From positions 32,001 through 96,000 of the forward strand of contig JAHPZE010000001.1 in assembly GCA_019058365.1 (NCBI GenBank): a stretch of DNA of 64,000 nucleotides, in the 5' to 3' direction. This DNA is from Promethearchaeota archaeon. GTDB lineage: Archaea > Asgardarchaeota > Lokiarchaeia > Sigyniarchaeales > SOKP01. The notes under the pieces were generated by a model. That model was given only the letters and a program-made list of their open reading frames with translations, did no database searches and was not told where the DNA came from. The position numbers and the translations under genes were made by a program. Below, piece after piece: positions 1-64,000 of this stretch. The first letter of the stretch is position 1, and each line of letters begins with the position of its first letter.

Positions 1-216
1 CAATTATACATACTAAAATCCAAATCCACTTTTTTTCCATTATTTTAATCTCTTTACATATAATTTAATATTCAATAGGTTCAGTTTAGTCAATAGGAAT
101 TTATAATTATTATTTTTTTAATTTAATTTAGTAATAAAAAATAGAATAACTTGAATATTTTTATTGAATATGATCAATATTCAATATTAATTATAGAATA
201 ATCTATGAAGAAGTAT

Positions 217-1050
217 TTAAAGTTCAATTCTATCTGGATGAGTATAAATATTCATTCTTGAACCACGTACAAAACCTATTAGAGTAATCCCATAAGCAAA
301 GGCTAATCTAATACCAGATTCAATAGCTGCGGAAAGAGAAGCAACAATAGGAATTTTCGCTTTTATGACTTTCAAAATTGAATCACCTGTCAATCGCCCT
401 GTTGAAGTTAGAAACACATTTTCAAAATCATGCTCCTTTAATAACATTTCTCCAATAACTTTATCAATTGCGTTATGTCGACCTATATCTTCTTTCACAC
501 TTAATAGATCTCCATTAATATCAAATATTGCTGCTCCATGGCAACCACCTGTTTCTCGATAAAGAGGTGTTTTAATTTGCATTTCTTTTATAGCAGAGAA
601 TATAGTGCTAGCATTAATTCTCATATTATCTTTTGCATTAATTGCTGCTTTTATATTGGTTTTATCCAAACATTCCTTAATCACGTTTCGCCATGGAGAT
701 GATATACCACATGTAGTATCAACAACACGACTTACGGGATTAATATCGAGTTTTTCAATATCGAATTTACTGTTTTCTCTAAGATTCACAAAAATAGAGT
801 TTTCTAATTCATTCACATTAATTTCTTTAATATCTTTAATCGATTCGATTATTCCTATTGAAAATAAAAAACCAACAGATAATTCTTTTAAATCCTTGGC
901 AAGACAAATAATATTTACTAATTGTTTCGAATTTACGTACAAATCAATAGGCGTTTCATAAAGAACAATATCTTCTACTTCTTCTTGTTTATCTTTCTTT
1001 ATTTTAAAGATTTTTACTTTTCTTTTAAACAATGTTAATCCTTTAAACAA
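217..1050 (-). CDS. fdhD: Formate dehydrogenase accessory sulfurtransferase FdhD
   Basis: TGGCHGAA, EDIGRHNAIDKVIG, TGRL, SAA and L-IGFVRG motifs; TTCG. Confidence 0.93.
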   Translation of the reverse strand: MFKGLTLFKRKVKIFKIKKDKQEEVEDIVLYETPIDLYVNSKQLVNIICLAKDLKELSVGFLFSIGIIESIKDIKEINVNELENSIFVNLRENSKFDIEKLDINPVSRVVDTTCGISSPWRNVIKECLDKTNIKAAINAKDNMRINASTIFSAIKEMQIKTPLYRETGGCHGAAIFDINGDLLSVKEDIGRHNAIDKVIGEMLLKEHDFENVFLTSTGRLTGDSILKVIKAKIPIVASLSAAIESGIRLAFAYGITLIGFVRGSRMNIYTHPDRIEL

Positions 1051-1166
1051 ATAGGTTTAAATTTTATTAACTTAAATAATATTTATTATTTTCCGTAAAA
1101 TCAGATAATAAAAATATATCTATTTAAAAAACCACTAAGTCCTATTTTAAATAAAGAAAAATTTTA

Positions 1167-1790
1167 TTATTTTTCAATGATATGTCCACATTCACTACAG
1201 AACTCCGCATTAAATGGTAAAGATATTCCACAATTTGGACAGTGTATATTTTGAAATGGTAAAGGTGTTGTTGATTCAATTTCTTCCTTTTCCTCGATTT
1301 CTTCTTCTATTTTTTTAGGTTTCTTAATGAAATTTCGTCCAATAATCGCAAGTGTAACCCCCCCAAATTGTAACCCCGTATTATACGTAAAAAAACCTTC
1401 AAGCCTCGCTAAATAACCTAAAATCTGAGGGTCAGTAATAAAATTTGTAGCATTTACTATTTGTGAAATTACCCAGATAATTAAAGCAAGTGTGCCAAAA
1501 GTAAGCCCAATGCTAACTAGCCACTTTCCAAATCGAAAACTACCCAGAGCTATAAAAATAGCACCTACTATCACTGCTCCTCCTCCTATGTTAGCAATCC
1601 ACCTTAAAATTTCAACTAAAAAATTAAAAACTTGTTTAATCCATTCTATGTTAATCTGACCATTAACATAATCTCGAAGAAATTCATAGATTCCAATGCT
1701 ACCTATGGCAGAACTAATGATCATTAATATTCCACCAATAATCAACAAAATTATTCCAATTCTATTTCTAATTACCTTATTGCTCATCAA
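1167..1790 (-). CDS. Membrane protein (about 4 TM) with C-terminal zinc ribbon
   Basis: Hydrophobic segments followed by CPNCG...FCSECG. Confidence 0.75.
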   Translation of the reverse strand: MMSNKVIRNRIGIILLIIGGILMIISSAIGSIGIYEFLRDYVNGQINIEWIKQVFNFLVEILRWIANIGGGAVIVGAIFIALGSFRFGKWLVSIGLTFGTLALIIWVISQIVNATNFITDPQILGYLARLEGFFTYNTGLQFGGVTLAIIGRNFIKKPKKIEEEIEEKEEIESTTPLPFQNIHCPNCGISLPFNAEFCSECGHIIEK

Positions 1791-1836
1791 TTTAACACTC
1801 TGTCTTATTTATAATACTAAAAGTAATTTGAGATAC

Positions 1837-2688
1837 TTAAGTTGCAACATATAATCTCCCATTGGAGCTGTTTGAAATCTTTCCTGTTTTTTTATCTATT
1901 TTAGAATGATTTTTTTCAACAGAATGGTCTCCGCTATATTCAATAAACTTTCCTTGAATTTTTTCTCCACTCATCAATTCAATTTCATTTACTTCACCAA
2001 TCTTCTTATAAGAGGGAAGAATTCTTGATATTTTTCCTTTCACTACAATTGTTCCACGTACTTGGTCTGCTCCAATACATCTATCACAATCACCCTCCAC
2101 AATAATTGTGCCTCCATGACTATGAATTCCTAAGAATGAGCCAGCACGACCACACATTAGTGTAGGAAACCGTTTAGCTGGTTTTGAGCCAGTTACCCAT
2201 GTTAATGCTTCGTTACCTATCTTTCCATGAATCTTAATCAATCCATTTTCCATTCCTTTCCAAAATCCTCTATATGCTGCACCAACGTAATGGCCAGCGT
2301 CACCTGTAATCTCTAATTCACCACCCTTTAACATAGCTCCTGCCCAATCATCAGCATTACCATTCACTAATATCTTTCCTCCTGACATATTATTTCCTAT
2401 ATGCATTCCAACATTACCATTGACCACTATTTCTCCTCCAGTCATTTTTTCTCCAATTCTTTTAACATTGGAGAGATCTCCATCAAGTAAAATCTTAGTA
2501 TCATTCACTTCTCCTCCAGTTCCAGTGACATTAAAAAAATCTCCAATTGTTTTTTCTTCATTTCCATAATACACAATTAATTTTTTAATTTCTGCTACTG
2601 ATTTCCCAGCAAATTTATCTGGTGTTATAGTTTCAACTTCTAATGGAAAATCAGGTTTTTTTTTTAGCTTTAATTTAACTTCCGCCAT
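1837..2688 (-). CDS. fwdC: Formylmethanofuran dehydrogenase subunit C
   Basis: GXGXG beta-helix repeats (IGEKMTGGEIVVNGNVGMHIG, GAAYRG); follows fwdB. Confidence 0.93.
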   Translation of the reverse strand: MAEVKLKLKKKPDFPLEVETITPDKFAGKSVAEIKKLIVYYGNEEKTIGDFFNVTGTGGEVNDTKILLDGDLSNVKRIGEKMTGGEIVVNGNVGMHIGNNMSGGKILVNGNADDWAGAMLKGGELEITGDAGHYVGAAYRGFWKGMENGLIKIHGKIGNEALTWVTGSKPAKRFPTLMCGRAGSFLGIHSHGGTIIVEGDCDRCIGADQVRGTIVVKGKISRILPSYKKIGEVNEIELMSGEKIQGKFIEYSGDHSVEKNHSKIDKKTGKISNSSNGRLYVAT

Positions 2689-2692
2689 AAAT

Positions 2693-4021
2693 TTACTCCC
2701 CCTTTTTGCTTTTTACAGCTTTTACTAAACTTTCTAAAATTTCCTTATCTGTTAAACATTTACCAGGTGCTTCTTTAACCTTTCTTAGTCGTAATGGTAC
2801 GCTATCCATTCGATATGCTGTACCTTCACATTCTATTCCAGCAATTGCAGGTGGTAAAATTATATCTGAATTCACAGTTGTTGGAGTATGGTGAGGTTCT
2901 ATAGTAATTATTGGATGTTTAAACATATTCTTCACTGCTGCTGCGGGAAAATTGCTAGCGGGATCAGATGCAACAATTAGAGAGGCATCCACTTCATCCC
3001 TCATTAGAAGATCTACAGAGGAAAATTCTCCAGGATTATAACGAGGATATCCTTTAGAAAAGTCTATAGAGTAAGAATAGCCGGTTTGCCATGCAAAAAC
3101 TTGATTTGCCCCAGCGACATTATAATGTCCACGCATGGGAGTTAATAAAAATTTAGTATGATCATTTAATTCTCGAGTAAGACAAATTGCAGCATCAATG
3201 TTCCTATGATGTGCTAAAGTTTGGGTTAGTCCCATTCCGAAAAAGATAACACCAAAATTACATGATTTTAACGCATTGACTAATTCTATAATCTTATTTT
3301 TTGGAACTCCTGAAATCTCATCAGCATCTAATTCAACACCCCTTAATATTGCTCTAATTGCATTTAATAGTTCATAATCCTCATTAGGATTTATTTGAAT
3401 ATGCATATCAGCTAGTTGGGCAGTATTTGTATTTCTAGGATCAACAACTACTATAAATCTGTCATTTGTGCCGTCTTTTCTAAAGTAACCACGTATAAAG
3501 TCGCTATATCTTCCAAGATGCCGAGGATGCGCATGAACAGGATTACTACCCCAAAATACTACAAGATCTGCCCTATTTTTATATTCACCTAAGGTTGAAG
3601 TAGGAGCACCAACATCTTGAATTGCAAGTAATGAAGGTCCATGACATACTGAAGCAGTATTATCTAAAACCCCTCCTAACAACTCTGCTAATTCTACAGC
3701 TTGGCCTTGAGCTTCACACTCAGTACTTGAAAAGCCATAAAGTAAAGGTCTTTTAGCCTTCACTAAAATGTCAGCAGCCTTATCAATTGCCTTATTCCAA
3801 GATATTTCCTTATAGGCTCCATTATCCTTAATGAGGGGTTTATCATATCTATGTTCGCTTGGATTTGAAGAGAAGAACTTCCTTGTTCCTATCTGACATC
3901 CATTGCGTACTTCAATAACTTTTTGTTCTTTTGTATCAATATCTATCTCAAGGTCATCACATAAAGTTCCACAAAATGGGCAAATAACGTCTGTAACAGT
4001 TCGAATATTTTTATCAGCCAT
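2693..4021 (-). CDS. fwdB: Formylmethanofuran dehydrogenase subunit B (Cys form)
   Basis: CPFCGTLCDDL, DNTASVCHGPS, WGSNPVHAHPRH, PMRGHYNV motifs. Confidence 0.95.
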   Translation of the reverse strand: MADKNIRTVTDVICPFCGTLCDDLEIDIDTKEQKVIEVRNGCQIGTRKFFSSNPSEHRYDKPLIKDNGAYKEISWNKAIDKAADILVKAKRPLLYGFSSTECEAQGQAVELAELLGGVLDNTASVCHGPSLLAIQDVGAPTSTLGEYKNRADLVVFWGSNPVHAHPRHLGRYSDFIRGYFRKDGTNDRFIVVVDPRNTNTAQLADMHIQINPNEDYELLNAIRAILRGVELDADEISGVPKNKIIELVNALKSCNFGVIFFGMGLTQTLAHHRNIDAAICLTRELNDHTKFLLTPMRGHYNVAGANQVFAWQTGYSYSIDFSKGYPRYNPGEFSSVDLLMRDEVDASLIVASDPASNFPAAAVKNMFKHPIITIEPHHTPTTVNSDIILPPAIAGIECEGTAYRMDSVPLRLRKVKEAPGKCLTDKEILESLVKAVKSKKGE

Positions 4022-4023
4022 AA

Positions 4024-4419
4024 TTATGCCTCCCTCAATAATTTAATTAAATTTACAGCACTTAAAACTTTACCACTTGGTATTGCTTCAACCCGTGCTT
4101 TCATTCCTTTATAGGTTGGAGTACCGCATGCTTGTGAATCGGGATTGACCACTTGATTAGCCCAAGGGCCCATTGGTATGAAAATAATTCCTGGATGGGG
4201 GCCTTCTTCGGAAATCGTTGAATAAACAACAACTTCTCCATGATCAGTAATTACTTTGACTGGAGTTCCGACTAAACAATCTAATTTTTTAAAATCTTCT
4301 TTATCAAACGCACAAATTCCCGCTGCTCTAACATTTTCTTTTGTATTTTTACCGCCTTCAAGTGCAACTCCTTGATTAATTGTCCGGCAAGTTATTAAAA
4401 TTAAATTATTAATACTCAT
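4024..4419 (-). CDS. fwdD: Formylmethanofuran dehydrogenase subunit D
   Basis: RTINQG, IFIPMGPWAN, GTPTYKG; start moved to MSINNL (ATG 4419). Confidence 0.9.
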   Translation of the reverse strand: MSINNLILITCRTINQGVALEGGKNTKENVRAAGICAFDKEDFKKLDCLVGTPVKVITDHGEVVVYSTISEEGPHPGIIFIPMGPWANQVVNPDSQACGTPTYKGMKARVEAIPSGKVLSAVNLIKLLREA

Positions 4420-4423
4420 ATTA

Positions 4424-5143
4424 TTATTCCTCCTCCTGTTCACTCCACCTTAAAGTCTTTATTCTATCTAAGAGAGGCTCCCAAAATAGTTCACTAAATT
4501 CTCCGGAAGTTTTAATATCCGTTACTTTTAACTTGATAGCTCCTGTAGGACATGCATTATCACAAGAACCACAGAAAATGCATTTTTCTTTGTCTACAAC
4601 TACATTTGGTACAGTTTCCCAACCTTTATCTGATTTTTCTGGGACAGTTATAGCACTACTTGGGCATACATCTGCACAGGCTTCACAACCCCCAGCGCAT
4701 TCCTCATCAACAATGCTAACTTCACCATCAACGTATAATTTAGCAATTCTTTCAATTCCAGCATTATCCGTTATTTTTTTTGCTTCAAATTCAATTTTAG
4801 GAACCACGTTTTCTTTAACAATCTGAATATCATTTAATTCAATAATTTCTCCGTCTTTTTTGAGAGTAAGCGCACTAAATGGACACATTACTACACAAGT
4901 TCCACAAAAAACACATTTCTTAGGATCATATATCTCTGGGATAATATCTTCCATACTAGGGAAACGACGAGCTGCTGCAACTGGACCTCGCGAGATGGCT
5001 TCTTTTGGGCAAACTCTCGAACATGTTCCGCAGCCTACGCATTTTTTCCTGTCTAATATTAATTCTAAACTTTCCGTAAGAAACTGTACTTTTACGTGCT
5101 CAATTTCTTTACTAATTGATCTTGATATTTTAGGAAATGACAT
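4424..5143 (-). CDS. Polyferredoxin, FwdF-like (4 x [4Fe-4S] motifs)
   Basis: Four CxxCxxCxxxCP-type motifs; in fwd operon; probable start MSFPKI. Confidence 0.8.
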   Translation of the reverse strand: MSFPKISRSISKEIEHVKVQFLTESLELILDRKKCVGCGTCSRVCPKEAISRGPVAAARRFPSMEDIIPEIYDPKKCVFCGTCVVMCPFSALTLKKDGEIIELNDIQIVKENVVPKIEFEAKKITDNAGIERIAKLYVDGEVSIVDEECAGGCEACADVCPSSAITVPEKSDKGWETVPNVVVDKEKCIFCGSCDNACPTGAIKLKVTDIKTSGEFSELFWEPLLDRIKTLRWSEQEEE

Positions 5144-5153
5144 ATTTTTTACC

Positions 5154-5411
5154 TCATTTGACTTCAACTAAATGTAAGTCAATCGCAGAAACGGGGCAAT
5201 ATTTCAAACAAACACCGCATCCATCACAGTTTATATCTCTCCCCTCAATATATATATCGTATGCACAACCATTCTTAACTAATACAACTGCATTTTCTTT
5301 AGTTAAATAGCCTTTCTCTTTCAATTGTTGAAAATTTAAAGGGCAACTTACAACACAGTCATTACATCCGATACATAAGTTCTTATTTATTTTTAAGCGG
5401 TAAATTTGCAT
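5154..5411 (-). CDS. fwdG: 2x[4Fe-4S] subunit, FwdG-like
   Basis: CIGCNDCVVSCP and CDGCGVCLKYCP; first gene of fwd operon. Confidence 0.75.
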   Translation of the reverse strand: MQIYRLKINKNLCIGCNDCVVSCPLNFQQLKEKGYLTKENAVVLVKNGCAYDIYIEGRDINCDGCGVCLKYCPVSAIDLHLVEVK

Positions 5412-5702
5412 TTTATTCCCTCACTGTTAAATGAAACGATTTTTGACGTTTACATCAGCGTAAAATATTTGTAGATGTTTAAACGTTTAATAATATCCTT
5501 CGATATTTTAACTTAACTTAAGTTGTAGAAAGTATATTTTTATAAAAAATTTCGTGTAAGAATACAAAAGTTCCGATAATAAAAAGCGATCTGAAAGAAA
5601 TTTATAATACAAATTCAATCTTTAGTTTCTATAGATATTTTTTAAAGAGACATTTATAATCTAAAAAAAAATTTAATTTTCACCTAGACTTATTAATTTT
5701 CC

Positions 5703-5718
5703 CACGAAATTTATATTA
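5703..5718 (+). promoter_or_regulatory. Archaeal BRE-TATA promoter of first VWA-like paralog
   Basis: CACGAAATTTATATTA about 50 nt before ATG 5766; identical 16-mer at 7004-7019 before the paralog. Confidence 0.7.
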
Positions 5719-5765
5719 GATAAGGATAAAGTTTCAAAATTAATCTAATTTATATAGTTTAAATC

Positions 5766-6932
5766 ATGGAACTCAAAGTTACCAAGAGTGAAGATTGTTT
5801 AATTTTTTATGGGTTAACTCCTGAGATAACTAAAGTTAAGGATGTCTATAATTCAATTTCAGAGTTTATGGAAAAAAAACAGGCTACTGATCCTTCTGAT
5901 AGGTTTAATTTGATTTTATATCTACCTGATGGTCCAAATTATTTAGATCATTTTACTTTTAACGTAAATAATATTTTATCAATGCTAAAGTCAGTGGAAA
6001 AAGATATTGCAAGAGCAAATATTGCGGGTGGCGTGTTTGTAGCAACTACATTCGTTATAGACATATATAAAAAGATTTCAGAGAAGATATTTCGTCTTTT
6101 AATCATAGTAGATGATAGAGCTTATGCAATTCCATCTCAATATCTTCCAGCTTTAGAGGAATTAATTAATAAAGTTAAAGATATGCCATTTTTCATCGAT
6201 GTTATATATATAGGACACCCAAATTATGAAGAACGTAATAATTTAACCAAATTAGTGAACTTAACAAAAGGAAATTTTTATGAGATAAGTGATATTAAAG
6301 ATCTAAAGCCATTGTTAATGGAACTTTCATATAAAAAAAAAATAACAAAACCGGCATTTGGCAAGCAAGAAATTCGTATGATTCATGAGGAAAATCAACC
6401 GTTTTATATTAATTTAGCAGATGACCCTGAAAGAGTGAGTGAAGTATCAACTTGTTCTATTTGTTTTCAGCAAGATAATGAAGGTATTGTGAGGTGTCCT
6501 TCATGTCATACAGTAGCTCATGAAGTATGTTGGGCACAATGGGCAGAAGCATCTAATATTGGAATTCCACACGTATATCGATGCCATAATTGTTTTAATA
6601 TCTTGAAATTAGATAAGAATTATATTATCGATGTGCAAACTGGTAAAATTCCTACTATTGCTGAATTAAATAAGATGAAAAAGAAAAATGTAGTTGAATA
6701 TTTACGCGAAATAGAAGCTCAAATCAAACCTCAAGTAGTACAAACTGAAGATCCATTCGCAGCTGATATTAGAGCAATGATTGACGTAAAGAGAGAAGAA
6801 ACTAAAGTTCCAGAAACGAAAAAAAAAAAGAAAAAAAAGAAAAAGGCTTTTATCAGTATATGTCCTAATTGTAGTAAGATTATAATAGGCGATAAGAAAA
6901 AATGCCCTAAATGTGGTTTTAACTTATTCTAA
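5766..6932 (+). CDS. VWA-like domain + C4HC3 (RING/PHD-like) finger + C-terminal zinc ribbon protein, paralog 1
   Basis: DPSDRFNLI...RLLIIVD...FFIDVIYIG...GNFYEI alpha/beta pattern; CSIC-x10-CPSC-x4-HEVCWAQW...CHNC; terminal CPNC...CPKC. Confidence 0.7.
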   Translation: MELKVTKSEDCLIFYGLTPEITKVKDVYNSISEFMEKKQATDPSDRFNLILYLPDGPNYLDHFTFNVNNILSMLKSVEKDIARANIAGGVFVATTFVIDIYKKISEKIFRLLIIVDDRAYAIPSQYLPALEELINKVKDMPFFIDVIYIGHPNYEERNNLTKLVNLTKGNFYEISDIKDLKPLLMELSYKKKITKPAFGKQEIRMIHEENQPFYINLADDPERVSEVSTCSICFQQDNEGIVRCPSCHTVAHEVCWAQWAEASNIGIPHVYRCHNCFNILKLDKNYIIDVQTGKIPTIAELNKMKKKNVVEYLREIEAQIKPQVVQTEDPFAADIRAMIDVKREETKVPETKKKKKKKKKAFISICPNCSKIIIGDKKKCPKCGFNLF

Positions 6933-7003
6933 ATTTACAATTTTTAAGTCTTATATCAGAAGTGAATAAAAATTTAGATTTCCCTTAAACTTATTAATCT
7001 TTA

Positions 7004-7019
7004 CACGAAATTTATATTA
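7004..7019 (+). promoter_or_regulatory. BRE-TATA promoter of second VWA-like paralog
   Basis: CACGAAATTTATATTA identical to 5703-5718. Confidence 0.7.
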
Positions 7020-7063
7020 AATAAATCGTAATTTTATTAATACTTATATTCTCTTCAAAAAAC

Positions 7064-8206
7064 ATGGAATCCACGAAGAGTGAAGATTGTCTTATATTTT
7101 ATGGTTTCACTCCAGAAATTACTAAAATGCGTCAAGTTTTCAGTTCAATCGCAGATTTTATGAAAAATAAACAATTAACAGATCCCTCTGATAGATTTAA
7201 CCTTATTGTGTTTCAGCATGATGGACCAAATTATTTAGATCATTTCACTTTTGATCAAGAACTTATTCTTAAAACATTGAAATCTATGAGTGGGGATATT
7301 ACTAATGCAAATATCGCTGGTGGAATTTTTATTGCAATAACCTTCATAATTGAAGTATATAAGAAAATTTCTGAAAAGATATTTCGATTATTAATATTGA
7401 TAGATGAAGGAGCATATGATATCCCCTCTGATTATCTTCCTCCCATAGAGGAGTTAATTAAAGTTGTTAAAGATATGCCTTTCTTTATTGACGTTGTGCG
7501 TATTGGACTGCCAAACTCAGAAATAAGTACAAAATTAATGAAATTAACAAAATTGTGTAATGGTGAATTCTACGAGATTGCTACTATTCGAGAATTAGAT
7601 CCCATATTAACAACCTTATCAGAGAAGAAGTATGTCTCAGAACCATCATTTATTAAACAAAGAATACGAATGATTTTACCAGATAATCAACCTTTTTATA
7701 TAAATTTAGCTGATGCACCCGAAAGTATTGATGATACAGTGACATGCTCGATATGTTTTAAAACTGATAATAAGAATATAGTTATGTGTCCATCCTGTGA
7801 AAGTGTTGCCCATAAAGTATGTTGGGCTCAATGGGCTGAAACATCTAATATTGGGATACCTTATGTGTTTCGATGCCATAATTGTTTTAATATTTTAAAA
7901 CTTGAGAAAGAGTTTGTGCAGGATGTTAAATTGGGTAAAATTCCTACCATTGCAGAATTAAGTAAAGTTAAGAAAAAGAATATTATTGAATATATGCATG
8001 AATTAGAAGCTAAAAGAAAACCTAAGATAATTCATGCTGATGATCCAATAGCGGTTTCGATTAGAGCAAAATTATCAGCTGAAGAAGTAAAAACTCAACC
8101 AAAAAAAACTAAAAAGAGAGCGGATGTCAAAATTTGCCCCAATTGCAGTAAAATTATAAAGGGCTCGCGAAAAAGTTGCCCATCTTGCGGTTTTGTATTA
8201 TTTTAG
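7064..8206 (+). CDS. VWA-like domain + C4HC3 finger + zinc ribbon protein, paralog 2
   Basis: Colinear homolog of 5766-6932 over its full length. Confidence 0.7.
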   Translation: MESTKSEDCLIFYGFTPEITKMRQVFSSIADFMKNKQLTDPSDRFNLIVFQHDGPNYLDHFTFDQELILKTLKSMSGDITNANIAGGIFIAITFIIEVYKKISEKIFRLLILIDEGAYDIPSDYLPPIEELIKVVKDMPFFIDVVRIGLPNSEISTKLMKLTKLCNGEFYEIATIRELDPILTTLSEKKYVSEPSFIKQRIRMILPDNQPFYINLADAPESIDDTVTCSICFKTDNKNIVMCPSCESVAHKVCWAQWAETSNIGIPYVFRCHNCFNILKLEKEFVQDVKLGKIPTIAELSKVKKKNIIEYMHELEAKRKPKIIHADDPIAVSIRAKLSAEEVKTQPKKTKKRADVKICPNCSKIIKGSRKSCPSCGFVLF

Positions 8207-8229
8207 AAATTGAAAGTTTAAGGATTCTT

Positions 8230-8976
8230 CTAGGAGTGTAACTTTTTCTCTATTATATCATATATATTTTTAATATTTTTTTTAAGATTAAAAACATCAA
8301 ATTTCACGCCGATTCTCGCTCTCAGAAGTGTTGGGATATGGTCTCTATTTATAAAGACAGGAATAATTGGTTTTTTAATTGCATGGGCAGCCATCCATTC
8401 ATCTTCGACAAATTCAGACCTTAATGCATTTGGAGAGCAAAATAAGATTATTACATCACATCTACTAATATTTCTATCCATATACTTGATAAAATTATCT
8501 TGTGTATCTTCTTCAAAATAGAGAATATCCTCTATTTTATCATATTTAGTCAATTCTTCGGCAATTTTTCTAATGTTGAAAAGTTGACTATCTGCCATTG
8601 CGTAACTAATAAATCCGATGAGGTTGTTTCTATCTTCTAATTTTCCTTTTTTTTTTAACACTCTTTCCTCATATATGGGCTTAGGTTTACCAATTGTAAT
8701 AAGAGATTTCAACTTTTCTTTTTCATACTTAGATAATAATATAATTATCCAAATATACACACAACATGAGATAAATCCCAGATAAAAACCAAATCCAAAA
8801 ATTGTCGGTTCTCTATTTAACACGGGGACTATGTCAACATAGAGAAGAAATATTAAAAATATAATATCAATAATTCCTATTATTATAGCTCCTCGGATTG
8901 CCCTAGTTATTATAATGTTTGAAATAATTATAAATATTAAAGCAATTAAACGCCAAGTAATATAATAAACAGTCAA
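8230..8976 (-). CDS. Membrane-anchored TIR-domain protein
   Basis: N-terminal hydrophobic helices; FISYA...CDVIILFCSPNALRSEFVEDEW...KPIIPVF TIR signature. Frame stays open upstream to about 9084, so the start is uncertain. Confidence 0.85.
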   Translation of the reverse strand: MTVYYITWRLIALIFIIISNIIITRAIRGAIIIGIIDIIFLIFLLYVDIVPVLNREPTIFGFGFYLGFISCCVYIWIIILLSKYEKEKLKSLITIGKPKPIYEERVLKKKGKLEDRNNLIGFISYAMADSQLFNIRKIAEELTKYDKIEDILYFEEDTQDNFIKYMDRNISRCDVIILFCSPNALRSEFVEDEWMAAHAIKKPIIPVFINRDHIPTLLRARIGVKFDVFNLKKNIKNIYDIIEKKLHS

Positions 8977-9300
8977 ATAAGGGTCATAATAAGGTTCACC
9001 ATTATATAAAATTAGATAAGGAAAGAATTGAGAAAGGAAAAAAACAAGAACAGAAGAAAGATAAATAATTCTGATTATTAATATTCACTGCTTTAGTATA
9101 AACTACACCTTTAAATCAAAACTATGTATCTTTAAGCCTTCTGGGTATTTAAATCGTAAAGATATTTCTTGATTTATATATGCATTTACTTACATTTTCA
9201 AAATTTATGTACTGAACTTTTATAAACCAAATATTTAAATAATTTATAGCTAAATCAAATAATAACTTGAACTAGATCTTTTTTTAAACTGATCTTAATA

Positions 9301-9501
9301 GAAGATAAAAACAAACCGAGAATTATTCAAGCTGAAGATCCAATGGTAGTTATGATTAGGGTAAAAATTGATGAAGAAAAAGTAAAATCCAAAAGCAGAC
9401 AAGATAAAAAAAATTAATACGTAAATATCTGCCCTAATTGTAGCAAAATTATAATAGGTGCGAAAAAGCAATGTCCTTCGTGTGGTTTTTTCTTGTTTTA
9501 A
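9301..9501 (+). pseudogene. Orphan 3' end of a third VWA/zinc-finger gene copy
   Basis: Translates to EDKNKPRIIQAEDPMVVMIR...DKKN*YVNICPNCSKIIIGAKKQCPSCGFFLF*, colinear with 8006-8206. Confidence 0.9.
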
Positions 9502-9618
9502 TAAAGATAATGTAGAATTTTTGAAATAAAATAATATAAGCCATATATTTAAATAATTTAGGGCAAAACAATTAATAAGATAATTTGTAGATCTTTTTAA
9601 AATAGAATTAAATTAAAG

Positions 9619-11289
9619 TTGAAAACAATGGATTCAGATTTATTTACATTTATTGTTGGCGGTAAAGCTGGAGAAGGGGTAAAAAAAGCAGGCTCTGTTG
9701 CTGCTCATATATTTTCAAGCATGGGGCGACATGTATTTCAAATGGATGATTATATGAGTTTAATAAGGGGTGGACATAACTTTTCGGTTGTAAGTACAAC
9801 ACCAAGATGGATAAGTAGTCATTATATGAAAGCAAATCTTGTGGTAAATTTTGACAAAAGAAGCTGTGAAACACATACCAATGATATTGCAGAAAATGGG
9901 ATTATGGTTTATGATTCAGACGAACAAGAACTTGAGAATGGTATTGGTATCCCCTTAACAAATGAAGCAGAAAAATATCCAATGAAAAAATTGATGTTAG
10001 GTGTTGGTGCGGTAGCAATATTAGCAGCAACAATTGGATTTGAAGGAGAAGAAATGAATCAAATTATTAAAGAGGAATATCCAACAGGAATTGAAGAAAA
10101 TATCGCCTTTGCAGATACAATTTATAATATGGTATACCCTTATTGTGGAAAGAAATTTACCTTAGAGAATGGTGACAAAAAGAGACCAATTATCACAGGA
10201 AATGAAGCAATCAGCTTAGGAGCAATTGCTGGGGGTTTAAACGTTTACTATGGATATCCTATGACTCCTGCATCATCAATTTTACACTTTCTTGCTCAAC
10301 AAGCTGAAAATTTTGGCTTAGCTGTGGTTCATGCTGAAAGTGAAATAGCAGTTATTAATATGGCAATTGGTTCAGCTTTTACAGGAGCAAGAGCAATGGT
10401 TGGGACAAGCGGTGGAGGATTTGCACTTATGACAGAAGGATTTTCTTTAGCAGGTATCATAGAAGCCCCAATATTAGTTGTATTATCTCAAAGACCTGGA
10501 CCTGCTACAGGAGTTCCCACTTATACAGAACAAGCTGATTTAGCTTTTGCTTTATCTGCAGGTCATGGAGATTTCTTAAGAATAGTTGCCTCCCCTAGAA
10601 CCGTTAGAGAGGCATATTTTCTAACTGCCGAAATGTTAGATTTGGTATGGAAATTTCAGACTCCAGGGATATTACTTACTGAAAAACATCTCTCAGAAAG
10701 TAGTATGACAGTCGAAATTGATTTAGAAAAGGCGAAATGGGCTGAGCCTAAAATGCATGAAAATGGTGAGTATAAACGATATTTAGATACTGACAATGGA
10801 ATTTCACCTATGGTGTTTCCCCCGTCAAAAAAAGTAATTAAATGGAATAGTTATGAACATGATGAATTTGGGATAACAACAGAAAATGCTGAAAAGATAT
10901 CTTTCATGCATGATAAAAGAAATAAAAAGTTGGAAGCACTTATAAAATATTTAAAGGGACAAGATACTGTTAGAATAATTCGTGGGGAAAATCCTACTAA
11001 TATTTTCACATATGGTTCATCATACATGAGTGTTTTAGAGGCTCTCAAGTATGGAAGAATTAATCCTACCATTATTGCACCAATATATTTAAGTCCTTTA
11101 CCTATTTGGGAATTGGAAGAATTCAAAGATCAAGAGAATATAGTTATAGAACAGAGTTCTACAGGGCAGTTTACTAAGCTACTAAACGAAAAAGCAGGAT
11201 TAAAGGTAAGAAACACAATTAAACAGTATGATGGACGTCCATTTGATCCAGTTGAATTATCAAAAAAAATAAAGGAGGTGCTTCAATAA
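9619..11289 (+). CDS. korA: 2-oxoacid:ferredoxin oxidoreductase alpha subunit (gamma-alpha fusion)
   Basis: GGKAGEG, SLIRGGHN, GYPMTPAS, TSGGGF, QRPGPATGVPT. Confidence 0.93.
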   Translation: MKTMDSDLFTFIVGGKAGEGVKKAGSVAAHIFSSMGRHVFQMDDYMSLIRGGHNFSVVSTTPRWISSHYMKANLVVNFDKRSCETHTNDIAENGIMVYDSDEQELENGIGIPLTNEAEKYPMKKLMLGVGAVAILAATIGFEGEEMNQIIKEEYPTGIEENIAFADTIYNMVYPYCGKKFTLENGDKKRPIITGNEAISLGAIAGGLNVYYGYPMTPASSILHFLAQQAENFGLAVVHAESEIAVINMAIGSAFTGARAMVGTSGGGFALMTEGFSLAGIIEAPILVVLSQRPGPATGVPTYTEQADLAFALSAGHGDFLRIVASPRTVREAYFLTAEMLDLVWKFQTPGILLTEKHLSESSMTVEIDLEKAKWAEPKMHENGEYKRYLDTDNGISPMVFPPSKKVIKWNSYEHDEFGITTENAEKISFMHDKRNKKLEALIKYLKGQDTVRIIRGENPTNIFTYGSSYMSVLEALKYGRINPTIIAPIYLSPLPIWELEEFKDQENIVIEQSSTGQFTKLLNEKAGLKVRNTIKQYDGRPFDPVELSKKIKEVLQ

Positions 11290-11290
11290 G

Positions 11291-12130
11291 ATGGAAGATC
11301 TTAAAACTTATGCTGAAATTACATGGTGTCCAGGATGTGGAAATTTTGGAATTTTTACTGCGATAAGAAATGCAATCCCTCTATTAGAGCAAAAAGATAT
11401 CAAAAGAGAGAGTATAGTTATGACTGCTGGAATAGGGTGTCATGCAAAAATTTTTGATTATCTTAATTTAAGTGGAATTTATGGATTGCATGGACGTAAT
11501 TGTTCAAATTCTGAAGGTATCAAAATAGCAAATCCCGATTTAAAAGTAATTAACTTTTCGGGAGACGCAAATGGATTAGCGGAAGGTTTGGCACATACTA
11601 TGTTCGCAGCAAAAAGGAACCAAGATATAATGTTTATTTTACATAATAATAGCGTGTATGCTCTTACAACAGGCCAATTCTCTCCTTCAGCAGAAAAAGG
11701 TTGGAAGGGCCCCTCTACTCCCAGAGGTAGCTACGAAGAACCATTTAACCCCATATCGTTGATGATTGAAGCAGGTGCTACTTTTGTTGCAAGAGGTTTT
11801 TCTGGAGATATTAAACATCTCACTGATCTTATAGTACAAGGAGTAGAACATGAAGGTTTCACTTTCATAGAAGTCTTGCAACCAGCTGTTCCCTACCATA
11901 CTTGGGCTGAATACAGAGAACAAATTGAATATCTCAAAAAAGAACCAGATACACAGTTCGAAGCTATTAAAGCTGCTAAAGAGAAACATAAGTTTACAAT
12001 AGGAGTATTTTATAGAACGACAAGACCACTTTATCATAAAGAGTTATATGGAGATCACAACCCTATTACTAAAAGGCTGTCGAGAGATGAAAGATTATAT
12101 AAAATTCGCAAAATACTTGAATCTAAATAA
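11291..12130 (+). CDS. korB: 2-oxoacid:ferredoxin oxidoreductase beta subunit
   Basis: WCPGCGNFG, GIGC, SGD...NNSVYALTTGQFSP TPP-binding motif. Confidence 0.93.
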   Translation: MEDLKTYAEITWCPGCGNFGIFTAIRNAIPLLEQKDIKRESIVMTAGIGCHAKIFDYLNLSGIYGLHGRNCSNSEGIKIANPDLKVINFSGDANGLAEGLAHTMFAAKRNQDIMFILHNNSVYALTTGQFSPSAEKGWKGPSTPRGSYEEPFNPISLMIEAGATFVARGFSGDIKHLTDLIVQGVEHEGFTFIEVLQPAVPYHTWAEYREQIEYLKKEPDTQFEAIKAAKEKHKFTIGVFYRTTRPLYHKELYGDHNPITKRLSRDERLYKIRKILESK

Positions 12131-12162
12131 AGAAATTTATGGATTTTGAAAATATTGAGTAT

Positions 12163-12480
12163 TCAGTTTAATTTATCGTTATTTTTTTCAATTTCTTTAA
12201 GGATTTTTGAATAAAGAGCAGAGGATATCCTCAAAGTAGTATTTTCTACGAGATTATGAAGAAAATTTTTACACTTTTCTACATTAATAAATTTTAAGCG
12301 CGTTGCTTTGATAAGGGCACCTATAGGACCAGTGACTTTTAAGCCTAATGTCCTAGCAATCTCCCATGCTGCTAAATCATCAATATTAATAACACTTTCA
12401 CCAGTATTATCTTGAAATTTCTTTGCAAAGGCTAATACAGATGCTTCTCCAGCACTAATATGTAATTCAATGATATTAAC
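12163..12480 (-). pseudogene. 3' fragment of PIN-like (DUF3368-type) gene
   Basis: GEASVLAFA...IDDLAAWEIARTLGLKVTGPIGALIKA...LRIS; N-terminal half absent. Confidence 0.65.
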
Positions 12481-12714
12481 AATAAAATTCGATATGCTTT
12501 CAATAAAGTGGAAGACATAAGCGCATCTGCAGAAGGACAAACTGCTTCTATGGAAAAGATTACCTCTACGGCGCATAAATTGAGGGTAAAAGCAGAGGAA
12601 TTAATGAGATTATTAAATGCAAAAGAAACCTCTGTTGTAAAAAAGAAAATGTTCAAATCTAAGAAAATAAAATTGAAAAAAAAAAGAGATATAAATGAAA
12701 ATGATGATAATTAA
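12480..12714 (+). pseudogene. 3' fragment of methyl-accepting chemotaxis protein
   Basis: VEDISASAEGQTASMEKITSTAHKL matches the MCP C-terminal methylation helix; no upstream body. Confidence 0.7.
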
Positions 12715-12775
12715 TACTTTCTTAGAAGAGCTTCCCGAAAGTTTCAAATTACTTTTTTTTCCTTAATTTCCCCTT

Positions 12776-12847
12776 ATATTTAGGAGTAAAAGGAAATTCT
12801 TGTAAATTTTCGTATCAGTTTTTAGGCGTTCTTAACTTTTTAAGCAT
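12776..12847 (-). pseudogene. 5' fragment of haloalkane dehalogenase-like gene
   Basis: MLKKLRTPKN*YENLQEFPFTPKY resembles the LRTPxxRFxNLxxFPFxPxY N-terminus. Confidence 0.55.
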
Positions 12848-12884
12848 ATACTTCACTAATGTATTAAATTACCATTCGATAATT

Positions 12885-13817
12885 TTATTTATTGCCACTC
12901 TTATTTTTCTGCTCTTCTAAACAGAATTCACATTCCTCAACACCAGCTTTATCACAGACTTTACACATATGCTTGTATCCTATATCCTTACCTGCTCTCC
13001 TTTTTGGTGAAAAAATTATAGAAATTACAAAAATAACACTTATAGTTATGGTGATTGTAGAACCAGATGGTAAGTTAAGGATATAAGATAGATACAGCCC
13101 TACAAAGGATGAAACCGCTCCGAATAGTATTGAAAGTAATAAGATCCGATTTATCTTATAGCTCCATTGGTATGCAGCAGCAGCAGGAGTTGTAATCATT
13201 GCAAAGACCAAGATTGCCCCTATTGCCTTTAAGGAGACTACAATAGCTAATGAAATTAATATAAGAAATATGTAAGAAATAAACCTTACAGGTAACCCTG
13301 TTGCACTGGCCATTTCATCATCGAAAGTTATAAAAAATAGTTCCTTTTTCATGAAAAAAATGATCATAATGATTATGATACTAATAGAGATTAATAACAG
13401 TAAATCTTCAGTTGTGACTATCAAAACATTTCCAAATAGAATAGCAGTAACAGCAGCATTATATGTTTTAATCAAACTTATAAATAATACTGCTAGAGCC
13501 ATTGTTAGAGAAAAAATAATCCCTACAGCAACATTATTATCCTCTATATAACCCTTCTCATTTATGAAACCAATTGTCATTGCTGCCCCAGTACTAAAAA
13601 GGAAGATTGTAACAAACGGATTTATTCCCAAGAGTATTCCCAAAGCTCCTCCTGCAAATGAAGAATGTGCAATTCCTGCTCCCATAAAAACTAAACCTCG
13701 TAGTATTATAAAAACACCCACAAGACCGCAAATAATTCCTACTATTATTGATGTGATCAACGCACGTTGGAGGAATGTATACTTTAATAAAACTTCGAAA
13801 AAATTTTCAAATAACAT
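12885..13817 (-). CDS. znuB: Zn/Mn ABC transporter permease (ZnuB-like)
   Basis: GIAHSSFAG, ILFGNVL, FDDEMA..GL, GAILVFAMITTPAAAA, LPSG. Confidence 0.9.
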   Translation of the reverse strand: MLFENFFEVLLKYTFLQRALITSIIVGIICGLVGVFIILRGLVFMGAGIAHSSFAGGALGILLGINPFVTIFLFSTGAAMTIGFINEKGYIEDNNVAVGIIFSLTMALAVLFISLIKTYNAAVTAILFGNVLIVTTEDLLLLISISIIIIMIIFFMKKELFFITFDDEMASATGLPVRFISYIFLILISLAIVVSLKAIGAILVFAMITTPAAAAYQWSYKINRILLLSILFGAVSSFVGLYLSYILNLPSGSTITITISVIFVISIIFSPKRRAGKDIGYKHMCKVCDKAGVEECEFCLEEQKNKSGNK

Positions 13818-13920
13818 GATAAATCTATACTTTTCTAATAATATTTTGAATAAAATTATGGAAAACTCCTTTAAATTTCTTTTTATAGATTTACTATCTA
13901 AAAGTTTAAATTAAATTATA

Positions 13921-13950
13921 TACGAATGATCGTAGATACGAACCATCATA
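13921..13950. promoter_or_regulatory. Tandem palindromic operator candidate
   Basis: TACGA-ATGA-TCGTA-GA-TACGA-ACCA-TCATA between divergent znuB and znuA. Confidence 0.55.
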
Positions 13951-13965
13951 AAATTAAGAATAATT

Positions 13966-15027
13966 TTGATTATGAAAAATATGAAAAACATGAAAAGAAG
14001 TAAAAGAGTAGCATTTGTTATCTTTTTCATCTTTTTATTAGTAGTAAGTATTAGATTAAATACATATCAAATAAATAAGCAAGCTGCCCATCCATTAAAT
14101 TCTTTTAAAGAAGCAAATACTTCACTGAAAATTGTGGCAACAATTACGATAATAGAAGATGCAGTTGAACATATTATTGGACAAGATGTCCCTGTCATTG
14201 TTCCTGGATCAGCAGATCCCCATTCGTACGAGCCAACATCTAATGAAATTTTGGCTCTGGAAAATGCTGATATCATCTTTCGCATGGGACTTGAGGATCT
14301 TGAACCTTGGTGGCGAACTGAATGGGAGGACGCGTATGTTGTTAAATTAATTGATTCAAATATGCTTAGAGTAGACCCTTTACTTGGGTTTGTTAATCCC
14401 CATGTTTGGATGGATCCGAATAATATGAAAAATTTTGCACAAAATATTAATCAGACTCTATGGATTAAAGACCCCTTACTCTCAAATAAGTGGATTTTTT
14501 CAAATAACACTTTGAATTATTTAACTATCCTTGATAACTTATTAATTACAATTCAGAATGCCAAAATCACTTTTAATGGAATGAAAGTTGTTGTTAATCA
14601 TCCCGCTTATTTCTATTTGTTCCAAGAAAATCTTTTAAATTTAACCCGATTAGGAACCATTGAAAAAGGGGAAGATCAAGAACCTTCTGCTATCGAGATC
14701 ACAGATATTATAAAAATAATGAGGGAAGAAGGATGTCATCTTATTGTTACAGATCCCCAACATAGAACTGAGAATGTTTATGAAATAGCTAGAGAAACGC
14801 AATCCAAAATTGCCTTACTCACTCCCCTTTTGAATGTAGAAGTCAATTGGAATAAAGAACAGGTATTAATCTCAAATTATACCCAGATGATCGAGTATGA
14901 TATATGGGCATTAAGCAATCCAATCAATCCACCAAATTTAATAGATATAATAGGAATTATCGTTACTTTTGGGTTAATAATAATTGCACTCTTAATTTTA
15001 TTTTTTTACATAAGGAGGAGAAAATAA
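13966..15027 (+). CDS. znuA: Zn/Mn ABC transporter substrate-binding protein (ZnuA/TroA-like), N- and C-terminal TM anchors
   Basis: DPHSYEP, NPHVWMDP, HPAYFY; real start probably one of the ATGs at 13972-13990. Confidence 0.9.
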   Translation: MIMKNMKNMKRSKRVAFVIFFIFLLVVSIRLNTYQINKQAAHPLNSFKEANTSLKIVATITIIEDAVEHIIGQDVPVIVPGSADPHSYEPTSNEILALENADIIFRMGLEDLEPWWRTEWEDAYVVKLIDSNMLRVDPLLGFVNPHVWMDPNNMKNFAQNINQTLWIKDPLLSNKWIFSNNTLNYLTILDNLLITIQNAKITFNGMKVVVNHPAYFYLFQENLLNLTRLGTIEKGEDQEPSAIEITDIIKIMREEGCHLIVTDPQHRTENVYEIARETQSKIALLTPLLNVEVNWNKEQVLISNYTQMIEYDIWALSNPINPPNLIDIIGIIVTFGLIIIALLILFFYIRRRK

Positions 15028-15066
15028 GTTTAAATCAGCTTTTAAATAAATAAAGGAGGCTATTAA

Positions 15067-15780
15067 ATGGAACCAGTTATAAGTTTTGAAAATGTTTTTG
15101 TTAAATATCAGAATATAATTGCTTTAAGGAACATTAACATCAATATTTATCAAGGAGATTATATTGGCATTTTTGGTCCAAATGGTTCGGGAAAAACTAC
15201 TTTTCTGAAGACTATAATAGGACTTGTTAAACCAGACAACGGGAAGATTACAGTATTAGGCTCTGAAGACATCAAAAAAGTACGGACAAATGTTGGATAT
15301 GTTCCTCAAAATATTTCGGTTAAAAAAACCTTTCCAGCAACAGTATTAGAAGTAGTGGAAATGGGATTATTTGGCAAAATTGGATTTATGAAGCCCTTAA
15401 AACCCGAAGATAAAAAGCAAGCAGAAGAAGCACTTCACATGGTTCACCTTGAAACGTATAAGAATCGTCCCATTGGACATTTATCTGGAGGAGAACTTCA
15501 GAAAGTAATGGTCGCCAGGGCAATCGCCTCAAAACCCAATATTTTACTCCTTGATGAACCCACTAGTGCTTTAGATTTTATGATGGTAAAAGACTTGATG
15601 AAATTATTGGTCGAACTAAATAATAAACTCAATATCACTATTATTGCAATTAATCATCATCTTGATTTGTTGCAACCATATTGTACTAGGTTATTACTTA
15701 TGGATGGAACTATAATATATGATGGAAAGCCAGATAACAATGAAATAGATGATATAATTAAACAAATTTTTAGTTTTTAA
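15067..15780 (+). CDS. znuC: Zn/Mn ABC transporter ATPase (ZnuC-like)
   Basis: GPNGSGKTT, GYVPQ, LSGGE, LLLDEP; GGAGG RBS. Confidence 0.92.
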   Translation: MEPVISFENVFVKYQNIIALRNININIYQGDYIGIFGPNGSGKTTFLKTIIGLVKPDNGKITVLGSEDIKKVRTNVGYVPQNISVKKTFPATVLEVVEMGLFGKIGFMKPLKPEDKKQAEEALHMVHLETYKNRPIGHLSGGELQKVMVARAIASKPNILLLDEPTSALDFMMVKDLMKLLVELNNKLNITIIAINHHLDLLQPYCTRLLLMDGTIIYDGKPDNNEIDDIIKQIFSF

Positions 15781-15805
15781 ATTAAGTGTAGATTAAGGTT
15801 ATGAA

Positions 15806-16231
15806 TTGATGATAGATTTAGACTATAAAGTATTAAAATTTTTGTATAACATCAAAAAGCCCATCAAGATAAGTCAAATGGCTCGCAAGCTTGAAATAAA
15901 ACATAGCACACTCGGTAGTTGTGTAAAAAGGCTAAAAGCGAATGGATATGTTAATTATGAACCTTTTTACGAAGTAATTTTAACCAATAAAGGTATAGAT
16001 GTTGCAAGAGAATTATTAAGACACGAATGCTTGCTTGAATTACTTTTCTTTAACGAATTAGGAATGACAGCGGAAGAAGCTCATGCTGAAAGCGCAAAAT
16101 TTAATCTTTTAATATCGTGTAATACGATAAATAAGATATGCGAAAAGTATGGGCATCCAAAAAAATGCCCTTGCGGAGACGAAATAATTAATTCGAAAAA
16201 TTGCTCTTGCGAGCTTGAGTTCAAAACCTAA
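15806..16231 (+). CDS. DtxR/MntR-family metal-dependent regulator
   Basis: HTH, GYVNYEP, LTNKG...A..LLRH, GHPKKCPCG. Confidence 0.88.
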   Translation: MMIDLDYKVLKFLYNIKKPIKISQMARKLEIKHSTLGSCVKRLKANGYVNYEPFYEVILTNKGIDVARELLRHECLLELLFFNELGMTAEEAHAESAKFNLLISCNTINKICEKYGHPKKCPCGDEIINSKNCSCELEFKT

Positions 16232-16407
16232 CATTATAACTAAAATAAATACCCTATCTAAATCTCAACCAATTGGAAAAAATTATAGAACTTTTAGTTT
16301 CCATGTTTATTCATTTAATTAAAAATTACATTGATGATTTTATCAAATTTATCAATAATAATAAAAATAAGAATGATTGAAAAATAGAAAAAGTAAAGTT
16401 GTAGAAA

Positions 16408-17061
16408 ATGGAAAAACAAAAAACCATTGAGACTGAAAATTTAAAAAAGTACATTAAAAAGTTAGGAATTGATGTTCATGGTATTGCTGATATGCAACTT
16501 TTAACGGAAATGGAAACCAGTCTTCCCACAGATGTAAAAAGCTTCGTAAATATGTTTCTTTATGCTATTTTATTAGGGGCTCAATGTGGAAAGTTAGGGA
16601 AAAAAAGCTTCTGGAAACGACACCTCATTAATTTTAGAAGATACTACCTTTTCTATAATGAATTATTTAGAAGGTAAGGGGTATAGGCAACTTATTATTC
16701 ATAAGGAAGATGAGTTTGATCCTATTAAACGATTATAATTTATATCTCTTAAAATCTTTAGCAAAAACAGCTGGTCTTGGCTGCAAGGTAGGTTAATATT
16801 AATTATTTCTCCGAAATACGGTTCTCTACATCGCTTAATAGCAATTTTAACAGACATGCCACTTTAAGTAAATCAAACAATTAAAAGTGAATGTGGTAAT
16901 TGCCGAAAATATATAACGTGTGTCCTAAGCAAGCACTTACTTTTGTTGCCTTTAACGATCATCCCACATGTAGGGAGGATGTTTTAGATATTAAGATTTG
17001 TTTAGGAGATAATGGATGTCTGTCATGTATTTTATCCTGTCATTGGTTAAAAAAGTCGTAA
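16408..17061 (+). pseudogene. Epoxyqueuosine reductase-like Fe-S protein, frameshifted
   Basis: LGIDVHGIAD start; later pieces AKTAGLG, ISPKYGSLHRL..ILTDMPL, CGNC, CPKQAL, CLSCILSC in shifting frames with stops. Confidence 0.75.
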
Positions 17062-17067
17062 TATTTC

Positions 17068-17229
17068 AAAGCTGCCAATTAAAAATATAAATTTATAACT
17101 GGAGTATTTTATAGAACTTCGAAAATAGTTTATTATGAAGAGTTATATGGAGATCATAACCCAGTATTAAAAAAGATATCTAGATTGAAGAGGTTAGAAA
17201 TAATTATAGACATTCTTAAGATTAAATGA
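17068..17229 (+). pseudogene. Orphan diverged copy of korB 3' end
   Basis: KAAN*KYKFITGVFYRTSKIVYYEELYGDHNPVLKKISR...ILKIK*, colinear with 11969-12130. Confidence 0.9.
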
Positions 17230-17514
17230 ACAAATAAAGTCATATTAATTAGTTTTTTATCATGTGACTTAACTTCCGTCCCTCTTTATATATTAGAATA
17301 ATTAAAAATCTAATCAAACAAAAATAAAAAAAAGTAGGGTTATTTTTAATGGAATTGGATTTTAATATTAAGGTAATTTCTAAAAGTGCAACTCATTTCG
17401 AGGTTTAAAATAAAATCAAGAATTATGAAAATTTCTCAAAAAATTTATATACTAAATCTTGTACTTTTGTTTTAGATTTTAAATTTAAATTGGTATAAAA
17501 ATCCTTCCAGAAAA

Positions 17515-20500
17515 ATGTTTGAAGAAAAGAGAGAACTGAACGAGAAGGATAAGGAGGAGAGCTTTATTACAAAGGTATCAGATGGTCTGGAATTCCCAAT
17601 TATTGGTATTGGCGCATCTGCGGGAGGTTTAGAAGCATTTGAGCAATTTTTTACAAATATGCCTTCAGATACTGGAATGGCTTTTGTTTTAGTAACTCAT
17701 TTAGATCCTACTCATAAAAGTATTTTGAGTGATTTAATAAAGAGATATACTCAAATGACAGTTGTTCAAGCAGAAGACAAAGAGTATATTAAGCCTAATT
17801 GGGCATATATAATACCTCCTAATCAAAATATAACTATAAAAGAAGGTAAACTCCATCTCACTGAACGTTCAGAATTTAGGGGTAGGAGATTGCCGATAGA
17901 TGAGTTTTTCCGCTCTTTGGCTGAAGAAAAGCAAGAAAAAAGTATAGGTATTGTGCTATCTGGAACTGGAACAGATGCAACCCTTGGGTTAAGGGAAATA
18001 AAGGGTGTTGGGGGGATGGTAATGGTTCAAGACCCCAAAACAGCTAAATACGATGGAATGCCAAGAAGTGCAATAGACAATGTTATAGTTGATTTTATTT
18101 TATCTCCAAATGATATGCCTGAATATCTAATAAAATATGTCAAACATTTACCCTCGGATATCGAACAATTAGAAGCACCTATAAAAATTAAAGATACAAT
18201 AGAAGAAATATTTACTCTCTTGCACAACAAAGTTGGACATGATTTTTCTGCTTATAAATTAAACACGCTTTTTCGACGAATTGAAAGACGTATGACTGTA
18301 TGTCATATTACTCAATATAAAGATTATATACAATATTTAAAGGATTATCCAGAGGAAATAGATAACCTTTTTCGAGAACTTTTAATTGGAGTTACTAATT
18401 TTTTCCGAGACAAAGAAGCATTTAAATCTTTCAACGAACAAGCTATCCCAAAGCTTTTTGAAAATAAAAATCTTAAAGATGCTGTTCGTATTTGGATCCT
18501 TGGCTGTTCAACTGGAGAAGAGGCTTATTCAATCGCAATGCTATTAAAAGAAAAAATGGATTTGCTAAAGAAAGAAATTAAAATCCAGATATTTGCTACT
18601 GATATTGATATTAGGGCTATAGATAAAGCACGACAAGGAATTTTTCCTGATAATATTGTCGTTGATGTTCCTCCTAATTTAATCACTAAATATTTTTCGA
18701 TGGAAAATGGCTTTTATCAAATTAAGAAAAATATTCGAGATATGATTGTATTTGCTGTACAGAATGCTATCACTGATCCTCCATTTTCGAATGTTAATTT
18801 AATTTGTTGTAGAAATCTTTTAATTTATTTAACAGCTGAAATTCAAAAAAAGTTATTATTACTTTTTCATTATTCATTAAACCACAATGGTTATCTCTTT
18901 TTAGGGAATTCAGAATCATTAAATGGTTTTGCCAAATATTTCAATGTAATTGATAAAAAATGGAAAATCTTTCAAAAAAAGGAAGTAAATTTAATAGATA
19001 GAGAATTTCCAAGACCTTTCCCTCCCTTGGTTGATTACAATTATAAACGAAAACCTCTTGAGAAAATAAAGATACCCGAAAAAATTAATTATCGTGATTT
19101 AATAGAACAATTATTAATTGAGAAGTATGCCCCTACGAGTGTTATTATTAACGAAAATTTTAATGTTTTATATATATATGGACATACTTACAAATTTTTA
19201 GAATTACCTTCTGGGGAAATAAACCTAAATATCTTAAATATGGCTCGGGAAAGTTATAAAATAAAATTAATAACGGGATTAAGAAAATTAGCCTTAACTA
19301 AAAAAGAAATACGTTTCGATAATTTAAAAATTGACGAGAATGGAAAGAACTTATTATTTAATATGATTCTTAGCCCAATAGTAAAACCTAAAACTATGGA
19401 AGATTTAATTTTAATTCAATTTGAAGAAATTTACCCTAAAAAAGATGAAAAAGAAAAGATCATAACAGAAAAAACTGAAGATATTAGTGAACTGCGTATC
19501 AAACAACTTGAAATGGAATTAAGTTCAACTAAACAGTATTTACAAACTACTATTGAAGAATTAGAAACTTCAAATGAAGAACTGAAATCTACAAATGAGG
19601 AATTACAATCTTCAAATGAAGAACTTCAAAGTACAAACGAAGAATTACAAACATCCAAAGAAGAATTACAATCTATAAATGAGGAATTAGTTACTGTAAA
19701 TACAGAATTAGATGCAAAAATTGTTGAAGTTACTAAAACCAATAATGATATGAACAATTTATTGAGTACAATTAACGTTGGAACTTTATTCTTAGATGAT
19801 AATCTGAATATAAATCGTTTTACTCCTCCGACTTCGAATATTTTTAATTTAATTCAAACTGATATTGGACGACCAATAAGTGATATATCGTCTAATTTAG
19901 AATATAAGGATATTGTGGAGAATGCAAAAAAAGTACTTAAAACCTTAATTCCATTTGAAATAGATGTAAAGAATATCAATAACACTTGGTATACAATGCG
20001 AATAGTTCCTTATCGAACAGCTGATAATAAAATTGAGGGTATTGTAATTTCATTTATAGATATTACCAATCGAAAACTTATGGAAGAAAAATTACGATTG
20101 AATAGTAATATTTTAACACATTTGTCTGAGGGTGTAGCTCTTATAAGAGTTGATGATGGGAAAGTAGTGTATACAAATCCCACATTTGAGGAGATGTTTG
20201 GCTATAAACCTGGTGAAATTATTGGAGAATACGGGTCTATTATAACTGCGCCAACCGATAAGAGTCCTGATGAAATAAATGAAGAAATTATGGGAATCTT
20301 GTTAAAATTAGGAGAATGGCATGGGGAACTTATGAACATAAGGAAGAATGGGACAACATTTTGGTGTTATGTTAATATTTCACTATTCAATGACCCTGAA
20401 TATGGAAAGGTCATTGTTTCAATTCATTCTGACATTACGGAGAAAAAGGAAAAAGATAATGAAATTCAAAATTTAGCAAAATTCCCTTCTGAAGACCCAA

Positions 20501-21462
20501 ATCCCGTTTTAAGAGTAAATAATGAGCGTGTAATCTATACCAATAAAACTGGTGAGACTTTATTTAATATTGATGAGAAAAGATTAGTCCCAAAAGTATT
20601 GGAAGAATCTATCAGTCAAGTTCTTATAAATAACGAAATTCAGGAGTTAGAACTTTTGTTAAATAGAAGAACATATACTCTAGCAATTACTCCAGTCGAA
20701 AACATGAATTATGTTAATATTTATGGAATGGATATAACAGAATGTAAAAAAGCAGAGGAGAAATTATCACATTTAATCTCAATGGTTTCGCATGAATTAA
20801 GGACACCAATCGCGGTTTTATTAATGTCAATAGAGTATATTAATCAAAATAAAAATAATCTTACTGAGGAATCAGAAAATGAGCTGATGGATGGTATCTC
20901 AAGAAACATTCGATTATTAGATAAGTTAGTAGAAGACATCTTAGTAATTTCTAGGATTGATGAAAAAAAGTTAAAATTAGATATGAAAGAATTTAGTCCC
21001 TTAGATATTATTAATGATATTCTATATCTCATGGAGCCTATAAGGACGCAAAAGAAAATAGATTTTATTGTTAATGTGGATAAAGACATTCGATTAAATG
21101 GTGATCCGAATAGAATCGATCAAGCTTTTCGAGTAATTATTGATAACGCAATAAAATATTCAAAGGAAAATTCGAAAGTGGAAATTCGGGTAATAAAAAA
21201 TTATCGAGGTAAATATAATTTAGATGATACTCCAGGAGTCCTCTTTCAATTCAAAGATTCTGGGCGTGGTATACCCAAAGAAGATCAACCTAATATCTTT
21301 GAACGTTTCTTCCGCTCAAGTAATGTGAATGATGTATCTGGGACGGGATTAGGGTTAGCCATCGCTAAAGATTTAATTGAGGCTCATAAGGGAAAAATTT
21401 TTATGGAGAGCAAATTAGAGAAAGGGACAACATTTCATCTCTTTTACCCTCAAATTGAATGA
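17515..21462 (+). CDS. CheB methylesterase-CheR methyltransferase-PAS-histidine kinase fusion
   Basis: GIGASAGG, LSGTGTD, GCSTGEEAYS, CRNLLIY, EELxSxNEEL heptads, PAS domains, SHELRTP, NAIKY, GTGLGL. Confidence 0.93.
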   Translation: MFEEKRELNEKDKEESFITKVSDGLEFPIIGIGASAGGLEAFEQFFTNMPSDTGMAFVLVTHLDPTHKSILSDLIKRYTQMTVVQAEDKEYIKPNWAYIIPPNQNITIKEGKLHLTERSEFRGRRLPIDEFFRSLAEEKQEKSIGIVLSGTGTDATLGLREIKGVGGMVMVQDPKTAKYDGMPRSAIDNVIVDFILSPNDMPEYLIKYVKHLPSDIEQLEAPIKIKDTIEEIFTLLHNKVGHDFSAYKLNTLFRRIERRMTVCHITQYKDYIQYLKDYPEEIDNLFRELLIGVTNFFRDKEAFKSFNEQAIPKLFENKNLKDAVRIWILGCSTGEEAYSIAMLLKEKMDLLKKEIKIQIFATDIDIRAIDKARQGIFPDNIVVDVPPNLITKYFSMENGFYQIKKNIRDMIVFAVQNAITDPPFSNVNLICCRNLLIYLTAEIQKKLLLLFHYSLNHNGYLFLGNSESLNGFAKYFNVIDKKWKIFQKKEVNLIDREFPRPFPPLVDYNYKRKPLEKIKIPEKINYRDLIEQLLIEKYAPTSVIINENFNVLYIYGHTYKFLELPSGEINLNILNMARESYKIKLITGLRKLALTKKEIRFDNLKIDENGKNLLFNMILSPIVKPKTMEDLILIQFEEIYPKKDEKEKIITEKTEDISELRIKQLEMELSSTKQYLQTTIEELETSNEELKSTNEELQSSNEELQSTNEELQTSKEELQSINEELVTVNTELDAKIVEVTKTNNDMNNLLSTINVGTLFLDDNLNINRFTPPTSNIFNLIQTDIGRPISDISSNLEYKDIVENAKKVLKTLIPFEIDVKNINNTWYTMRIVPYRTADNKIEGIVISFIDITNRKLMEEKLRLNSNILTHLSEGVALIRVDDGKVVYTNPTFEEMFGYKPGEIIGEYGSIITAPTDKSPDEINEEIMGILLKLGEWHGELMNIRKNGTTFWCYVNISLFNDPEYGKVIVSIHSDITEKKEKDNEIQNLAKFPSEDPNPVLRVNNERVIYTNKTGETLFNIDEKRLVPKVLEESISQVLINNEIQELELLLNRRTYTLAITPVENMNYVNIYGMDITECKKAEEKLSHLISMVSHELRTPIAVLLMSIEYINQNKNNLTEESENELMDGISRNIRLLDKLVEDILVISRIDEKKLKLDMKEFSPLDIINDILYLMEPIRTQKKIDFIVNVDKDIRLNGDPNRIDQAFRVIIDNAIKYSKENSKVEIRVIKNYRGKYNLDDTPGVLFQFKDSGRGIPKEDQPNIFERFFRSSNVNDVSGTGLGLAIAKDLIEAHKGKIFMESKLEKGTTFHLFYPQIE

Positions 21463-21499
21463 TTTAGGAAAAATGATAAACCGTAATAGGATTATTACT

Positions 21500-21718
21500 T
21501 TTTATCACTCCTCAAAATTATACTAAATTACCAAAATCAAAGAATTGGATTAAAGTTAATTAAAGATTTATTAATAAAAGCAGGAGAATATTATAAATTA
21601 GTTTGTTCACAAGTACTAAAAGTTAATGAAAAAGCTATAAAATTATACAAACATCTTGTCTTTTTAATTAAAGAAGAAACTAAGATACATTTTAAAATGA
21701 TTAATAGATATATTTGAG
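21500..21718 (+). pseudogene. C-terminal GNAT acetyltransferase fragment
   Basis: YQNQRIGLKLIKDLL...QVLKVNEKAIKLYKHLVF...ETKIHFKM; no start codon. Confidence 0.55.
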
Positions 21719-23071
21719 ATTAATCCTACCTATTGCTCTAAATGGTATAGCACCATTAAATTTATCATAATTATATAATCTTCTTCCATCTACTAAATTG
21801 GGTGTTTTCATCAATCGCCTAAAATCGTCTGGGGTTAGGGTTTTAAACTCATCCCATTCAGTAATCAATAGTGCACATTCAGAACCTTTTAAAGCGTCTT
21901 CTATAGAGTCAATGTATTTAACCTTATCCCCCATTTCCTCTTCTGCCGTCTTAAGAGCTTTAGGATCATATCCAATTATATCAGTCACTCCCCTTTTTCT
22001 TAATTCATTAACAACTCTGATACTTGCAGCTTCTCGCATGTCGTCTGTACCCGGTTTAAAAGCAAGACCTAGCAAAGTAACTTTTTTACCAGCTAATTTT
22101 CCAACTAATTCTTCTGCAATATCTACTATATGAATAGCTTGATCATCATTTATTTCTAAAACTGCCTTTAATAATCTTGAAGTATATCCTTTAGATTTCG
22201 ACCATACTTTTATTGCATTCACATCTTTATGAAAGCAAGAGCCTCCAAAGCCTGCACCTGCTCGTAAAAATCTCGGATTTATTCTATAATCAAACCCTAC
22301 ACCTTTCATAACTTGCAATACATCTACATTTGGTACTAATTCTGCAAAATTAGCGAATTCATTAGCATAGCTTATTTTTGTAGATAATAAGCAATTATTC
22401 CCATATTTAACTAATTCAGCACTTTCCAAATTCATTCGTAAAATAGGACATGTTTTTAAGTGATCTCCATAAAAATATTCATAAAATTCTTGGAGCATTG
22501 CACCGCTTTTTTCATCGAATTCACCAATAACAATCCTATCAGGATGTAGGGTATCTGAAACAGACGATCCTTCAGCCAAAAACTCGGGTTGCATACATAA
22601 TCCGAAATCTTTTCCCGGTATTTTTCCTGAAACTTCGGTTATTAGCTTTCCTACAAGATTTCTAGTAGTACCGGGAACTACAGTCGATCTCACAACCACT
22701 AGGTGGTAGGAATCTTTTTGTTTAAGAGCCTCACCAATTTCCCGAGCAGTACTCTCGATATAACCTAAATTAATGCTTCTATCTTCTCGCATTGGCGTGC
22801 CTTGAGTAATCATGGATATATCCGTTTCAAGAACAGATTTCACTGGATCAAGGAGACATTGTAATAACTCAGGCTTCGTGGCCTTTATATTGTCCATCAT
22901 TTCTTGTAAATTTGCTTCATAGAAGGGAGCTTTTCCCTCGTTAATCATATTAGCTTTTTTCTCGTTATGCGTAGATGCTAAAACTTTGATATCCTTATTA
23001 GCAAAACAAGCAGCACTGCATAATCCAATGAATCCCGTACCTAAAATGCTCACGGAATATTTATATACCAT
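21701..23071 (-). CDS. ugd: UDP-glucose/GDP-mannose dehydrogenase
   Basis: GTGFIG, STVVPGTT, PEFLAEG, GFGGSCFHKD, GLAFKPGTDDMRE; start MVYKY at 23071. Confidence 0.93.
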   Translation of the reverse strand: MVYKYSVSILGTGFIGLCSAACFANKDIKVLASTHNEKKANMINEGKAPFYEANLQEMMDNIKATKPELLQCLLDPVKSVLETDISMITQGTPMREDRSINLGYIESTAREIGEALKQKDSYHLVVVRSTVVPGTTRNLVGKLITEVSGKIPGKDFGLCMQPEFLAEGSSVSDTLHPDRIVIGEFDEKSGAMLQEFYEYFYGDHLKTCPILRMNLESAELVKYGNNCLLSTKISYANEFANFAELVPNVDVLQVMKGVGFDYRINPRFLRAGAGFGGSCFHKDVNAIKVWSKSKGYTSRLLKAVLEINDDQAIHIVDIAEELVGKLAGKKVTLLGLAFKPGTDDMREAASIRVVNELRKRGVTDIIGYDPKALKTAEEEMGDKVKYIDSIEDALKGSECALLITEWDEFKTLTPDDFRRLMKTPNLVDGRRLYNYDKFNGAIPFRAIGRINLKYIY

Positions 23072-23255
23072 TATTAAATTCACTTTTCGTTAATTCTAAT
23101 GATAATGCAAAATAAAGAATTCCAATTAAAACTTTTTTAAATAATTTCTCAAAATAAATTGATAAAACAGACTACAAAAAAAAGGTTTCAATATTTAATA
23201 AATTACAAAATTCAATATTCTTGATTTATTTTATTATAAAGAATTTTTAAAAAAA

Positions 23256-24896
23256 TTATCCTTCAAATTTTTTCCCATCAGTGTAATTTCTTGGATCTGA
23301 AGCATTATTTGGATCAAATTCGTATTTGATTGCTTTCATCCACGTGTGGTAATTACATGTAATCGGTCCAAATAGATCGCATTGATGTACGCTTCCTTCC
23401 ATATCCCCTATGCCCAAACCAATTCCGAGAGGATTTATCTTATTTGCCTCTATTACCGAATTAAGGTAATGAGTCGCAGCTTTACGAGAAGTTTCGTCTG
23501 TAATATCATACATAAATAACTCTTCTAAATGAGAAAACGTTCCCCCTTCATAAGGATTCCCCCAAACATTATCTGCTCCATCATCAACTAATCCCCCAAA
23601 ATCAATCGCTTTTTGTTTTAATCTCTCTCCGATTTTAGCGCCTTCAACGCACCAATCCCAGCTTCCCAGAGCGCCTAAAGATGTATGAAAACCTCCGCCT
23701 GCTCTAAATACTCCTCTCGTTGTATTGCATTGCCTTACTATTGCCATAAAAGCTAATGCTTTCATCGGCTTAAGCTGTGTAATGGGATTATATTCGCCAT
23801 TTGTTTTTTCGACTATATGATTCAACACTTTTTGCCGGTATTCGAATTCTTTTTCATTATCAGCCACAATAATTATCATCAATTCGTGGCCTCCTCTATG
23901 GGCTAAATCTTGAAAAATCTTTTCCGTATACATTGTAGTATTATTGGGAGCAGCAGCCAAGGCTAGATCGAAACCTTGTATTCTACAGAGACCCCAACAT
24001 ATTTCTGAATAGGCTAATAAGTATCCTGCATCCTTGAAATCTTCCCAATCGTCCCAAATAATGTGAAAAGCCTCGCAATTATCTGGCATCTTATTTTTAA
24101 CTAAACTGTAATTTGGAGAGCGACCTTGAATTTTCAGTACCTTTGGTCCTGGCCAATCGTAAAGTTTTATGGCCGCCTTTGTAAAAATACCCATACCTCC
24201 AAATGCTCCAAAATAACCTCTATATACTCCGCGTATGCTTGGTCCTGGACCGTCAGCAAAAAACCATTCAGAAGCGTCAATTTCTTTATTATGATCCTCA
24301 GCGCCCTCAAACGAACCCCAAGAACCTATCCTGCACACAATGCCTTCGGGCATGACCCATTCTGCTCCGACAATATTTCTATTAGAAAATCCTGTTGAAA
24401 TTCCGGTCCAACCTTGCCCACACATACTTGTGACCGTAACTAATTGGGATCCATTCGCACCACATCCAGCAATGTGACAGTTTAAACCTAATTTAAAAAG
24501 TTCCGTTTGAAGCTGACCGCTAATTACGTAAGGTTCAACCACTGCAATCATATTTTTTGTATCTACATCTAAAATTTTATTCATTCTTCGACAGTCTAAT
24601 ATTATCACCTTGTTCTCCTGTCCGGCACAATTATGAGCTCCCCAACCAGTACTTTGTGCTTTAAATTGCAACCCATTTTCGTTGCAGTATTTTACAATTT
24701 TCACGATTTCGTCTGTAGTAGAAGGTAAAACAACGCATATCGGACGATTCGTAAATTTAGATTTTCCCTCAGTCGCAAGATCTGCAAGATATTGATATGC
24801 ATAGTTGTCTAATAAGTAGTCATCAGAATTAGCAAATTTATTACCTACAATACTTTGCATTGCGATTAAAACTTCATTTCTATCTATTCTACTCAT
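23256..24896 (-). CDS. FAD-binding oxidoreductase (VAO/PCMH, GlcD-like)
   Basis: VVLPSTTDEI, STGWG, ILDCRRMNKI, VVEP, GGMGIFTKA, FDPNN. Confidence 0.85.
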   Translation of the reverse strand: MSRIDRNEVLIAMQSIVGNKFANSDDYLLDNYAYQYLADLATEGKSKFTNRPICVVLPSTTDEIVKIVKYCNENGLQFKAQSTGWGAHNCAGQENKVIILDCRRMNKILDVDTKNMIAVVEPYVISGQLQTELFKLGLNCHIAGCGANGSQLVTVTSMCGQGWTGISTGFSNRNIVGAEWVMPEGIVCRIGSWGSFEGAEDHNKEIDASEWFFADGPGPSIRGVYRGYFGAFGGMGIFTKAAIKLYDWPGPKVLKIQGRSPNYSLVKNKMPDNCEAFHIIWDDWEDFKDAGYLLAYSEICWGLCRIQGFDLALAAAPNNTTMYTEKIFQDLAHRGGHELMIIIVADNEKEFEYRQKVLNHIVEKTNGEYNPITQLKPMKALAFMAIVRQCNTTRGVFRAGGGFHTSLGALGSWDWCVEGAKIGERLKQKAIDFGGLVDDGADNVWGNPYEGGTFSHLEELFMYDITDETSRKAATHYLNSVIEANKINPLGIGLGIGDMEGSVHQCDLFGPITCNYHTWMKAIKYEFDPNNASDPRNYTDGKKFEG

Positions 24897-26236
24897 TTTT
24901 TCATCAACTCCAATACTAATTGATTGATATCTCTATATTGAAGATCTTTCCCCATGTCTGAGATTGCATCTTCAAAATTAGTTTTACAAAATGGACAGGC
25001 ACTAACTATAAATTTCTCAGTATCTCTTTCTTTTGAAGCTTTTTTTAGAACAAATTCCGCCTCTTCAAGACGATTTTTTGCCGTAAGTATTGCCATTTCT
25101 GGATATGCCGCTTTCACACCGCCTCCTGAGCCGCAACAGTAAGTATACTCATTAATTCGAAACATTTCAACGAACTCTATTGCTTTTTTCATTCTTTTAA
25201 ATATCTCTCTTGGAACATCATAAACACCTTTAGCTCCTCGTCTATAAATTTTCGGCGGATCATATATAGTAATTTGATTGTACACTTTCTTTTTAGTTCC
25301 CTTCCATTCAGAAACATATGGTTCGGCACCTCTTCCTAAATGACATGGATCATGATAGGTTATTATCGGTTTTTTCTCCGTTTCATCAAATAGGATCTTC
25401 TTTTTCCGAATAGCTTCTTCAATTATTTCAACCATATGACGGAATTTGATTTTTTTCCACAACTTAATGTGGTCTTCATCTAATTGATGGGGATATTCTG
25501 CTACAAACATGGCATAACATCCAGGACACGCAGTTATTACTTCTTCGACTCCTAATCTATTGAACAACTCGATATTAGATTGCATGTATTTTTTAGAAGT
25601 TTCTACTTGACCAGATCTATAAATTGGAGAACCGCAGCAAATTTCGTCTTTAGAGACCTGGAACTCATAATCAATAGCATTTAGTATTTCCACACTAGCT
25701 TGGGCCATATCTTGCTGCCGATATGAAGCGGTACATCCCGTAAAAAATAATGTTTTTGAATTTGGATTTGATTTGGCGCCCGTCTTGCCGATCCAATCTT
25801 GTCGATTCTCATGGGGTTCGCCGTAAGGATTATTGTATTTCTCAGCAGCATCTGCGTATTTTCTATGAGAAGGATGAGGACCAATCCTCTCAACTATATA
25901 TCTTCTTACATCGAAAATGGTATCAAGAACTTCTAGGTCCGTAGAGTATTTGCAGGATGTATCACATGCCCCACATAGAGTGCATTGTAATACAGCATCC
26001 CTCATAGCCTCCGTAACTGCTATTCTATCATAATAAAGAGATGCTCCTACTACAATTTTTCCACCGCCAGACCAAGGGTGAAAATAGCCATAATCCATAG
26101 AGCAGCATACCGAGGAAAATTCGGCGGATTTTATTTGAGCCAATGGAGGCCATTTGCATAAACTACAGCGAGCACACCTCCAATATTCATCAGTATGTTT
26201 ATCTAGTAATTTTTTACTTTCTTCCATTTTTATCAC
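24893..26236 (-). CDS. Fe-S/CCG-domain oxidoreductase (GlpC/HdrD-like)
   Basis: CARCSLC, CTLCGACDTSC, EICCG, TACPGC, YHDPCHLGR, CCGSGGG, SACPFC. Confidence 0.9.
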   Translation of the reverse strand: MIKMEESKKLLDKHTDEYWRCARCSLCKWPPLAQIKSAEFSSVCCSMDYGYFHPWSGGGKIVVGASLYYDRIAVTEAMRDAVLQCTLCGACDTSCKYSTDLEVLDTIFDVRRYIVERIGPHPSHRKYADAAEKYNNPYGEPHENRQDWIGKTGAKSNPNSKTLFFTGCTASYRQQDMAQASVEILNAIDYEFQVSKDEICCGSPIYRSGQVETSKKYMQSNIELFNRLGVEEVITACPGCYAMFVAEYPHQLDEDHIKLWKKIKFRHMVEIIEEAIRKKKILFDETEKKPIITYHDPCHLGRGAEPYVSEWKGTKKKVYNQITIYDPPKIYRRGAKGVYDVPREIFKRMKKAIEFVEMFRINEYTYCCGSGGGVKAAYPEMAILTAKNRLEEAEFVLKKASKERDTEKFIVSACPFCKTNFEDAISDMGKDLQYRDINQLVLELMKK

Positions 26237-26243
26237 CTTTAGA

Positions 26244-27710
26244 TTAAAAAATTAATTGCCCTTTATTGAGAATCATGTCAGGATCAAAAATTCTTTTCAA
26301 TTTTCTCAGCCCCTCTTGAAAAACTTGATTTTTATCTGTAAAAGCTAAGTCATTTATAAGTTCATATGAACGGGAGAAAAATCCCCCATGTAAATCCGCA
26401 AATTGACCTATTTCCTTAGCTATTGCTCTAACTTTTTCAAGTGAATATTCAATTTTATTAGAATCAGGTCTATCTGATATAATTGAAAATTCTAAATTTA
26501 CAGCTCTTGCTTGAATCAAGGGTTGCATATAGATATTCACCCGGTCCATTGGAAAACTACGCTTGTTAAGAATGTTTTCGACTGCATTAAGATGAGTTTG
26601 CACTCGATCTAGGGTTGTATTATAAAATATATCTATTGCTATGGATGTTTCGGAAAACTTAGGATGTGGATCAATTGTATTGCCATCAAGAAGAGGTTCG
26701 ATCTCATTTTGGGTTATCCCTGAGATATTATCACTTGCTTCAAAGCCAAGTTCACTAAGAATTTCGTTGCAACATTCCATCTGGTAAGAGATTTTATCAT
26801 CAGGGAATAATTCATAGCCGTTTATAGCAAATATCAAAATGTATTTCTTAATATTTCCATTTATAGATGGAAAAATAGCTTTCATTAAGTTATCATTAAT
26901 GATAAAAATTTCATCAATCCATCGTTTTCTTACTGCGGAGTATATAAATTCGGTGAGTGGTTTAATTGAATCTGAATTGATAAATCTGATTTTTCTTTTA
27001 GCAGGGATAAAATCACATTGCATAGAAATCCACGATACAATACCATAAGTACCTTTAGAAGCTTGTATTATTCTAAAAATATCTGTTTGACCAGGGCCTA
27101 GGGGACTAGTTAGAGCAGCCCCAAATTTTCTATTTGTTTCGATATCCAATGGACCTGCCGCTTCTCCCGTTCTGAATATTTCTCCATTACCAAATACAAC
27201 CTCCATACATAACAATGGATCTGAAATATCCCATTGCTTTTTAGCAATTAAATGAGGTTCTCGATCTAAAACGGAAGCGAGAACTGATTTTCCTGGTCTC
27301 GGGAGAAAAGGTGCTAATGGCCTAAGACCATGCTCTTTAAGTTTGGGAATTAGTTCCGCCCATGTTACCCCTGGCTCTATAACACAAACTCTATTTCTTT
27401 TATTAATAAAAGGAACTTGTTTCATATCATGTAAATCTAAAATTATAGTTTTATCATGACAGACTGTGTCGTTTAGGAATTTAGGGGAAGTCGTGCTGCT
27501 TATAATCACTACATTAATATTAATTAAAGTTCTGAAATATTGAATTAGTTTTGATATCTGGTCAGAATTCTCTGGTAAAATACTTATAATTGGAGTATCA
27601 CTTGTTTTTTCTAATATTGGTTTACAATAAAGTTCTCTAAGTAAATCTGAATCAGTAATTACTTTTTCTTTATTGATAATTTCATATAGTTTTTCAAAAT
27701 TAATTGACAT
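26244..27710 (-). CDS. FAD-binding oxidoreductase (VAO/PCMH family), second subunit
   Basis: VIEPGVTW, EVVFGNGEIFRTG, GTYGIV, LKRIFDPDMILNKG. Confidence 0.85.
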   Translation of the reverse strand: MSINFEKLYEIINKEKVITDSDLLRELYCKPILEKTSDTPIISILPENSDQISKLIQYFRTLININVVIISSTTSPKFLNDTVCHDKTIILDLHDMKQVPFINKRNRVCVIEPGVTWAELIPKLKEHGLRPLAPFLPRPGKSVLASVLDREPHLIAKKQWDISDPLLCMEVVFGNGEIFRTGEAAGPLDIETNRKFGAALTSPLGPGQTDIFRIIQASKGTYGIVSWISMQCDFIPAKRKIRFINSDSIKPLTEFIYSAVRKRWIDEIFIINDNLMKAIFPSINGNIKKYILIFAINGYELFPDDKISYQMECCNEILSELGFEASDNISGITQNEIEPLLDGNTIDPHPKFSETSIAIDIFYNTTLDRVQTHLNAVENILNKRSFPMDRVNIYMQPLIQARAVNLEFSIISDRPDSNKIEYSLEKVRAIAKEIGQFADLHGGFFSRSYELINDLAFTDKNQVFQEGLRKLKRIFDPDMILNKGQLIF

Positions 27711-27818
27711 TTTAACTCATTCTCTTAATTTTCCAATAAGTATTAATTTAATTTATATGATTCATTTATATATGCATCGTCGCATATAAATATGCATTAA
27801 AGTATATTTATCATAATT

Positions 27819-28706
27819 TTGTATTTAAAGATATTGGTTACAAAATTGAGCTCTAACGATTATAATGAAAGAATTATGGATTGCCTTAACCAAAATAATT
27901 TTGGAATGACAATAACACAAATTTCAGAAGAGATAAATGGTAATAGAAATACAGTTTCTAAATACCTCAATAGACTAGAATCAAAAGATATTGTGTATAA
28001 AAAGGAGATAGGAAAAGCTTGTTTATATTTCATTAAAGACATTGAGTCAAAAGTATTAAATTTTATAAATGAAAACCCATCAGGGGTTACGATAAAAGAC
28101 ATCTCATATGAATTAAAGCTAACAAGAGACTCGGTGAAAAAACATCTTATAACTCTTGAAAAACAAGATAAAATCTTTAGCACAAAATTAGGAGCATATA
28201 CACTGTTTAAAAGTTCAGAAGCGAAATTTGTGCCAAAAAAATTTATGGTTTCATTCTATAAGGCTCTCCTTAAAGATTTAAAGATAAAATTTCCGAATAA
28301 AGAAAGAATATTTAAAGAAATTGGACGTAATATGTTTGGTGATATAAAATTTCCAATAAGTAAACTAATAATAAAAAAATTGGAGGATTTTAAGACATCT
28401 CCTCTCAAACAATTACATTTTGAAGTATTCAAAGATGTATTTCCCTCTTATTATATTTTTGAACCAATCCAAATTTCAGATCCAAAAATTGACAGCTCAG
28501 GTAAGAAAGGTATTTTTAGATTGAAAAATTCAGAATTTTTAAATAATTCTGATTCTCTCTATCACTTTTATTTAATATCAGGAATGATTGAAACAAAGAT
28601 GTCAAATGATCTAGGGGTACCAATTAAATGCAATATCGAAAAAATTCACATATCAGACAAAATAGAAGATTCTTATTCAGATATTTCAATAGAGTTTAAA
28701 AATTAA
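27819..28706 (+). CDS. Transcriptional regulator with two winged-HTH domains and a C-terminal ligand-binding-like domain
   Basis: GMTITQIS...RNTVSKYL and GVTIKDIS...RDSVKKHL; divergent from FAD-oxidase operon; start uncertain. Confidence 0.8.
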   Translation: MYLKILVTKLSSNDYNERIMDCLNQNNFGMTITQISEEINGNRNTVSKYLNRLESKDIVYKKEIGKACLYFIKDIESKVLNFINENPSGVTIKDISYELKLTRDSVKKHLITLEKQDKIFSTKLGAYTLFKSSEAKFVPKKFMVSFYKALLKDLKIKFPNKERIFKEIGRNMFGDIKFPISKLIIKKLEDFKTSPLKQLHFEVFKDVFPSYYIFEPIQISDPKIDSSGKKGIFRLKNSEFLNNSDSLYHFYLISGMIETKMSNDLGVPIKCNIEKIHISDKIEDSYSDISIEFKN

Positions 28707-28744
28707 TTTCTTATTTAGATTTTGACGAGTTATAATCTAAAAAT

Positions 28745-28927
28745 AATCTTATTCATAATTTCTTATAAGTTTTCTTCATAAAAAGGAGCTATTCCCTCAT
28801 TAATTATGGCTGCTTTTTTCGTATTGTGCGTCGATGCTAAGACTTTTATATCTTTTTGGGCAAAAAAAGCTGCAGAACAGAGGCCAATAAAGCCCGTCCC
28901 GAGGATTGATACACTATATTTATACAT
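28745..28927 (-). pseudogene. Orphan diverged copy of ugd 5' end
   Basis: MYKYSVSILGTGFIGLCSAAFFAQKDIKVLASTHNTKKAAIINEGIAPFYEENL*EIMNKI vs ugd MVYKYSVSILGTGFIGLCSAACFANKDIKVLASTHNEKK. Confidence 0.93.
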
Positions 28928-29089
28928 TTTTATTCTTTTTCTTAGTTTTTAATAATAACAGAAATATTAGATTTAAGTTTAAACCTTTCGATTCTCTTAA
29001 TTCCGTATATTTTGAAAAAATTCAAAGAAAAATTTATTACTATAAGAAAATAGATAAATCTATAAAATTTTAAAAGAGAATTTTAAAAA

Positions 29090-30370
29090 ATGAATGAATT
29101 GAGAAACAAACTTAAAATTACAAATAAGGCGCTAGAAGCAATAAATAAATTTCTTACTGATGATAATAATGTTATAATAAATGAATTATTTAAGGTAATT
29201 GATAAATACGGTGGAGTGAATGAAATAAATAAAAAAGCTAGAGATGCAAGAAATTTTAATAATTTACTAGAAAGACTTAGAACTAAAAAACCAGAATTTG
29301 CAGCAGATATCGAATGGTTAATCGAACAAAGAGATAATAATGCTTTTATAAGTATATCAGATTATAGGAAAAAGATCCTTGGCGACAAATTATCAGAAAT
29401 GGAATTTGATAAAGATTATGCAGTAACCTTGGAACTTTCTGCTTGTCAATATTTTCCTTTCTTTATTGATATAGCTAAAGCTGCGATTAATGATAAAAAT
29501 TTAATGCCAGGAAGAATAATTCGTGTAAGAAAAATGAAAGAACAAGAAGAAGATGGTGATCTATTAGCAATGGCCGCTGCTATGCAAGTCATTGGAGCAA
29601 CCTATGTTGAGACACTTGATACAAAAGGTACTGCTCCTGGTCCTGATGGTATGCCTGTAAATGTCCATTTAGGAGGTCCTGAAACTATTACAGGATATTT
29701 TGGAGGAGTTGGGCAACCAAATGATTTTGCTTTAAAGTGGATTGATGAATATCTTTATTATTATACTAACTATGGGATTAAGCAAGTTCTAAATGTTAAT
29801 CCTGGAACTGTTCTTTTGGGGTATTTCATGCATAAACTAGGAATTGATAACGAATTCAAAATTTCAGTATATATGGGCAATGATAATCCTTATGCGTGTC
29901 TTTGGACTTTATTAACTGCTAAATTGTTTGCTCGTGAAGATGGAACAAGTCCTTTAATTGGGTTTAATCTTGCTAATTCAATTAATAATGAAACTCTTGA
30001 ACTCTCCGCATATATTAGAAAAGATTTTGGATTTGAGGATGTTGTGAGATTCGAACATCATGTAATTGAAACTCAAAAAAGTATAGTAAGGCAACCGTAT
30101 GATAAAAGAGATGAATTAGTGGAAGTTGCTAAGAAAGTGAAAAATATTAGTGCTAAACATGAAGGTGGTGATGTGGAATTAGATAAGAATAGAGAGCATC
30201 CTTCAGATATATTGGATTATTTCAGAGATAAGCAGGAAATAATAGATTCAGGTCATTGGGAATTTATGCGAAGAAATCATCTTGATAGATATATTGCAAT
30301 AAATACCACCGCCAGGATACTGACTGAAAATGGTATTGATATTATTGCAGCTCAAAATTTACATAAATAA
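29090..30370 (+). CDS. Hypothetical soluble protein, probably an enzyme
   Basis: 426-aa ORF with motif-like segments ETLDTKGT, HLGGPETITGYFGG, EHH, KHEGG; 28 nt upstream of next gene. Confidence 0.8.
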   Translation: MNELRNKLKITNKALEAINKFLTDDNNVIINELFKVIDKYGGVNEINKKARDARNFNNLLERLRTKKPEFAADIEWLIEQRDNNAFISISDYRKKILGDKLSEMEFDKDYAVTLELSACQYFPFFIDIAKAAINDKNLMPGRIIRVRKMKEQEEDGDLLAMAAAMQVIGATYVETLDTKGTAPGPDGMPVNVHLGGPETITGYFGGVGQPNDFALKWIDEYLYYYTNYGIKQVLNVNPGTVLLGYFMHKLGIDNEFKISVYMGNDNPYACLWTLLTAKLFAREDGTSPLIGFNLANSINNETLELSAYIRKDFGFEDVVRFEHHVIETQKSIVRQPYDKRDELVEVAKKVKNISAKHEGGDVELDKNREHPSDILDYFRDKQEIIDSGHWEFMRRNHLDRYIAINTTARILTENGIDIIAAQNLHK

Positions 30371-30398
30371 GAATTAATAAGGATGAGTGTAAGAAAAA

Positions 30399-31886
30399 AT
30401 GGGTAAATTCGATTTTCGGCCTTCTGGAGTTATGCCCGCAATGGTAACTCCATTTAATAAGGATGAATCAATAAATGAAGAGAACTTAAGAAATTTAGTG
30501 AATCATCTTATAGATCAAGGAGTAACTGGATTAGTTCCAGTAGGAACCACTGGAGAATTTGTTAACATGACCTTCGATGAACGATTAAAGGTGATTGAAA
30601 TTGTTGTTGATGAAGTAAATGGTAGGGTTCCTGTAATAGCAGGGACAGGAGAAACAGGAACTAAATTGGTAATTGATGCTACAAATAGTGCAACTGACAT
30701 CGGTGCTGATGCTGTATTAATAGTTACACCATATTTTTTAAAACCAAAAGCGAAAGGATTATATGATCATTATTTTACAATTGCAGAAAAAACAGATATT
30801 CCTATAGTACTGTATAATATACCTGTTTGTACAGGAGTAGAATTACCTTGGACGGTGGTGGAGGATCTCGTGGATATTGAAAATATTGTCGGAATTAAAG
30901 ATTCGAGTGGAGATTATAAATATTTTTCAGCATTACTAGAAAAGGTAAGTGATAAAATTTCAGTTCTTATCGGATGGGATGAAAATGTGTTGGGAGCTTT
31001 AGCTGGGGGTGCTGCTGGATGTATTCTAGGTTCAGCAAATGTTTTTCCTAAAATTTGGCTTGAAATATATGAACATGTGAAGAATAATCGATTACAAGAA
31101 GCTCAAGCACTTCAGAAAAAAATTCAAAAGTTAGCTAGACTTTTGATAAATTCTGGAGCTTTAGGTGCAAAATCTTGTCTAAATATGATGAAAATACCAG
31201 TAGGTAAAACCCGTCAACCCATTATTGTAGGTGATACACTTTCATATGAAATAAAGGATGAATTACGAGTCGAGCTTGAAAAGTTGGGACTAATTGAAAA
31301 AACAGAAATACAGTTTCAATTGGGAGATAAGCCACTCACAAGTCGTTTTTATGCAATTGGAATAACACCTCAGAAAATTACTGATTTTGAATTGAAAGTC
31401 GGAGAATCTCTTGTAGGTGACCGAGCAGAACTTGCCCATATTGATCTTCTAATCGGTAAAAAGAACGGACCTGTTGGAAATGCTTATGCTCAAGCTTTAA
31501 CTAATCCAGAAGAGGGACGTGAAGGGCTTCAAGTTATACTTGAGCCTAATATGCAAGTAAAGCCAGCCACAATAATGATCCCTACTATCAAACCAATATC
31601 TCTTCGCCATGCTAGTTTAACTTATGGCCCCGCTCAAGCCGCTATCGCCAAGGCAGTGATGCAATCCGTTGAAGATGGAATCCTTCCGAAAAAATTAGCA
31701 GAAGATATCGTACTAATTGTAAATGTTTTTGTTCATCCTAGTGCTAGTGCAAGAAAAAGAATATTTATCAATAATTATAAAGCAACACGTAATTCAATAA
31801 GAAAAGCAATGGAAGGATTACCAACAGTAGATGATGCTATTGAGAATGTTGAAAGCGCACGGCATCCCTTTCGGAACGATCCTTAA
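30399..31886 (+). CDS. DapA-family aldolase fused to formaldehyde-activating enzyme (Fae)
   Basis: N-terminal GTTGE, LYNIP, GIKDSSG; C-terminal (about 31390-31886) VGESLVG..AHIDLLIG..GPVG..KPAT..GPAQAAIAKAV..VFVHP..NYKAT..HPF. Confidence 0.92.
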   Translation: MGKFDFRPSGVMPAMVTPFNKDESINEENLRNLVNHLIDQGVTGLVPVGTTGEFVNMTFDERLKVIEIVVDEVNGRVPVIAGTGETGTKLVIDATNSATDIGADAVLIVTPYFLKPKAKGLYDHYFTIAEKTDIPIVLYNIPVCTGVELPWTVVEDLVDIENIVGIKDSSGDYKYFSALLEKVSDKISVLIGWDENVLGALAGGAAGCILGSANVFPKIWLEIYEHVKNNRLQEAQALQKKIQKLARLLINSGALGAKSCLNMMKIPVGKTRQPIIVGDTLSYEIKDELRVELEKLGLIEKTEIQFQLGDKPLTSRFYAIGITPQKITDFELKVGESLVGDRAELAHIDLLIGKKNGPVGNAYAQALTNPEEGREGLQVILEPNMQVKPATIMIPTIKPISLRHASLTYGPAQAAIAKAVMQSVEDGILPKKLAEDIVLIVNVFVHPSASARKRIFINNYKATRNSIRKAMEGLPTVDDAIENVESARHPFRNDP

Positions 31887-31921
31887 TAGAAATTAATTAA
31901 TAGACAATAAAAAGAGTATTA

Positions 31922-32497
31922 ATGATAAAATTCCCGAATAAATGTATAAAATGTAAAAAAGAAGATCTTCACTTAAATGATTTTATTTATACAAGAATTT
32001 TTTTTGTTCGGAAATTTAAACCAATATATTTTAAAATTCCTGTCTGCGATAATTGTAAAAAGGAATTAGCCAAATACGAAAGAATCTTGAGGTATTTAAA
32101 ATTAAAAAATAGTTTTTTTTGTATGTTTTGTATTTCAATCTTTTTTATATATATATGGATTAATTATGATTCTAACATAAGTCCAGCACTAATTATTTTT
32201 GCAATTCTTATATCAATTGTTTCTGGATCGTTAACATTAATGCTTTTAATATTACATTTAATATTTTATTTGAAAAAATATGATAGAATCAGTAATTATA
32301 TTGAAGTCAATACGGATGGATCAGTTTTAATTAAAGATCCAGAATATAGAAAAGAGTTTGAAGAATTATCATTACTTAATGAAGATGATAAGGAAGATGA
32401 ATTATATAATTGCCCCAATTGCAATACACTAATTCTAATAGATATGGAATTTTGTCCAGTCTGTGGGAAAGATTTGACGAAAATTCCTAAAATTTAA
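31922..32497 (+). CDS. Membrane protein with CxxC pairs and C-terminal zinc ribbon
   Basis: CIKC...PVCDNC, two TM helices, CPNC...FCPVCG. Confidence 0.75.
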   Translation: MIKFPNKCIKCKKEDLHLNDFIYTRIFFVRKFKPIYFKIPVCDNCKKELAKYERILRYLKLKNSFFCMFCISIFFIYIWINYDSNISPALIIFAILISIVSGSLTLMLLILHLIFYLKKYDRISNYIEVNTDGSVLIKDPEYRKEFEELSLLNEDDKEDELYNCPNCNTLILIDMEFCPVCGKDLTKIPKI

Positions 32498-32654
32498 TCC
32501 TCTATTAATTTTTTATAATGTACTAATCACATTGCTTTCATATGGTTTTTTAAGATTCTTTATGCAAACTTAATAGTATATAATCTAAATATTCATAATC
32601 TGAGGTAGATATTTGCAAGTAGTAAATAGACCAATCCAATTTGTTTCATTATCA

Positions 32655-33074
32655 TTAAGTTTTCAGAAATCTGCGTTTTAAATCATCTGAAATAATTACT
32701 TTTTTCTTTTTTTCATAATCATACCAAATAATATGCGCTTCACCTTCAGCAGCTATTCGATTCAACTTTTTACTATATAACTCATGCTTTATAATTATTT
32801 TAGATCCATCTATTCGTATAACTTTTGCTCCAACAAAAACAGTATCTGGATAGACCAGAGGTTTTTTATAATAACAACATTGAAAAGATAAAATTGGTCC
32901 TGTACGTACAGTTATAGGTTCTTCATAAATATCTAAAAATTGAAATAATGCTATTCGTGAACTTTCAAAATAACGATAATATATTGTATTATTTACATGC
33001 CCTCAAGCATCCATATCTCCCCATCGAACGGGTATCTCTTTTATCACAATATAATCTTTTAAAAATTCACTCAT
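32655..33074 (-). pseudogene. Acyl-CoA thioesterase (4HBT/YbgC family), disrupted
   Basis: VRWGDMDA*GHVNNTIYYRYFESSR with TGA at 33003-33005, plus a frameshift before PLVYPDTV. Confidence 0.85.
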
Positions 33075-33279
33075 CTTGTCTACTCTTATTCCCTTATAAA
33101 AGTATCAATTGATTTTATAATTTATTAGTTAAAATTCCTTATAATTTTAATTTATTAAACTCTTTTAGTTTCTATTTAATACTTCATAACACGAATATTG
33201 ATAACTCTAAGAATCAATTTTAAATTGATAGTATATTTTTGAATCCAAAATTTAGAAGTTTAAACAAATTGAAATAATT

Positions 33280-33765
33280 ATGACAGAACAATTAATAGAG
33301 TTAAAAGTTGGAGCAGATGCTCCTAATTTTTGTCTTCCAGATAAAGATAATAATGAAGTCTGTTTGGATGATTTTAAAGGAAAATTTATTGTACTCTACT
33401 TTTATCCAAAAGATAATACACCTGGTTGTACTACTGAAGCGATTGGATTTACGGGAATTTTACCAAAACTAGAAAAATTAGATACTGTTGTGATTGGCGT
33501 TAGTCCTGATAGTCCTGAATCTCATGCTAAGTTCATTGAAAAGAAAGATTTGAAGGTTACATTACTTAGTGATAAGGATATAAAAGTCATTAAAAAATAT
33601 GGTAAATGGGCTAAGAAGAAATTTCAAGGAAAGGAATATATGGGTGTTGTTCGAAGTACATTTTTAATCGATCCTAATGGAAAGATAGCACATATATGGT
33701 CCAAAGTTTCTGTTAATGGACATTCTGAAGAAGTCCAAAAGGTTTTAACTGAATTAAGGAAATAA
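33280..33765 (+). CDS. bcp: Peroxiredoxin Bcp/PrxQ
   Basis: LYFYPKDNTPGCTTEA, GVSPDS, RSTFLIDPNG. Confidence 0.95.
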   Translation: MTEQLIELKVGADAPNFCLPDKDNNEVCLDDFKGKFIVLYFYPKDNTPGCTTEAIGFTGILPKLEKLDTVVIGVSPDSPESHAKFIEKKDLKVTLLSDKDIKVIKKYGKWAKKKFQGKEYMGVVRSTFLIDPNGKIAHIWSKVSVNGHSEEVQKVLTELRK

Positions 33766-33811
33766 ATTTTATTTATTTTATATATACCAATTAAACTATA
33801 CATAACTTATC

Positions 33812-34396
33812 ATGGATGTTAAAGAAGCAATTAAAAATAGAAGAGCTTATCGATCACTTGATCCAGTTAATATCAAAGATGATTTAATTAAAGATTTTGT
33901 TGAAATGGTTAAAATAACACCTTCATGTGCAAATCGACAGCCTTGGAATTTTATTTTTGTAAAGGATAAAGACAAATTGGCAGAGTTATTCACTACTTTA
34001 TCAGATGGGAATAAATGGGTAGAGAAGGCTTCAATGATTATTGCTGTTTTTAGTAGACCTGAAAATGATTGCATCATCAAAGAACGTCTTTATTATTTAT
34101 TTGACACAGGAATGGCAACTGCTTTTTTGATTTTACGAGCTACTGAGTTAGGTCTAATTGCTCATCCTATAGCAGGATTCAGAGAAGATGAAGCAAAAGC
34201 CATCCTAAAGATCCCTGAAGAATTTAGGCTTATTACACTAGTAATTATTGGAAAACATTCCGAAACCATTAATCCAGTTCTCTCTGAATCAATGAAATTA
34301 GGAGAAAAACAACGACCACCCCGCAAAAAATCAGAAGATTTTATATTTTTAAATAGTTATAAAAATAAATTTCTTGAAATTGAAGGGGAAGCATGA
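33812..34396 (+). CDS. Nitroreductase family protein
   Basis: AIKNRRAYR, PSCANRQPW, LRATELGL. Confidence 0.9.
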   Translation: MDVKEAIKNRRAYRSLDPVNIKDDLIKDFVEMVKITPSCANRQPWNFIFVKDKDKLAELFTTLSDGNKWVEKASMIIAVFSRPENDCIIKERLYYLFDTGMATAFLILRATELGLIAHPIAGFREDEAKAILKIPEEFRLITLVIIGKHSETINPVLSESMKLGEKQRPPRKKSEDFIFLNSYKNKFLEIEGEA

Positions 34397-36481
34397 ATGA
34401 GTAGTGAACTAATAAGAAGTTATAAAAATCATCTTTCAAATGAGAAGAGTCCTTATTTACTTCAACATGCCAAGAATCCAGTAGATTGGTTTCCTTGGGG
34501 AGAAGAAGCTTTTAATAAAGCAAAACTAGAAGATAAGCCAATTTTTCTGTCGATAGGATATTCTACTTGCCACTGGTGTCATATTTTCGCTCACGAATCA
34601 TTTGAGGATATAGAAGTAGCTAAATTGATGAATGAGATATTTGTATCAGTTAAAGTGGATAGAGAAGAACGTCCCGATATAGATAAAATCTATATGACTG
34701 TTTGTCAAATGATGACCGGCTCAGGAGGTTGGCCATTAACTATTATCATGACCCCCGATAAAAAGCCTTTTTTTGCAGGAACTTATTTCCCTAAAAAGAC
34801 TCGGTTTGGGCGAATAGGATTAATAGATTTAATAAAACGTATAAAAGATCTTTGGACTAATCAAAGAATTGAGTTATTAAATTCTGCTGATCAGATTACT
34901 TTTAACCTTCAAAATATAGATCAAGAATCTCCTGGTGAGAAATTTTCAGAACACTCACTTAAAAAGGCGTATCGGCAATTATCAATACAATTTGATTCTG
35001 TGAATGGTGGATTTGGAGATCGTCCTAAATTTCCCACACCGCATAATCTTATCTTTTTATTAAGGTACTGGAAACGAACTGGTAATGAAAAAGCATTGGA
35101 GATGGTTGAAACTACACTTCAAGCTATGAGAAAAGGTGGAATTTATGACCATATTGGGTTTGGGTTTCATCGATATTCGACTGATTCAACCTGGCTTGTT
35201 CCTCATTTTGAGAAAATGTTATATGACCAAGCATTAATAGCAATTGCTTATATTGAAGCTTATCAAGCTACTAAAAAGGATTTTTACAAAAAAACAGCTC
35301 AAGAAATATTTTCCTATGTTCTAAGAGATATGACTTCGCCAGAAGGGGGGTTTTATTCAGCTGAAGATGCAGATAGTGAAGGAGAAGAGGGAAAATTTTA
35401 TGTATGGTCAAAAGAAGAAATGGAAAAAACTCTTAAAAAGGATGAATTGGATTTAGCAATTAAAATTTTTAATGTCGAGGAAACTGGTAATTATCTTGAA
35501 GAAGCATCTATGAAAAAGATAGGCAAGAATATTTTGCATTTAAGAACACTTCCAGATATAGAATCACCTGAAGAAATTGAAAAAATACGTTTAAGCTTGT
35601 TTGAAACAAGAGAAAAAAGAATACATCCTCATAAAGATGACAAAATACTAGCTGATTGGAATGGATTATTAATAGCTGCTCTGGCTAAAGCTGCTATAGT
35701 CTTCCATGAAAAAAAGTATTTAGGGGCTGCAAAGAACGCAGTTGATTTTATACTCTCAAACCTTCGAGAATCTAATAATAAATTACTTCATCGATATAAA
35801 GATGGAGCTTCAGAAATTCAAGGATATTTAACAGATTATGCTTTTTTCATATGGGGACTCATAGAATTGTACGAAGCTACTTTTAATATTTTTTATTTAG
35901 AAACGGCTCTTGAATTGCATAAGATTCAAATAGAAGATTTTTGGGATGAAAATATTGGTGGTTTTTATCTTACTTCTAAAAATAGCGAGCCATTATTAAC
36001 TAGACAAAAAGAAATTTATGATGGAGCTATTCCTTCGGGGAATTCAATTGCAATGTTAAACTTACTTAGATTAAGTTATATTACGGGGAATTATGAATTA
36101 GAAAAAAAAGCAGATGTACTCAATAGAGTTTTCTCTAATAAAATTAAAGCGAGTCCTCTGGCATACACTCAATTTTTGATTGCTATAGATTTCGCTATTG
36201 GTCCAACTTATTCATTAGTCATAGTTGGTGATTCGGATTCAAAAGATACTATCGAACTAATAAAACAAATTCAACAAAAATACATTTTAAATAAAGTGAT
36301 AATTCATAGAAATACCGAACGTGAATTTCCAGAAATAGATAAATTATCAAACTTTATCCAATTTTTCATTAAGGTAGACAATAAAGCAACTGCTTATGTT
36401 TGCATTAACAAAACTTGTAAGCCTCCTACATCAGATTTACAAAAATTATTTGAGTATCTAAATGCAACATGGAAATTTTAG
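34397..36481 (+). CDS. Thioredoxin-domain protein YyaL/SSP411 (DUF255)
   Basis: [50 protein letters not shown]. Confidence 0.95.
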
Positions 36482-36577
36482 AAAAAATTAGTAAAATATT
36501 CTTTTTTTAAAAAAATAATTTATTTAAGAGATATGCGAAGAGTATTGATTTTTTAATTGTTTAAATTAGTAATCTCA

Positions 36578-36688
36578 TTAATCATCTTCAAAATCTTCTT
36601 CGTAATCGCCATCGTTATCCCAGTCTTCGTCATCATCCTCATCCTCATCATCGTCATCCCAATCTTCTTCATCTTTCTTTTTTGCCAT
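36578..36688 (-). CDS. 36-aa highly acidic Trp-containing micropeptide
   Basis: MAKKKDEEDWDDDDEDEDDDEDWDNDGDYEEDFEDD*; GGAGG at 36701-36697, 8 nt before ATG; varied synonymous codons. Confidence 0.75.
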   Translation of the reverse strand: MAKKKDEEDWDDDDEDEDDDEDWDNDGDYEEDFEDD

Positions 36689-37268
36689 TTGAATATCCTC
36701 CTATTATGTTATTTTTTCTACCATTTTATAATTACTTTAAGTAGAAATAATTTTAATAGTATATCAATTAAATGAATTATAATGATGTTTATTTAAATGT
36801 TTCTATTAGAAATCGTTATTATCAATTTTTAAAAGTAGTTAATATTAATTAAACGATAGAAAATAATAATGGTATTAGCTGTAGAAATATTATTGCTAGA
36901 ACCATTAAAAAATCAAAAATTTAAATCTCACAATATCAAATCTTAAGTGTAGATTAATATTTTAAACAAATTGGGAACGCATTTTAAGATATTTTTTTTC
37001 TTTCATAAATGGATTGTAAAGATTAGAGGATAAAAATACGAGAAAAATATAAAAAGCTACTAAATTATTAATTGAAAATTTAAAAAAATTGTTTAATTTA
37101 AGAAATAGAACGAAAAAATATTCGAATCTTTTCCATTATATTTCTATTTTTATTCCTATCATAGCTTTTTGAAAGCCACTTATCTATTATTGAATCAAAT
37201 ATTCAATATTTGTTGAAATACAAAAAATAAGGTGTATTTTTTAGAAAAAAAGAATCTATTATTAAGTA

Positions 37269-39266
37269 TTACAATCTGTCTGTGATTATTGAATAAATTT
37301 GTTCAGCAGTAAATCCTTTTATATCAATTGCAGAACATCTACAATTACCTGAACAAGCACCACACCCTTTACAGAGAGCTTCATTAATTTTAGCTACAGT
37401 ACCGAACCTTCGGTCATCAACAAGTTCAATCGCCCCGTAAGCACAATTTTCGACACACATACCACATCCAATGCATCTTTCAGGTCGAACAACACCAAAA
37501 AAAGGTTCTACTTCAACTTCTCCCTTAGCCATTAAGACAGCAGCACTTGAAGCTGCTCCTTTAGCTTGAGCTACAGCATCAGGTATATCCTTTGGTCCTT
37601 GAGCAACTCCAGCAATAAAAATCCCATCTGTTAAAGTGTCAACAGGCCTTAATTTTGGATGGGCTTCTAAAAAGAATCCATCAGCAGATCTTTGAATTCT
37701 TAACAGAGAAGTTATTATATCTGCATCCGCGCGCGGTTCTAATCCACAAGATAATATGAATAAGTCAACTTTTAATTCAATTGGTTGCTGAAGTAAGGTA
37801 TCTTCAGATCGAATAATGATATTATGATCTTCATCTTCGGTAACTTCTGCGATTCTGCCCCTCATATAACTAATTCCATAATTTCGACCAGCAGATTCGT
37901 AAAATTCCTCATATCCTTTTCCAAAAGCTCGAATATCCATATAGAAAATATATACATCAGCATCAGGATGTTTTTCTTTATATTGTCTTGCTTGTTTTGT
38001 AGCATACATACAGCAAACTCTAGAGCAATATTGATTACCTCCTTCTCTAAAATTCCTACTTCCGACACATTGCAAGAAAGCGATGCTGTGTGGTTCTTTT
38101 AAATCAGAAGGTCTCACTGGTTTTCCTGTAACTGGTCCGAAAGAACTTAATAAACGTTCCATTTGAAGTCCCGTAATAACATTTGGATATATTCCATATC
38201 CATATTGCTTTAACTCTGTTGGGTCATATAAGTCCCATCCAGTTGTTACTATAATTGTTCCTACTTTGACTTTCAGATATTCTGGTTTGTCATCATAAAT
38301 AATTGCTTCTGGTTCACATACATCAATTCTTGCACAAATTCCACATTTAATACAGTTATCCATATCTATTGTATATTGTCCAGGAATAGCTTGGGGAAAT
38401 GGAATATATATTGCTTTTCGTGTAGCTAATCCTAATTCGAATTCATTACCTACAGTCACAGGGCAATAATCAACACACACTCCACATCCAGTACATTTTT
38501 CTTGATCTACATAATGAGGTTTTTTTAATATTGTGACTTCAAAATTCCCTATATACCCAGACACTTCTGTTACTTCAGAATATGTTAAGAGTTCTATGTT
38601 TTTTTCTCGTGATATTTCAGACATTTTTGGAGTAAGGATACAACTTGAACAATCCATGGTTGGAAATGTTTTATCCAGTTGAGCCATATGACCTCCAATT
38701 GTAGGGGTTTTTTCCACTAAATATATTTTGTATCCCTCTGCAGCAAGATCTAAAGCCGCATTCATACCTGCAATTCCTGCTCCAATTATCAAACAAGATG
38801 GTTCTACTTTTACTTTCTGTACTTCAAGAGGGACTAATTCTCTTGATTTTGCTACTGCCATCCTAATATGATCTTTAGCAGTTTCATATGCCCCTTCTGG
38901 ATCTTTCATATGAACCCATGTTGAGTGTTCTCTAATGTTTGCCATCTCAAACAGAAATGGATTTAATCCTGCTTCTTTACAAGCAATTCTAAAAGTAGGT
39001 TCATGCATTCTCGGAGAACATGCTGCAACTATTACTCTATTTACTAATCCCGCTTCAATATCTTCTTTAATCATTTTTTGACCTACATCAGAACAAAAGA
39101 ATTTATATTCCCGCGCAATTTCTACATTTGGAAGATTTTTGGCATATTCTACTAGATCTGGGACCGAAACTATTCCACCAATGTTTATTCCGCAATGGCA
39201 AACATAAACACCAATCCTAGGTCTTTCATTGCCAGTAATCTCAATTTCTTTTTTCGTTTCTGTCAT
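37269..39266 (-). CDS. hdrA: Heterodisulfide reductase subunit A (Cys form)
   Basis: CHCGINI, AACSPRMHE, GAGIAG, DKTFPTMDCSSCILTP, QCVGSR, YCSRVCC, HPKLRP. Confidence 0.96.
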   Translation of the reverse strand: MTETKKEIEITGNERPRIGVYVCHCGINIGGIVSVPDLVEYAKNLPNVEIAREYKFFCSDVGQKMIKEDIEAGLVNRVIVAACSPRMHEPTFRIACKEAGLNPFLFEMANIREHSTWVHMKDPEGAYETAKDHIRMAVAKSRELVPLEVQKVKVEPSCLIIGAGIAGMNAALDLAAEGYKIYLVEKTPTIGGHMAQLDKTFPTMDCSSCILTPKMSEISREKNIELLTYSEVTEVSGYIGNFEVTILKKPHYVDQEKCTGCGVCVDYCPVTVGNEFELGLATRKAIYIPFPQAIPGQYTIDMDNCIKCGICARIDVCEPEAIIYDDKPEYLKVKVGTIIVTTGWDLYDPTELKQYGYGIYPNVITGLQMERLLSSFGPVTGKPVRPSDLKEPHSIAFLQCVGSRNFREGGNQYCSRVCCMYATKQARQYKEKHPDADVYIFYMDIRAFGKGYEEFYESAGRNYGISYMRGRIAEVTEDEDHNIIIRSEDTLLQQPIELKVDLFILSCGLEPRADADIITSLLRIQRSADGFFLEAHPKLRPVDTLTDGIFIAGVAQGPKDIPDAVAQAKGAASSAAVLMAKGEVEVEPFFGVVRPERCIGCGMCVENCAYGAIELVDDRRFGTVAKINEALCKGCGACSGNCRCSAIDIKGFTAEQIYSIITDRL

Positions 39267-39276
39267 TTTTTTACTC

Positions 39277-40227
39277 CTAAATCAATTGTTCTTTAACTAT
39301 TTTTAGAAATGAGTCATAAGGTATAGATGGAGTAACTCCTTGCAATTCATGATTTTTAACTAAACCTAATAAGTTAGGATCCATTCCAAATGCAACTCCT
39401 AAGAGTTGAGTAATATATATTACAGGTATATGAAATGGTTCTCCGATTATGTCAGCATAGAAGTTATTTACCTCAATTTGACCAATATCTAGTTGGAGTT
39501 CACAGAATGGGCAGCAATTAATAATGATATCTACCCCAGCATCTCTCATATTTACTAATTTCTCTCGGGTAAAATCTGCAGCAACTTCTCTAACAGCAGT
39601 TCTAACAGCTCCACCAGCACCACAGCACATATATTTATCTTTATAGTTTATACTTTTAGCTCCAGTCAATTCAACAATTTCATCAAGAAATTTTGGAGCT
39701 TCATATTCACCATTCCAAGGTCTTTTATCACTTGGTTTTACAATATGGCACCCGTAATGTACAGCTACTTTTAAATCTGAAAATGTAAGTTTAATATAAT
39801 CTTTTAAATAATCTAATCCCATATCAAGATATAATGCTTGAACAACATGTTTTGGTTCGAGATTACCTTTATATGTACGCCCAATTTTGGCTAAATATTC
39901 ATTTACTTCTTTCTTTAATTCGTATTCATGTTCAAGTTCATACCAAGCATCTCTTAGAGTCCCGTAGCAGCCATTACATCCTGTAAGTGGACTTACTCCT
40001 AGTTCTTCCGCAATAGAAATATTTCTTGCCGCAATAACTAACCAAGTTGGAATATGAAATGCTCTAAAAACACCAGGAGCCGGACAACATGACGCACCGG
40101 GCAAATCTAAAAGTTCAGCATCAAGATGGTCGAAAACGCTTCTAATTGAGGCTTCAATCATAGGATAACGATTAGGAATTACGCAACCTAAAAAGAACCC
40201 ATATCTCCATTTATAGTCTTTACTCAT
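39277..40227 (-). CDS. hdrB: Heterodisulfide reductase subunit B
   Basis: FLGC, SCCP, CNGC, HYGCH, CCGAGG, CPFC (two CCG domains). Confidence 0.93.
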   Translation of the reverse strand: MSKDYKWRYGFFLGCVIPNRYPMIEASIRSVFDHLDAELLDLPGASCCPAPGVFRAFHIPTWLVIAARNISIAEELGVSPLTGCNGCYGTLRDAWYELEHEYELKKEVNEYLAKIGRTYKGNLEPKHVVQALYLDMGLDYLKDYIKLTFSDLKVAVHYGCHIVKPSDKRPWNGEYEAPKFLDEIVELTGAKSINYKDKYMCCGAGGAVRTAVREVAADFTREKLVNMRDAGVDIIINCCPFCELQLDIGQIEVNNFYADIIGEPFHIPVIYITQLLGVAFGMDPNLLGLVKNHELQGVTPSIPYDSFLKIVKEQLI

Positions 40228-40239
40228 ATTTATTCATCC

Positions 40240-40833
40240 TTATTTTTTTTCTTCTGCTTTTGCTCTCTCTTTTTTCAATTTTGCAGCATTATCCAATAAT
40301 TTTTTAAATCCAACAGCATTCATTAATTCTTGACATTCCTTCAAAGCTTCAGGATAAGAATGAACTGTTGGTGGTAATGGTGGTAATCCATACGATTCTC
40401 TTAAGTCTCTCCATCTTTTATTTGCTTCTCCATTTGCGGGTACACCATGGCCAGTAGCATAGAATATATCATTAGCTAACCCAAAATGTGAATCCAATAT
40501 AAATCCTTCTTCCACAGCGATATTTCTAAGCTTTATAATCAAATCGGTTACTGGAATATTACGAGGGCATCTTTCATAACAATAATAACAAGTTGAACAC
40601 ATCCAAATATCAATGTCTTGTAAAACAGATTCGTCACCTGTTAATGCACGACGGAGAGCAGAACGAGTCCTATATGCTGTTCGACGTCCACTTGGGCAAC
40701 TTCCGGTACAAGTTCCGCAATTGATACATGCTCTTATTTTTTCTAATCCCGCGTCAACAAACTTTTGTGCAATTCTAGAGTTTGTAGACTTATAGACCTT
40801 TCTTTTTATATACTTTTCTACATTTTCGCTCAT
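40240..40833 (-). CDS. hdrC: Heterodisulfide reductase subunit C
   Basis: CINCGTCTGSCPS, WMCSTCYYCYERCPR; probable start MSENVE. Confidence 0.92.
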   Translation of the reverse strand: MSENVEKYIKRKVYKSTNSRIAQKFVDAGLEKIRACINCGTCTGSCPSGRRTAYRTRSALRRALTGDESVLQDIDIWMCSTCYYCYERCPRNIPVTDLIIKLRNIAVEEGFILDSHFGLANDIFYATGHGVPANGEANKRWRDLRESYGLPPLPPTVHSYPEALKECQELMNAVGFKKLLDNAAKLKKERAKAEEKK

Positions 40834-41118
40834 TAATCTATCAAATCCCCTATGTTGTGTAAAAATTGATTTGCGATTTTGTAAAAAAACAAGGTATTTA
40901 CAATTAAGTGTTTGATCAAACAAATTGATTGATAATCTTAAGAAGGTAAAAGTATTTTTATTAAAAAAATTTGTTATCGATAATTCATAACAAAATTCAA
41001 AATAACAATTATTTCTTATATTTTACATTTTTATAAGGAGTTAAAAAAAGGAAATTTCCAATAAAGAATTGGGAATAATTAGACTAATTTTTTGAGATAA
41101 TTACTAGTTATACTTTTT

Positions 41119-41355
41119 CTAATCTTTATTGTAAGTATTACTACTCAATTCATCTAAATATTCAATTTGTTTTTCTCTAGATAAAAATGCTATTTCTTTT
41201 TTTATTTTCTTTTTCTTTTCCTTGTCTAAATTTAATTGTTTTAATTTTTCTCGTATATCTTTTGATAAAACAGTGTAAATTCTCATAAAATACTTTTTTA
41301 TTTCTGGAACATCTTCTAAATCTTTTTCTTCTTGATCTCTGTTTATGCTCAACAC
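41119..41355 (-). pseudogene. Probable C-terminal remnant of a degraded gene
   Basis: 78-aa protein-like ORF (KKEIAFLSREKQIEYLDEL) with stop-riddled coding-like sequence upstream. Confidence 0.35.
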
Positions 41356-41887
41356 CTATTTAGACTCATTTTCAATAACGTCATAATCATCTGCTTTTTT
41401 AATTTTATTTTTTTCTAAATAAAGTATAATTTAAATTTATAATAAAAAATTTGGAGTCCAATTCTTCTATAAATTAGTACCTAATTCATAAATTATGTGC
41501 AATTCCATAATAGATTAAAAGCCCAAAAGGGATGATAACTAAAGAGAGAAATGTTCATATTAATTTAAAAATCGGATCTTGCCATGTATTATATAATATA
41601 GCTCCATAAGAAGTAAAGAACATTCCATAACTTTGGACTTGTCATCGTTTTTGTTCAATTTCGATTGCATCGCATAATAAAAACATAACTAATTTATCTT
41701 GATTATTTATGACAGGATTTTGTTTATAAAAAACACAAATTTACCTATAAAAGTTCCATCTGAATTTTAAAAGAATTATTTAGTGACGCAATAATAACCA
41801 AATCTTAGTAAAAGAGGTTTTATTTATATCTTAGTTTATATTAACATTTTCGTAATAGTTATATAAACAAAAAAATTTGAAATTATG

Positions 41888-42916
41888 CTATAAAAGAAAT
41901 TTTTTCAAAATCTTATCATTTTCTATTTCAATGGTCATTTCTTTTGTTAAATTGTTATAATCAGTTCCATAGATAACTTGACCTTTTAATTGATTAAAAT
42001 CAGAATACCGTAAAGTCAAGGATGCAGCAAATTTTAATGAATTTTTATTATAATCTTCTTGTACAAGTGTAATTGGTCCGGGAACTCCTTTAGCTTCAAA
42101 TATTAAATCACTTGGTTTTTTGAGAGTTAGTAGTTTATTATTTTCGAATTCATTTCTTCCTACTATAATTTTTGTATTTTTATATCGGAAATGACGTCCT
42201 ACTTTTAAAAAATTTATATCTTCAATTTTTGGCTTTTTATGAAATTTGAGATAATCATTCATACGATTTGTAAAATTCTCATCTGTTAGGAGGCATCCTC
42301 CACAAGCATAATAATTATCTAATAATCCATGGGTTCTTGCAATCTCCATTTGGATTTTTCTACCCCTTCCTTTTATTCCTAGTAATAGTTTTCGATCAAT
42401 TAATCCTTGCTCTTCATAAATAGTGGGTTTTAGCTGGAGAGCAGATAAGGGTCTTAAAAGTCTACCTTCCAGACCTGCTTCTTTCTCAACAATCCTTAAC
42501 GCTCTCAAATGTTGGGATTTTGGTCTCTGATTTAGAACTTCTCCAGTGAATATCAAATTGGCTTTTATTCTTTTCATGAATTCTTTTGCTTTCTTTAAAA
42601 TGTAAATTCTACAATCTATACAAGGATTTAAGTGTTTACCATACCCAAATTTAGGATTTCGAATCAATTCTAAAAAATCTTCTCCTAATGGCAAATAATA
42701 TATTTTAATTCCCAGTTTTTCTTTAAATAAATCTAAATTGCATTCTACATTTGTAGATTCTCTATTATATTGACAAAAGGGTGAGATAAAGTTTAAACCA
42801 ATAACATTAATTCCTTGTAATTGCATTATATGACAAGCTATTAAACTATCTAAACCCCCCGATACTAATCCAAGCCCAGTTAATGTCTTACCGATATTGT
42901 ATTTTTCATTGATCAT
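41888..42916 (-). CDS. PP-loop tRNA thiouridylase-like protein (ThiI/MnmA-related, DUF814-type)
   Basis: SGGLDS, NPCIDC, TGEVLNQRPKSQ, LRPLSA, GGCLLTD, GRHFR. Confidence 0.85.
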   Translation of the reverse strand: MINEKYNIGKTLTGLGLVSGGLDSLIACHIMQLQGINVIGLNFISPFCQYNRESTNVECNLDLFKEKLGIKIYYLPLGEDFLELIRNPKFGYGKHLNPCIDCRIYILKKAKEFMKRIKANLIFTGEVLNQRPKSQHLRALRIVEKEAGLEGRLLRPLSALQLKPTIYEEQGLIDRKLLLGIKGRGRKIQMEIARTHGLLDNYYACGGCLLTDENFTNRMNDYLKFHKKPKIEDINFLKVGRHFRYKNTKIIVGRNEFENNKLLTLKKPSDLIFEAKGVPGPITLVQEDYNKNSLKFAASLTLRYSDFNQLKGQVIYGTDYNNLTKEMTIEIENDKILKKFLL

Positions 42917-43023
42917 ATGATCACTTGAGAAGGAATTAAATTAAGAATAAGTTAAAATTCAAAAACATAAATGTTTTTCCTTAATATTGTATAATCTACT
43001 AAATTGAAGTAATATTTTTGATG

Positions 43024-43641
43024 TCATTCTCTAATCATTGCCCAATTTATTAAATTACTATCTGGTATTTCATATTTTTCGATTATCTTAAATCCAAATC
43101 GGTTATAAATCGGCAAATTTTTCTCATTATTAGTATCTAAAAAACATGGTAAATTCTGTTTATCAATTTGGTTAAACATGGAATTAAATAATATATTAGA
43201 GTAGCCTTTTCCTTGATTTATTGGATTTATACCTATAATTGATAAATACCAATGAAATGAAGTCATAAGTTTCTTATGCTTTGAATAAATATATTTATAA
43301 AATTGATTTTGTTTCTTGACAGCTTTACTCCCTAGTTTAAAGAAATATGAGATTCCTCCATTTAATAACCCCATTAATGGAGTAATTTTTGATCTATTAG
43401 AAGGGAACCATATAGCTATTCCTTCAAGATTAGGTGATGTTATATGAACTATTCCATATTTCATTCCTAATCGAATTAATAGCTCCATCATTGATGATAA
43501 TTTAAATGATCTCTCTTTTGTTTTTGGAAATAAAAATACCATGAGGGGATCATTAAAAAATGCTTTACTAATAATAGAACTTGCTTGCTTAATTTGATTT
43601 TTAGTTAATAAAGTAAGATCTCTTAATGAAATTCTAATCAT
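43024..43641 (-). CDS. GNAT family acetyltransferase
   Basis: AFFNDP, WYLSIIGI.P..QGKG, NLPIYNRFGF. Confidence 0.88.
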   Translation of the reverse strand: MIRISLRDLTLLTKNQIKQASSIISKAFFNDPLMVFLFPKTKERSFKLSSMMELLIRLGMKYGIVHITSPNLEGIAIWFPSNRSKITPLMGLLNGGISYFFKLGSKAVKKQNQFYKYIYSKHKKLMTSFHWYLSIIGINPINQGKGYSNILFNSMFNQIDKQNLPCFLDTNNEKNLPIYNRFGFKIIEKYEIPDSNLINWAMIRE

Positions 43642-44130
43642 TTAGATTAATTAACTCATATCTAAGTTTTTTATAAAAGTAATCGTGTAGAATAATTTAA
43701 AATCATGTATTAAAATATTTAATATCTTAAAATAATAAAGCTAAAAAAAAATCAAGGATAAATATTAATATAATATTAGTACAATTTAAGTAATAATGAT
43801 AACATTAATAAGAGTTGAGTTAAAATCAATTTTAACTAAGTTTATATCCTTTTTTACTTATTTTATTAGCTCTATAATAAGAATTAAAGATACTGGCATC
43901 TAATAAATTTCTTTTACAAGATTACATAATTTAAAAAGCTTTAATAATTACAATTCGTGGATTATTTAAATTTTGATTTAATAATAGTTTAGCCGTTTTA
44001 TAATATTATGCCTGTTTTTTACTTATAAACCAAAAATTTTTAGATTTATTAAAATTATTTACAAAGAGTGATTTAAAGAATTAATTTAGAATAATAATAT
44101 TAATAAAAATATTCAAATAAAAAAAAGTAT

Positions 44131-44243
44131 GCCAGTGTATCCGAGTAGTTAAGGAGGCGGCCTATAGAGCTTAAAACTGACTCTAGCCGAAGCAGAGCCG
44201 TTGCTTTTCAGCATCGTGGGTGCGAATCCCACCGCTGGCTCCA
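44131..44243 (+). tRNA. tRNA-Cys(GCA) with 28-nt intron (44164-44191, position 33/34), long variable arm and encoded CCA
   Basis: Acceptor GCCAGTG/CGCTGGC, U73, CCA; anticodon stem GCGGC/GCCGT; BHB CGGC-CU^A / GCCG-AA^G; spliced loop CU-GCA-GA; T arm GTGGG-TGCGAAT-CCCAC. Confidence 0.88.
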
Positions 44244-44474
44244 TATTTTACTCTTAATTTTAAATATAATTATAAAAACTTGAGAATAAAATTAGCTGAA
44301 TTTTCAAAAAAATTCTAAATCTAAATTTTGATTATGGTAAAGTGCAATTGGATATCCAATATTTGAATATGAAAGAAAACCTATCTGGGTTTATAAAAAT
44401 AGAATAAAATGATAATCAAATTTTTTTTTACCTTGAGAAAGTATTCAAATATTAAAATAAAGATAGGAAAATCT

Positions 44475-46196
44475 TTAGGTACCGTTCATAATTTTCATGT
44501 TTGGAGTATAATACTCGCCAATTGCATAGTTATTGAAGTTTATACTATAATGGTTTCGCCAATGTGCTTTAACATCTTCTAACATTGCTTCCATAACACT
44601 TTCTTTAACTTTTCCTTCTGCGCATATAGTTTTACCTATTGGAGATGCTACAACCTCTCCATCCTTTACAACAATTTGACCGTCTTTTATTGTATAGGTT
44701 GCTAAAGTAAAAGCTTTTTCTATCGCATGTCCATCTATTTTTTTCGGATCTAAATTATATATCGCAACATCACCAATCGCTCCCCTGCCTAAATGACCTC
44801 TATCTGTCATACCTAAACATTTAGCAGTGCCTGCTCGCGTAATTGTACATATTTCACCTAATGTTAATTCACGATCGATATCTCTTAATTGAGATTTCGT
44901 ATTCGCTTTTGGAGAACATTGATTTAAAAGTATATCATCTCTTGATTTCTTATCCATAAGCCATCGAACAATCTGTGGATAGCTTGTAAATGGTCCACCA
45001 TTGGGGTGATCGGTCGTCATAAATATTTGCCAAGGATTCTTGGTAAGGAGCATAAGCTCTAATCCAACTGCCCATTGTACTGCATTCACAGCAACTTTAG
45101 GATCAAATAAATAAGGAACTATACCGGAACCAGATTCCCCTTCTACTTGACCATTTATCCATTTAATTCCAGGTTTAGAGCCCCAAGCTGAAGTGCCGCC
45201 GATATGATGGAGAGCAAATTCCCAAGGCCCGTCTGCAGTCATTGTTGTAGTTGCAGCTTTCCCAAAAATAATTTGACCCGCATCAACAGTAAGATGTTCA
45301 TGTGAATTTAAATATTCAGCTATATCAGCAGCACCAGATTCGAAATCACCCCAAGTAGTACCTCCATATGCATTAAATTGGCAGTGTGTGAGATGAAAAA
45401 CAGATTTTCTTCCTTGTTTTGGTTTAATTTTATCAACAGTCTTAAAAGTCTCAAGTGTATGCTCTTTATTTCCAGGATGTCCTAAATTGTTAGCATGGAC
45501 ATGGATAGTATGAGGTAACTTTAATATTTCATTTACTTTTGATAAGCTTTCTAAAATTTCTCTAGGTGTTACTTCAAAATGAAAAACATGATCATCCAGA
45601 GAATTAACGTTTTTACCCCAAGCCCAATTTTCGACTCCTCCAGGATTTACTATTTTCACAGCATACCCTTTGACTACCTTTAAAATCCAAGCGATGTAAG
45701 CAGCTAATTTTTCATAATTTTTTTGTTTAACATATTCCATTACAAACCAATTATTTCCGAAAAGTGGAAAAGCAGCTTTATCTATAATAGGTGTAACCAA
45801 AAATTCTTCATGAGTATGTCTTGCTTTAAGCAAAGGCATTGCGGGTTCAACGACAGTAGTATATCCTAACCTAGCATAACGATATCCTGTTGCCCATGTT
45901 GATGGCACTGACCAACCAGTTCCACTTCGAGTCAATTTAGTTCTTTTTTCATTACATTCTTCAAGTTTATCATCAGGTCGAAATGAACGTCCAGCATTCA
46001 CTTTAGTTCCTGCAATATGAGCATGTATGTCTACCCCTCCTGGCATCACAATCATTCCAGAAGCGTCAATTACTTTTGCATCCCCATTAACTTTTTCTAC
46101 GACAATCCCATCTTTAATATGGATATCTTTCTTTTCCCCGTCAATATTATTTAATGGATCGTATATTAACCCGTTTTTAATTATTAAATCCTTCAT
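44475..46196 (-). CDS. fwdA: Formylmethanofuran dehydrogenase subunit A
   Basis: GGVDIHAHIAG, KIVNPGG, HVHANNLG, TTDHPNGGPF. Confidence 0.96.
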   Translation of the reverse strand: MKDLIIKNGLIYDPLNNIDGEKKDIHIKDGIVVEKVNGDAKVIDASGMIVMPGGVDIHAHIAGTKVNAGRSFRPDDKLEECNEKRTKLTRSGTGWSVPSTWATGYRYARLGYTTVVEPAMPLLKARHTHEEFLVTPIIDKAAFPLFGNNWFVMEYVKQKNYEKLAAYIAWILKVVKGYAVKIVNPGGVENWAWGKNVNSLDDHVFHFEVTPREILESLSKVNEILKLPHTIHVHANNLGHPGNKEHTLETFKTVDKIKPKQGRKSVFHLTHCQFNAYGGTTWGDFESGAADIAEYLNSHEHLTVDAGQIIFGKAATTTMTADGPWEFALHHIGGTSAWGSKPGIKWINGQVEGESGSGIVPYLFDPKVAVNAVQWAVGLELMLLTKNPWQIFMTTDHPNGGPFTSYPQIVRWLMDKKSRDDILLNQCSPKANTKSQLRDIDRELTLGEICTITRAGTAKCLGMTDRGHLGRGAIGDVAIYNLDPKKIDGHAIEKAFTLATYTIKDGQIVVKDGEVVASPIGKTICAEGKVKESVMEAMLEDVKAHWRNHYSINFNNYAIGEYYTPNMKIMNGT

Positions 46197-46484
46197 TTTA
46201 GTTCTCCTAAATTATCTCTACGAGCTTGATACTTTTTTGTAATAATAATCATTTTGAACAAATCCAATAATTTAAAGAATCAATTATTTTTATAAAGATT
46301 TATTATAAATTTTAAGCATATCATTGTAATACTTTTCAAAATGAAAACTGCTACTTTTTTGCATATGTCTATACTTAAATAAAAGTTTTTATTTGAATAT
46401 TTTAATCTACGGATTAATTCGTTAAAGGTTTTTAGGAATGATTCAATTGCTCAGTTAACTAGTAATGCTTAAGGGGGATTTGTA

Positions 46485-46862
46485 ATAGTAAAAATCTTTA
46501 TCGTAGACGACGATCAATCATTACAGAGCTTATATGGATTAATACTAAGGGAAGCGGGATTTAACATTGTTGAAACTGCAATAAATGGTAAGGATGCTAT
46601 TGAAAAATATAACAAATTTGAAGTAAAACCCGACATAATTTTGATGATTTATCGAATGCCGATTAAAAATGGAGTAGATGCAATGATTGAAATTTTAAAA
46701 ATTAATAAAAATAAGAAAATTATTTTTGCTAGTGCGGATATTACTGTAAAACACAAAGCTATTTCACTTGGAGCATGCGCTTTTCTTGATAAACCATTCA
46801 AAATGCACGAATTGTTAAATAAAATTCAGCAGATAGTAAAAGAATTGGTAGTTGAACAATAA
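46485..46862 (+). CDS. Single-domain response regulator receiver, degenerate or possible pseudogene
   Basis: Frame open from 46473: IVKIFIVDDDQ...ANG.DA...PDIILMIYRMP...GA..FLDKPF. ATA instead of ATG after AGGGGG; phosphoacceptor Asp replaced by Ile. Confidence 0.7.
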   Translation: MVKIFIVDDDQSLQSLYGLILREAGFNIVETAINGKDAIEKYNKFEVKPDIILMIYRMPIKNGVDAMIEILKINKNKKIIFASADITVKHKAISLGACAFLDKPFKMHELLNKIQQIVKELVVEQ

Positions 46863-46933
46863 ATTACCCTAATAAAAAGTATTATTAAATATAAAAAAAA
46901 AAATAATGATTAAAAATCCAAAATCGATTATTA

Positions 46934-47455
46934 TTAATCTCTTCTTGACAGTAATGCAATACAACCATAAAACAATCCAACTGTTAACCCAACACCTAAA
47001 TAGATTACAATATTACCAATTATATATTCAGTAGTAGGGGTAATTACAGAAAGTACAGCCATTATACCTAGTACAATAGCTAAGATTGTACAAATCATTG
47101 CAGTTAGGAACCACCCTGAGAAGGCTTCTTTTCTGTTTTCAGCAAAGAATCCTGAGAGAAAAGCACCTATAATTGGAGCTACAAAATATCCTATATATAG
47201 AATTATTTGAAACGTTGGAATTGTTCCTCCCATCGCAATTGCAGTTCCTATTACTACAAAAATAAGTCCCGGTGATCCTATTGGTGAAGCTATTGGTCCA
47301 AATAGAAGCATGTTCAAAGTACCAAGAAAATCAGTTTGAAATGACGCCATAAATAAATCAAAATGCCCCGATACTAGGTATGCAAGAAGTAAAAATACAA
47401 CATTTAATCCAATAAAAGCGATTAAACTGAACATAAAACTTTTAGCAAAAGCCAT
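46934..47455 (-). CDS. Hypothetical membrane protein
   Basis: 173 aa, about 5 hydrophobic helices. Confidence 0.7.
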   Translation of the reverse strand: MAFAKSFMFSLIAFIGLNVVFLLLAYLVSGHFDLFMASFQTDFLGTLNMLLFGPIASPIGSPGLIFVVIGTAIAMGGTIPTFQIILYIGYFVAPIIGAFLSGFFAENRKEAFSGWFLTAMICTILAIVLGIMAVLSVITPTTEYIIGNIVIYLGVGLTVGLFYGCIALLSRRD

Positions 47456-47909
47456 TTTTTTAACACACTTTAGATTTTAATTTTTTTTTAGTCTCTTATT
47501 ATCCTTATTTAATTTTTTAATTAAATAATAGATAACGTTTTTTACGAGATTTAATTCAACTTAATCATTAATAAAGCTTTCTAAATTTCCTTATTGCCTT
47601 TTATAAAACATTTTTTTCTGGGTTTCTCAAAAAGATTGAAAGATTATAAGGAGATCGATTTTGAACATTTGATATATAAGTCGAATTCATTCTTAGAACT
47701 CAAATAATTCTATACTAATTTTTTGAACAATAAGTTCATAAAATGTACTTAAATAGTAATATATATATTGTAATAACTAATAATGAACTTTTTATCCTAA
47801 ACTATTCATATATTTTAATATTACTAAAATATGATCAAGATTAAATATATGATTTGATCTATTTAGTATAAAAAATTAAAATTAAAAATAAAAAAATAAG
47901 TGTTAAAAT

Positions 47910-48446
47910 ATGGGTGCTGGAAAAATTTTAATAATTTTTGGAGCAATATTAACACTAGTCTCTACTTTTTTCTTGAGTTTGGTTACCGTTGATATGCCAG
48001 GAGCAATATTATGGTTAGAAGCGGGATTAAATTATGGAAATGGCATGAATTTCTTTATGCATATAACGTATTTATTCACTGATACAGGGACTGTTGCGAC
48101 GCAATTTGGACTACCTGTTTATTTAATATACATTATTATTGTGCTACTAATCTTTTTTGTGATTTCGGGTGTTATTCAGCTAATAGGAATAAAAAGTAGG
48201 GCTGCTGCGATCATTGGATCCATAATGCCACTGTTTATTGGAATTATTATCATTTTGGGTAGTTTTATGACGACACTTCCAGCAATTTTAGCTGGATTTG
48301 GATCATTTCAATTAGACAGTGCATTAGTAGCAGGTATTGTACCGTTTGACCTTCCTCTTGGAGGAATATCTCTTGGTGCATATCTTTTAGTCGCAGGTGG
48401 AGCATTGGCTTTCATTGGTGGTATCATTGGTACTTCAGATCTCTAA
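47910..48446 (+). CDS. Hypothetical membrane protein
   Basis: 178 aa, about 4 hydrophobic helices. Confidence 0.7.
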   Translation: MGAGKILIIFGAILTLVSTFFLSLVTVDMPGAILWLEAGLNYGNGMNFFMHITYLFTDTGTVATQFGLPVYLIYIIIVLLIFFVISGVIQLIGIKSRAAAIIGSIMPLFIGIIIILGSFMTTLPAILAGFGSFQLDSALVAGIVPFDLPLGGISLGAYLLVAGGALAFIGGIIGTSDL

Positions 48447-48471
48447 ATATAAAATATAATTTAACTTTTTT

Positions 48472-49170
48472 TTAATTATTTTTTCTTTCCTTCATATTAA
48501 TTTCTTTTATTTTCTCAAGATCTATTAATTCATTTACATTAATAAAGGAAGATAAATTTTCATCGATAATCTTGATATTTTTTTCAATAGAGATAAAATT
48601 TGTTTTCCATTTAGCACTTAATAAGTTTGTTAATTTATATGATTGAATTTTTAAATTTTTTTTAGCCGTTTTTAAAGCTTTTTTAACGGGATAAATTGCC
48701 ACTAGTGGTTCTAAAAAACCATTTTCCCATTGAGGTATACAACAATCGTAATTTTTACATCGTTCAATTAAATATTTTAATACTTCCTTTTTTATTAAAG
48801 GAGTATCGCAAGATAACACTAAAACTTTTTTATATCTTAGTCTTTTTAACTCTTTAAAAGTAGAAAATAAACCAATCATAGGTGTTATTAGAGTTTTATC
48901 GCTTGTTATATCTTTATCATCAATGATAAAGGCGGTTAGATTGTTTATATCAATCTTTTCCATATATTTTTGCGTTTGTTTTAGGGAATTGGCAACTAGA
49001 AATATATCATATTTAAACTCACTTAATTTATCAAGTAAGTAAGATATAAGGGGTTTTCCAGAAAGTTCAAAAAGTCCTTTATCACTTCCAAATCGACTGC
49101 TTTTTCCTCCAATTAGAACCGCGATTGCTAAGAATTTAGATTTATTCCTTTTTTTTAACACTTTTTTCAT
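48472..49170 (-). CDS. mobA: Molybdenum cofactor guanylyltransferase
   Basis: LIGGKSSRFGSDKG, LSCDTP, EPLVAIY, FINVN. Confidence 0.9.
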   Translation of the reverse strand: MKKVLKKRNKSKFLAIAVLIGGKSSRFGSDKGLFELSGKPLISYLLDKLSEFKYDIFLVANSLKQTQKYMEKIDINNLTAFIIDDKDITSDKTLITPMIGLFSTFKELKRLRYKKVLVLSCDTPLIKKEVLKYLIERCKNYDCCIPQWENGFLEPLVAIYPVKKALKTAKKNLKIQSYKLTNLLSAKWKTNFISIEKNIKIIDENLSSFINVNELIDLEKIKEINMKERKNN

Positions 49171-49269
49171 TGGAATATTTAATATTTTATTAAACTAATA
49201 ATTAAAAATTATATATGATTTAAATTAATTGAAGATAATAAAACTGATTCTCTCAATCTATCTAATATC

Positions 49270-50793
49270 ATGCTTCTTAAAAGAAAAATAAAACAAATGA
49301 GAGAAAAACCTAGAGAGCATTGTGCTATTTTTGGTGTAACTTGTGATGATCTTGGTTTTTCAGTCTCAAATCTTTTGTATCAAGGATTAATTGCTTTGCA
49401 ACATCGAGGTCAAGAATCTACAGGAATATCCATTTTGAAAACTGGAGGTACAATTTTTACATATAAAAAAAATGGATTAGTCTCACAAGTTTTAGAGGAG
49501 AAAATTATTTCACAATATTGGGGAAATGTTGGCATTGGACATAACAGGTATGCTACAACTGGAGCAGTTGGTTTTAACTCCTCTCTTTATATGCAACCAT
49601 TTCATTTCAAAAACAATGAAATTGAATTTTCTATGGCTTTCAATGGAACCATAGCTAATTTTGATGAAATCAAAAAGAAAATGGACGAGATGGGACGCAT
49701 TTTTATCACTGATACTGATACTGAGGTTTTAGCGCAACTAATCGGATCTATTGCTTTAGGAACGGAAGATTGGCCTGAAATTCTAAAGGTTACAAGCAGA
49801 TTATTAGATGGTTCCTATTCTTTAATATTAATGACTTCTGAAGGAGATATTTATGCTATTAGAGATCCATTAGGATTTAAACCTTTATGCATTGGGGAAT
49901 TGAAAACTGAACAACGAAATCTATATTTTGTTGCATCTGAATCATGTGCTATTGATGCTGTTGGAGGGTTATTTTTAAGAGATGTACAACCCGGAGAAAT
50001 TGTACATCTGAGTCATCAGAAAGATATTCATTCAGAGATGGTAATTAAAGCAAACAGAACAGCCATATGTCAATTTGAATATGTATACTTCGCACGACCA
50101 GATTCTATTATTGATGGAGTTTCAGTCGCAGAGGCAAGATCACGATTAGGTATGAATTTAGCTAAGAATGATCCTATTTTAAAAAATTCTGAGATAAGGA
50201 AAAATGCAATTGTAGTTCCAGTTCCAGATTCAGGCCGAAGTGTCGCAGTAGGATATGCAAAAGAAGCAAAGCTTCCTTACATAGAGGGTTTAATGAAGAA
50301 CCGGTACGTACATAGAACATTTATTATGCCTGGTCAAACAAAACGTAAAATTGCTGTAAAAGAGAAGTTGAATCCTATAAAAAGTATTGTAAAGGATAAA
50401 GATGTTATTCTTTTAGATGATTCTATTGTGAGGGGGACAACAACTCAACAAATAGTATCACTATTACGAGAAAAAGGAGGAGCTAAACGGGTTCATTTAC
50501 GTGTTAGTTGTCCCCCAATTGTTAGTCCATGCTATATGGGAATTGATTTTCCTACTAAAAATGAATTAATTGCAGGAAGATTCCAAGACCAGTATGGTGA
50601 CAATTATATAGATGAAATTCAACGAACAATAGGAGCAGATACATTGTTATATCAAACAATAGATAATTTAACTCTAGCGATTGGAAAGGGTAGAAACGAA
50701 TTATGTTTAGCCTGTTTAACAGGTGATTATCAATTAAAATCTGTACAAAAATTAGCAGAATTAGAGCAATCTATTGTTAAAAGTAGAACTTGA
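49270..50793 (+). CDS. purF: Amidophosphoribosyltransferase
   Basis: EHCAIFG propeptide/Cys nucleophile, LQHRGQES, HNRYATTG, FEYVYFARPDS, DDSIVRGTT. Confidence 0.96.
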   Translation: MLLKRKIKQMREKPREHCAIFGVTCDDLGFSVSNLLYQGLIALQHRGQESTGISILKTGGTIFTYKKNGLVSQVLEEKIISQYWGNVGIGHNRYATTGAVGFNSSLYMQPFHFKNNEIEFSMAFNGTIANFDEIKKKMDEMGRIFITDTDTEVLAQLIGSIALGTEDWPEILKVTSRLLDGSYSLILMTSEGDIYAIRDPLGFKPLCIGELKTEQRNLYFVASESCAIDAVGGLFLRDVQPGEIVHLSHQKDIHSEMVIKANRTAICQFEYVYFARPDSIIDGVSVAEARSRLGMNLAKNDPILKNSEIRKNAIVVPVPDSGRSVAVGYAKEAKLPYIEGLMKNRYVHRTFIMPGQTKRKIAVKEKLNPIKSIVKDKDVILLDDSIVRGTTTQQIVSLLREKGGAKRVHLRVSCPPIVSPCYMGIDFPTKNELIAGRFQDQYGDNYIDEIQRTIGADTLLYQTIDNLTLAIGKGRNELCLACLTGDYQLKSVQKLAELEQSIVKSRT

Positions 50794-50807
50794 TTTTAAA
50801 ATGCTTT

Positions 50808-52204
50808 CTATTCTACGCCATCCCAACAATATGTACATATCTTTTCTTTCGGTAATCCAATAGCTTTAATTAAATTTTCAAGTCTCTGATATTGCAAAGT
50901 CGTCAATTGTAATTTTGTGCGAACAACTTCGACCATAGCTTTATAATTATCAGATTTTGGATCGGTATATCTGTAGGATCCTGGATATTCTTTCCAATCA
51001 GTTCTTTTATCACCCATCATCCGGCTAAATTCAATTCAGAACGAGATCGAGAGAAATTTAGAAATTTACAACTATAAACAAGTAGAGGACAGGCAGGTCT
51101 CATATGTACTTCCTTAGCTCCATATTCATATAATCTTTAAATTGTTTTTCGAAGTTGAGTACCCCTCACAATTGAATCTTCACAAAAAAGTAAACGTTTG
51201 TTATTAATAAGTTCTTCAATTGGTATTAATTTCATTTTTGCAACTTGGTCTCTAATAGATTGAACTTGTGGCATAAAGTTCCTAGGCCAAGTTGGAGTGT
51301 ATTTTACATAGGGTCGTGAAAAAGGAATTTTAGCTTCATTAACATATCCTAAACCATGTGCTGTTACTGAATCAGGGATCCCTACTACGAGATCAATTTC
51401 AATATTATCATTTTTTGCTAAATAAGATCCACATTTATATCAAACCGATTCTACGTTGATACCTTCATAATTAGATGCAGGAAATCCATAATATACTCAT
51501 AAAAAACCACAAATTTGCAGTCGGTCTCCTAGTCTGATTTTATGTTCGAGACCATTTTTACTTATAAAAATTATTTCACCCGGTCCAAGGTACTTTTTTG
51601 TTTTATAACGCAGATTAGGAAATACACAAGTTTCCATCGTTATGGCATAAGCCCCCGATTTTTCCCCTATAATAAGCAGTGTTCTTCCTAATTTATCTCG
51701 AACAGCGTAGATTTCTTCATTTGTTAATATAAGCATAGTACATGATCCATCAACCATATCTTAAACGTTCTGAATTCCTTCTTCAAATGTAGCTCCTTGA
51801 CTAATAATTGTTGCTACCATTTCGGTAGGATTAATTTCTCCTCCATGCATCTCTGAGAAATGAGATCTATTCTTTAAAGCTTTTTTTGCTAAATCTTCTA
51901 GATTATTAATTTTTCCCACTATAACAATAGCAAAAACACCTAAATGAGAATTGATTATTAATGGTTGATCATCATAATCACTGATTACTCCTATACCTTT
52001 ATTTCCGTGCATTTTCTTAATATCTTTCTCGAATTTGGACCTAAATTGAGTTGTTGTTATGGTTTTAATAAACCGTTGAAAACCATCGGAGTTTTTTACT
52101 GCTAATCCTCCTCTTCTAGTTCCTAAATGAGAATGATAATCTGTTCCATAGAAAAGATCTTCTAAACAATCTGAATCTGAAAAAACTCCGAATAAACCAC
52201 CCAT
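50808..52204 (-). pseudogene. Second, divergent purF-like gene (MGGLFG type), multiply disrupted
   Basis: MGGLFG..YGTDYHSHLGTRRGG start, CTYCWDG end; stops at 51761-51763 and 51497-51499 plus frameshifts. Confidence 0.88.
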
Positions 52205-52315
52205 TATACTTTCACTACTTATTTAAATCGAAAAATATTAATAAATGAAATTATTAATTTGATATCAAACCCTAAATTATTCAAAGTATGAATTTGGAAT
52301 ATTTTATACAACTTT

Positions 52316-54721
52316 TTATAAATTTTCTTTTTGATATTTGAATAATCCTCCTATCAATTGTCCTGTGCTTATCCCTGCGTCTCCCGGAGCAATTAAATTA
52401 TGCTCCAAAAACAAAAAACCCTCATTAATCACTTTTTCTTTAATACTTCTCGAAAAAGAATAATTATATGCAACCCCACCTGTCAATCCAATATAATTAA
52501 TTTGATTTTCTTTAGCAACTTCTAATGCAATTTCAGCAAATGCATTCCCTATTTCAATTTGAAATTTCGCAGCAATATCTGCTCGTGCATTTTTTGAATT
52601 CTCTAGTAAAGAAAGGATATTAAGTATTAGTTTTGAGGTGTTAATTATACGTATTCCATTTTTTCTGGAATACTTAATTTCTAAGTCTATATTATGAGGA
52701 TTACCTCTTGATGCTAAAGCTTCAAGTCTCATAGCGGGTTCTCCTCTGTATGTTTTAATATTTGCTGCTCCTAAAAGATAAGAAACGGCATCAAATATTC
52801 GACCAGTCGAACTAGATAAAGGTATATTCTCGGATAGAAATTTCTGATCTGCATTGCTGAATTGAGAAACCATAGACTTTAATTCATCATTTTTATATTC
52901 TAAATCATTTTCTAATCCAATTAATCTGAAGATTTTTAAAGATTCATCTACACCTAAAGTATTAAGAATAATAGAAGCTGCCATACGAGCAGGATATTTT
53001 GTACATCGATCTCCTCCAATCATTGGTTGATATTCTAAAAAACCAAGCCGCTTATAATCATTATAAGAGCTTAATAAAATTTCTCCGCCCCAAATATTAC
53101 CATCATCTCCATAACCAACACCATCAGTACTTATGCCAATAATTTTTTCATCCAGTTCGATTCTATTTTCTGCCATAAGACTTAAAACATGAGCAAAATG
53201 ATGCTGTACTGAATATAATGGAACATTAAACTGATTTGCTAATTCTTCTCCAAATTTTGTAGTTACAAAAGCTGGATGAGCATCGCAAGTAATAAATTTT
53301 AATTCAGAATCTTTAACTTGTAAAAGACTTTTAATATGAAAAAGAGCATCTTTAAGAAAATTGTAAGTTTCTAAATGAGTTGCATTTCCAATATGTTGAG
53401 TGGGAAATATTCGATTTTTCCTTAAAATTGCTCCTGTTACCGATAATTCAGGACCCGTAGCTAAAGCACTAGGTATTTCTACTTCAAATGGTAATGGTAA
53501 ATATTCTGGAACATAGCCTCTCGATCGTCTAATTAATTTTACTTTATTATTATGAATTCTTAAAACACTATCATCAGCTCTTTGGTAAATTGGTCTATTA
53601 TGAAGTAGAAATACTTCTGCTAAATCTTGAAGTTGGATGAAGATATCTTTATTTTCAATAGCCATAGGAATATAGGATTTATTCCCACTTGTATAGATTA
53701 AAGATTTTTCCCCAATATATTGAAAAAGTAAATAATGGATGCCTGAATAAGGGAGTAATATTCCCACATTGCTTAACCCTGGAGCTACTTGTTCACTAAT
53801 GATAGAATTATCAAAAGATTCCTTTTTTTCTAAAAGAACTATAGGTCTACGAAATGATGTTATTATCTCTTTTTCCTTAGTTGAGATTTTTAGATCATTT
53901 TTGAGAACATCTAAATTTGGAACCATTACAGCAAAAGGCTTATACTTTCTTTCTCCTTTTCTTTCACGGAGTTTTAGAATCGTTTCATCATTCGCTAAAC
54001 AAACTAAATGTGTACCTCCAATACCTTTCACAGCAACAATCTTTCCTTCATTAATTATCTTGGCTGTTTCTTGCAAAATAGAATCAATTGACTCATTATT
54101 AATTATTTTTCCCTGTTTATTATACAAGGTATAATGAGGACCACAAACAGAACAAGCAAAAGTTTGAGCATGAAATCTTCTATTAGTAAAATCCGAATAT
54201 TCTTGAATACAAGATTCAGGTTCAGCTTGCTGGCAGAAAGGAAATTTAATCATTGTACTCCTCTCCCTATCGTAAGGCAATTCGGTTACTGTAGTATATC
54301 TGGGACCACATACAGCACATGCGATAAAAGGATATTTATAATATTTTTTTTTTTGAGGATCATTCATATCTTTTAGACATTCATTACAGATTGCTATATC
54401 TGGTGGAAGAGTTAGGCTAACTCCACGTCCTTGTTCACTTTTCCTTATCTCTAGTTCATTAAATTCTTTTTGAAAATCCAAATAATTTATCTTAATATCC
54501 TCAATGAAAGAGATTTTTGGTTTCTTTATTTCAATATTTTTTAAAAATTTTTTAATATTTTGAAAATTACCTTGTAAAACCAATCTTACTCCTGCATTTC
54601 CCCTATTTAAAATATAACCTTTAAGATTTTGGGAATTTGCTAGATTATATAAAAAGGGCCTAAAACCTACTCCTTGAACAATCCCAGTTATCGTAATTTC
54701 TATTGTTTTATGCTCTTTCAA
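52316..54721 (-). CDS. hypF: Hydrogenase maturation carbamoyltransferase HypF
   Basis: GIVQGVGFRPF, CAVCGPRY, RRFHAQ, KGIGG, QHHFAH, DGVGYG, DAGISTGQ. Confidence 0.96.
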   Translation of the reverse strand: MKEHKTIEITITGIVQGVGFRPFLYNLANSQNLKGYILNRGNAGVRLVLQGNFQNIKKFLKNIEIKKPKISFIEDIKINYLDFQKEFNELEIRKSEQGRGVSLTLPPDIAICNECLKDMNDPQKKKYYKYPFIACAVCGPRYTTVTELPYDRERSTMIKFPFCQQAEPESCIQEYSDFTNRRFHAQTFACSVCGPHYTLYNKQGKIINNESIDSILQETAKIINEGKIVAVKGIGGTHLVCLANDETILKLRERKGERKYKPFAVMVPNLDVLKNDLKISTKEKEIITSFRRPIVLLEKKESFDNSIISEQVAPGLSNVGILLPYSGIHYLLFQYIGEKSLIYTSGNKSYIPMAIENKDIFIQLQDLAEVFLLHNRPIYQRADDSVLRIHNNKVKLIRRSRGYVPEYLPLPFEVEIPSALATGPELSVTGAILRKNRIFPTQHIGNATHLETYNFLKDALFHIKSLLQVKDSELKFITCDAHPAFVTTKFGEELANQFNVPLYSVQHHFAHVLSLMAENRIELDEKIIGISTDGVGYGDDGNIWGGEILLSSYNDYKRLGFLEYQPMIGGDRCTKYPARMAASIILNTLGVDESLKIFRLIGLENDLEYKNDELKSMVSQFSNADQKFLSENIPLSSSTGRIFDAVSYLLGAANIKTYRGEPAMRLEALASRGNPHNIDLEIKYSRKNGIRIINTSKLILNILSLLENSKNARADIAAKFQIEIGNAFAEIALEVAKENQINYIGLTGGVAYNYSFSRSIKEKVINEGFLFLEHNLIAPGDAGISTGQLIGGLFKYQKENL

Positions 54722-54869
54722 TTGCTCAACTACAGGTTTTCAAAGTTAATCTAAAATCTAATTAAATAAATAATTACTATAAAAAAAACTAATATTTTAT
54801 TATGATAGTATTATTAAATTAAGCTTTTGTTATTGAACTAACTATTTAATTAAGTGAAAGTATAGTAAA

Positions 54870-55742
54870 ATGTCTCTAAAAGAAGAATTATGGGACATAC
54901 CTTATCATAAAGCATTTTTCAAGACAAGTCATAATTCATATGTACATTCTATAAGAGAACAACTAAATAAAGGAGTTAGGGGTCTTGAATACGATATACA
55001 TGACAATAAAATACAACAATTAGAAGATTTTGAAGTATATCATTTAGAAAACCACGTTGATTCACTTCTAAGCGAAAATGGCAACCCCAGTAATTTATTA
55101 CTTTCTAATTGGCTTAAAGTATTAGATGACTGGTCTAATGATCAAAATAAAGAACATGCGCCTATAACACTATTTATTGAGCTTAAAGATAACATTATTG
55201 ATTCGAATAATGAGCCCGAAGAACTTTATGGGATAAAGAAACTAAATCAAATTATAGTTAATTCATTTACCTCTGCCACCCTTTTCACGTTTAAAAATTT
55301 CCGAGAAAAAAGCTTTAAATGGCCAACAGTTAGAGAATTAAAAGGCTGTATTATTATTGTACTTGTAAGTTATTGGGGAGGATACTGGGCAGCTAATGAA
55401 GGTGGTTTCAATTCTAGGGTAAGATATATGAATAATTGCTTACAAGGTAAAGATGACATCTGTTTTGTTTCTTGGGTTCAAGAAGACCAAGGAGAAAAAT
55501 CATCTTATCTTAAAGAAAATAGTTATTTTTGGAAATGTAGCCTTGGATATAGCACCAAAAACTTTTCTCAAAATTCTGAATCCCAAAGAGTAACCCGAGC
55601 TGATTTTGATAAAATTGTATGGGGAATGCACGTTAAAACATATTATAACAAGAGTTATGAAAATGGATATCGTTGTAATTTTCCTGCTACAGATGTTTGG
55701 GGAACTGATAAATATAATAATTGTTTTCCATGGTCATTTTAA
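54870..55742 (+). CDS. PI-PLC X-domain-like phosphodiesterase
   Basis: SHNSY, QLNKGVRGLEYDIH, VYH, HAPITLFIELKD, WPTVRELKG. Confidence 0.78.
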   Translation: MSLKEELWDIPYHKAFFKTSHNSYVHSIREQLNKGVRGLEYDIHDNKIQQLEDFEVYHLENHVDSLLSENGNPSNLLLSNWLKVLDDWSNDQNKEHAPITLFIELKDNIIDSNNEPEELYGIKKLNQIIVNSFTSATLFTFKNFREKSFKWPTVRELKGCIIIVLVSYWGGYWAANEGGFNSRVRYMNNCLQGKDDICFVSWVQEDQGEKSSYLKENSYFWKCSLGYSTKNFSQNSESQRVTRADFDKIVWGMHVKTYYNKSYENGYRCNFPATDVWGTDKYNNCFPWSF

Positions 55743-56851
55743 GAGTTTTGTTCACTATAATATTTATAATAAATACTACATGTACCTTCCATTGAAACCA
55801 TACATGGACCTACTGGATTAATCGGAGTACATTCTCTTCTAAATAATTTGCATTCATAAGGGTATAATTTTCCAACCATAACAAGATGGCAAGAACATCC
55901 AGAAGGGATATCTTGAGATTTTTCGATTTTTATGTCAAATTTTTTATCAGCATCATACTCACTATATTTCTCTCTAATGACCAATCCTCCTTCATTTATT
56001 CTTCCAATACCTCTCCATGGAGAGGAAACAGGCTCAAAAACATCTTCTATTATCTTCTGAGCGATAATATTTCCTTCAGGCTTTACAAATCTAGAATATT
56101 CATTTAGTGATTCATACTTTTTATCTCTCATTTGCTTCAAAAGCATTAAAATCGAGATTAACACATCATTTGGTTCAAATCCAGATATTACATTAGGGAT
56201 TTTATATCCTTGGGAAAATATTTCATATGGTTTTAACCCTATTATGGTTGACACATGCCCAGGTGAAATAAAACCATCGATTTTTAATTGAGATTGGCTT
56301 ATTAAAAGTTCTAAAGCAGCGGGTATCAACTTATGAGCACAAATCACTGAAAAATTTGAAGGGGGCTCAGATTGTATTTCATATCCAATTAATGGAACTG
56401 TAGTTTCAAATCCTATTGCAAAAAATATTACTTCTTTATCTGGATTTTCTTTAGCTATTTTAACGGCATCATTCGGGCCATATATAATACGAATATCAGC
56501 GCCTTTGGCTTTAAGTTCAGCAAGAGAGATATTTGAAGCAGGAACTCTGATCATATCTCCAAAAGTTGTTATTATCGTGTCATCTCGCTTTCCAAGCTCA
56601 ATTGCTTTATCAATATCAGCAGCAGGGCATACACATACTGGGCATCCTGGACCCGATAATACTTCAATTTCTTTAGGTAAGAGAGTTCTTAATCCATATT
56701 TAGAAATAGTATGTTCATGAGTCCCACAAACATGCATAAATTTAACTGGTTTATCTATTTCTTTAGTAATTTCATTTATTTTCTCAATAATTTTATCTGT
56801 AAATTCTTTACTTCTTAAAACATCTAAGCCAGGAATATTCATTTTTATCAC
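55739..56851 (-). CDS. hypD: Hydrogenase maturation protein HypD
   Basis: MHVCGTHEH, GPGCPVC, GFETT, PGHVS, GPCMVSMEGTC. Confidence 0.96.
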   Translation of the reverse strand: MIKMNIPGLDVLRSKEFTDKIIEKINEITKEIDKPVKFMHVCGTHEHTISKYGLRTLLPKEIEVLSGPGCPVCVCPAADIDKAIELGKRDDTIITTFGDMIRVPASNISLAELKAKGADIRIIYGPNDAVKIAKENPDKEVIFFAIGFETTVPLIGYEIQSEPPSNFSVICAHKLIPAALELLISQSQLKIDGFISPGHVSTIIGLKPYEIFSQGYKIPNVISGFEPNDVLISILMLLKQMRDKKYESLNEYSRFVKPEGNIIAQKIIEDVFEPVSSPWRGIGRINEGGLVIREKYSEYDADKKFDIKIEKSQDIPSGCSCHLVMVGKLYPYECKLFRRECTPINPVGPCMVSMEGTCSIYYKYYSEQNS

Positions 56852-56854
56852 CTA

Positions 56855-57907
56855 TTAGCAAATCCGAGGTATTGGTTCTCCCAACGGCATATCTACAAAT
56901 CGGGTCCCACCAACAATTGTTTTTAAAAATACTCTTTTAGGATTTTCTGCTTTTACTTTACCAATAATTTCAGCATCTTTCCCAATTTGAGTTGATTTTA
57001 TTTTCTTTAAGACATCTTGAGAGTATTTTGGATCAACTGCTAAGAGAGCTCTTCCTTCACATGCTATATTATAAGGATCTAATCCTAACATTTCACATAT
57101 AGCAATAACTTGATTCTTAATTCGAACCTTTTCCTCATCAATCCAAATGCTAACGTTAGATTTTGCCGCCCAATCATTTAAAGCAGCAGCAATACCACCA
57201 CGAGTAGGATCCTTCATTGCATGAATATAATTATTAATAATCTCAAACTTAATTTTATCATAAATTTCAAGTAATAATGAAATGTCTGATTTTAAATCAG
57301 TAGATATATTTAAACCTTCTCTAGAAGCCATTAATGCTGTCCCATGATCTCCAATACTTCCAGTTAGGATAATATTATCTTCAGCCTTAATGTTGTTATC
57401 TAAAATTTTTATGTTTTTATCTTTGATCCCAATACCGGTTGTGGCAATTATTATTTCATTCAATGTTCCCCTCGGCATAACTTTAGTATCTCCAGCAATT
57501 ATGGCGATTCTCGCCTTAGCAGCCATAAAATTCATTGAATTAACAATTTTTTCTAGTTTGTTGAATTCAAAGCCTTCTTCAATGATTATTACAGAAGTTA
57601 AAGCTAAGGGCTCAGCACCCATCATTATAAGATCATTAACCGTTCCGCAGACACTAAGAGTTCCTAAATCTCCCCCTGGAAAAAATAATGGATAAATTGT
57701 ATGACCATCTGCAGTAACAACAATTTCTTTTTCATAATTAATTAAAGGAATTGTAGCTCCATCATCTAATTCTTCGATACCAATCCCGTTATTAACGTTT
57801 TTATATGGTATATTTTTAGTTATAAATTCTATTAATTCTTCTTGCAGAACGCCACCCGCTCCATGAGCTAAACGGATTATATTTGAGCTCTCTTTTTTTT
57901 TACTCAT
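56855..57907 (-). CDS. hypE: Hydrogenase maturation protein HypE
   Basis: LAHGAGG, FFPGGDLG, GDTKV, KDPTRGG, C-terminal PRIC. Confidence 0.96.
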   Translation of the reverse strand: MSKKKESSNIIRLAHGAGGVLQEELIEFITKNIPYKNVNNGIGIEELDDGATIPLINYEKEIVVTADGHTIYPLFFPGGDLGTLSVCGTVNDLIMMGAEPLALTSVIIIEEGFEFNKLEKIVNSMNFMAAKARIAIIAGDTKVMPRGTLNEIIIATTGIGIKDKNIKILDNNIKAEDNIILTGSIGDHGTALMASREGLNISTDLKSDISLLLEIYDKIKFEIINNYIHAMKDPTRGGIAAALNDWAAKSNVSIWIDEEKVRIKNQVIAICEMLGLDPYNIACEGRALLAVDPKYSQDVLKKIKSTQIGKDAEIIGKVKAENPKRVFLKTIVGGTRFVDMPLGEPIPRIC

Positions 57908-57975
57908 AATAGAATGAATGAATTGAAAATTAAAAGAATTTATGTTATATCCTGAGTGATTGTTAAAAAGAGGTA

Positions 57976-58791
57976 CTAAATTAATTTAAGTATGGATTCC
58001 ATTGAATTTTTAGCTACTTTATACGGATCTTCGCCCCAAATTTGTTCATTGAATAGTTCTAAAGAAAGCCACTTATCATAACCAATATCCTTTAATTTTT
58101 TGACAAACATTTCAAGGTTAAAAAAACCCAGACAAGGTAAAACTCTATGTGAATCTTGTAATTCTTTATAAGGCTTCTCAATGGCATCATTAATATGGAT
58201 TAACCATAATTTTTTTAGCTCAATTGATGCTAATTCTTCTATAGGATGTTCACCAACGAAATAATGAAATGTATCAATAACCAATCCCATATCTGGTAAC
58301 TCTTCATGCTCGATGATTTTCAATGCCATCTCAACTTTTCTTACAGAACAATTCGGAAAGCCAAGAGGCTCAAAACCGAGTTTAAAATCATATTTTTCTG
58401 CTAATTTAGCAATAATTTTCAGTCTGTCTACAGTTTTAGAAATAACTTTTACAGGTTCCAGATAAGAGTCTTCAAGAAAGCTTGGAACAGCAATAATCAT
58501 ATCACAGTTGACTTTATTTCCGATATTCATTAATCTCTCAGTATATTCTAAGATTCTTTTAAATTTATTTTCTGGACACAGAGAAAATAATTCAATAGCA
58601 TTAATACTTATGCATTCAAGACCGTTATTCTCCAATAAATCTTTTAAATCCTGAACTCTATATTCCTTAAGATATTCAAAGGTCTCGTCTCGTCTCAATT
58701 CAACACCTTGAAAACCTGCTTTAGCTATCGCATCCAAGAAAATTTTCATTGGAGTTTTCATTAATGTTGCTTGATTTACGGCTAATTTCAT
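57976..58791 (-). CDS. Sugar phosphate isomerase/epimerase, IolI/IolE-like TIM barrel
   Basis: GFEPLGF, DTFH, HINDA, RVLP, SLELF. Confidence 0.85.
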   Translation of the reverse strand: MKLAVNQATLMKTPMKIFLDAIAKAGFQGVELRRDETFEYLKEYRVQDLKDLLENNGLECISINAIELFSLCPENKFKRILEYTERLMNIGNKVNCDMIIAVPSFLEDSYLEPVKVISKTVDRLKIIAKLAEKYDFKLGFEPLGFPNCSVRKVEMALKIIEHEELPDMGLVIDTFHYFVGEHPIEELASIELKKLWLIHINDAIEKPYKELQDSHRVLPCLGFFNLEMFVKKLKDIGYDKWLSLELFNEQIWGEDPYKVAKNSMESILKLI

Positions 58792-58869
58792 ATAAGAACC
58801 TAAGTTTTCTTCTTTTATTCAATTATGGAGTGATTTATTTATTTTATTATTTGTTTTTTTAATTTCCCT

Positions 58870-58938
58870 TTAAAATAAAACTCTATCCGTTCCATTAGAT
58901 AAGCGGGTTATATTTGAGCTCACTTTTTTTAGACTCAT
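58870..58938 (-). pseudogene. Orphan diverged copy of hypE 5' end
   Basis: MSLKKVSSNITRLSNGTDRVLF* vs HypE MSKKKESSNIIRLAHGAGGVLQ; shares TTATATTTGAGCTC and ACTCATAAT with 57877-57910. Confidence 0.8.
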
Positions 58939-59412
58939 AATTGCCAAATTGAAACAAATGTTATAAGAATTTAGATTATCAAAGAATTAATTGAAATTTA
59001 GTTATTTAATAACTAGGATTTAAATTTATTTTCGCTTTGCATAAAAATGATGGATCTCGATATTCTGTAGATAAAATATGCCTTAATTATGAAAAATCTT
59101 ATAATTTATATAATGAATTATTATTCATATAATTTCCTTTAGCAAATTTTTTTTCTGCTTTGAACAACAACAATTTAAAAAAGTTTCATTTCATATTCTG
59201 AAATTTAAAATAAATTACTTGAATGTCAGCTTCCAAAACTAATGAGAAATTAATTTTGAATATTTATTCATATATTTAAAATAATTTAATCTAAATACTA
59301 AAATAATCAGAAATTTTTAATAAAGTTATGAATAAGATAGCTCAACTAATTTTATTTAATAAAAATTAGCTAATTTAAACAAACAAAATATACAATAAAA
59401 AATTGATAAAAA

Positions 59413-60729
59413 ATGGCTGTAAAAGTTGCTTTTTGGCAAAATTCTGACTGCTGGGGCTGTCATCAATCCCTTATAGACCTACATTTACAATTGTTGCCAG
59501 TTTTACCAGCGTTAGAAATTGTTTATTGGCCAGCAGTAGTTGATTTCAAATATGAAACATTAAAAGCTAGAGAACCTGGAGAAATTGTTGTAGGCTTCAT
59601 TGAAGGAAGTCTTAGAACAAAACAGGACCTTGAAGGTACAAAATTAATGCGTGAAAAATGTGCTATTATTGTTGCATTTGGTAGTTGTTCATGCTACGGT
59701 AACGTACATGGATTAGCTAATCAATGGAATATTCAAGAATGCATTGACAGAAAATTCTCACAAGTAGAGAGTATTGCAGATGAGAGTGGTGGCGAACCTA
59801 CTCAGCATGTTCCTGGTTTTGAATCAAAAATTGTCCCTGTTGATAGGGTAATTAAAGTGGATGCGTATATAGCAGGTTGTCCACCAAAATCAGAACAAAT
59901 ATTTGCAGCAATTGGATTTTTACTGGGTCAAAAGCCATTCCCAATGCATGATTTGGCATTTTGTAATGATTGTGCGTTAAATCAATCTGGATGTCTATTA
60001 GATGCTGGAAAATTGTGTTTTGGACCAATTACCAGTATGGGATGTTCATTAAAATGTCCAAATGCTGGAAATCCTTGTTTAGGATGTATGGGACCAGCAA
60101 AAACAGTTGCTCATAGAGCTGAGAAATTAAATAGTATGACGCAAGATCTAAGCGGAATCAGTTCAGGAGATAAAAAGAGTTTATTTGAATTCTTGGCTTT
60201 ATTCTTAAATGTCCCTTTAATGGCTGGGTTTGATCTATCGGGGGACATTCTGAAACAAGTGAAGAAGAGAGGCGCTCCAGAAACTCCCTTAGCAAATCTT
60301 CCTCCTTCAACAGAAGAAATTGCTACAAACTTAATGATCTTTTTAAAGAATAACCCTGATTTCACCGAGATCTCAAATGTCTGTGATACGTGTCCGAGGA
60401 TTATCGGTAGTAAATCTACGATGACAAAAGTTAAACGCGATTATGAAGGGCTCCCAAATATGGAAGATTGTTTACTTGAACAGGGATATATTTGTATGGG
60501 GCCAGTAACTAGAGCTGGTTGCGGTGCTTTATGCATTAAGGTTAATGCTCCATGTACTGGCTGTTATGGTCAGACAGTATGGAATGTTGATCAAGCAGAA
60601 AGGTTTGCTGATACAGTACTGAAGGGATTTAATATAAGTCTTTCCAAAGAGGATTTACTTGCTCAGGTGAAAGATCCTATTGGTACTTTTGAGAAATTTA
60701 CATTAAGCGCAAGAAAAGGAGGTGCGTAA
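59413..60729 (+). CDS. mvhG: F420-non-reducing hydrogenase small subunit, extended
   Basis: DCWGC, EGS, FGSCSCYG, GCPP; Fe-S C-terminal module present twice. Confidence 0.9.
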   Translation: MAVKVAFWQNSDCWGCHQSLIDLHLQLLPVLPALEIVYWPAVVDFKYETLKAREPGEIVVGFIEGSLRTKQDLEGTKLMREKCAIIVAFGSCSCYGNVHGLANQWNIQECIDRKFSQVESIADESGGEPTQHVPGFESKIVPVDRVIKVDAYIAGCPPKSEQIFAAIGFLLGQKPFPMHDLAFCNDCALNQSGCLLDAGKLCFGPITSMGCSLKCPNAGNPCLGCMGPAKTVAHRAEKLNSMTQDLSGISSGDKKSLFEFLALFLNVPLMAGFDLSGDILKQVKKRGAPETPLANLPPSTEEIATNLMIFLKNNPDFTEISNVCDTCPRIIGSKSTMTKVKRDYEGLPNMEDCLLEQGYICMGPVTRAGCGALCIKVNAPCTGCYGQTVWNVDQAERFADTVLKGFNISLSKEDLLAQVKDPIGTFEKFTLSARKGGA

Positions 60730-60732
60730 TAA

Positions 60733-62040
60733 ATGGTAAAAGAAATAGAAGTAGAACCTGTCACTAGATTAGAGGGGCATGGTGGGATGAGGGTAGTTCT
60801 TAATGATGATGGAACGGTAAATGATGTTCAATTTAATATCCAATCAACGAGATTTTTTGAAAAATTTGTTGAAGGACGTTATTGTGAACATATTCCAAGA
60901 ATCACTCCAAGAATCTGCGGAATTTGTCCAATACCTCATCATTTAACTCCTACTAAGGCAGTAGAAGATGCTTGGGGCGTTCAGATTCCTCCAGCAGCAT
61001 ACAAATTGCGTCAATTATTACAAAACGCAAAGCAATATTCATCACATGCTATTCATTTCTTTGCATTAGCTGCTCCTGATTTCTTAGTCGGCCCTTTTGG
61101 GAATCCTGCCGAAAGAAATGTGGTTCATGTAATTAATAAAATGCCTGATGTTGGAAAAATGGCGTTAAAAATGATGGATTTCGGTCAAAAACTATGTGCC
61201 GCTGTAGGTGGTAAAGCTGTCCATCCAATCTCAGCGATAGTTGGAGGTATGAAAAAACCATTAGATGAAGATGTAAGGGATAAATTTCTCAAGGTTGTTG
61301 ATGAACAAATAGAATTTACTAAGAAAACGGTTGATATAGCATTAAAAGTAGTCGAAGATTATTGGAATGTGATAGCAAATGTCGCAGTTGTACCTACTTA
61401 CTATTTAGGGATGACTAAAAACGGAGTTCATGATATTTATGACGGAGATATTCGGATTGTTTCTCCAACTGGAGAAAAAACGGATTATAAACCTCAGAAC
61501 TATTTGGATGCGTTAGGAGAACATATTCCAGAACACTCATACGCGACACATATGTACTATAAGCCAGCAGGTTATCCTGAAGGTATTTATCGAGCAAATA
61601 CCTTAGCAATGATTAATTGTGCTGACAAAATGGCCACACCATTAGCAGATGGAGCTTTAAAGGCAATGAGAGAAAAAATAGGGACTAATGTAATACACCA
61701 TACTTTCGCATATCATTGGGCTAGAATCATCGAATTGGTTGAATCTATTGAGATGGTTGCTACTTTACTTAAGGATCCTGATGTGGTTAATCCTGATTGT
61801 AAAACATTAGATGTACAACCAAGAGAAGGAAATGGAGTCGGTGTGACTGAAGCACCTAGAGGATTGCTTTTATATAATATCTGGTCGGATGCTGAGGGTA
61901 TATGTAAGAAATGTAACCTATTAGTTGCCACTAACCATAATATCGCGGGGATCGAAAAGACACTTATGCATGCTGCTAAGCAAATATTTGAAGACAAGGC
62001 GTTAGAAGGATTGAAATTACCAGATCCATGGATAAGATAA
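60733..62040 (+). CDS. mvhA: F420-non-reducing hydrogenase large subunit, split VhuA type
   Basis: TRLEGHG, RICGICPIPH, EAPRG, VATNHN; lacks the C-terminal DPCxxCxxH motif. Confidence 0.93.
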   Translation: MVKEIEVEPVTRLEGHGGMRVVLNDDGTVNDVQFNIQSTRFFEKFVEGRYCEHIPRITPRICGICPIPHHLTPTKAVEDAWGVQIPPAAYKLRQLLQNAKQYSSHAIHFFALAAPDFLVGPFGNPAERNVVHVINKMPDVGKMALKMMDFGQKLCAAVGGKAVHPISAIVGGMKKPLDEDVRDKFLKVVDEQIEFTKKTVDIALKVVEDYWNVIANVAVVPTYYLGMTKNGVHDIYDGDIRIVSPTGEKTDYKPQNYLDALGEHIPEHSYATHMYYKPAGYPEGIYRANTLAMINCADKMATPLADGALKAMREKIGTNVIHHTFAYHWARIIELVESIEMVATLLKDPDVVNPDCKTLDVQPREGNGVGVTEAPRGLLLYNIWSDAEGICKKCNLLVATNHNIAGIEKTLMHAAKQIFEDKALEGLKLPDPWIR

Positions 62041-62076
62041 ACTAAATCAAAATTAATATAGAGTGTGAACAAAAAA

Positions 62077-62226
62077 ATGAGTGATATACCAGAAGGAGTA
62101 GTAAATGTTCTAGAGATGGTAGTCCGCTGTTTTGATTGTTGACTATCGTGTGCCGCTCACATCACTGTGGTTGATGAGAGAGGTAAAGAAATTTACTCTC
62201 GTGAGCTAAATGTTGGTTTAGGATGA
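62077..62226 (+). CDS. vhuU: Selenocysteine-containing hydrogenase peptide VhuU
   Basis: MSDIPEGVVNVLEMVVRCFDCULSCAAHITVVDERGKEIYSRELNVGLG*; in-frame TGA 62140-62142 at the Ni-ligand position; supplies the motif missing from the large subunit. Confidence 0.92.
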
Positions 62227-62285
62227 AATATCTAATAAAAATTATAGATTGGATATGACTGCCCTTGCATGGGTAAAAACCAACA
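62211..62285 (+). promoter_or_regulatory. SECIS-like structured RNA element
   Basis: AUGA(62223-6)...AUCUA/AUAAAAAUUA/UAGAU...GA(62252-3); second hairpin UGCCC/GGGUA; outer 9-bp stem UGUUGGUUU/AAACCAACA. Confidence 0.6.
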
Positions 62286-62331
62286 AATAATAAAAAATGA
62301 ATAAAAAACTCGAAAAAAAAAGTGAAAAAAA

Positions 62332-62865
62332 ATGGCATTACCATTAGGTATAGATTTTGAATTTAGGAAATTGATTATGGACGTCCATGTGTCATCTGAT
62401 AAAATCAAATACTGTTATCAATGTAACAGATGTACAGATAATTGTCCAGTCGCAGCAGTTCAAAATCCTTTCTATCGGGAGGTTACAAATTGCTTTGATC
62501 CCAGATTAATTGTGTTAACTACGCTTTTGGGGTATAAAGATATTGTAATGGCTGTAGCGGGGACAAAATCAGCTCTAATTCCATGGGGTTGCACTGTTTG
62601 TGATACGTGTGATTCTGTCTGTCCGCAAGACATAGAAGTCACCGAGATTATTACTTTAGCAAAAAACGTAACTACTGGGGCTGGATTAGCACCAGACAAT
62701 GTCGTAGCTCAAGCAAAAACTGTTTTTGAGAGTGGGAAAGCTATTCCCTCTCAACCAGCGATCGAGAGAAGACGTGAGCAATTAGGCTTACCAGCTGTGG
62801 TAGCACCAAATGTAAATGAAGTACAATCTTTATTAAAGGCAATAGGTGCAGATAAAAAATTATAA
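62332..62865 (+). CDS. hdrC: Heterodisulfide reductase subunit C-like
   Basis: CYQCNRCTDNCP, WGCTVCDTCDSVCPQ, RREQLGLP. Confidence 0.88.
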   Translation: MALPLGIDFEFRKLIMDVHVSSDKIKYCYQCNRCTDNCPVAAVQNPFYREVTNCFDPRLIVLTTLLGYKDIVMAVAGTKSALIPWGCTVCDTCDSVCPQDIEVTEIITLAKNVTTGAGLAPDNVVAQAKTVFESGKAIPSQPAIERRREQLGLPAVVAPNVNEVQSLLKAIGADKKL

Positions 62866-63746
62866 TGGAGGTTAAAAAAATGACAGAATATAAAATGTTT
62901 GAAGGATGTGTTATAGGGAACAGAATTCCATTTATTGAAGCAGCTTCCAGAAAAGTTTTAGACAAAATTGGAATACAAACATCACAAGCTCCATTTGCCT
63001 GTTGTCCAGATCCTACTGGAGTAAAAAGCTTTGATAATACAGCTTGGCTCGCTTTGGGTGCTCGAAACTTATGTTTAGCAGAAGCTGAAGGCAAAGATAT
63101 AATCTCATTATGTAATGGCTGTACTAATACGCTTCGTGGAGTACAACATCAATTAAAACATGATTCCAATAAAAAAGAAGCTATCAATAAAGAATTAGCT
63201 AAGATTGGAAAAAATTATAAAGGTTCAATTGATGTAAAGCATTTTGTTGACGTTTTAAGGTCAAATTTGGATTCGATAAAAAGTGCAATTACGAAGCAGA
63301 TGGGTGATCTAAAGGTTGCTTGTCATCCTGGTTGTCATTACATGCGTCCTGTTGAATGGATGGAGTCTGATGATCCATTACGTCCAAAAAATTTGAAAGA
63401 GCTCGTTGCTGTTTCAGGAGCAAATGTAGTTGACTATGATGAATTGGCTTTATGCTGTGGAAATGCTGTTGCTGGTCCATTTCCAGAATATGGAGATGCA
63501 ATATTAAAGCAAAAATATGATTCAATTAAAAAAGCAGGTGCAAATTGTATTGTTGTAAACTGCCCTGCATGTTTCCAACGATTAGATGGAGAACAACGTA
63601 ATCTTTCAAAGAAATTTGAAACCGAATATAATATTCCGGTACTATATATAACAGAATTGTTAGCTTTAGCTATGGGTGTCAGTTCTGAGGAGATTGGCTT
63701 AAAAAACCATCGAACCAGGCGCGATACAGCTATAGAAAACCTTTAA
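62865..63746 (+). CDS. hdrB: Heterodisulfide reductase subunit B
   Basis: FEGC, CCP, CNGC, HPGCH, CCG, CPAC; start may be ATG 62880. Confidence 0.92.
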   Translation: MEVKKMTEYKMFEGCVIGNRIPFIEAASRKVLDKIGIQTSQAPFACCPDPTGVKSFDNTAWLALGARNLCLAEAEGKDIISLCNGCTNTLRGVQHQLKHDSNKKEAINKELAKIGKNYKGSIDVKHFVDVLRSNLDSIKSAITKQMGDLKVACHPGCHYMRPVEWMESDDPLRPKNLKELVAVSGANVVDYDELALCCGNAVAGPFPEYGDAILKQKYDSIKKAGANCIVVNCPACFQRLDGEQRNLSKKFETEYNIPVLYITELLALAMGVSSEEIGLKNHRTRRDTAIENL

Positions 63747-63761
63747 GCTAATATCTATAAA

Positions 63762-63788
63762 TTATTTTTATTTTTTTTTATTTTCTTT
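63762..63788 (+). terminator. U-rich archaeal terminator candidate
   Basis: Long T tracts directly after the hdrB stop. Confidence 0.45.
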
Positions 63789-64000
63789 AACATTATTATA
63801 ACGATTGTAAAGTTTAAATAATAAAGAATTATTTAATAAATTGGAATTTTATAATTTTGTACAATTACACAATTCCATTGTATTTATCTCAGGGATTATT
63901 AAGTAATATGAAATAAATAATAAAATGTAATTAAGATAATCATGTTTAATTTAAAGCGTGACGTTCCTTGGTTTTTCCAATATCTTGAATATTATTATCA

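Follow-up and report, generated by a model that had tools for sequence, protein, structure and literature searches.

At dozens of places in the genome of one Promethearchaeota archaeon (GCA_019058365.1), blocks of accessory genes lie between the working end of a gene and a dead, diverged copy of that same end. Four such sites occur in the window, the 64,000-nt stretch of contig JAHPZE010000001.1 (positions 32,001-96,000) that was analyzed here, and we think it reasonably probable that they are scars of the homology-driven, recombinase-free insertion of small accessory cassettes that move between species of a single Asgard genus. The scar is real and common in this genome, which is labelled G000 in the comparisons below, but its kind is already known in bacteria. 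Among the compared relatives, G005 is the species closest to G000.

The four repeat pairs in the window are all direct, span 101-250 nt and are 76-79% identical throughout. Their local alignment scores of 79-138 lie far above the shuffle maxima of 33-47, and alignment in the inverted orientation, which served as a control, gave scores of 24-29. The original prediction had claimed direct repeats at these gene ends, and they are present where it placed them. It had also described each orphan copy as having a premature stop; a stop is found in orphans 1, 2 and 3 and not in orphan 4. For all four sites, as well as for two sites elsewhere in the genome (C9 and C48), there are relatives in which the site is empty and the repeated segment, T, occurs once. 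The repeats mark insertions of accessory DNA without an integrase, as had been proposed. Two full-length paralogs in the relatives, the pattern that the prediction had linked to ordinary duplication, were not found in place of these empty sites, and a full-length second copy was absent from relatives at five of the six sites examined.

At the first site, the parent gene (7064-8206, forward strand) encodes a 380-residue protein that has a C-terminal zinc ribbon and a domain resembling Prok-RING; the earlier name 'VWA' was not confirmed, as the only Pfam matches were weak ones to Prok-RING/zf-RING. Its working 3' end (8004-8205, forward), which is 83% identical to the 3' end of the G005 gene RINGb, is followed by a gene for a TIR-domain protein (8230-8976, reverse; Pfam TIR_2, E 1.8e-14) and then by the orphan 3' end (9299-9500, forward), which has one internal stop, retains the zinc-ribbon motif and runs into the region upstream of korA. 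The two copies are 76% identical (score 102, shuffle maximum 33). In G002 and G019 there is no TIR cargo between the RING gene and korA, and the 3' end of the RING gene occupies the orphan's position next to korA. The orphan is 72-74% identical to every relative over its full length, and its last 80 nt are 84% identical to G002. Tandem paralog families are common in the G000 genome, and the parent gene here forms a tandem pair with a paralog that precedes it at 5766-6932. At this site a local tandem duplication, followed by deletion and decay of one copy and insertion of unrelated genes between the two, may be the explanation, since the site adjoins both paralogs and the orphan resembles both. 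As a general explanation we regard it as highly improbable, because relatives carry a single gene and an empty site at korB, ugd, hypE, C9 and C48.

The second parent gene is korB, for the beta subunit of a 2-oxoacid:ferredoxin oxidoreductase (11291-12130, forward; Pfam POR subunits, korAB). The KorB protein is 79% identical to that of G005 and KorA 93%, and the working 3' end of korB (11965-12136, forward) is 82-87% identical to that of most congeners and 76% identical to that of G005. The cargo (12163-17061; Pfam ABC-3/ZnuA/ABC_tran/DtxR) comprises a DUF3368 (PIN-like) gene, znuB, znuA, znuC, dtxR and a 690-nt segment with an 89-aa ORF, and the orphan 3' end, again with one internal stop, follows directly (17062-17235, forward; 78% identity, score 110, shuffle maximum 34). 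The block at 12136-16262 is 96.3% identical to G005, which exceeds the identity of its flanks. The 690-nt segment adjoins ugd in G015, G020, G014 and G011, and only about 70 nt separate korB from ugd in G002. Because the orphan is only 72-83% identical to every korB tested, it is old. Remnants of korB also occur in G011, G015, G016 and G014, one to three in each, with three serial tails in G014 and two in G016; the window itself has one orphan per site.

The third site involves ugd, a divergent, mosaic allele of the UDP-glucose dehydrogenase family (21701-23083, reverse; Pfam UDPG_MGDP_dh). Over its whole length it is 77.6% identical to G005, between flanks of 91-94%, and its identity profile per 100 nt points to several sources. 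Its working 5' end, together with about 50 nt of the promoter region (22887-23135, reverse), is of the type found in G015 and G046, a type linked to the cargo. The cargo is a glycolate-oxidase-like FAD_binding_4/CCG/FAD_binding_4 operon with an HTH regulator (23256-28706; Pfam), and it is missing between ugd and a gene for a 426-aa protein in G005, G047, G020, G003, G010, G011, G012, G007 and G014. The orphan (28746-28988, reverse) consists of the upstream region, a start codon, 58 codons and a stop (78% identity to the working copy, score 138, shuffle maximum 40). It is of the G005/G047 type, that of the empty site, and the block that is syntenic with G005 (28744-36989, 93.6%) begins exactly at it, so that the orphan joins the ancestral flank as had been anticipated. 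The left edge of the divergent tract lies in the region of the stop codon and was counted as a homologous crossover in a shared anchor. Since ugd is divergent and mosaic throughout, import of a larger block fits this site as well as the cassette model does.

These features of ugd also suit an alternative mechanism, in which every event is a case of homology-facilitated illegitimate recombination (HFIR): a linear fragment from a relative would be anchored by one homologous crossover in or beyond the shared gene, the other end of the fragment would join illegitimately inside the native gene, and the native terminus would be left as the orphan. Experiments in bacteria have established HFIR, which has also been put forward to explain T6SS and Rhs arrays (PMC5361080), and it accounts for a ugd that differs from the closest species over its whole length next to an orphan and flank that are native. 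As the route of each event, however, we consider it unlikely, for reasons that emerge from the fourth site onward.

At that site, hypE (56855-57907, reverse; Pfam AIRS) is a chimera. Its body is 94-100% identical to G005 up to approximately position 57800, and from approximately 57850 onward the sequence is 86-98% identical to G008 and G043. The repeat copy formed by the working 5' end and 41 nt of promoter (57848-57948, reverse) is 93% identical to G008 and G043 and 79% identical to G005. It is followed by a xylose-isomerase-like TIM-barrel gene (57976-58791, reverse; Pfam AP_endonuc_2, IolI-like), which is common to G000, G043 and G008, and by the orphan 5' end and promoter (58879-58979, reverse; 20 codons; 79% identity, score 79, shuffle maximum 47). 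Both the orphan (87% over 70 nt) and the flank to its right match the G005 type, which again places the orphan on the ancestral side, and G043 has the same orphan with the same inner edge. In G002, G006, G010, G009, G020 and others, hypE lies about 100 nt from the next gene and there is no cargo. The sharp break near the 5' end of hypE is the phylogenetic breakpoint that had been predicted for the intact gene. A foreign working end, a native orphan and a homologous crossover in the anchor are what HFIR leads one to expect; but the crossover falls at the repeat's inner edge, a coincidence that HFIR does not require.

A more trivial explanation is that the contigs of this metagenome-assembled genome were stitched together from different strains or species, which the 54 contigs of the assembly and its estimated contamination of 6.6% bring to mind. 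This is almost certainly not the case. The same cargo-orphan junctions recur in independent assemblies (at ugd in G041 and G052; at hypE in G043 and G008, with both junctions of the site in the former and the left one in the latter), an assembler would not be misled by repeats of 76-79% identity, and the strict geometry of strand and side is unexpected for chimeras.

That geometry holds across the genome. In a census whose gene calls were crude (ORFs of at least 100 aa), at least 58 gene ends have a same-strand, non-coding copy 0.2-15 kb away, beyond the copied end, as opposed to eight copies on the wrong side and five on the opposite strand (binomial p 1.8e-10); the pattern is systematic, as had been supposed. 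Use of both gene ends, another element of the prediction, is borne out by an even division into 29 N-terminal (5') and 29 C-terminal (3') copies. Copies farther away are random with respect to strand (345:314), and the side bias is confined to non-coding remnants (42:6, compared to 55:58 for fragment matches inside other genes; Fisher p 2.9e-6). Tandem duplication predicts N- and C-terminal remnants equally on either side, at odds with the 58:8 split. Remnants measure 16-131 aa in short and long parent genes alike, and no preference for one side is seen in longer fragments, whereas the random joint of HFIR predicts remnants of any length. Where the DNA alignments are firm (50 sites), the median for T is 183 nt in length and 82% in identity, and the median cargo is 2.0 kb long; the T copies are at least 95% identical in just two of the 50 pairs, with most sites at 71-91%. 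Many cargos are a single ordinary gene. In 85 cargo proteins drawn from 39 sites, the commonest Pfam families have ordinary roles in transport, signalling and metabolism; Ras/Roc/Arf-family GTPases, transporters and defence genes are among the cargo. At least 50 scars are datable, or about one per 90 kb, and they enclose roughly 3% of the genome. Scar insertion is nonetheless one route of gene gain among several, since only four of the 11 indels between G000 and G005 in the window carry a scar.

Direct repeats of a gene end around foreign DNA are the classic att signature, and the serial remnants behind korB in G014 and G016 look like tandem integrations. One could therefore suppose that the cassettes are decayed integrative elements, which targeted gene ends, carried a replacement end, integrated site-specifically and then lost the integrase. 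Several observations make this very improbable. The window has no match to five recombinase/transposase Pfam families, in agreement with the earlier statement that it holds no recombinase or IS. Genome-wide there are two tyrosine recombinase genes (PF00589), neither of them inside a cargo; Pfam searches of the genome found no OrfB_IS605 (TnpB), Resolvase or rve, and DDE_Tnp_1 is represented by one broken copy. No recombinase family is among the commonest families of the 85 cargo proteins, and an integrase gene beside an att site within the element was found neither in the window cargos nor in the genome census. The junctions lack both a short identical attL/attR core, the window repeats being imperfect throughout, and a shared motif, as 47 junction pairs gave at most 0.3 bit per position with T boundaries that are uncertain by several bases. 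Decay of integrative elements also sits poorly with the equal use of 5' and 3' ends and with cargos of a single ordinary gene, and the recent insertion at C9 is already free of an integrase.

The insertions at C9 and C48 postdate the split from G005, and the copies of T at these sites nonetheless differ by 14-20%, which also speaks against tandem duplication. Among the 41 genomes searched, the C9 insertion occurs in G000 only, and every relative listed with both flanks has an empty site with T once. The C9 flanks are 96% and 93% identical to G005, but the two T copies are merely 80% alike. The intact gene end is native (98.4% to G005) up to its stop codon. The coding part of the orphan contains stops and is diverged from the intact copy and from every relative aligned; it is a foreign pseudogene of some age that was brought in together with the cargo, and the two T copies differed from the start. 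The exchange took place within the conserved 112-nt spacer of the repeat. At C48, T is present once in the empty site of G005, and G000 has orphans of both neighboring genes. Of the two copies at the inner left edge, the left one is native and the right one foreign; over the right 390 columns these roles are swapped. Thus, the T copies at both sites are reciprocal hybrids with the switch between native and foreign inside the segment. An illegitimate second junction outside the homology was not encountered at these two G000-specific sites, where the exchange lies within the repeat.

C9 is the opposite of what HFIR predicts, with a working end that is native and an orphan coding part that is foreign, and the two orphans and reciprocal pattern of C48 do not suit it either. 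The proposal that incoming DNA replaces the gene terminus and rejoins illegitimately does not hold generally: at C9 the intact end is native and the exchange points are within the shared repeat, so that no illegitimate joint is required there in the G000 lineage, and ugd is itself a mosaic that differs from the closest species from end to end. Of the two routes that the original prediction offered, integration through homology confined to the repeat fits better and HFIR less well, and its interpretation as a whole is partly supported.

How, then, might recombinase-free insertion of cassettes proceed? Every cassette would carry T as a short homology arm, usually of 50-450 nt and at longest about 900 nt, which straddles a gene boundary and so combines the final or initial codons of a gene with a portion of the neighboring spacer or promoter. 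Strand exchange inside T would be carried out by the host's own homologous recombination, either through a single reciprocal crossover with a putative circular molecule made of a T copy and the cargo (Campbell type) or, equally possibly, through two crossovers with a linear T-cargo-T fragment. A linear donor of that structure gives the same reciprocal pattern as Campbell integration. Either product would be a direct T-cargo-T arrangement, in which one T keeps the neighboring gene whole and the other is a dead end past the cargo. The position of the exchange would decide which T copy is native, and the orphan may accordingly be a displaced native end, as at ugd and hypE, or, in the manner of C9, an old remnant carried along by the cassette. 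If T were wholly inside a gene, the insertion would destroy the gene and be lost. Such loss would account for what the remaining scars have in common, namely their shortness, their terminal position and their restriction to the same strand and to the side of the end that was copied, as well as for the equal frequency of 5' and 3' ends. We infer the form of the incoming DNA, its travel between cells and the first acquisition of T. The first origin of each cassette probably requires at least one past illegitimate joint or long target duplication, and some illegitimate step is needed to make a cassette initially; HFIR may thus return for the origin step. A bolder and rather doubtful possibility is that the cassettes are self-addressed, enzyme-free mobile units, in which an old gene-end remnant and a conserved spacer would serve as an 'address'. 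Such units would loop out between their repeats and re-enter the same boundary in other species via the host RadA pathway, and would be a major route of gene gain in this Asgard lineage, one that includes eukaryote-like small GTPases.

Asgard genomes are large and gene-rich, and their mode of gene gain bears on models of the origin of eukaryotes. G000 has almost no integrases or transposases, yet it carries the datable scars described above. Each scar records the entry point of DNA from relatives and, in favorable cases, the point of strand exchange, so that gene flow driven by recombination between species can be read directly from the sequence. The census is applicable to any genome and separates this route from scarless flank-to-flank replacement.

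In Campbell-type integration, a circle enters through one region of homology, and the segment is duplicated directly around the insert as two reciprocal hybrids. The sites described here are similar in having one homology segment that is duplicated in direct orientation and is present once in the empty site (ugd, hypE, C9 and C48). Unlike the classical case, the homology is short and partly homeologous, and the putative molecule would have no replication or transfer functions.

HFIR (de Vries and Wackernagel 2002; Prudhomme et al. 2002; Meier and Wackernagel 2003; cited in PMC5361080 and PMC2884548) likewise captures foreign DNA beside a homologous anchor during uptake from relatives, and does so without a dedicated recombinase. 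Each event involves one illegitimate joint and usually a deletion of recipient DNA, whereas the exchange at C9, C48 and hypE lies inside the repeat and nothing native was lost. The microcin H47 island of E. coli, in the accounts drawn on here (PMC3191183, PMC5426353), is also a small insert that is flanked by imperfect direct repeats and has no site-specific recombinase, and its short repeats are said to recombine independently of RecA. It is described as a single bacterial island, in contrast to the genome-wide pattern at gene ends in G000.

The Rhs, CDI and T6SS effector-immunity loci (Jackson et al. 2009; Kirchberger et al. 2017) undergo C-terminal displacement and accumulate orphan arrays (PMC5361080). 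There too, modules recombine through the shared part of a gene, the older end is pushed downstream, serial orphans form a record of successive events without an integrase, and the two or three serial korB tails of the relatives are comparable. Those loci, however, are polymorphic toxin genes in which the displaced variable tip is functional and is kept with its immunity gene. The parent genes here are korB, ugd, hypE and a RING/zinc-ribbon gene rather than polymorphic toxins with a variable tip and an immunity gene; for such housekeeping or metabolic genes the old and new ends are equivalent, and what is new is the cargo between the copies.

In bacteria, restriction-modification genes are the described case of insertion with long target duplication (Nobusato et al. 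2000; Furuta, Abe and Kobayashi 2010; PMC2853133). The authors' screen yielded no archaeal case, and they proposed a cycle of insertion, repeat-mediated amplification and release (PMC2853133). Both systems have inserts of a few kilobases that lack a mobility gene and lie between direct repeats of tens to hundreds of base pairs. The repeated segment, which in that system often overlaps the 3' end of a gene, is present once in the genome with the empty site. The defining features of that system (an insert of less than 20 kb, repeats of more than 30 bp and no mobility gene) are found here as well. Its repeats, however, are nearly identical (e.g., 417/423), whereas two near-identical, target-derived repeats are not what the G000 sites present: the T copies at most sites are only 71-91% identical because one of the two is, in whole or in part, foreign or an old remnant, as with the orphan coding part at C9. 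Other differences are the cargo, which consists of accessory genes of an ordinary kind, and the equally frequent use of 3' ends and of 5' ends together with their promoters. With scars of this kind known from bacteria, the value of those in G000 lies in their scale and in the resolved points of exchange rather than in a new mechanism.

Four insertions in the window are each bracketed by two copies of one gene end, a segment that we call T, and the copy beyond the cargo is a dead, non-coding orphan. The 3' end of a RING/zinc-ribbon gene (8004-8205 and 9299-9500, 76% identity) brackets a TIR gene at site 1, and the 3' end of korB (11965-12136 and 17062-17235, 78%) brackets a znu-dtxR block at site 2. 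The 5' end of ugd (22887-23135 and 28746-28988, 78%) brackets an FAD-oxidase operon at site 3, and the 5' end of hypE (57848-57948 and 58879-58979, 79%) brackets an IolI-like gene at site 4. The four pairs are genuine direct repeats and colinear, as the original prediction had them, with alignment scores of 79-138 against shuffle maxima of 33-47; in inverted orientation the same pairs gave chance-level scores only. The 3'-end repeats end no more than 6 nt from the stop codon, and those from 5' ends extend 41-52 nt upstream of the start codon and thus include the promoter region. Premature stops, which the original prediction gave for every orphan, occur in orphans 1-3, but orphan 4 (20 codons) has none. 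Pfam likewise agrees with the gene names first given, except that the supposed VWA gene has only weak RING-type matches.

The same geometry recurs across the source genome (4.74 Mb in 54 contigs, 30% G+C; the window is on contig C16), and the pattern is systematic, as had been proposed. A nucleotide self-comparison of the genome missed two of the four known pairs, and we used instead a protein-level scan in which 80 residues from either end of 3770 ORFs of at least 100 aa were compared with intergenic DNA. Among best matches 200-15,000 nt from the parent gene, 58 lay on the same strand and beyond the copied end (29 C-terminal copies downstream and 29 N-terminal copies upstream), compared with 8 on the same strand but the wrong side and 5 on the opposite strand (binomial p 1.8e-10). 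Matches farther away were strand-random (345:314). In a whole-protein scan, non-coding terminal fragments split 42:6 by side, whereas the internal control, fragment matches inside other genes that reflect shared domains and paralogs, split 55:58 (Fisher p 2.9e-6). Remnants are 16-131 aa long, independent of the length of the parent gene. Firm DNA alignments are available for 50 sites, where the median length of T is 183 nt, its median identity 82% and the median cargo 2.0 kb. Since the hypE site is below the length detectable by the scan, the census count, about 12 scars per Mb, is a minimum. Repeat scans of contig C24 are swamped by a long array of ~75-nt-period repeats (49254-57197) adjoining a 106-aa ORF; a related unit lies at 73701-73963 of the same contig.

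Same-side orphans numbered three in 400 kb of G038, a genome of another family, and four in 400 kb of the congener G006, compared with one to five in pieces of 294-400 kb of the source genome. These similar densities, although the numbers are small, indicate that the pattern is not peculiar to one genome. Within the window, a scar is found at four of the five segments specific to the source genome and at none of the six specific to G005, the closest species, and the scar route is therefore a common route of gene gain but not the sole one. A 178-aa gene at 47910-48446 (source-only segment 47668-48335) is absent from G005, and no flanking repeat above chance was found at that segment, an insertion or deletion without a scar.

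More than 50 species of the same genus are open to search, and in relatives the korB, ugd and hypE sites are empty, as predicted, rather than occupied by paralog pairs: among the relatives examined, korB, ugd and hypE never occur twice at full length at these places. In G002 the RING gene, korA, korB and ugd follow one another compactly, and the TIR gene, the znu block and a 1315-aa gene of the source genome are missing. The ugd gene abuts a 426-aa gene in G005, G047, G020, G003, G010, G011, G012, G007 and G014, and a gap of ~100 nt separates hypE from its neighbour in G002, G006, G010, G009, G020 and others. In two further genomes (G041, contig C35; G052, contig C97) the ugd orphan is separated from the 426-aa gene by a ~810-aa gene, which lies approximately at the orphan's start codon and is a further insertion at the same boundary.

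Which copy is native can be read at two of the sites. The window aligns with G005 in syntenic blocks of 87-96% identity, and one of these (28744-36989, 93.6%) begins exactly at the ugd orphan, whereas ugd itself (21490-23112) is only 77.6% identical to that of G005. The orphan is 83% identical to the ugd 5' ends of G005 and G047; for the working copy, identity is 72% with G005 and 77-84% with G015, G046 and G016. Base-by-base alignment separates the 5'-most codons and promoter of ugd into two allele types, with the orphan of the empty-site type and the working copy of the cargo-linked type; the gene is a mosaic of several sources. At hypE, the body of the gene up to ~57800 is 94-100% identical to G005, and from ~57850 across the promoter and the IolI-like gene identity is 86-98% to G008 and 84-100% to G043. 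The switch falls no more than ~30 nt from the repeat's inner edge, and the orphan with ~30 nt to its right is of G005 type. Both the mosaic signal anticipated in the intact gene and the joining of the orphan to the ancestral flank are thus borne out, the former at hypE and the latter at ugd and hypE.

Two recent insertions elsewhere in the genome show where the exchange took place. On contig C9, a gene at 91256-92755 is followed by 2.3 kb of cargo between T copies at 92446-92867 and 95159-95576. This insertion is found only in the source genome among 41 genomes searched, and each relative listed with both flanks has a single T. Although the insertion is recent, the two copies share only 80% identity: the working copy is 98.4% identical to G005, and the ~310 coding bases of the orphan are diverged from the intact copy and every aligned relative, are interrupted by in-frame stops and no longer encode a cysteine motif. 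The coding remnant therefore came with the cargo, already a pseudogene. A 112-nt spacer after the stop codon, conserved genus-wide, is near-identical in both copies, and its few differences are reciprocal, with agreement to G005 on the orphan side only. The exchange thus lies inside the conserved part of T. On contig C48, T (767 nt) covers the spacer between two divergent genes together with both 5' ends; it brackets 4.25 kb of cargo and occurs once in G005. At its inner left edge, T is native in the left copy (98%) and foreign in the right one (69%); across the right 390 columns, identity to G005 is 68-82% for the left copy and 82-98% for the right one. A crossover confined to T yields such reciprocal hybrids, and a random illegitimate joint does not.

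An alternative explanation is that the target was duplicated in situ and one copy then decayed neutrally. The youth of the C9 and C48 insertions rules this out there, and it is rejected at ugd as well as at C9 and C48, given that the insertion is absent from species with 90-96% identical flanks and that the copies differ by 14-22%, one being of foreign type. Duplication and decay may nevertheless apply at site 1, which adjoins tandem paralogs. These paralogs (5766-8206; 388 and 380 aa) have weak Prok-RING matches and a C-terminal CPxC...CPxC zinc ribbon, and no VWA domain was found in them at an E-value threshold of 1e-3; one or two copies are present, depending on the congener. The orphans at sites 1 and 2 are 72-84% identical to every relative and are thus old.

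The korB-ugd interval, ~70 nt in G002 versus 9.5 kb in the source genome, is a hot spot. One korB tail is found in this interval in G011, one in G015, two in G016 and three in G014, and a 690-nt segment (ORF89) lies before the orphan in the source genome and after it in G015. In G005, korB and the znu block are separated by an additional 1.1 kb that encodes an alpha/beta-hydrolase-like ORF; a korB remnant was looked for there and not found. The DUF3368-znuBAC-dtxR block (12136-16262) is 96.3% identical to G005, compared with 86.8% for the flanking korAB and 91.5% for the 1315-aa gene, which suggests a later transfer of the block between the two lineages. The korB protein (gene 11291-12130) is 79% identical to G005, 72% to G018 and 87-88% to most other congeners, whereas the adjacent korA is 93% identical to G005, a contrast that places a recombination breakpoint between the two subunit genes. 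Among the loci retrieved, the 1315-aa gene (17515-21462) is present only in the source genome and G005. Six overlapping repeats with a 21-nt period (19515-19724) lie within it and translate into a heptad-like stretch enriched in E, L, S and N.

This 4.7-Mb genome carries many insertions and almost no classical mobile-element genes. Genome-wide there are two PF00589 genes (on contigs C7 and C46, neither in cargo), one broken DDE_Tnp_1 gene, and no OrfB_IS605 (TnpB), Resolvase or rve, a census to be read with the caveat that repeated IS copies can drop out of such assemblies. No shared junction motif was found across 47 junction pairs. Among 85 cargo proteins from 39 sites, the commonest Pfam families are ABC transporters, Ras/Roc/Arf GTPases, PmbA/TldD peptidases, response regulators, URO-D enzymes and nucleotidyltransferases. 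The small GTPases comprise three Ras/Roc and two Arf matches, and the eukaryote-like GTPase paralogs of this Asgard genome may spread as such cassettes.

On the best-supported reading, host homologous recombination inserts cassettes whose short homology arm extends across a gene boundary. Such cassettes would spread among congeners, with a donor that may be either circular (single crossover) or linear, T-cargo-T (two crossovers inside T). The orphan would be the displaced native end at some sites and a remnant travelling with the cassette at others, and selection would remove insertions with T inside a gene, so that the surviving scars are short, terminal and on the side of the copied end, at 5' and 3' ends alike. 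The original prediction, integrase-free capture of relatives' DNA, stands in this respect, but its replacement of a terminus followed by illegitimate rejoining is not the general rule, given the exchanges inside T at C9 and C48. Homology-facilitated illegitimate recombination (HFIR) possibly accounts for the ugd event, and it stays live for the origin of cassettes, since the first creation of any cassette would need an illegitimate step.

Asgard mobile elements have been described with tyrosine integrases and an 11-bp motif, and the terms "direct repeat" and "homologous recombination" are absent from that account (PMC11529989). Of the phenomena described so far, insertion with long target duplication, known for restriction-modification genes in bacteria, comes closest; no archaeal case passed the screen for it, and its repeats are near-identical to each other, unlike those here (PMC2853133). 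HFIR has been invoked for the C-terminal displacement seen at Rhs, CDI and T6SS loci, where gene ends are likewise pushed aside and serial arrays form, but those loci are polymorphic toxins (PMC5361080). The novelty here lies in the scale, in 5' and 3' ends being used equally often, and in the evidence for remnants travelling with cassettes.

Follow-up and report, generated by a model that had tools for sequence, protein, structure and literature searches.

Results

Architecture of the fusion gene

The window (the whole stretch of 64,000 nucleotides that was analyzed, about 30% G+C) comes from a 4.74-Mb Asgard archaeal genome in 54 contigs, rated 100% complete with 6.6% contamination. It contains a single uninterrupted open reading frame of 495 amino acids with an ATG start (ORF listing), which the preliminary description had read as an aldolase joined in one frame to a full formaldehyde-activating enzyme (Fae), and two full-length Pfam domains bear this out. 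The fusion's neighbors in the window are a gene for a 426-aa protein of no known family and redox genes. The features referred to below are:

29090..30370, + strand: partner gene, ending 28 nt before the fusion gene and encoding a 426-aa protein that belongs to no known family
30399..31886, + strand: whole fusion gene, class I aldolase plus Fae (single ORF, two full Pfam domains)
30420..31277, + strand: DHDPS-family (beta/alpha)8 aldolase domain, residues 8-293 (PF00701, E 5e-78; alignment with E. coli DapA, NanA, and YagE)
30813..30815, + strand: codon of Tyr139, equivalent to E. coli DapA Tyr133 (alignment; Tyr in 161/163 fused sequences)
30828..30830, + strand: codon of Cys144, which aligns with the aspartate-semialdehyde-binding Arg138 of E. 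coli DapA (alignment; 163 fused sequences)
30897..30899, + strand: codon of Lys167, the Schiff-base Lys, equivalent to E. coli DapA Lys161 (alignment; Lys in 159/163 fused sequences)
31278..31397, + strand: interdomain linker of about 40 residues (between Pfam envelopes; length varies among relatives)
31398..31871, + strand: Fae domain, residues 334-491, with a C-terminal ARHPFR tail (PF08714, TIGR03126, gap-free alignment to 1Y5Y)
31437..31439, + strand: codon of His347 in AHIDL, equivalent to M. extorquens Fae His22 (alignment; His in 145/163 fused sequences)
44475..46196, - strand: FwdA, shown for context only and unlinked to the fusion (TIGR03121, 778 bits against a cut-off of 392.75)

The aldolase domain was aligned with DapA, NanA, and YagE of E. 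coli K-12 (NC_000913.3) and with the DapA of the genome itself. All of the motifs named in the preliminary description were recovered: GTTGE, in which T50/T51 lie opposite Thr44/45 of E. coli DapA; Tyr139 in LYNIP; Lys167 in GIKDS; His347 in AHIDL; and YNIPVCTG, where Cys144 indeed stands opposite Arg138 of E. coli DapA. Arg is found at this position in none of the 163 fused sequences, which have Cys (141), Val (13), Leu (4), Thr (2), Tyr (2), or Ala (1). The fusion protein scores 243.5 bits on TIGR00674 (dapA), over the equivalog cut-off of 206.15, and NanA and HpaI-like models also score on its aldolase part (NCBIfam). It shares with DapA the fold, the GTTGE motif, the catalytic Tyr, and the Schiff-base Lys, with pyruvate as the probable nucleophile, but it differs in having Cys for Arg138, KDSSG instead of KEA(S/T)G, and a 3-4 residue insertion near the C-terminus, and in belonging to a separate clade. 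Residue comparison lends indirect support to a Schiff-base aldolase other than DapA.

Fae is a homopentamer, and H4MPT is bound at its subunit interfaces. The Fae domain of the fusion matches PF08714 over profile positions 1-158 of 159 (E 4e-54, 183.5 bits against a cut-off of 27; Pfam) and TIGR03126 (one_C_fae) with 186.6 bits against a cut-off of 118.05 (NCBIfam). It aligns gap-free with residues 6-166 of the 169-residue M. extorquens Fae 1Y5Y (E 2.7e-32), and His347 and Asp349 align with the AHIDL motif of that protein, the His and Asp of which we take to be the catalytic residues of Fae. Of the 163 fused sequences, 143 have both the aldolase Lys and the Fae His.

Relatives and paralogues

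A sequencing artefact, or a fusion peculiar to one genome, is excluded, since 153 of the 301 Asgard genomes sampled carry the fusion gene. More than 120 protein clusters with 83-92% identity, drawn from many independent assemblies (NCBI, JGI, ENA, and Logan), share the DHDPS plus Fae architecture, and nearly all of them carry the name "4-hydroxy-tetrahydrodipicolinate synthase" (NCBI, JGI). The closest proteins are labelled as coming from Promethearchaeota/Lokiarchaeia-type Asgard archaea. Exhaustive searching of 50%-identity representatives gave about 14 clusters with the full-length fusion, the most distant at 35% identity. Some are labelled Thorarchaeota or Korarchaeota/Thermoproteota, and Bathyarchaeia contigs also bear the fusion. 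The literature search found no paper on the fusion or on any joining of Fae with DHDPS/DapA; a paper on wetland Asgard archaea mentions Fae-Hps alone.

In a tree of DHDPS domains, the aldolase domains of the fused proteins form one clade (support 0.987), and the nearest sisters of this clade are likewise without the Arg and have a KDSS motif. Among the nearest stand-alone aldolases, P0132 has a ThrC-like neighbor; the remaining contigs are too short to inform. Tandem pairs of fusion genes are present in distant lineages (Asgard family f9 and contigs L010, L011, L012, and L135). In the first copy of the pair (type B, 18/163) the Fae His and the ARHPFR tail at the C-terminus are no longer present, and the second copy (type A, 145/163) retains both; the fusion in the window is of type A. 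In the L012 pair the Schiff-base Lys is gone from both paralogues. Because of this loss and the 18 sequences that lack the Fae His, not every member can be capable of both reactions.

Partner proteins

The 426-aa partner has no match in Pfam (even at E 10), in NCBIfam, or in a profile search of the PDB, and no usable match in the ESM Atlas. It is present in 174 of the 301 sampled Asgard genomes with 63-93% identity. Among 80 species-level Asgard loci found with the 426-aa protein as query, the fusion lies 16-43 nt downstream of its gene in 61 and 1.56 kb downstream in one further locus (L075), and in seven others the contig ends inside the aldolase domain after the 426-aa gene. Families f14, f15, f11, f20, and f23 lack the 426-aa protein; in these and in Bathyarchaeia, the fusion is flanked by another protein, of about 312 aa, that likewise has no assigned family. 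The two partners have a complementary distribution, and every fusion-bearing family has one of them. Residues 25-297 of the 312-aa protein and residues 98-398 of the 426-aa protein give a weak collinear profile-profile match (E 2e-4, probability 39-46%), so the two are possibly homologous.

The only ESM Atlas lead for the 312-aa family is tagged "Peptidase U32." The AlphaFold2 model of the 426-aa protein is poor (mean pLDDT 52.5 from a 30-sequence alignment), and Foldseek with this model found nothing in the PDB at E <= 0.001; the weak rows are mostly (beta/alpha)-barrels. Together with secondary-structure patterns, these weak rows from a poor model suggest that the partner may be a (beta/alpha)-barrel. 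The partner was also considered as a diverged paralogue of the aldolase-Fae protein, which was rejected at an hhalign probability of 0.1%. Prediction of a complex between the fusion and the 426-aa partner gave no support, a result that says nothing either way.

Lineages without H4MPT have the 426-aa gene with no adjoining fusion. In seven of 11 such loci (L042, L045, L063, L068, L078, L084, and L087) the next open reading frames are of the same sizes, about 280-413, 301-369, and 596-598 aa. In L087, the annotated one among them, these encode an AspAT-like class I/II aminotransferase, a homoserine dehydrogenase (HSDH; NF004912, 372.8 bits against a cut-off of 373 for an ORF truncated at its start), and an aldehyde:ferredoxin oxidoreductase (AOR). 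Oligopeptide-type ABC transporter genes are often upstream of the 426-aa gene in these loci. In family f9 the 426-aa gene stands behind an ECF-transporter S component, with a 491-aa PALP+PadR (ThrC-like) protein nearby. Homoserine/threonine metabolism is a recurring theme of the partner neighborhoods.

Genome context

The genome has a true DapA with the motif YNVPSRTG, encoded directly before dapB in an operon on contig C39. As this protein scores 340.6 bits on TIGR00674 and the fusion 243.5, the cut-off of that model admits the fusion as a paralogue. The genome also encodes a canonical Fae-Hps (L001; NF009833, 522.8 bits), Mch (E 8e-106), and a normal PanB (370 bits).

For the homoserine branch, the genome has aspartate-semialdehyde dehydrogenase (Asd), and its best ThrC-like match (158.8 bits) falls within an open frame of 489 aa. 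Nothing above noise was found for ThrB (best 34.7 bits against a cut-off of 168), and no PF00742 match for HSDH was found in the genome, while 14 of 14 control genomes were positive. No dedicated aminotransferase adjoins the fusion in the window. The preliminary description had also placed Fwd in this window. For FwdA this is correct, but no other Fwd subunits were identified in the window, and the FwdA gene lies 12.6 kb from the fusion on the opposite strand.

Distribution of the H4MPT pathway and homoserine dehydrogenase

One sample of 301 Asgard genomes was searched for the fusion, its partners, Mch as the marker of the H4MPT pathway, and PF00742 as the domain of HSDH. Mch was present in 206 of the 301 genomes, and within this sample the fusion is limited to Mch-bearing families. 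Fusion and Mch were counted in 45/68 and 68/68 genomes of family f1, 72/76 and 73/76 of f9, 15/19 and 18/19 of f14, 3/3 and 3/3 of f15, and 9/11 and 11/11 of f29. The fusion was found in none of approximately 80 genomes from families without Mch (f7, f16, f19, f22, f24, and others). Such a restriction is what an H4MPT-dependent Fae domain predicts.

The fusion and HSDH have a complementary distribution that is strong but not perfect. Where the fusion is common, HSDH is rare or absent: 3/76 genomes have HSDH and 72/76 the fusion in f9, 0/19 and 15/19 in f14, 0/3 and 3/3 in f15, 0/11 and 9/11 in f29, and 0/3 and 2/3 in f23. The reverse is seen in f7 (HSDH 20/28, fusion 0/28) and f24 (17/21 and 0/21), as well as in f5 (HSDH 4/4), f10 (5/5), f21 (5/6), and f16 (7/11), four families with no fusion at all. 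Within f1, all genera without the fusion (g2, g6, g7, g8, and g9) have HSDH; by hand count, 16 genomes of this family have both genes, 30 the fusion only, 19 HSDH only, and four neither. Overall, HSDH accompanies the fusion in 23 of its 153 genomes, and both genes are missing from a few genomes. As relatives are not independent, these profiles overstate the independence of the observations.

Discussion

Fae-Hps is the established precedent for joining Fae to a formaldehyde-releasing or formaldehyde-consuming enzyme. The fusion resembles it in uniting Fae with an enzyme whose reaction would release or consume free formaldehyde, exchangeable with H4MPT. In Fae-Hps, however, Fae is N-terminal and is joined to Hps, an enzyme of the OMP-decarboxylase fold acting on sugar phosphates, whereas in the window's protein Fae is C-terminal and the other half is a DHDPS-family Schiff-base aldolase for 2-oxo acids. 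The fusion has no Hps domain, and NF009833 covers its Fae part only (residues 332-491, 149 bits against a cut-off of 274).

By analogy with these known enzymes, a Schiff-base pyruvate aldolase combined with Fae most simply implies condensation of pyruvate and formaldehyde, with 4-hydroxy-2-oxobutanoate (HOB) as the simplest case; another 2-oxo acid or another aldehyde as substrate is possible. We propose that the fusion protein is a bifunctional, H4MPT-coupled pyruvate/formaldehyde aldolase that interconverts HOB and probably works in the biosynthetic direction towards homoserine, and we regard the chances of this as about even. The Fae domain would interconvert methylene-H4MPT with formaldehyde and H4MPT, and the aldolase domain would add the formaldehyde to a pyruvate enamine on Lys167 to give HOB, or catalyze the reverse. 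The toxic aldehyde would pass between two sites of a single protein, as in Fae-Hps. Synthesis is the most likely direction: HOB would be transaminated to homoserine, leading to threonine and methionine, and homoserine made in this way would stand in for the product of the missing HSDH. More speculatively, the 426-aa partner, working with the fusion, may supply the missing step from HOB/homoserine to the ThrC-like enzyme. Substrate, direction, channeling, and the part played by the partner we infer; they are set on the observed architecture, residues, distribution, and gene linkage. The pairing of a class I aldolase with a pentameric Fae raises a question of symmetry, and this counts against our best reading, as do the genomes that have both the fusion and HSDH or neither of them, the members that lack the Schiff-base Lys or the Fae His, and the want of a dedicated aminotransferase gene beside the fusion.

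The preliminary description had suggested formaldehyde-linked retro-aldol cleavage of a substrate such as HOB as a catabolic entry into the C1 pathway. Its chemistry is supported indirectly, by the absence of the Arg from all 163 fused sequences, the retention of the Lys and Tyr, the restriction of the fusion to Mch-bearing families, and the HSDH and aminotransferase genes beside the partner in other lineages. Its direction and purpose are not supported. The biosynthetic direction is the best reading because the fusion is complementary to HSDH, because the genome has Asd and a ThrC-like protein without HSDH, and because of the neighbors that the partner has elsewhere.

A route with the same chemistry run catabolically is nevertheless the foremost alternative, although we consider it unlikely. 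HOB derived from homoserine or from C4 sugar acids would be cleaved to pyruvate and formaldehyde, and the formaldehyde captured on H4MPT for oxidation or acetyl-CoA synthesis. The precedent of Fae-Hps, in which a formaldehyde-releasing enzyme is joined to Fae and which this genome itself encodes, is in line with such a route, as are the transporters (oligopeptide-type ABC and ECF S component) encoded beside the partner in other lineages. Asgard archaea have also been described as amino-acid fermenters (PMC11291895). Complementarity with HSDH, however, is the pattern expected when a biosynthetic enzyme is replaced, and it fits synthesis of HOB better than its breakdown. Moreover, no catabolic enzyme forming HOB was identified beside the fusion, and the oxidation through the window's Fwd that had been envisaged finds no support in a FwdA gene that is not linked to the fusion.

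Members of the DHDPS family cleave many 2-oxo acids, and the aldolase could be one unrelated to formaldehyde, of the KDG, HOGA, or sialate type acting on 2-keto-3-deoxy acids, with Fae independent of it or serving mainly as an oligomerization scaffold. The scores of the NanA and HpaI-like models agree with this, and so do the degenerate Fae site of some members and the dead aldolase site of L012; in one solved structure (8ub7), Fae served as a pentameric scaffold. Against it, Asgard archaea, Bathyarchaeia, and Korarchaeota-type contigs have all kept the fusion, which is confined to H4MPT-bearing families, and most of the fused sequences retain the Fae His and the aldolase Lys together. We therefore give this explanation a low probability.

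Fae binds H4MPT, and a step in cofactor metabolism could be imagined, whether in the synthesis of H4MPT, of another pterin or vitamin precursor, or of ketopantoate from 2-oxoisovalerate and a C1 unit. The vitamin-type ECF S component ahead of the f9 partner gene and the very strong conservation of both fusion and partner would suit this role. Many complete relatives that possess H4MPT do without the module, however (genera g2 and g6 of f1; families f5, f17, and f21), so the module is not required to make H4MPT, and a role in cofactor metabolism is improbable. A ketopantoate synthase was set aside because the genome has its own normal PanB. A true DapA with an appended Fae, as the NCBI and JGI names and the TIGR00674 score would have it, is hardly credible for a protein that has Cys at the Arg position invariably lost from its fused homologues, scores about 100 bits below a true DapA encoded in its own dapA-dapB operon, and falls in a clade sister to other Arg-less DHDPS-like proteins.

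Returning to H4MPT-coupled synthesis of HOB, its overall chemistry has so far been reached only by design. In an engineered homoserine cycle, pyruvate and formaldehyde are condensed to HOB, which is then transaminated to homoserine; HOB was regarded as a non-native metabolite, and E. coli RhmA was used promiscuously as HOB aldolase (reviewed in PMC8879981). RhmA is a metal-dependent class II aldolase using free formaldehyde, whereas the fusion appears from its residues to be of class I and would act within a natural pathway, coupled to H4MPT. Among natural enzymes, PanB comes nearest to the overall reaction proposed, in that it moves a C1 unit from a methylene-pterin onto C3 of a 2-oxo acid. 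It differs in fold, in being metal-dependent, and in using methylene-tetrahydrofolate directly within a single domain.

More broadly, and tentatively, Asgard archaea, Bathyarchaeia, and Korarchaeota-type archaea may possess a natural H4MPT-coupled route from pyruvate and a C1 unit to homoserine, threonine, and methionine without HSDH, formed by the fusion and its barrel-like partner family. Even if this does not hold, the name "4-hydroxy-tetrahydrodipicolinate synthase" is wrong for thousands of database entries. If the proposal is true, metabolic reconstructions that count the fusion gene as DapA would need revision, and the apparent HSDH gap in fusion-bearing genomes would be accounted for. 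It would also point to a large, very conserved, uncharacterized family of partner enzymes, and a natural carrier-coupled aldolase that fixes formaldehyde would be of interest to synthetic methylotrophy. Such a pathway of amino-acid biosynthesis would be new to science and would have the engineered homoserine cycle as its artificial counterpart. Asgard archaea are the closest known relatives of eukaryotes, and in many of them part of the carbon of threonine and methionine would then come from the Wood-Ljungdahl C1 pool and pyruvate rather than from aspartate.

Partner Protein and Flanking Genes

The gene preceding the aldolase-Fae fusion encodes a protein that is widespread among Asgard archaea.

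29090-30370, +, partner gene; 426-aa product, assigned to no known family

This partner is encoded in 174 of the 301 sampled Asgard genomes (63-93% identity), and its database clusters number more than 8000. Three neighborhoods of its gene recur: beside the aldolase-Fae fusion; with an aminotransferase, homoserine dehydrogenase, and AOR; and with an ECF S component and a ThrC-like PALP+PadR protein. In other archaea, a 312-aa family occupies its position next to the fusion, and the two may be remote relatives.

Partner and fusion are flanked in the window by the following genes.

23256-27710, -, three genes with domains FAD_binding_4, CCG, and FAD_binding_4
27819-28706, double winged-helix regulator gene, preceding the partner gene
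33280-34396, +, peroxiredoxin (AhpC/TSA) and small nitroreductase-family gene, just 3' of the fusion

The first trio, which is GlcD/GlcF-like but scores far under the glcD cut-off, is transcribed divergently from the regulator gene. Peroxiredoxin was found again at three comparison loci (L006-L008), and at Atabeyarchaeia-type loci (L119, L120, and L130) a nitroreductase-family gene adjoins the 312-aa partner too. At two loci representing separate Asgard families (f14 and f9), an M20 deacylase is encoded one or two genes from the fusion.

L117 5562-6890, ArgE/DapE-family M20 deacylase
L121 12603-13721, ArgE/DapE-family M20 deacylase

Aldolase-Fae Copies and Related Sequence

Four comparison loci carry the fusion as a tandem pair.

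L010 5528-8479, tandem aldolase-Fae gene pair
L011 5715-8398, tandem aldolase-Fae gene pair
L012 5544-8449, tandem aldolase-Fae gene pair
L135 6070-9001, tandem aldolase-Fae gene pair

In these pairs, the first copy is missing the Fae His as well as the C-terminal tail, and the second retains them; neither copy of the L012 pair has kept the Schiff-base Lys or the GTTGE threonines. Elsewhere in the organism's own genome, a third DHDPS-like match, a weak one at 77 bits, falls within a 589-aa ORF on contig C39 (L005 1801-3570), and this ORF matched none of the NCBIfam models.

Signaling and Redox Genes

Other parts of the window encode signaling and redox proteins.

17515-21462, +, 1315-aa protein with CheB methylesterase, CheR methyltransferase, PAS domains, and histidine kinase in one chain
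37269-40923, -, redox gene region
52316-57907, -, redox gene region
59413-62040, +, redox gene region

The three redox regions encode HdrA/B/C-like proteins and the maturation proteins HypF, HypD, and HypE, along with both subunits, small and large, of a [NiFe] hydrogenase; genes for ferredoxin and CCG-domain proteins come next. These Hdr-like, Hyp, and [NiFe] hydrogenase genes are the redox setting expected for a hydrogen-cycling Lokiarchaeon.

Follow-up and report, generated by a model that had tools for sequence, protein, structure and literature searches.

The window analysed here is a stretch of 64,000 nucleotides from a Promethearchaeota archaeon (assembly GCA_019058365.1, contig JAHPZE010000001.1, positions 32,001 to 96,000 of the forward strand). 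On its minus strand, at 36578-36688, lies a 36-codon reading frame that opens with ATG at 36686-36688, closes with TAA at 36578-36580 and is kept in frame by its orthologues; its translation is MAKKKDEEDWDDDDEDEDDDEDWDNDGDYEEDFEDD. The 36-aa product consists of the Lys head MAKKK followed by 31 residues, with acidic units at W10 and W23 and a C-terminal stretch reading D22-W-D-N-D-G27-D-Y29-E-E31, and its net charge is -22. A Shine-Dalgarno sequence, GGAGG, is located at 36697-36701 (minus strand), separated from the ATG by an 8-nt spacer. The ORF sits in an AT-rich spacer: the stop of a convergent DUF255 gene is 96 nt away, and the hdrA stop lies 580 nt above the ORF. An earlier note on this DNA had reported an Asp/Glu content of 25 of 36 residues, a GGAGG ribosome-binding site and an intergenic space of its own, all of which were confirmed on the sequence. 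When all six frames of the genome (4.74 Mb, 29.5% GC) were surveyed for ORFs of 20-100 aa that open with Met, this was the only one to reach 50% D/E. Two overlapping frames, an antisense hydrophobic ORF of 72 aa (Ile/Phe-rich) and a Met/Lys-rich ORF of 39 aa in the +1 frame, were rejected as genes because both are open by construction of the GAY/GAR codons; the +1 peptide is also poorly conserved. Public sequencing runs for this DNA comprised 19 DNA runs and one metatranscriptome (4% of sampled words).

The convergent neighbour, at 34397-36481 on the plus strand, encodes a 694-aa DUF255/YyaL thioredoxin-like protein with a CHWCH motif (Pfam PF03190, E = 7e-77) and is the last gene in a row of AhpC, nitroreductase and DUF255. 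In at least nine species, the microprotein orthologue and this DUF255/YyaL gene stand tail-to-tail, the adjacency extends over 10 genomes from two genera, and the NDG-type copy in this genus usually lies beside DUF255/YyaL. The DUF255 protein is mildly acidic (pI 6.1), and its gene is convergent, not co-transcribed, with the microprotein gene; we use it as a synteny anchor. Between the two convergent stops, a T7/A7 run at 36502-36515, to which no strand is assigned, recurs as a T-rich run at the same place in the orthologues, and we infer that it is a candidate bidirectional oligo-T terminator-like signal. For this copy, a role as leader peptide or attenuator of a gene further downstream was ruled out, since the next gene is convergent. 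Neighbours vary from paralogue to paralogue and between lineages and include DUF255, NifS/IscU/MBL, MobA, a methyltransferase-ATP-grasp (MT-ATP-grasp) gene, an RHH-like regulator and MTAP, so that gene context singles out no one pathway.

Six class-A orthologues (G005, G010, G078, G085, G023 and G098) retain the ORF, its start, its stop and its Shine-Dalgarno sequence, GGAGG being unchanged across all six. SD-like GGAGG, GGAG or GAGG sequences also precede most paralogues and distant members, two class-B copies being without one. Length differences among the orthologues are confined to in-frame indels (multiples of three), and nucleotide differences fall mainly at third codon positions: the invariant Gly is encoded by GGC, GGT or GGA, and the Asn by AAC or AAT. 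Because the Trp, Asn, Gly and aromatic positions are kept despite synonymous codon changes, selection acts on the protein. The four Asp/Glu codons are all used in the class-A orthologues (GAT 90, GAC 19, GAA 42, GAG 7), and Tandem Repeats Finder reported weak period-3/15 arrays alone, with scores of 37-53, in agreement with the earlier description of mixed codons and no simple repeat. That note had also raised the prospects that relatives might lack a conserved ORF or fail to conserve its aromatics; the ORF is instead kept in many species, together with the Trp residues, the first aromatic after the Gly and the acidic spacing. Judged by this pattern of change, the 36-codon frame is, with little room for doubt, a real protein-coding gene, and the W-acidic microproteins to which it belongs evidently form a multi-copy family under purifying selection.

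Upstream of the ATG, a conserved region of approximately 160 nt (36689-36850, minus strand), which we read as promoter plus operator, is 82-91% identical between relatives and this genome, while the 4-fold sites of the neighbouring gene reach 51-88%. A proximal TATA-like box, TTATAAAA, at 36724-36731 on the minus strand, 36-43 nt upstream of the ATG, is kept in five of six species and is a candidate promoter that would give a short leader. A distal promoter-like block on the same strand (36790-36812) consists of the palindrome TTTCTAATAGAAA at 36800-36812, followed directly by TTTAAATA at 36790-36797; it is invariant in five species that are only 51-88% identical at 4-fold degenerate sites. 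In relatives, a second palindrome, TTCT-N3-AGAA, lies about 21 bp further upstream and is degenerate in this genome. Overlapping the upstream region on the plus strand (36772-36852) is a 26-codon ORF that is open in five species. The long invariant upstream core is free of synonymous-type changes, which argues for a constraint on the DNA and not on the 26-codon peptide. No Rfam match, covariation or stable RNA fold (consensus -6 kcal/mol) was detected in the upstream region and leader, and an RNA element in the leader was rejected for want of an Rfam match or covariation. A genome search for the upstream palindrome together with the boxes, as a possible regulon, returned AT-rich noise only. 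One suggestive palindrome/box pair was seen on contig C39, at a gene end and with a different spacing. The microprotein gene probably has a regulated promoter to itself, in which operator-like palindromes stand beside a TATA box.

For the wider family we used an operational definition: a length of at most about 75 aa, a short basic head, at least two (D/E)n-W-D units, at least 50% D/E and an own SD; the 36-aa microprotein agrees with it at every point. The common build is a Lys-rich head, two to six (D/E)n-W-D units and an acidic-aromatic tail, and the NDG subtype has the fixed tail D-W-D-[ND]-D-G-x-aromatic-E-E. The family alignment holds 21 members from at least five genera, and the number of repeat units changes fast between species. 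The pattern [DE]DWD[DE]D[DE][DE] was present in 95 of 400 Asgard genomes and its reversed control in none of the 400; each inspected match was an ORF of 27-73 aa or a PCNA tail. A DNA match to the family was found in 37 of the 54 genomes of the genus. The strict pattern WDNDG[DY][YF]EE, sought by an IUPAC pattern scan, occurred in 8 of 185,579 species genomes, all of them Promethearchaeota or archaeal MAGs of the same genus. Presence was counted by DNA pattern and BLASTN, because genome profile searches missed the known members G085 and G023.

Protein databases returned almost nothing. Among about 15 billion predicted proteins there was no exact copy of any of seven family peptides, the 36-aa one included, in line with the unannotated status that had been claimed for the microprotein. 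The family profile gave no match at E <= 0.001 among 1.84 billion representative proteins (hmmsearch) and none at E <= 10 in the PDB, and a word-indexed search of 5.8 billion proteins, which low-complexity candidates saturated, yielded one 34-aa relative, P0001. Pfam showed no significant match, only four acid-stretch families with E values of 1.1-5.4; PHROGs gave none, and the ESM Atlas returned clusters at 0.79-0.83 only, below lead level. In the literature we found no paper describing the W-acidic family or tying Sem1/DSS1 to Asgard archaea. The W-acidic family is undescribed, the 36-codon gene is missing from public protein collections, and by its tail and layout the microprotein is recognisable as an NDG-type member of this undescribed Asgard family.

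DSS1/Sem1 (PF05160) is a eukaryotic disordered acidic adaptor of 70-89 aa that serves the proteasome lid, BRCA2 and TREX-2, and the earlier note had proposed the microprotein as a possible prokaryotic counterpart of it or of the acidic region of VCA-type Arp2/3 activators. Common descent with either can be argued from the small acidic product, from a gapped alignment EDW..DEDED..WD.D..E.DF that can be drawn to DSS1 residues 24-54, from the many eukaryote-like proteins in Asgard archaea and from PCI-like winged-helix matches in this genome. The searches spoke against it. With an E <= 10 cut-off, the Pfam model DSS1_SEM1 (PF05160) matched neither the peptide and three orthologues, nor any of the 21 members of the family alignment, nor the six-frame translation of the genome, where 5 candidates were scored. 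Human DSS1 retrieved yeast Sem1 from the PDB at E = 2e-12, whereas the family profile retrieved no chain from the same library. A Smith-Waterman alignment to the DSS1 acidic core (residues 14-52, the DSS1 sequence having been verified against the PDB) scored 65, against 62 +/- 8 for the shuffled core (z = 0.37, p = 0.35), while within-family control alignments gave z = 5.1 and 9.8. The microprotein ends three residues past its last aromatic, and AF2 gives it no C-terminal helix. With only MAKKK before the acidic region, there is no room for a WH2 (V) or connector (C) element. The PCI model (PF01399) did give winged-helix-type matches in the genome, the best at 36.5 bits in an 807-aa ORF, but it matched bacterial and other archaeal controls too; ARPC4 (PF05856) had no match in the genome in a search of weak power, as its control matched nowhere. 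That the microprotein is a true homologue, ancestor or counterpart of Sem1/DSS1 or of the WASP-family VCA acidic element is accordingly extremely improbable, and we regard such homology as close to refuted.

The likeness to DSS1 is compositional only, and the microprotein may nevertheless work like DSS1. Both are small, disordered and highly acidic, with Trp/Phe anchors set in D/E runs, and by this analogy a DSS1-type mode of action is likely. The microprotein differs in being half as long and without the C-terminal helix; it also has a Lys head, W units that vary in number and a DWDNDG turn that is fixed. We know of no lid, BRCA2 or TREX-2 partners in archaea. The nearest polyelectrolyte likeness is to prothymosin-alpha with linker histone H1, grouped here with the acidic-aromatic stretches of histone chaperones: the microprotein shares the extreme negative charge and the lack of a fold, whereas prothymosin-alpha is three times longer and has no aromatics, and no basic partner is encoded beside this microprotein copy. 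A charge-complementary function with a very basic partner, as in the prothymosin-alpha/H1 pair, is plausible, and basic neighbours are seen in family f31.

AF2 with a 21-row alignment returned a mean pLDDT of 61, a pTM of 0.12 and no secondary structure. The disordered chain proposed by the earlier note agrees with this prediction; the accompanying suggestion of a hub or nucleic-acid mimic stands as the most plausible class of mechanism. On the AF2 model, the microprotein is very likely a disordered polyanion. In the mechanism we propose, the gene would be independently transcribed and translated, and its product would be a soluble ligand, neither fold nor enzyme. The D/E runs would exert a long-range electrostatic pull toward a basic surface, that of a nucleic-acid-binding or otherwise cationic protein, and the spaced Trp, Tyr and Phe side chains would, by analogy, anchor on that partner. 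The outcome would be a multivalent adaptor, shield or decoy in the manner of DSS1/Sem1 and prothymosin-alpha. Ca2+ or Mg2+ should bind to the Dx[DN]xDG turn at the C-terminus and to the condensed negative charge, which would tune compaction and affinity. The idea of a basic partner comes from family f31, in which, in 7 genomes, micro-ORFs neighbour the gene of a 168-aa protein with a pI of 10.3, and from the fusion of the W-acidic module to PCNA in one genus. A complex prediction of the microprotein with the histone of this genome (two copies), made without controls, gave an ipSAE of 0.02, which speaks neither for nor against binding. Docking onto a basic protein partner as the main role is a tentative proposal, favoured by us while falling somewhat below an even balance. 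The reading as a whole, a transcribed and translated gene for a disordered polyanion that would act as a cation-binding adaptor or decoy for a basic partner, is close to evenly balanced, leaning slightly against.

The cation component rests on the tail. The segment D22-W-D24-N-D26-G27-D-Y-E30-E31 agrees with a linear motif of Asp at position 1, Asp or Asn at 3, Asp at 5, Gly at 6 and a later acidic ligand, and Dx[DN]xDG-x-aromatic-[DE] is found in 16 of the 21 family members, with the Gly kept. Ca2+ binding by the Dx[DN]xDG linear motif, in which the Gly is obligatory and an acidic ligand follows later, has been described for no fewer than 12 structural contexts (PMC3123361). Among disordered acidic proteins, Excalibur-like and condensed-charge motifs take up Ca2+ at about 50-100 uM; DSS1 is one such protein and uses an Excalibur-like motif (PMC8391695). 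As the peptide is about 70% D/E, one would expect Asp at positions 1, 3 and 5 of the motif in any case, and only the Asn, the Gly and the aromatic are informative. Compared with the Dx[DN]xDG loops of EF-hands, Excalibur and integrin FG-GAP, the microprotein is alike in D22-x-D24-x-D26-G27, in the aromatic at +2 and in Glu at +3/+4. It departs from the EF-hand in having no flanking helices or domain (AF2), Phe in place of Glu at position 12 and Trp at position 2, a residue that the PROSITE EF-hand pattern excludes there, and from Excalibur (DxDxDGxxCE) in having Glu-Glu in place of Cys-Glu at positions 9-10. EF-hand and Excalibur Pfam models had no match at E <= 10 in the peptide or in 21 members. 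The engineered 17-mer lanthanide-binding tag YIDTNNDGWYEGDELLA (sequence as in the literature), which binds metal as a free peptide, has an xNDGxaromatic-E core in common with the microprotein. By analogy with these systems, the microprotein probably binds divalent cations in vitro.

Metal handling could then be the main job, the microprotein being a cytoplasmic buffer, sensor or chaperone for divalent cations (Ca2+, Mg2+, Fe2+) in which some 25 carboxylates and the Dx[DN]xDG loop would do the binding and docking would be secondary or absent. The core held in common with the lanthanide-binding tag fits this explanation, as does the fact that the sole conserved residues other than acidic ones and Trp (Asn, Gly and the aromatic at +2), with the Glu-Glu that follows, are those required by a loop of the Dx[DN]xDG/Excalibur type. 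Asgard archaea are documented to have gelsolins regulated by Ca2+ (PMC9433394), and paralogues of the microprotein gene lie near genes for IscU, NifS, a Cu-ATPase-like protein, a CitMHS-type transporter, MobA and MBL-fold proteins. These metal-related neighbours were spotted after the fact and differ among lineages, no EF-hand model matches, and the strictly conserved Trp would be left without a role. Many members outside family f1, as well as class-C and class-D paralogues, have no NDG loop yet keep the W-acidic units, so that a function common to the family cannot depend on the loop. We consider metal handling as the main job unlikely. A carrier role can be set beside it, with the microprotein as substrate, tag or carrier of a ligase that combines a methyltransferase with a Ddl-like ATP-grasp domain, in a Pup-, LysW- or RimK-like carboxylate ligation. 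In some 30 or more genomes from four genera, the ligase gene has a W-acidic micro-ORF at a distance of up to about 1 kb, in two orientations, and in G049 a single locus unites the micro-ORF and the ligase with nitroreductase, DUF255 and an RHH-like gene. The acidic carrier protein of LysX, LysW, has EDWGE as its C-terminus, which resembles the EDW element; small size, acidity and an ATP-grasp ligase beside paralogous copies recall both LysW/LysX and Pup/PafA. The two genes nevertheless come apart. The ligase is not beside the present paralogue but on another contig, C7; families f20, f21, f27, f33, f4 and f2, like genera g17 and g23, have it in highly conserved form (58-67% identity) and show no acidic micro-ORF up to 2.5 kb from it, while f31 has micro-ORFs and almost no ligase (2 of 89 in pooled f31-f33, both in f33). 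The ATP-grasp domain, fused to the methyltransferase, is Ddl-like and not RimK/LysX-like; the microprotein has no Zn ribbon (no Cys) and no GGQ/GGE motif, and its C-terminal residue varies (D, Y, N, E or M) where a LysW- or Pup-like protein would have a conserved Glu or GGQ. This explanation is therefore quite improbable.

The product might also be irrelevant: translation of the D/E-rich ORF could itself be a sensor, for example through ribosome destabilisation at low Mg2+, or the DNA or RNA could be functional and the ORF a GA-rich by-product. Acidic nascent chains destabilise bacterial ribosomes, conservation of the 160 nt upstream equals or exceeds that of the ORF, the repeat number shifts quickly among species, and several paralogues lie 85-250 nt upstream of a same-strand gene. 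The present copy has no downstream same-strand gene, its next gene being convergent, and no RNA family or structure was found. The conserved Shine-Dalgarno sequence and Lys head fit productive translation, and the Trp, Asn, Gly and aromatic residues have persisted through synonymous changes. There is thus little to recommend an irrelevant peptide, and we return to the reading of a cation-binding polyanionic adaptor or decoy.

A broader connection is offered by PCNA. In the Asgard genus g49, an EDWDED-type W-acidic module forms a 40-aa C-terminal PCNA tail, whereas the PCNA of the present genome ends in EEAEFEEDEDMDEF, a shorter EF..DEF tail, and f31 PCNAs end in VERR; because these tails differ widely among Asgard families, the fusion may be an independent accretion of low-complexity sequence. 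The module resembles the SSB DDDIPF tip, the tail of phage T7 gp2.5 and PCNA tails in being an acidic run with aromatics, often aromatic-terminal, and differs from them in being free-standing here. PCNA as a direct partner of the microprotein was set aside, since its own net charge is -24. That W-acidic microproteins are a free-standing form of the PCNA-type tail module, a Ca2+-tunable competitor or adaptor for basic tail-reading surfaces, is a speculative and rather improbable extension. If true, it would mean that chromatin and replication proteins are subject to a regulatory layer of polyelectrolytes, born in Asgard archaea independently of, or before, adaptors of the DSS1 and prothymosin type.

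Gene callers systematically miss microproteins, and the certain, if smaller, gain lies here: genes for Asgard annotation, a DWDNDG-x-aromatic-EE motif and a conserved candidate promoter/operator. The 36-residue peptide is synthesisable and would model cation-tuned polyelectrolyte binding. Disordered adaptors of the acidic-aromatic kind, among them DSS1, prothymosin-alpha, the tails of histone chaperones and acidic activation domains, tend to be regarded as a eukaryotic device. Asgard archaea are the nearest kin of eukaryotes among prokaryotes, and an equivalent physico-chemical solution in them, whether convergent or ancestral, would bear on the origins of regulation by short linear motifs.

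The microprotein gene (36578–36688, minus strand) opens at 36688 with ATG GCA AAA AAG AAA and encodes MAKKKDEEDWDDDDEDEDDDEDWDNDGDYEEDFEDD, followed by a stop codon. As the earlier note had described, 25 of the 36 residues are D/E and a GGAGG Shine–Dalgarno (SD) sequence precedes the ORF; the net charge is −22, and the SD sequence (36697–36701, minus strand) lies 8 bases 5' of the ATG. The gene occupies its own intergenic space, as claimed: the convergent DUF255/YyaL gene (694 aa encoded) stops 96 nt away at 36481, a T7/A7 run lying between the convergent stops, and a 580-nt gap of 17–20% GC extends upstream to the stop (37269) of hdrA, on the same strand. Its codons are mixed and Tandem Repeats Finder detected weak period-3/15 arrays only, in agreement with the description of the ORF as no simple repeat. 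In all six frames of the host genome, an Asgard MAG of 4.74 Mb and 29.5% GC, it is the sole Met-start ORF of 20–100 aa with at least 50% D/E. Contigs from its relatives bear the titles Promethearchaeota or Promethearchaeia.

In six relatives' genomes (G005, G010, G078, G085, G023, and G098), orthologues are arranged tail-to-tail with the same DUF255 gene; G024 and G076 carry variant forms of this DUF255-side microprotein, and G001 matches at the DNA level only. Among these DUF255-side orthologues (class A), the MAKKK start, SD sequence, and stop codon are kept in all, lengths range from 35 to 45 aa through in-frame indels only, and the invariant Gly is encoded by GGC, GGT, or GGA and Asn by AAC or AAT. 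In the class-A C-terminal block most differences are at codon position 3, which has 39, compared with 15 at position 1 and 19 at position 2. A Met/Lys-rich +1 frame and an Ile/Phe-rich antisense frame are also open across the ORF, by construction, because GAY and GAR codons cannot give stops there; both were rejected as the gene, the +1 peptide also being poorly conserved across species. SD-like sequences precede most paralogues and distant family members. A few sequence words of the locus are present in one metatranscriptome. None of seven family peptides has an exact sequence match among ~15 billion predicted proteins, indicating that gene callers miss them; this microprotein is one of the seven, confirming it as unannotated. 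Conservation of the ORF and its aromatic positions in relatives was also established, the Trp residues and aromatic 29 being among the conserved positions. The microprotein ORF is a conserved, selected, SD-led micro-gene.

The family was delimited by pattern searches. The strict DNA pattern D-W-D-N-D-G-[DY]-[YF]-E-E, scanned across 185,579 species genomes, occurs on 8 contigs, each from an Asgard MAG or belonging to the same genus, and the loose pattern D[ND]DG[DY]xEE in 27 of 161 genomes of the class, versus 1 for the reversed control. Of these 27 matches, 17 are micro-ORFs (3 truncated at a contig end or lacking a start codon); 10 fall within longer or unrelated frames, 7 of them in a single family of ~500-aa proteins. 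With the locus as BLASTN query, 37 of 54 genomes from the genus yielded acidic micro-ORFs, and members in further genera combine a G-P-K-K-K-type head with the same core, N-D-G-[DY]-aromatic-[DE]. The broader pattern [DE]DWD[DE]D[DE][DE] occurs in 95 of 400 Asgard genomes versus 0 of 400 in the reversed control; all matches inspected were 27–73-aa ORFs (Asgard families f1, f13, f16, f18, f19, f28, and f31) or, in genus g49, PCNA C-terminal tails. The number of (D/E)n-W-D units varies from 2 to 6 per member across species, with the C-terminal motif constant. The NDG subtype is newly defined here and is restricted to one Lokiarchaeial family.

Two diverged paralogues in the host genome (G000), both unannotated and acidic-aromatic with Lys-rich heads, are a 55-aa form on contig C7 (70567–70734; L058:10568–10735, plus strand), between mobA and a gene fusing a methyltransferase to a Ddl-like ATP-grasp ligase, and a 57-aa form (60 aa from an upstream TTG) on contig C46 (L059:3820–3993, plus strand), divergent from an RHH-like regulator of 189 aa without a match to any family. 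A second positional class (class B) lies in NifS/MBL-fold/IscU neighbourhoods (G006, G009, G007, G089, G097, and others) and has the form M..KK..(EDWDEDDEDED)n..EDWDNDGYFEEE[YE]. The class-B copy in G074 (L009:1447–1533; ..WDDEDDDWDNEDEDWDNDGYFEEVD) has no in-frame ATG, GTG, or TTG, and may be decaying or use another start; a near-identical sequence from a Logan assembly (P0001) starts MCSK. At the relatives' class-B site, upstream of the MBL-fold/IscU pair, G000 contig C7 carries a TFB paralogue and a DUF2179-like membrane-protein gene (L058:12239–13156, plus strand).

The earlier note had likened the peptide to Sem1/DSS1 and to the VCA region of Arp2/3 activators, and true homology to either is one of the rival readings. 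A local alignment with DSS1 has a score of 66. Against the DSS1 acidic core, the observed score of 65 compares with 62 ± 8 for shuffled cores (z = 0.37), whereas true family pairs give z = 5–10 in the same control, indicating that the likeness is compositional. Pfam, including the DSS1_SEM1 and EF-hand models, gave nothing at E ≤ 10 save unspecific acid-stretch matches at E > 1, PF05160 had no match in the six-frame G000 genome, and the family profile matched no PDB chain at E ≤ 10 and none of 1.84 billion representative proteins. A search with human DSS1 recovered yeast Sem1 at E = 2e-12 from the PDB library also used for the family profile, showing that HMMER is not blinded by acidity alone. 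DSS1 homology is thus rejected with composition controlled for, a new result; a literature search found no paper linking Sem1/DSS1 with Asgard archaea. As to VCA, the peptide has no room for WH2 or C elements, and ARPC4 was not found in a genome search run without a positive control. PCI-like winged-helix matches are present, and the PCI model also matches bacterial controls; an 807-aa ORF in G000 (contig C40:12332–13174, minus strand) has three consecutive such matches, the best at 36.5 bits.

AlphaFold2, run with the 21-sequence family alignment A5, returned a featureless chain (pLDDT 61, pTM 0.12, zero secondary structure), so the microprotein is predicted to be disordered; of the disordered hub proposed earlier, the disorder is thereby supported. 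Apart from acidic residues, conservation falls on the Trp residues, Asn25, Gly27, and aromatic 29, followed by Glu30-Glu31. D22-x-D24-x-D26-G27 with later acidic residues fits the Dx[DN]xDG calcium loop as defined by linear sequence, with an obligatory Gly and a further ligand farther along the chain (PMC3123361); having Glu at position 10, it also bears a resemblance to the Excalibur motif DxDxDGxxCE. This match of the NDG subtype is new. With 70% of residues D/E, Asp at motif positions 1, 3, and 5 is to be expected, and the informative positions are therefore N, G, and the aromatic; 16 of the 21 A5 members carry the complete signature Dx[DN]xDG-x-aromatic-[DE]. Disordered acidic proteins including DSS1 bind Ca2+ at ~50–100 uM through Excalibur-like and condensed-charge motifs (PMC8391695). 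Metal binding by the microprotein is a prediction.

The 160 nt upstream of the gene are 82–91% identical to those of orthologues, compared with 51–88% at 4-fold degenerate sites of the neighbouring gene (51–53% in the two most distant species). The invariant core contains a palindrome, TTTCTAATAGAAA, followed directly by TTTAAATA; relatives have a second TTCT-N3-AGAA site ~21 bp further upstream, and a TTATAAAA box lies 36–43 nt 5' of the ATG. A 26-codon ORF within this block (MNYNDVYLNVSIRNRYYQFLKVVNIN; 36772–36852, plus strand) is open in five species. Its invariant core lacks synonymous-type drift, which points to constraint at the DNA level and not on the encoded peptide; the ORF is more probably incidental to a conserved promoter/operator. 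Searches of the upstream region detected neither an RNA family nor a fold or covariation. Most simply, the region would be a regulated archaeal promoter bearing an operator for a dimeric factor; this conserved, operator-like promoter is newly described here.

The gene converges on the DUF255 gene that ends an AhpC–nitroreductase–DUF255 row, and the DUF255 adjacency recurs in 10 genomes of two genera. By match coordinates, the methyltransferase–ATP-grasp fusion lies within ~1 kb of paralogues in about 30 genomes or more, spread over four genera; MobA and an RHH-like protein are further recurrent neighbours, and in G049 a single locus combines the DUF255 adjacency with an RHH-like gene, a micro-ORF, and the fusion gene. 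Such proximity would suit a microprotein that serves as the ligase's substrate or tag. The ligase is, however, highly conserved without an acidic micro-ORF nearby in six other Asgard families and two further f1 genera, and family f31 has micro-ORFs with the ligase essentially absent; we thus interpret these adjacencies as synteny at the level of lineages, carrying at most a weak functional signal. The micro-ORFs appear to behave as small self-contained cassettes, with their own promoter, moving among intergenic sites. The host copy of the fusion (contig C7:67802–69733; L058:7800–9734, minus strand) encodes 644 aa; the fusion is unusually conserved (found at 58–100% identity in 101 of 400 Asgard genomes, some of them only 1.3–1.4 Mb in size) and scores under all NCBIfam cut-offs. 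At seven f31 loci (L092:3–554, minus strand; also L090, L091, L093, L094, L098, and L099), W-acidic micro-ORFs of 28–45 aa ending in W or F adjoin a 168-aa protein of pI 10.3 without a Pfam or NCBIfam match, and often MTAP.

We propose that the microprotein may act as a polyanionic, multivalent ligand: acidic runs would steer it toward a basic surface, Trp/Tyr/Phe residues would anchor it there, and Ca2+/Mg2+ at the C-terminal turn and along the chain could tune compaction and affinity. A basic, nucleic-acid-handling partner is attractive because g49 (family f16) PCNA (PF00705) carries a C-terminal tail of ~35–40 aa of EDWDED units as in the microproteins (L061–L072, e.g., L066:688–1554, plus strand), a newly described fusion of the W-acidic module, and because G000 PCNA (L110:606–1406, plus strand), whose sequence ends VEEAEFEEDEDMDEF, has the tail EEAEFEEDEDMDEF. 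PCNA tails vary widely among families (VERR in f31, VEDDDDSMYED in f2), so the g49 fusion may have arisen independently by accretion. Among the rival readings, the peptide could serve as a metal buffer or sensor that draws on the same Dx[DN]xDG turn; a translation-coupled sensor or DNA-level element would fit the conserved upstream block but is opposed by codon-level selection on the peptide itself. As a polyanionic ligand, the microprotein resembles DSS1 and prothymosin in proposed function, without being a member of either family. No paper describing the W-acidic microproteins was found in the literature searched; they make up a new family within a known general class, that of small, acidic, disordered adaptors.

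Follow-up and report, generated by a model that had tools for sequence, protein, structure and literature searches.

The gene at positions 44131-44243 of the window, the whole 64,000-nucleotide stretch of DNA analysed here, is very probably a functional tRNA-Cys(GCA) gene of a Loki-type Asgard (Promethearchaeota) genome, apparently the only one in that genome, charged by CysRS and serving its ordinary function. It shares the GCA anticodon, U73, G1-C72, G37 and the 7/5 architecture with canonical class I archaeal tRNA-Cys(GCA), it is orthologous to the class I genes of its relatives, and its genome encodes CysRS. It differs from the canonical form in having a 14-nt paired variable arm rather than a loop of 4-5 nt, A18/G55 rather than G18/U55 and an intron at 33/34 rather than 37/38. 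Which class a tRNA belongs to is regarded as almost invariable for a given amino acid; tRNA-Tyr is the exception, of class II in bacteria and of class I in other organisms.

A run of the Rfam tRNA model over the whole genome identified 44131-44240 as a genuine tRNA gene, RF00005 scoring 41.2 bits with the intron in place against a cut-off of 29; the encoded CCA extends it to 44243. ARAGORN folded the spliced sequence into the full cloverleaf of a tRNA-Cys(GCA), with a mature length of 82 nt, or 85 nt with CCA (Table 1). U73 and G1-C72, the major CysRS elements, G37 and the anticodon GCA are conserved in every Promethearchaeota orthologue. The original prediction of a tRNA-Cys(GCA) carrying these elements therefore agrees with the sequence, with the intron-less orthologues and with ARAGORN on the spliced form. 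A Cys-specific covariance model (R1) gave 65.9 bits at the locus, the next-best match in the genome being a tRNA-Gly at 51 bits. Both default ARAGORN and an Rfam scan of the window missed the gene, and ARAGORN with introns allowed (-i) miscalled it as tRNA-Tyr(AUA). This is an annotation trap: standard tools overlook the gene or name it Tyr(AUA), so that genomes of the group will seem to be without tRNA-Cys.

Table 1. Elements of the tRNA-Cys(GCA) gene, numbered by position in the window
Feature	Position	Strand	Details and evidence
5' exon	44131..44163	+	Sequence; equals query 1-33 of intron-less orthologues; ARAGORN cloverleaf of spliced form
Acceptor stem, 5' strand	44131-44137	+	7 bp with 44233-44239; followed by U8 A9
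D arm	44140-44155	+	3 Watson-Crick pairs and G13.A22; D loop AG (A18 = 44147, G19 = 44148) where GG is usual; followed by G26
Anticodon stem, 5' strand	44157-44161	+	Pairs with 44197-44201; followed by C32 U33; spliced loop CU-GCA-GA
Intron	44164..44191	+	28 nt, between positions 33 and 34; BHB scan, MFE fold, exact absence from 8 intron-less orthologues
3' exon	44192..44240	+	Sequence, ARAGORN spliced form, intron-less orthologues, 3'-exon alignment
Anticodon GCA	44192-44194	+	Followed by G37 A38
Anticodon stem, 3' strand	44197-44201	+
Variable region	44202..44215	+	14 nt; 4-bp hairpin 44202-44205 with 44210-44213, loop 44206-44209, then UC
T arm	44216..44232	+	Stem 44216-44220 with 44228-44232 (5 bp); T loop UGCGAAU; G55 = 44222 instead of U55
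Acceptor stem, 3' strand	44233-44239	+
U73	44240	+
Encoded CCA end	44241..44243	+	Sequence; some orthologues encode CCA, others do not

The limits of the intron were set by comparison within the genus. Orthologues in eight genomes (G001, G002, G004, G008, G019, G021, G022 and G024) lack it, query bases 1-33 abutting 62-113. Because all eight join bases 44163 and 44192 directly, the junction 44163|44192 and the anticodon GCA are fixed. A scan for bulge-helix-bulge (BHB) motifs ranked best the one that cleaves at this exon junction, with a central helix of four G-C pairs (44158-44161/44186-44189), 3-nt bulges at 44162-44164 and 44190-44192 and a 5-bp inner helix h' (44165-44169/44181-44185); the MFE fold of the precursor has the same helix, bulge and helix. 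In G005, G098, G015 and G101 an intron occupies the same site, with h' helices that are different in sequence and fully complementary and with a conserved intron 3' end. The predicted intron and spliced loop are thus borne out by orthologues and BHB geometry. The motif had also been described as strict, which it is not: the outer helix is a single pair (G27-C35) where the hBHBh' form requires two or more pairs beside the 3' bulge, and the motif belongs to the relaxed HBh' type. We propose that the precursor would fold into this relaxed BHB, that the archaeal splicing endonuclease would cut after 44163 and after 44191, and that ligation would then yield the mature tRNA. Apart from the single outer pair, there is no essential difference from the non-canonical BHB introns of archaea, Asgard included, which likewise have 3-nt bulges around a 4-bp helix, lie outside 37/38 and are patchily present among close relatives (PMC4090602; bioRxiv 10.64898/2026.10.13.758758).

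An alternative BHB, with an intron at 44164-44202 that leaves a 71-nt 'Ser(GCU)' molecule, was ruled out, as its anticodon stem is poor and the intron-less orthologues disagree with it. The same orthologues, in giving a 33/34 junction and the anticodon GCA, refute the reading returned by ARAGORN -i, a tRNA-Tyr(AUA) with a canonical 37/38 intron of 17 nt and an unstructured variable region of 25 nt. That model is also without a BHB, has A34 in its anticodon and requires an implausible variable loop, and we regard its probability as next to nil.

Most of the recognised tRNA genes of this genome (G000) are interrupted by at least one intron at a non-canonical site, such as the D loop, the T loop or 33/34, and what ARAGORN labelled 'tRNA-Cys(ACA)' at C39:246289-246392 becomes a tRNA-Pro(UGG) after BHB splicing. 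A separate observation concerns rpoA1, encoding RNA polymerase A' (C52:1872-4538), which has a 30-nt insertion (C52:2085-2114) within the conserved GHFGH|IEL motif that ends in an in-frame TAA. The nearest relatives G005, G098 and G078 lack the insertion, and G101 has a different sequence there with the hairpin kept. Its boundaries correspond exactly to a relaxed BHB with a 4-bp helix, a 6-bp inner helix and two bulges of 3 nt, and it resembles an mRNA intron of BHB type, for which cbf5 provides a known precedent (PMC2738675). Stops and extra length were also seen in rpoA1 of several other relatives.

With 14 nt and 4 bp, the variable region is of class II type, for which more than 10 nt and a paired stem-loop are the mark. 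All four pairs of the hairpin are standard in 26/26 distinct long-arm orthologues in the 3'-exon alignment (A1), so that 100% of cells are paired; in six slid controls, in which the partner columns were moved 1-3 positions either way, pairing falls to 36-74%. Among these 26 sequences the innermost pair changes between U-A and C-G in six and the next pair between C-G and G-C in one. The two outer pairs show one-sided wobble changes only (U-A to U-G, G-C to G-U). Sequences from two sister-family genomes have U-A at the third pair, and some long-arm alleles have a GAAA or GCAA loop of the GNRA type. The 4-bp variable stem of the original prediction is therefore confirmed by pairing and compensatory changes throughout the orthologues. 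Judged by its 100% pairing, its compensatory changes and the GNRA-type loops of several alleles, the hairpin is a real helix under selection.

The hairpin is probably retained in the mature tRNA. A different explanation is that it is a second intervening sequence, the removal of which leaves an ordinary class I tRNA-Cys. Introns do occur at many unusual sites in the tRNA genes of this lineage, a preprint describes insertions in the variable region of Asgard tRNA genes (bioRxiv 10.64898/2026.10.13.758758) and close relatives have alleles without the hairpin. However, the extra segment of 7-10 nt is smaller than the minimum of about 10-14 nt that we estimate for a BHB intron, the BHB scan found no motif with supporting helices across it, and it is not a clean insertion, the 3' tail being AUC in long alleles but AUUC in short ones. 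A structural hairpin that is kept would also agree with the stable tetraloops and the compensatory changes in the stem. Removal of the hairpin is in our judgement highly improbable.

By BLAST, an orthologue of this tRNA-Cys was found in 97/135 species genomes of the family, with all 13 genera represented. This spread and the RF00005 score put the gene well outside what chance would give. The variable region is a long arm in 51 of the 97 and a 5-nt loop, mostly UAUUC, in the other 46; both forms coexist inside four genera, including the genus of this genome. The sister family showed the long arm in each of its three typed genomes (3/3), and it was not seen outside these two families of one Asgard order among the matches listed outside the class. 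As far as sampled, then, the allele is confined to two families of a single Asgard order. At least eight changes of state of the arm are needed on an rpoA1 tree of 101 genomes. Identical arm alleles turn up in clades far apart and on different backbones, which hints at replacement of alleles rather than repeated mutation. The best reading of the hairpin is a polymorphism of the lineage, with no sign of a changed genetic code or of Ser/Cys ambiguity. It had been held at the outset that the case would lose its force if a long-arm tRNA-Cys charged only by CysRS/SepRS were already documented as standard; the arm does turn out to be standard in the lineage (51/97, and three more in the sister family), and no paper describing it was found.

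The elbow of the tRNA is a separate matter. G18 G19 in the D loop is a near-general rule among tRNAs and the G18-Psi55 contact is near-universal. Among the 36 T arms found in the genome, G55 occurs at this locus only. An alignment of 48 intron-less tRNA-Cys genes (A2) has A/G at positions 18/55 in 43, G/U in five and no mixed case, which bears out the suggestion that the double change is compensatory; three genes (G006, G147 and G026) combine C18 with U55. Among the matches listed, A18/G55 is also present in class I tRNA-Cys of Caldarchaeum, Micrarchaeota, Nanohaloarchaea, Pacearchaeota, Woesearchaeota and a Methanosarcinales MAG. The pattern scan was diluted by chance bacterial matches, and the non-Asgard sequences were selected on G55 and not on A18, so that their A18 is an independent observation. 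On the evidence of these comparisons, A18/G55 is a genuine covariation, old and widespread in archaeal tRNA-Cys and independent of the long arm. We propose that this pair would replace the G18/(Psi)55 elbow contact.

How the tRNA is charged was approached through the enzymes encoded in the genome. There is a full-length, intact CysRS (512.7 bits to TIGR00435) with a PF01406 catalytic domain and a DALR_2 anticodon-binding domain, and CysRS is intact in 117/135 genomes of the family. In genome searches SepRS was absent, its best match of 67 bits lying far below the cut-off, as was SepCysS; these outcomes answer the proposed check for cysS, sepS and pscS. The original prediction left it undecided between a tRNA still read by CysRS/SepRS and one chargeable with serine, as part of an indirect route to cysteine or of Cys/Ser ambiguity. 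Reading by CysRS fits the intact enzyme with its DALR_2 domain. Since SepRS and SepCysS are absent, neither the SepRS route nor a SepCysS-dependent Ser-to-Cys route is available, and serylation finds no support in a tRNA with U73 instead of G73. Direct cysteinylation by CysRS with normal decoding is the simplest reading, given an incomplete tRNA census: the class I CysRS would charge the tRNA directly with cysteine, and UGU/UGC would be read as Cys. The hairpin may be tolerated because CysRS, like other class I synthetases, comes to the tRNA on the side that does not carry the variable region.

A long variable arm is a main recognition handle for SerRS, and one explanation for the hairpin is that it makes the tRNA a SerRS substrate. 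Cysteine codons would then be ambiguous as serine, or a Sec-like route through SerRS, PSTK and a SepSecS/SepCysS-type enzyme would produce Cys-tRNA-Cys. The arm has the size and layout of the same genome's own tRNA-Ser variable arms, and some recognition by SerRS is conceivable on sequence grounds. Genes for SerRS, for SepSecS (480 bits) and for a protein resembling PSTK (150 bits, below the cut-off) are also present, so that the genome has selenocysteine machinery. PSTK requires the tRNA-Sec fold with its 13-bp acceptor domain, however, and this tRNA has a 7/5 fold and a 3-bp D stem. In archaea the 13 bp of the tRNA-Sec acceptor domain are divided 9/4 (PMC7609411; PMC5389517). G73 is a recognition element for SerRS (PMC7609411) and is present in the tRNA-Ser genes of this genome, whereas the discriminator here is U73. 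In place of G73, a Ser anticodon or UCA, and 9/4 in the case of Sec, the gene thus has U73, GCA and 7/5. The absence of SepCysS and the wide retention of intact CysRS in the family also argue against the serine route, as do close relatives with a 5-nt loop that share the Cys identity set; gain and loss of the arm go with no visible shift in the charging machinery. We consider charging with serine very unlikely, and direct charging by CysRS remains our preferred reading.

In this genome cysS lies on contig C37, away from the tRNA-Cys gene, and its product belongs to a lineage that shares only 40% identity with the CysRS encoded next to the tRNA in relatives. There are two lineages of the enzyme with only this degree of identity, represented by L021:1501-2913 (-), which is G000:C37:41772-43184, and by L003:1652-3088 (+). 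The former, not linked to tRNA-Cys, is the type of this genome and of most members of its genus. The latter is encoded directly downstream of tRNA-Cys in the other genera and in the SepRS-positive clade of this genus, the orthologous tRNA-Cys thus lying directly upstream of cysS in many relatives, and G015 and G020 have both types of CysRS.

No second tRNA-Cys was detected in the genome. BLAST with the tRNA-Cys genes of the family matched just the two exons of this gene in G000, neither the type B tRNA-Cys described below nor an extra tRNA-Cys of G048 had a match, and a covariance model built from tRNA-Cys genes found this locus as the only tRNA-Cys. The search for another copy that had been recommended was therefore negative by BLAST and covariance model, within a tRNA census that is incomplete because the tRNA genes are heavily interrupted. 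Some 36-40 genes were recognised in this intron-rich genome, a heavily interrupted second tRNA-Cys could be missed, and expected anticodons such as those for Phe, Tyr, His and Asn were not found by any method used. A BHB-aware splicing census recovers many tRNAs and is ambiguous for genes with several introns.

Many relatives do have two tRNA-Cys genes, as a model search across the class revealed. Their second gene (type B; for example L369 in G012, L370 in G088, L371 in G129, and L375-L378) is canonical and class I, with G18 G19, U55 and a 4-bp D stem. It is present in 33/135 genomes of the family, of which 31 are SepRS-positive, and this suggests that separate tRNA-Cys genes travel with CysRS and with SepRS. 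A third type, seen in L372 (G065) and L374 (G051), has a different acceptor stem, also with G55 and a D loop without GG. The second tRNA-Cys of G048 was set aside as probably foreign; it lies on a 3.6-kb contig with other tRNA matches and is unique to that MAG. The same MAG contains a tRNA with a CUA (amber-reading) anticodon, labelled tRNA-Pyl by ARAGORN (L239, G048:C246:3771-3865).

In raw counts the long arm goes with loss of SepRS. SepRS was found in 3/51 long-arm genomes (two intact, in G048 and G072, and one fragment with a stop) and in 35/46 short-loop genomes, and type B in 0/46 of the long-arm genomes in the tree and in none of the long-arm genomes overall. SepRS itself changed state at least nine times on the rpoA1 tree of 101 genomes. 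Independent contrasts on that tree between long arm and SepRS loss gave about 1.8 in the same direction, 1.3 in the opposite direction and 2.9 without difference. Those between type B and SepRS gave 3.2 in the same and 0.5 in the opposite direction (p about 0.4), and those between the long arm and loss of type B gave 2.7 and 0 respectively (p 0.25). The link between long arm and SepRS loss, strong in raw counts, does not survive phylogenetic control; the association was set aside, the contrasts not being significant, and is kept as a lead only. Perhaps the allele spread in lineages which, like this one, lost SepRS/SepCysS and the accompanying canonical tRNA-Cys; such relaxed constraint once SepRS was lost has no statistical support under phylogenetic control.

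Another possibility is that the elbow change and the hairpin act as discriminators, tying the window gene and its orthologues (type A) to CysRS and keeping them apart from a type B charged by SepRS/SepCysS, with only the CysRS half surviving here. The frequent position of type A beside cysS, the near-confinement of type B to genomes with SepRS and its absence from the long-arm genomes in the tree are consistent with this. Against it, the hairpin occurs most often in genomes without SepRS, which would have no need of discrimination, and the independent contrasts are few and not significant. In methanogens with both CysRS and SepRS, one tRNA-Cys serves both. A discriminator role thus seems unlikely to us. 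We are equally doubtful of its evolutionary form, in which the family ancestor would have run two parallel cysteine systems, type A (A18/G55, beside cysS) with CysRS and type B with SepRS-SepCysS, in which the elbow and later the arm would be identity or anti-identity elements, and of which this genome would keep only the CysRS half. Direct charging of an arm-polymorphic tRNA-Cys by CysRS is preferred to both.

Bacterial selC* tRNA-Cys, the nearest parallel in print, likewise combines the Cys identity elements U73 and GCA with a long variable arm, but it has a tRNA-Sec-like 8/4 form with lengthened acceptor and anticodon stems, in some cases with A1:U72 and the anticodon UCA, and it occurs as extra copies linked to selB* and cysS* (PMC5389517; PMC7609411). 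The gene described here has a 7-bp acceptor stem and a 5-bp T stem and is apparently the sole tRNA-Cys. No selB*/cysS* linkage was found at the locus, next to which a ThiI/NFACT-R_2 protein, an amidohydrolase and ORFs without a Pfam family are encoded. The first of these, about 1.2 kb upstream of the tRNA (window 41888-42916, - strand), has ThiI/tRNA-methyltransferase-like HUP and NFACT-R_2 RNA-binding domains. Archaeal class II tRNAs (Ser, Leu and Sec) are similar in their variable region, which is 13-14 nt long and has a stem of 3-4 bp, and in a 3-bp D stem with G13.A22. They differ in that this gene has a Cys anticodon and U73, where position 73 is G in the tRNA-Ser genes and A in the tRNA-Leu genes of this genome, and in that close relatives are without its arm. 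Neither a long arm nor G55 is mentioned in published work on how Cys-tRNA is formed in Asgard and other archaea (PMC5424206; PMC9499178), and Cys does not figure in a 2026 preprint about the tRNA introns of Asgard archaea (bioRxiv 10.64898/2026.10.13.758758). No paper on a long-arm tRNA-Cys or on A18/G55 in archaea was found in the open-access literature, and an earlier description elsewhere is possible.

If the family ancestor did run two cysteine systems, these lineages would offer natural orthogonal tRNA/synthetase pairs for one amino acid, and a transition from class I to class II tRNA would have been caught between sister species. Independently of that scenario, a housekeeping tRNA-Cys switches between class I and class II forms among species of one genus while its Cys identity set is kept. 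The family thus provides a natural experiment on how SerRS and LeuRS reject a long-armed non-cognate tRNA, on how much of the tRNA core CysRS reads, and on the replacement of the G18-Psi55 contact.
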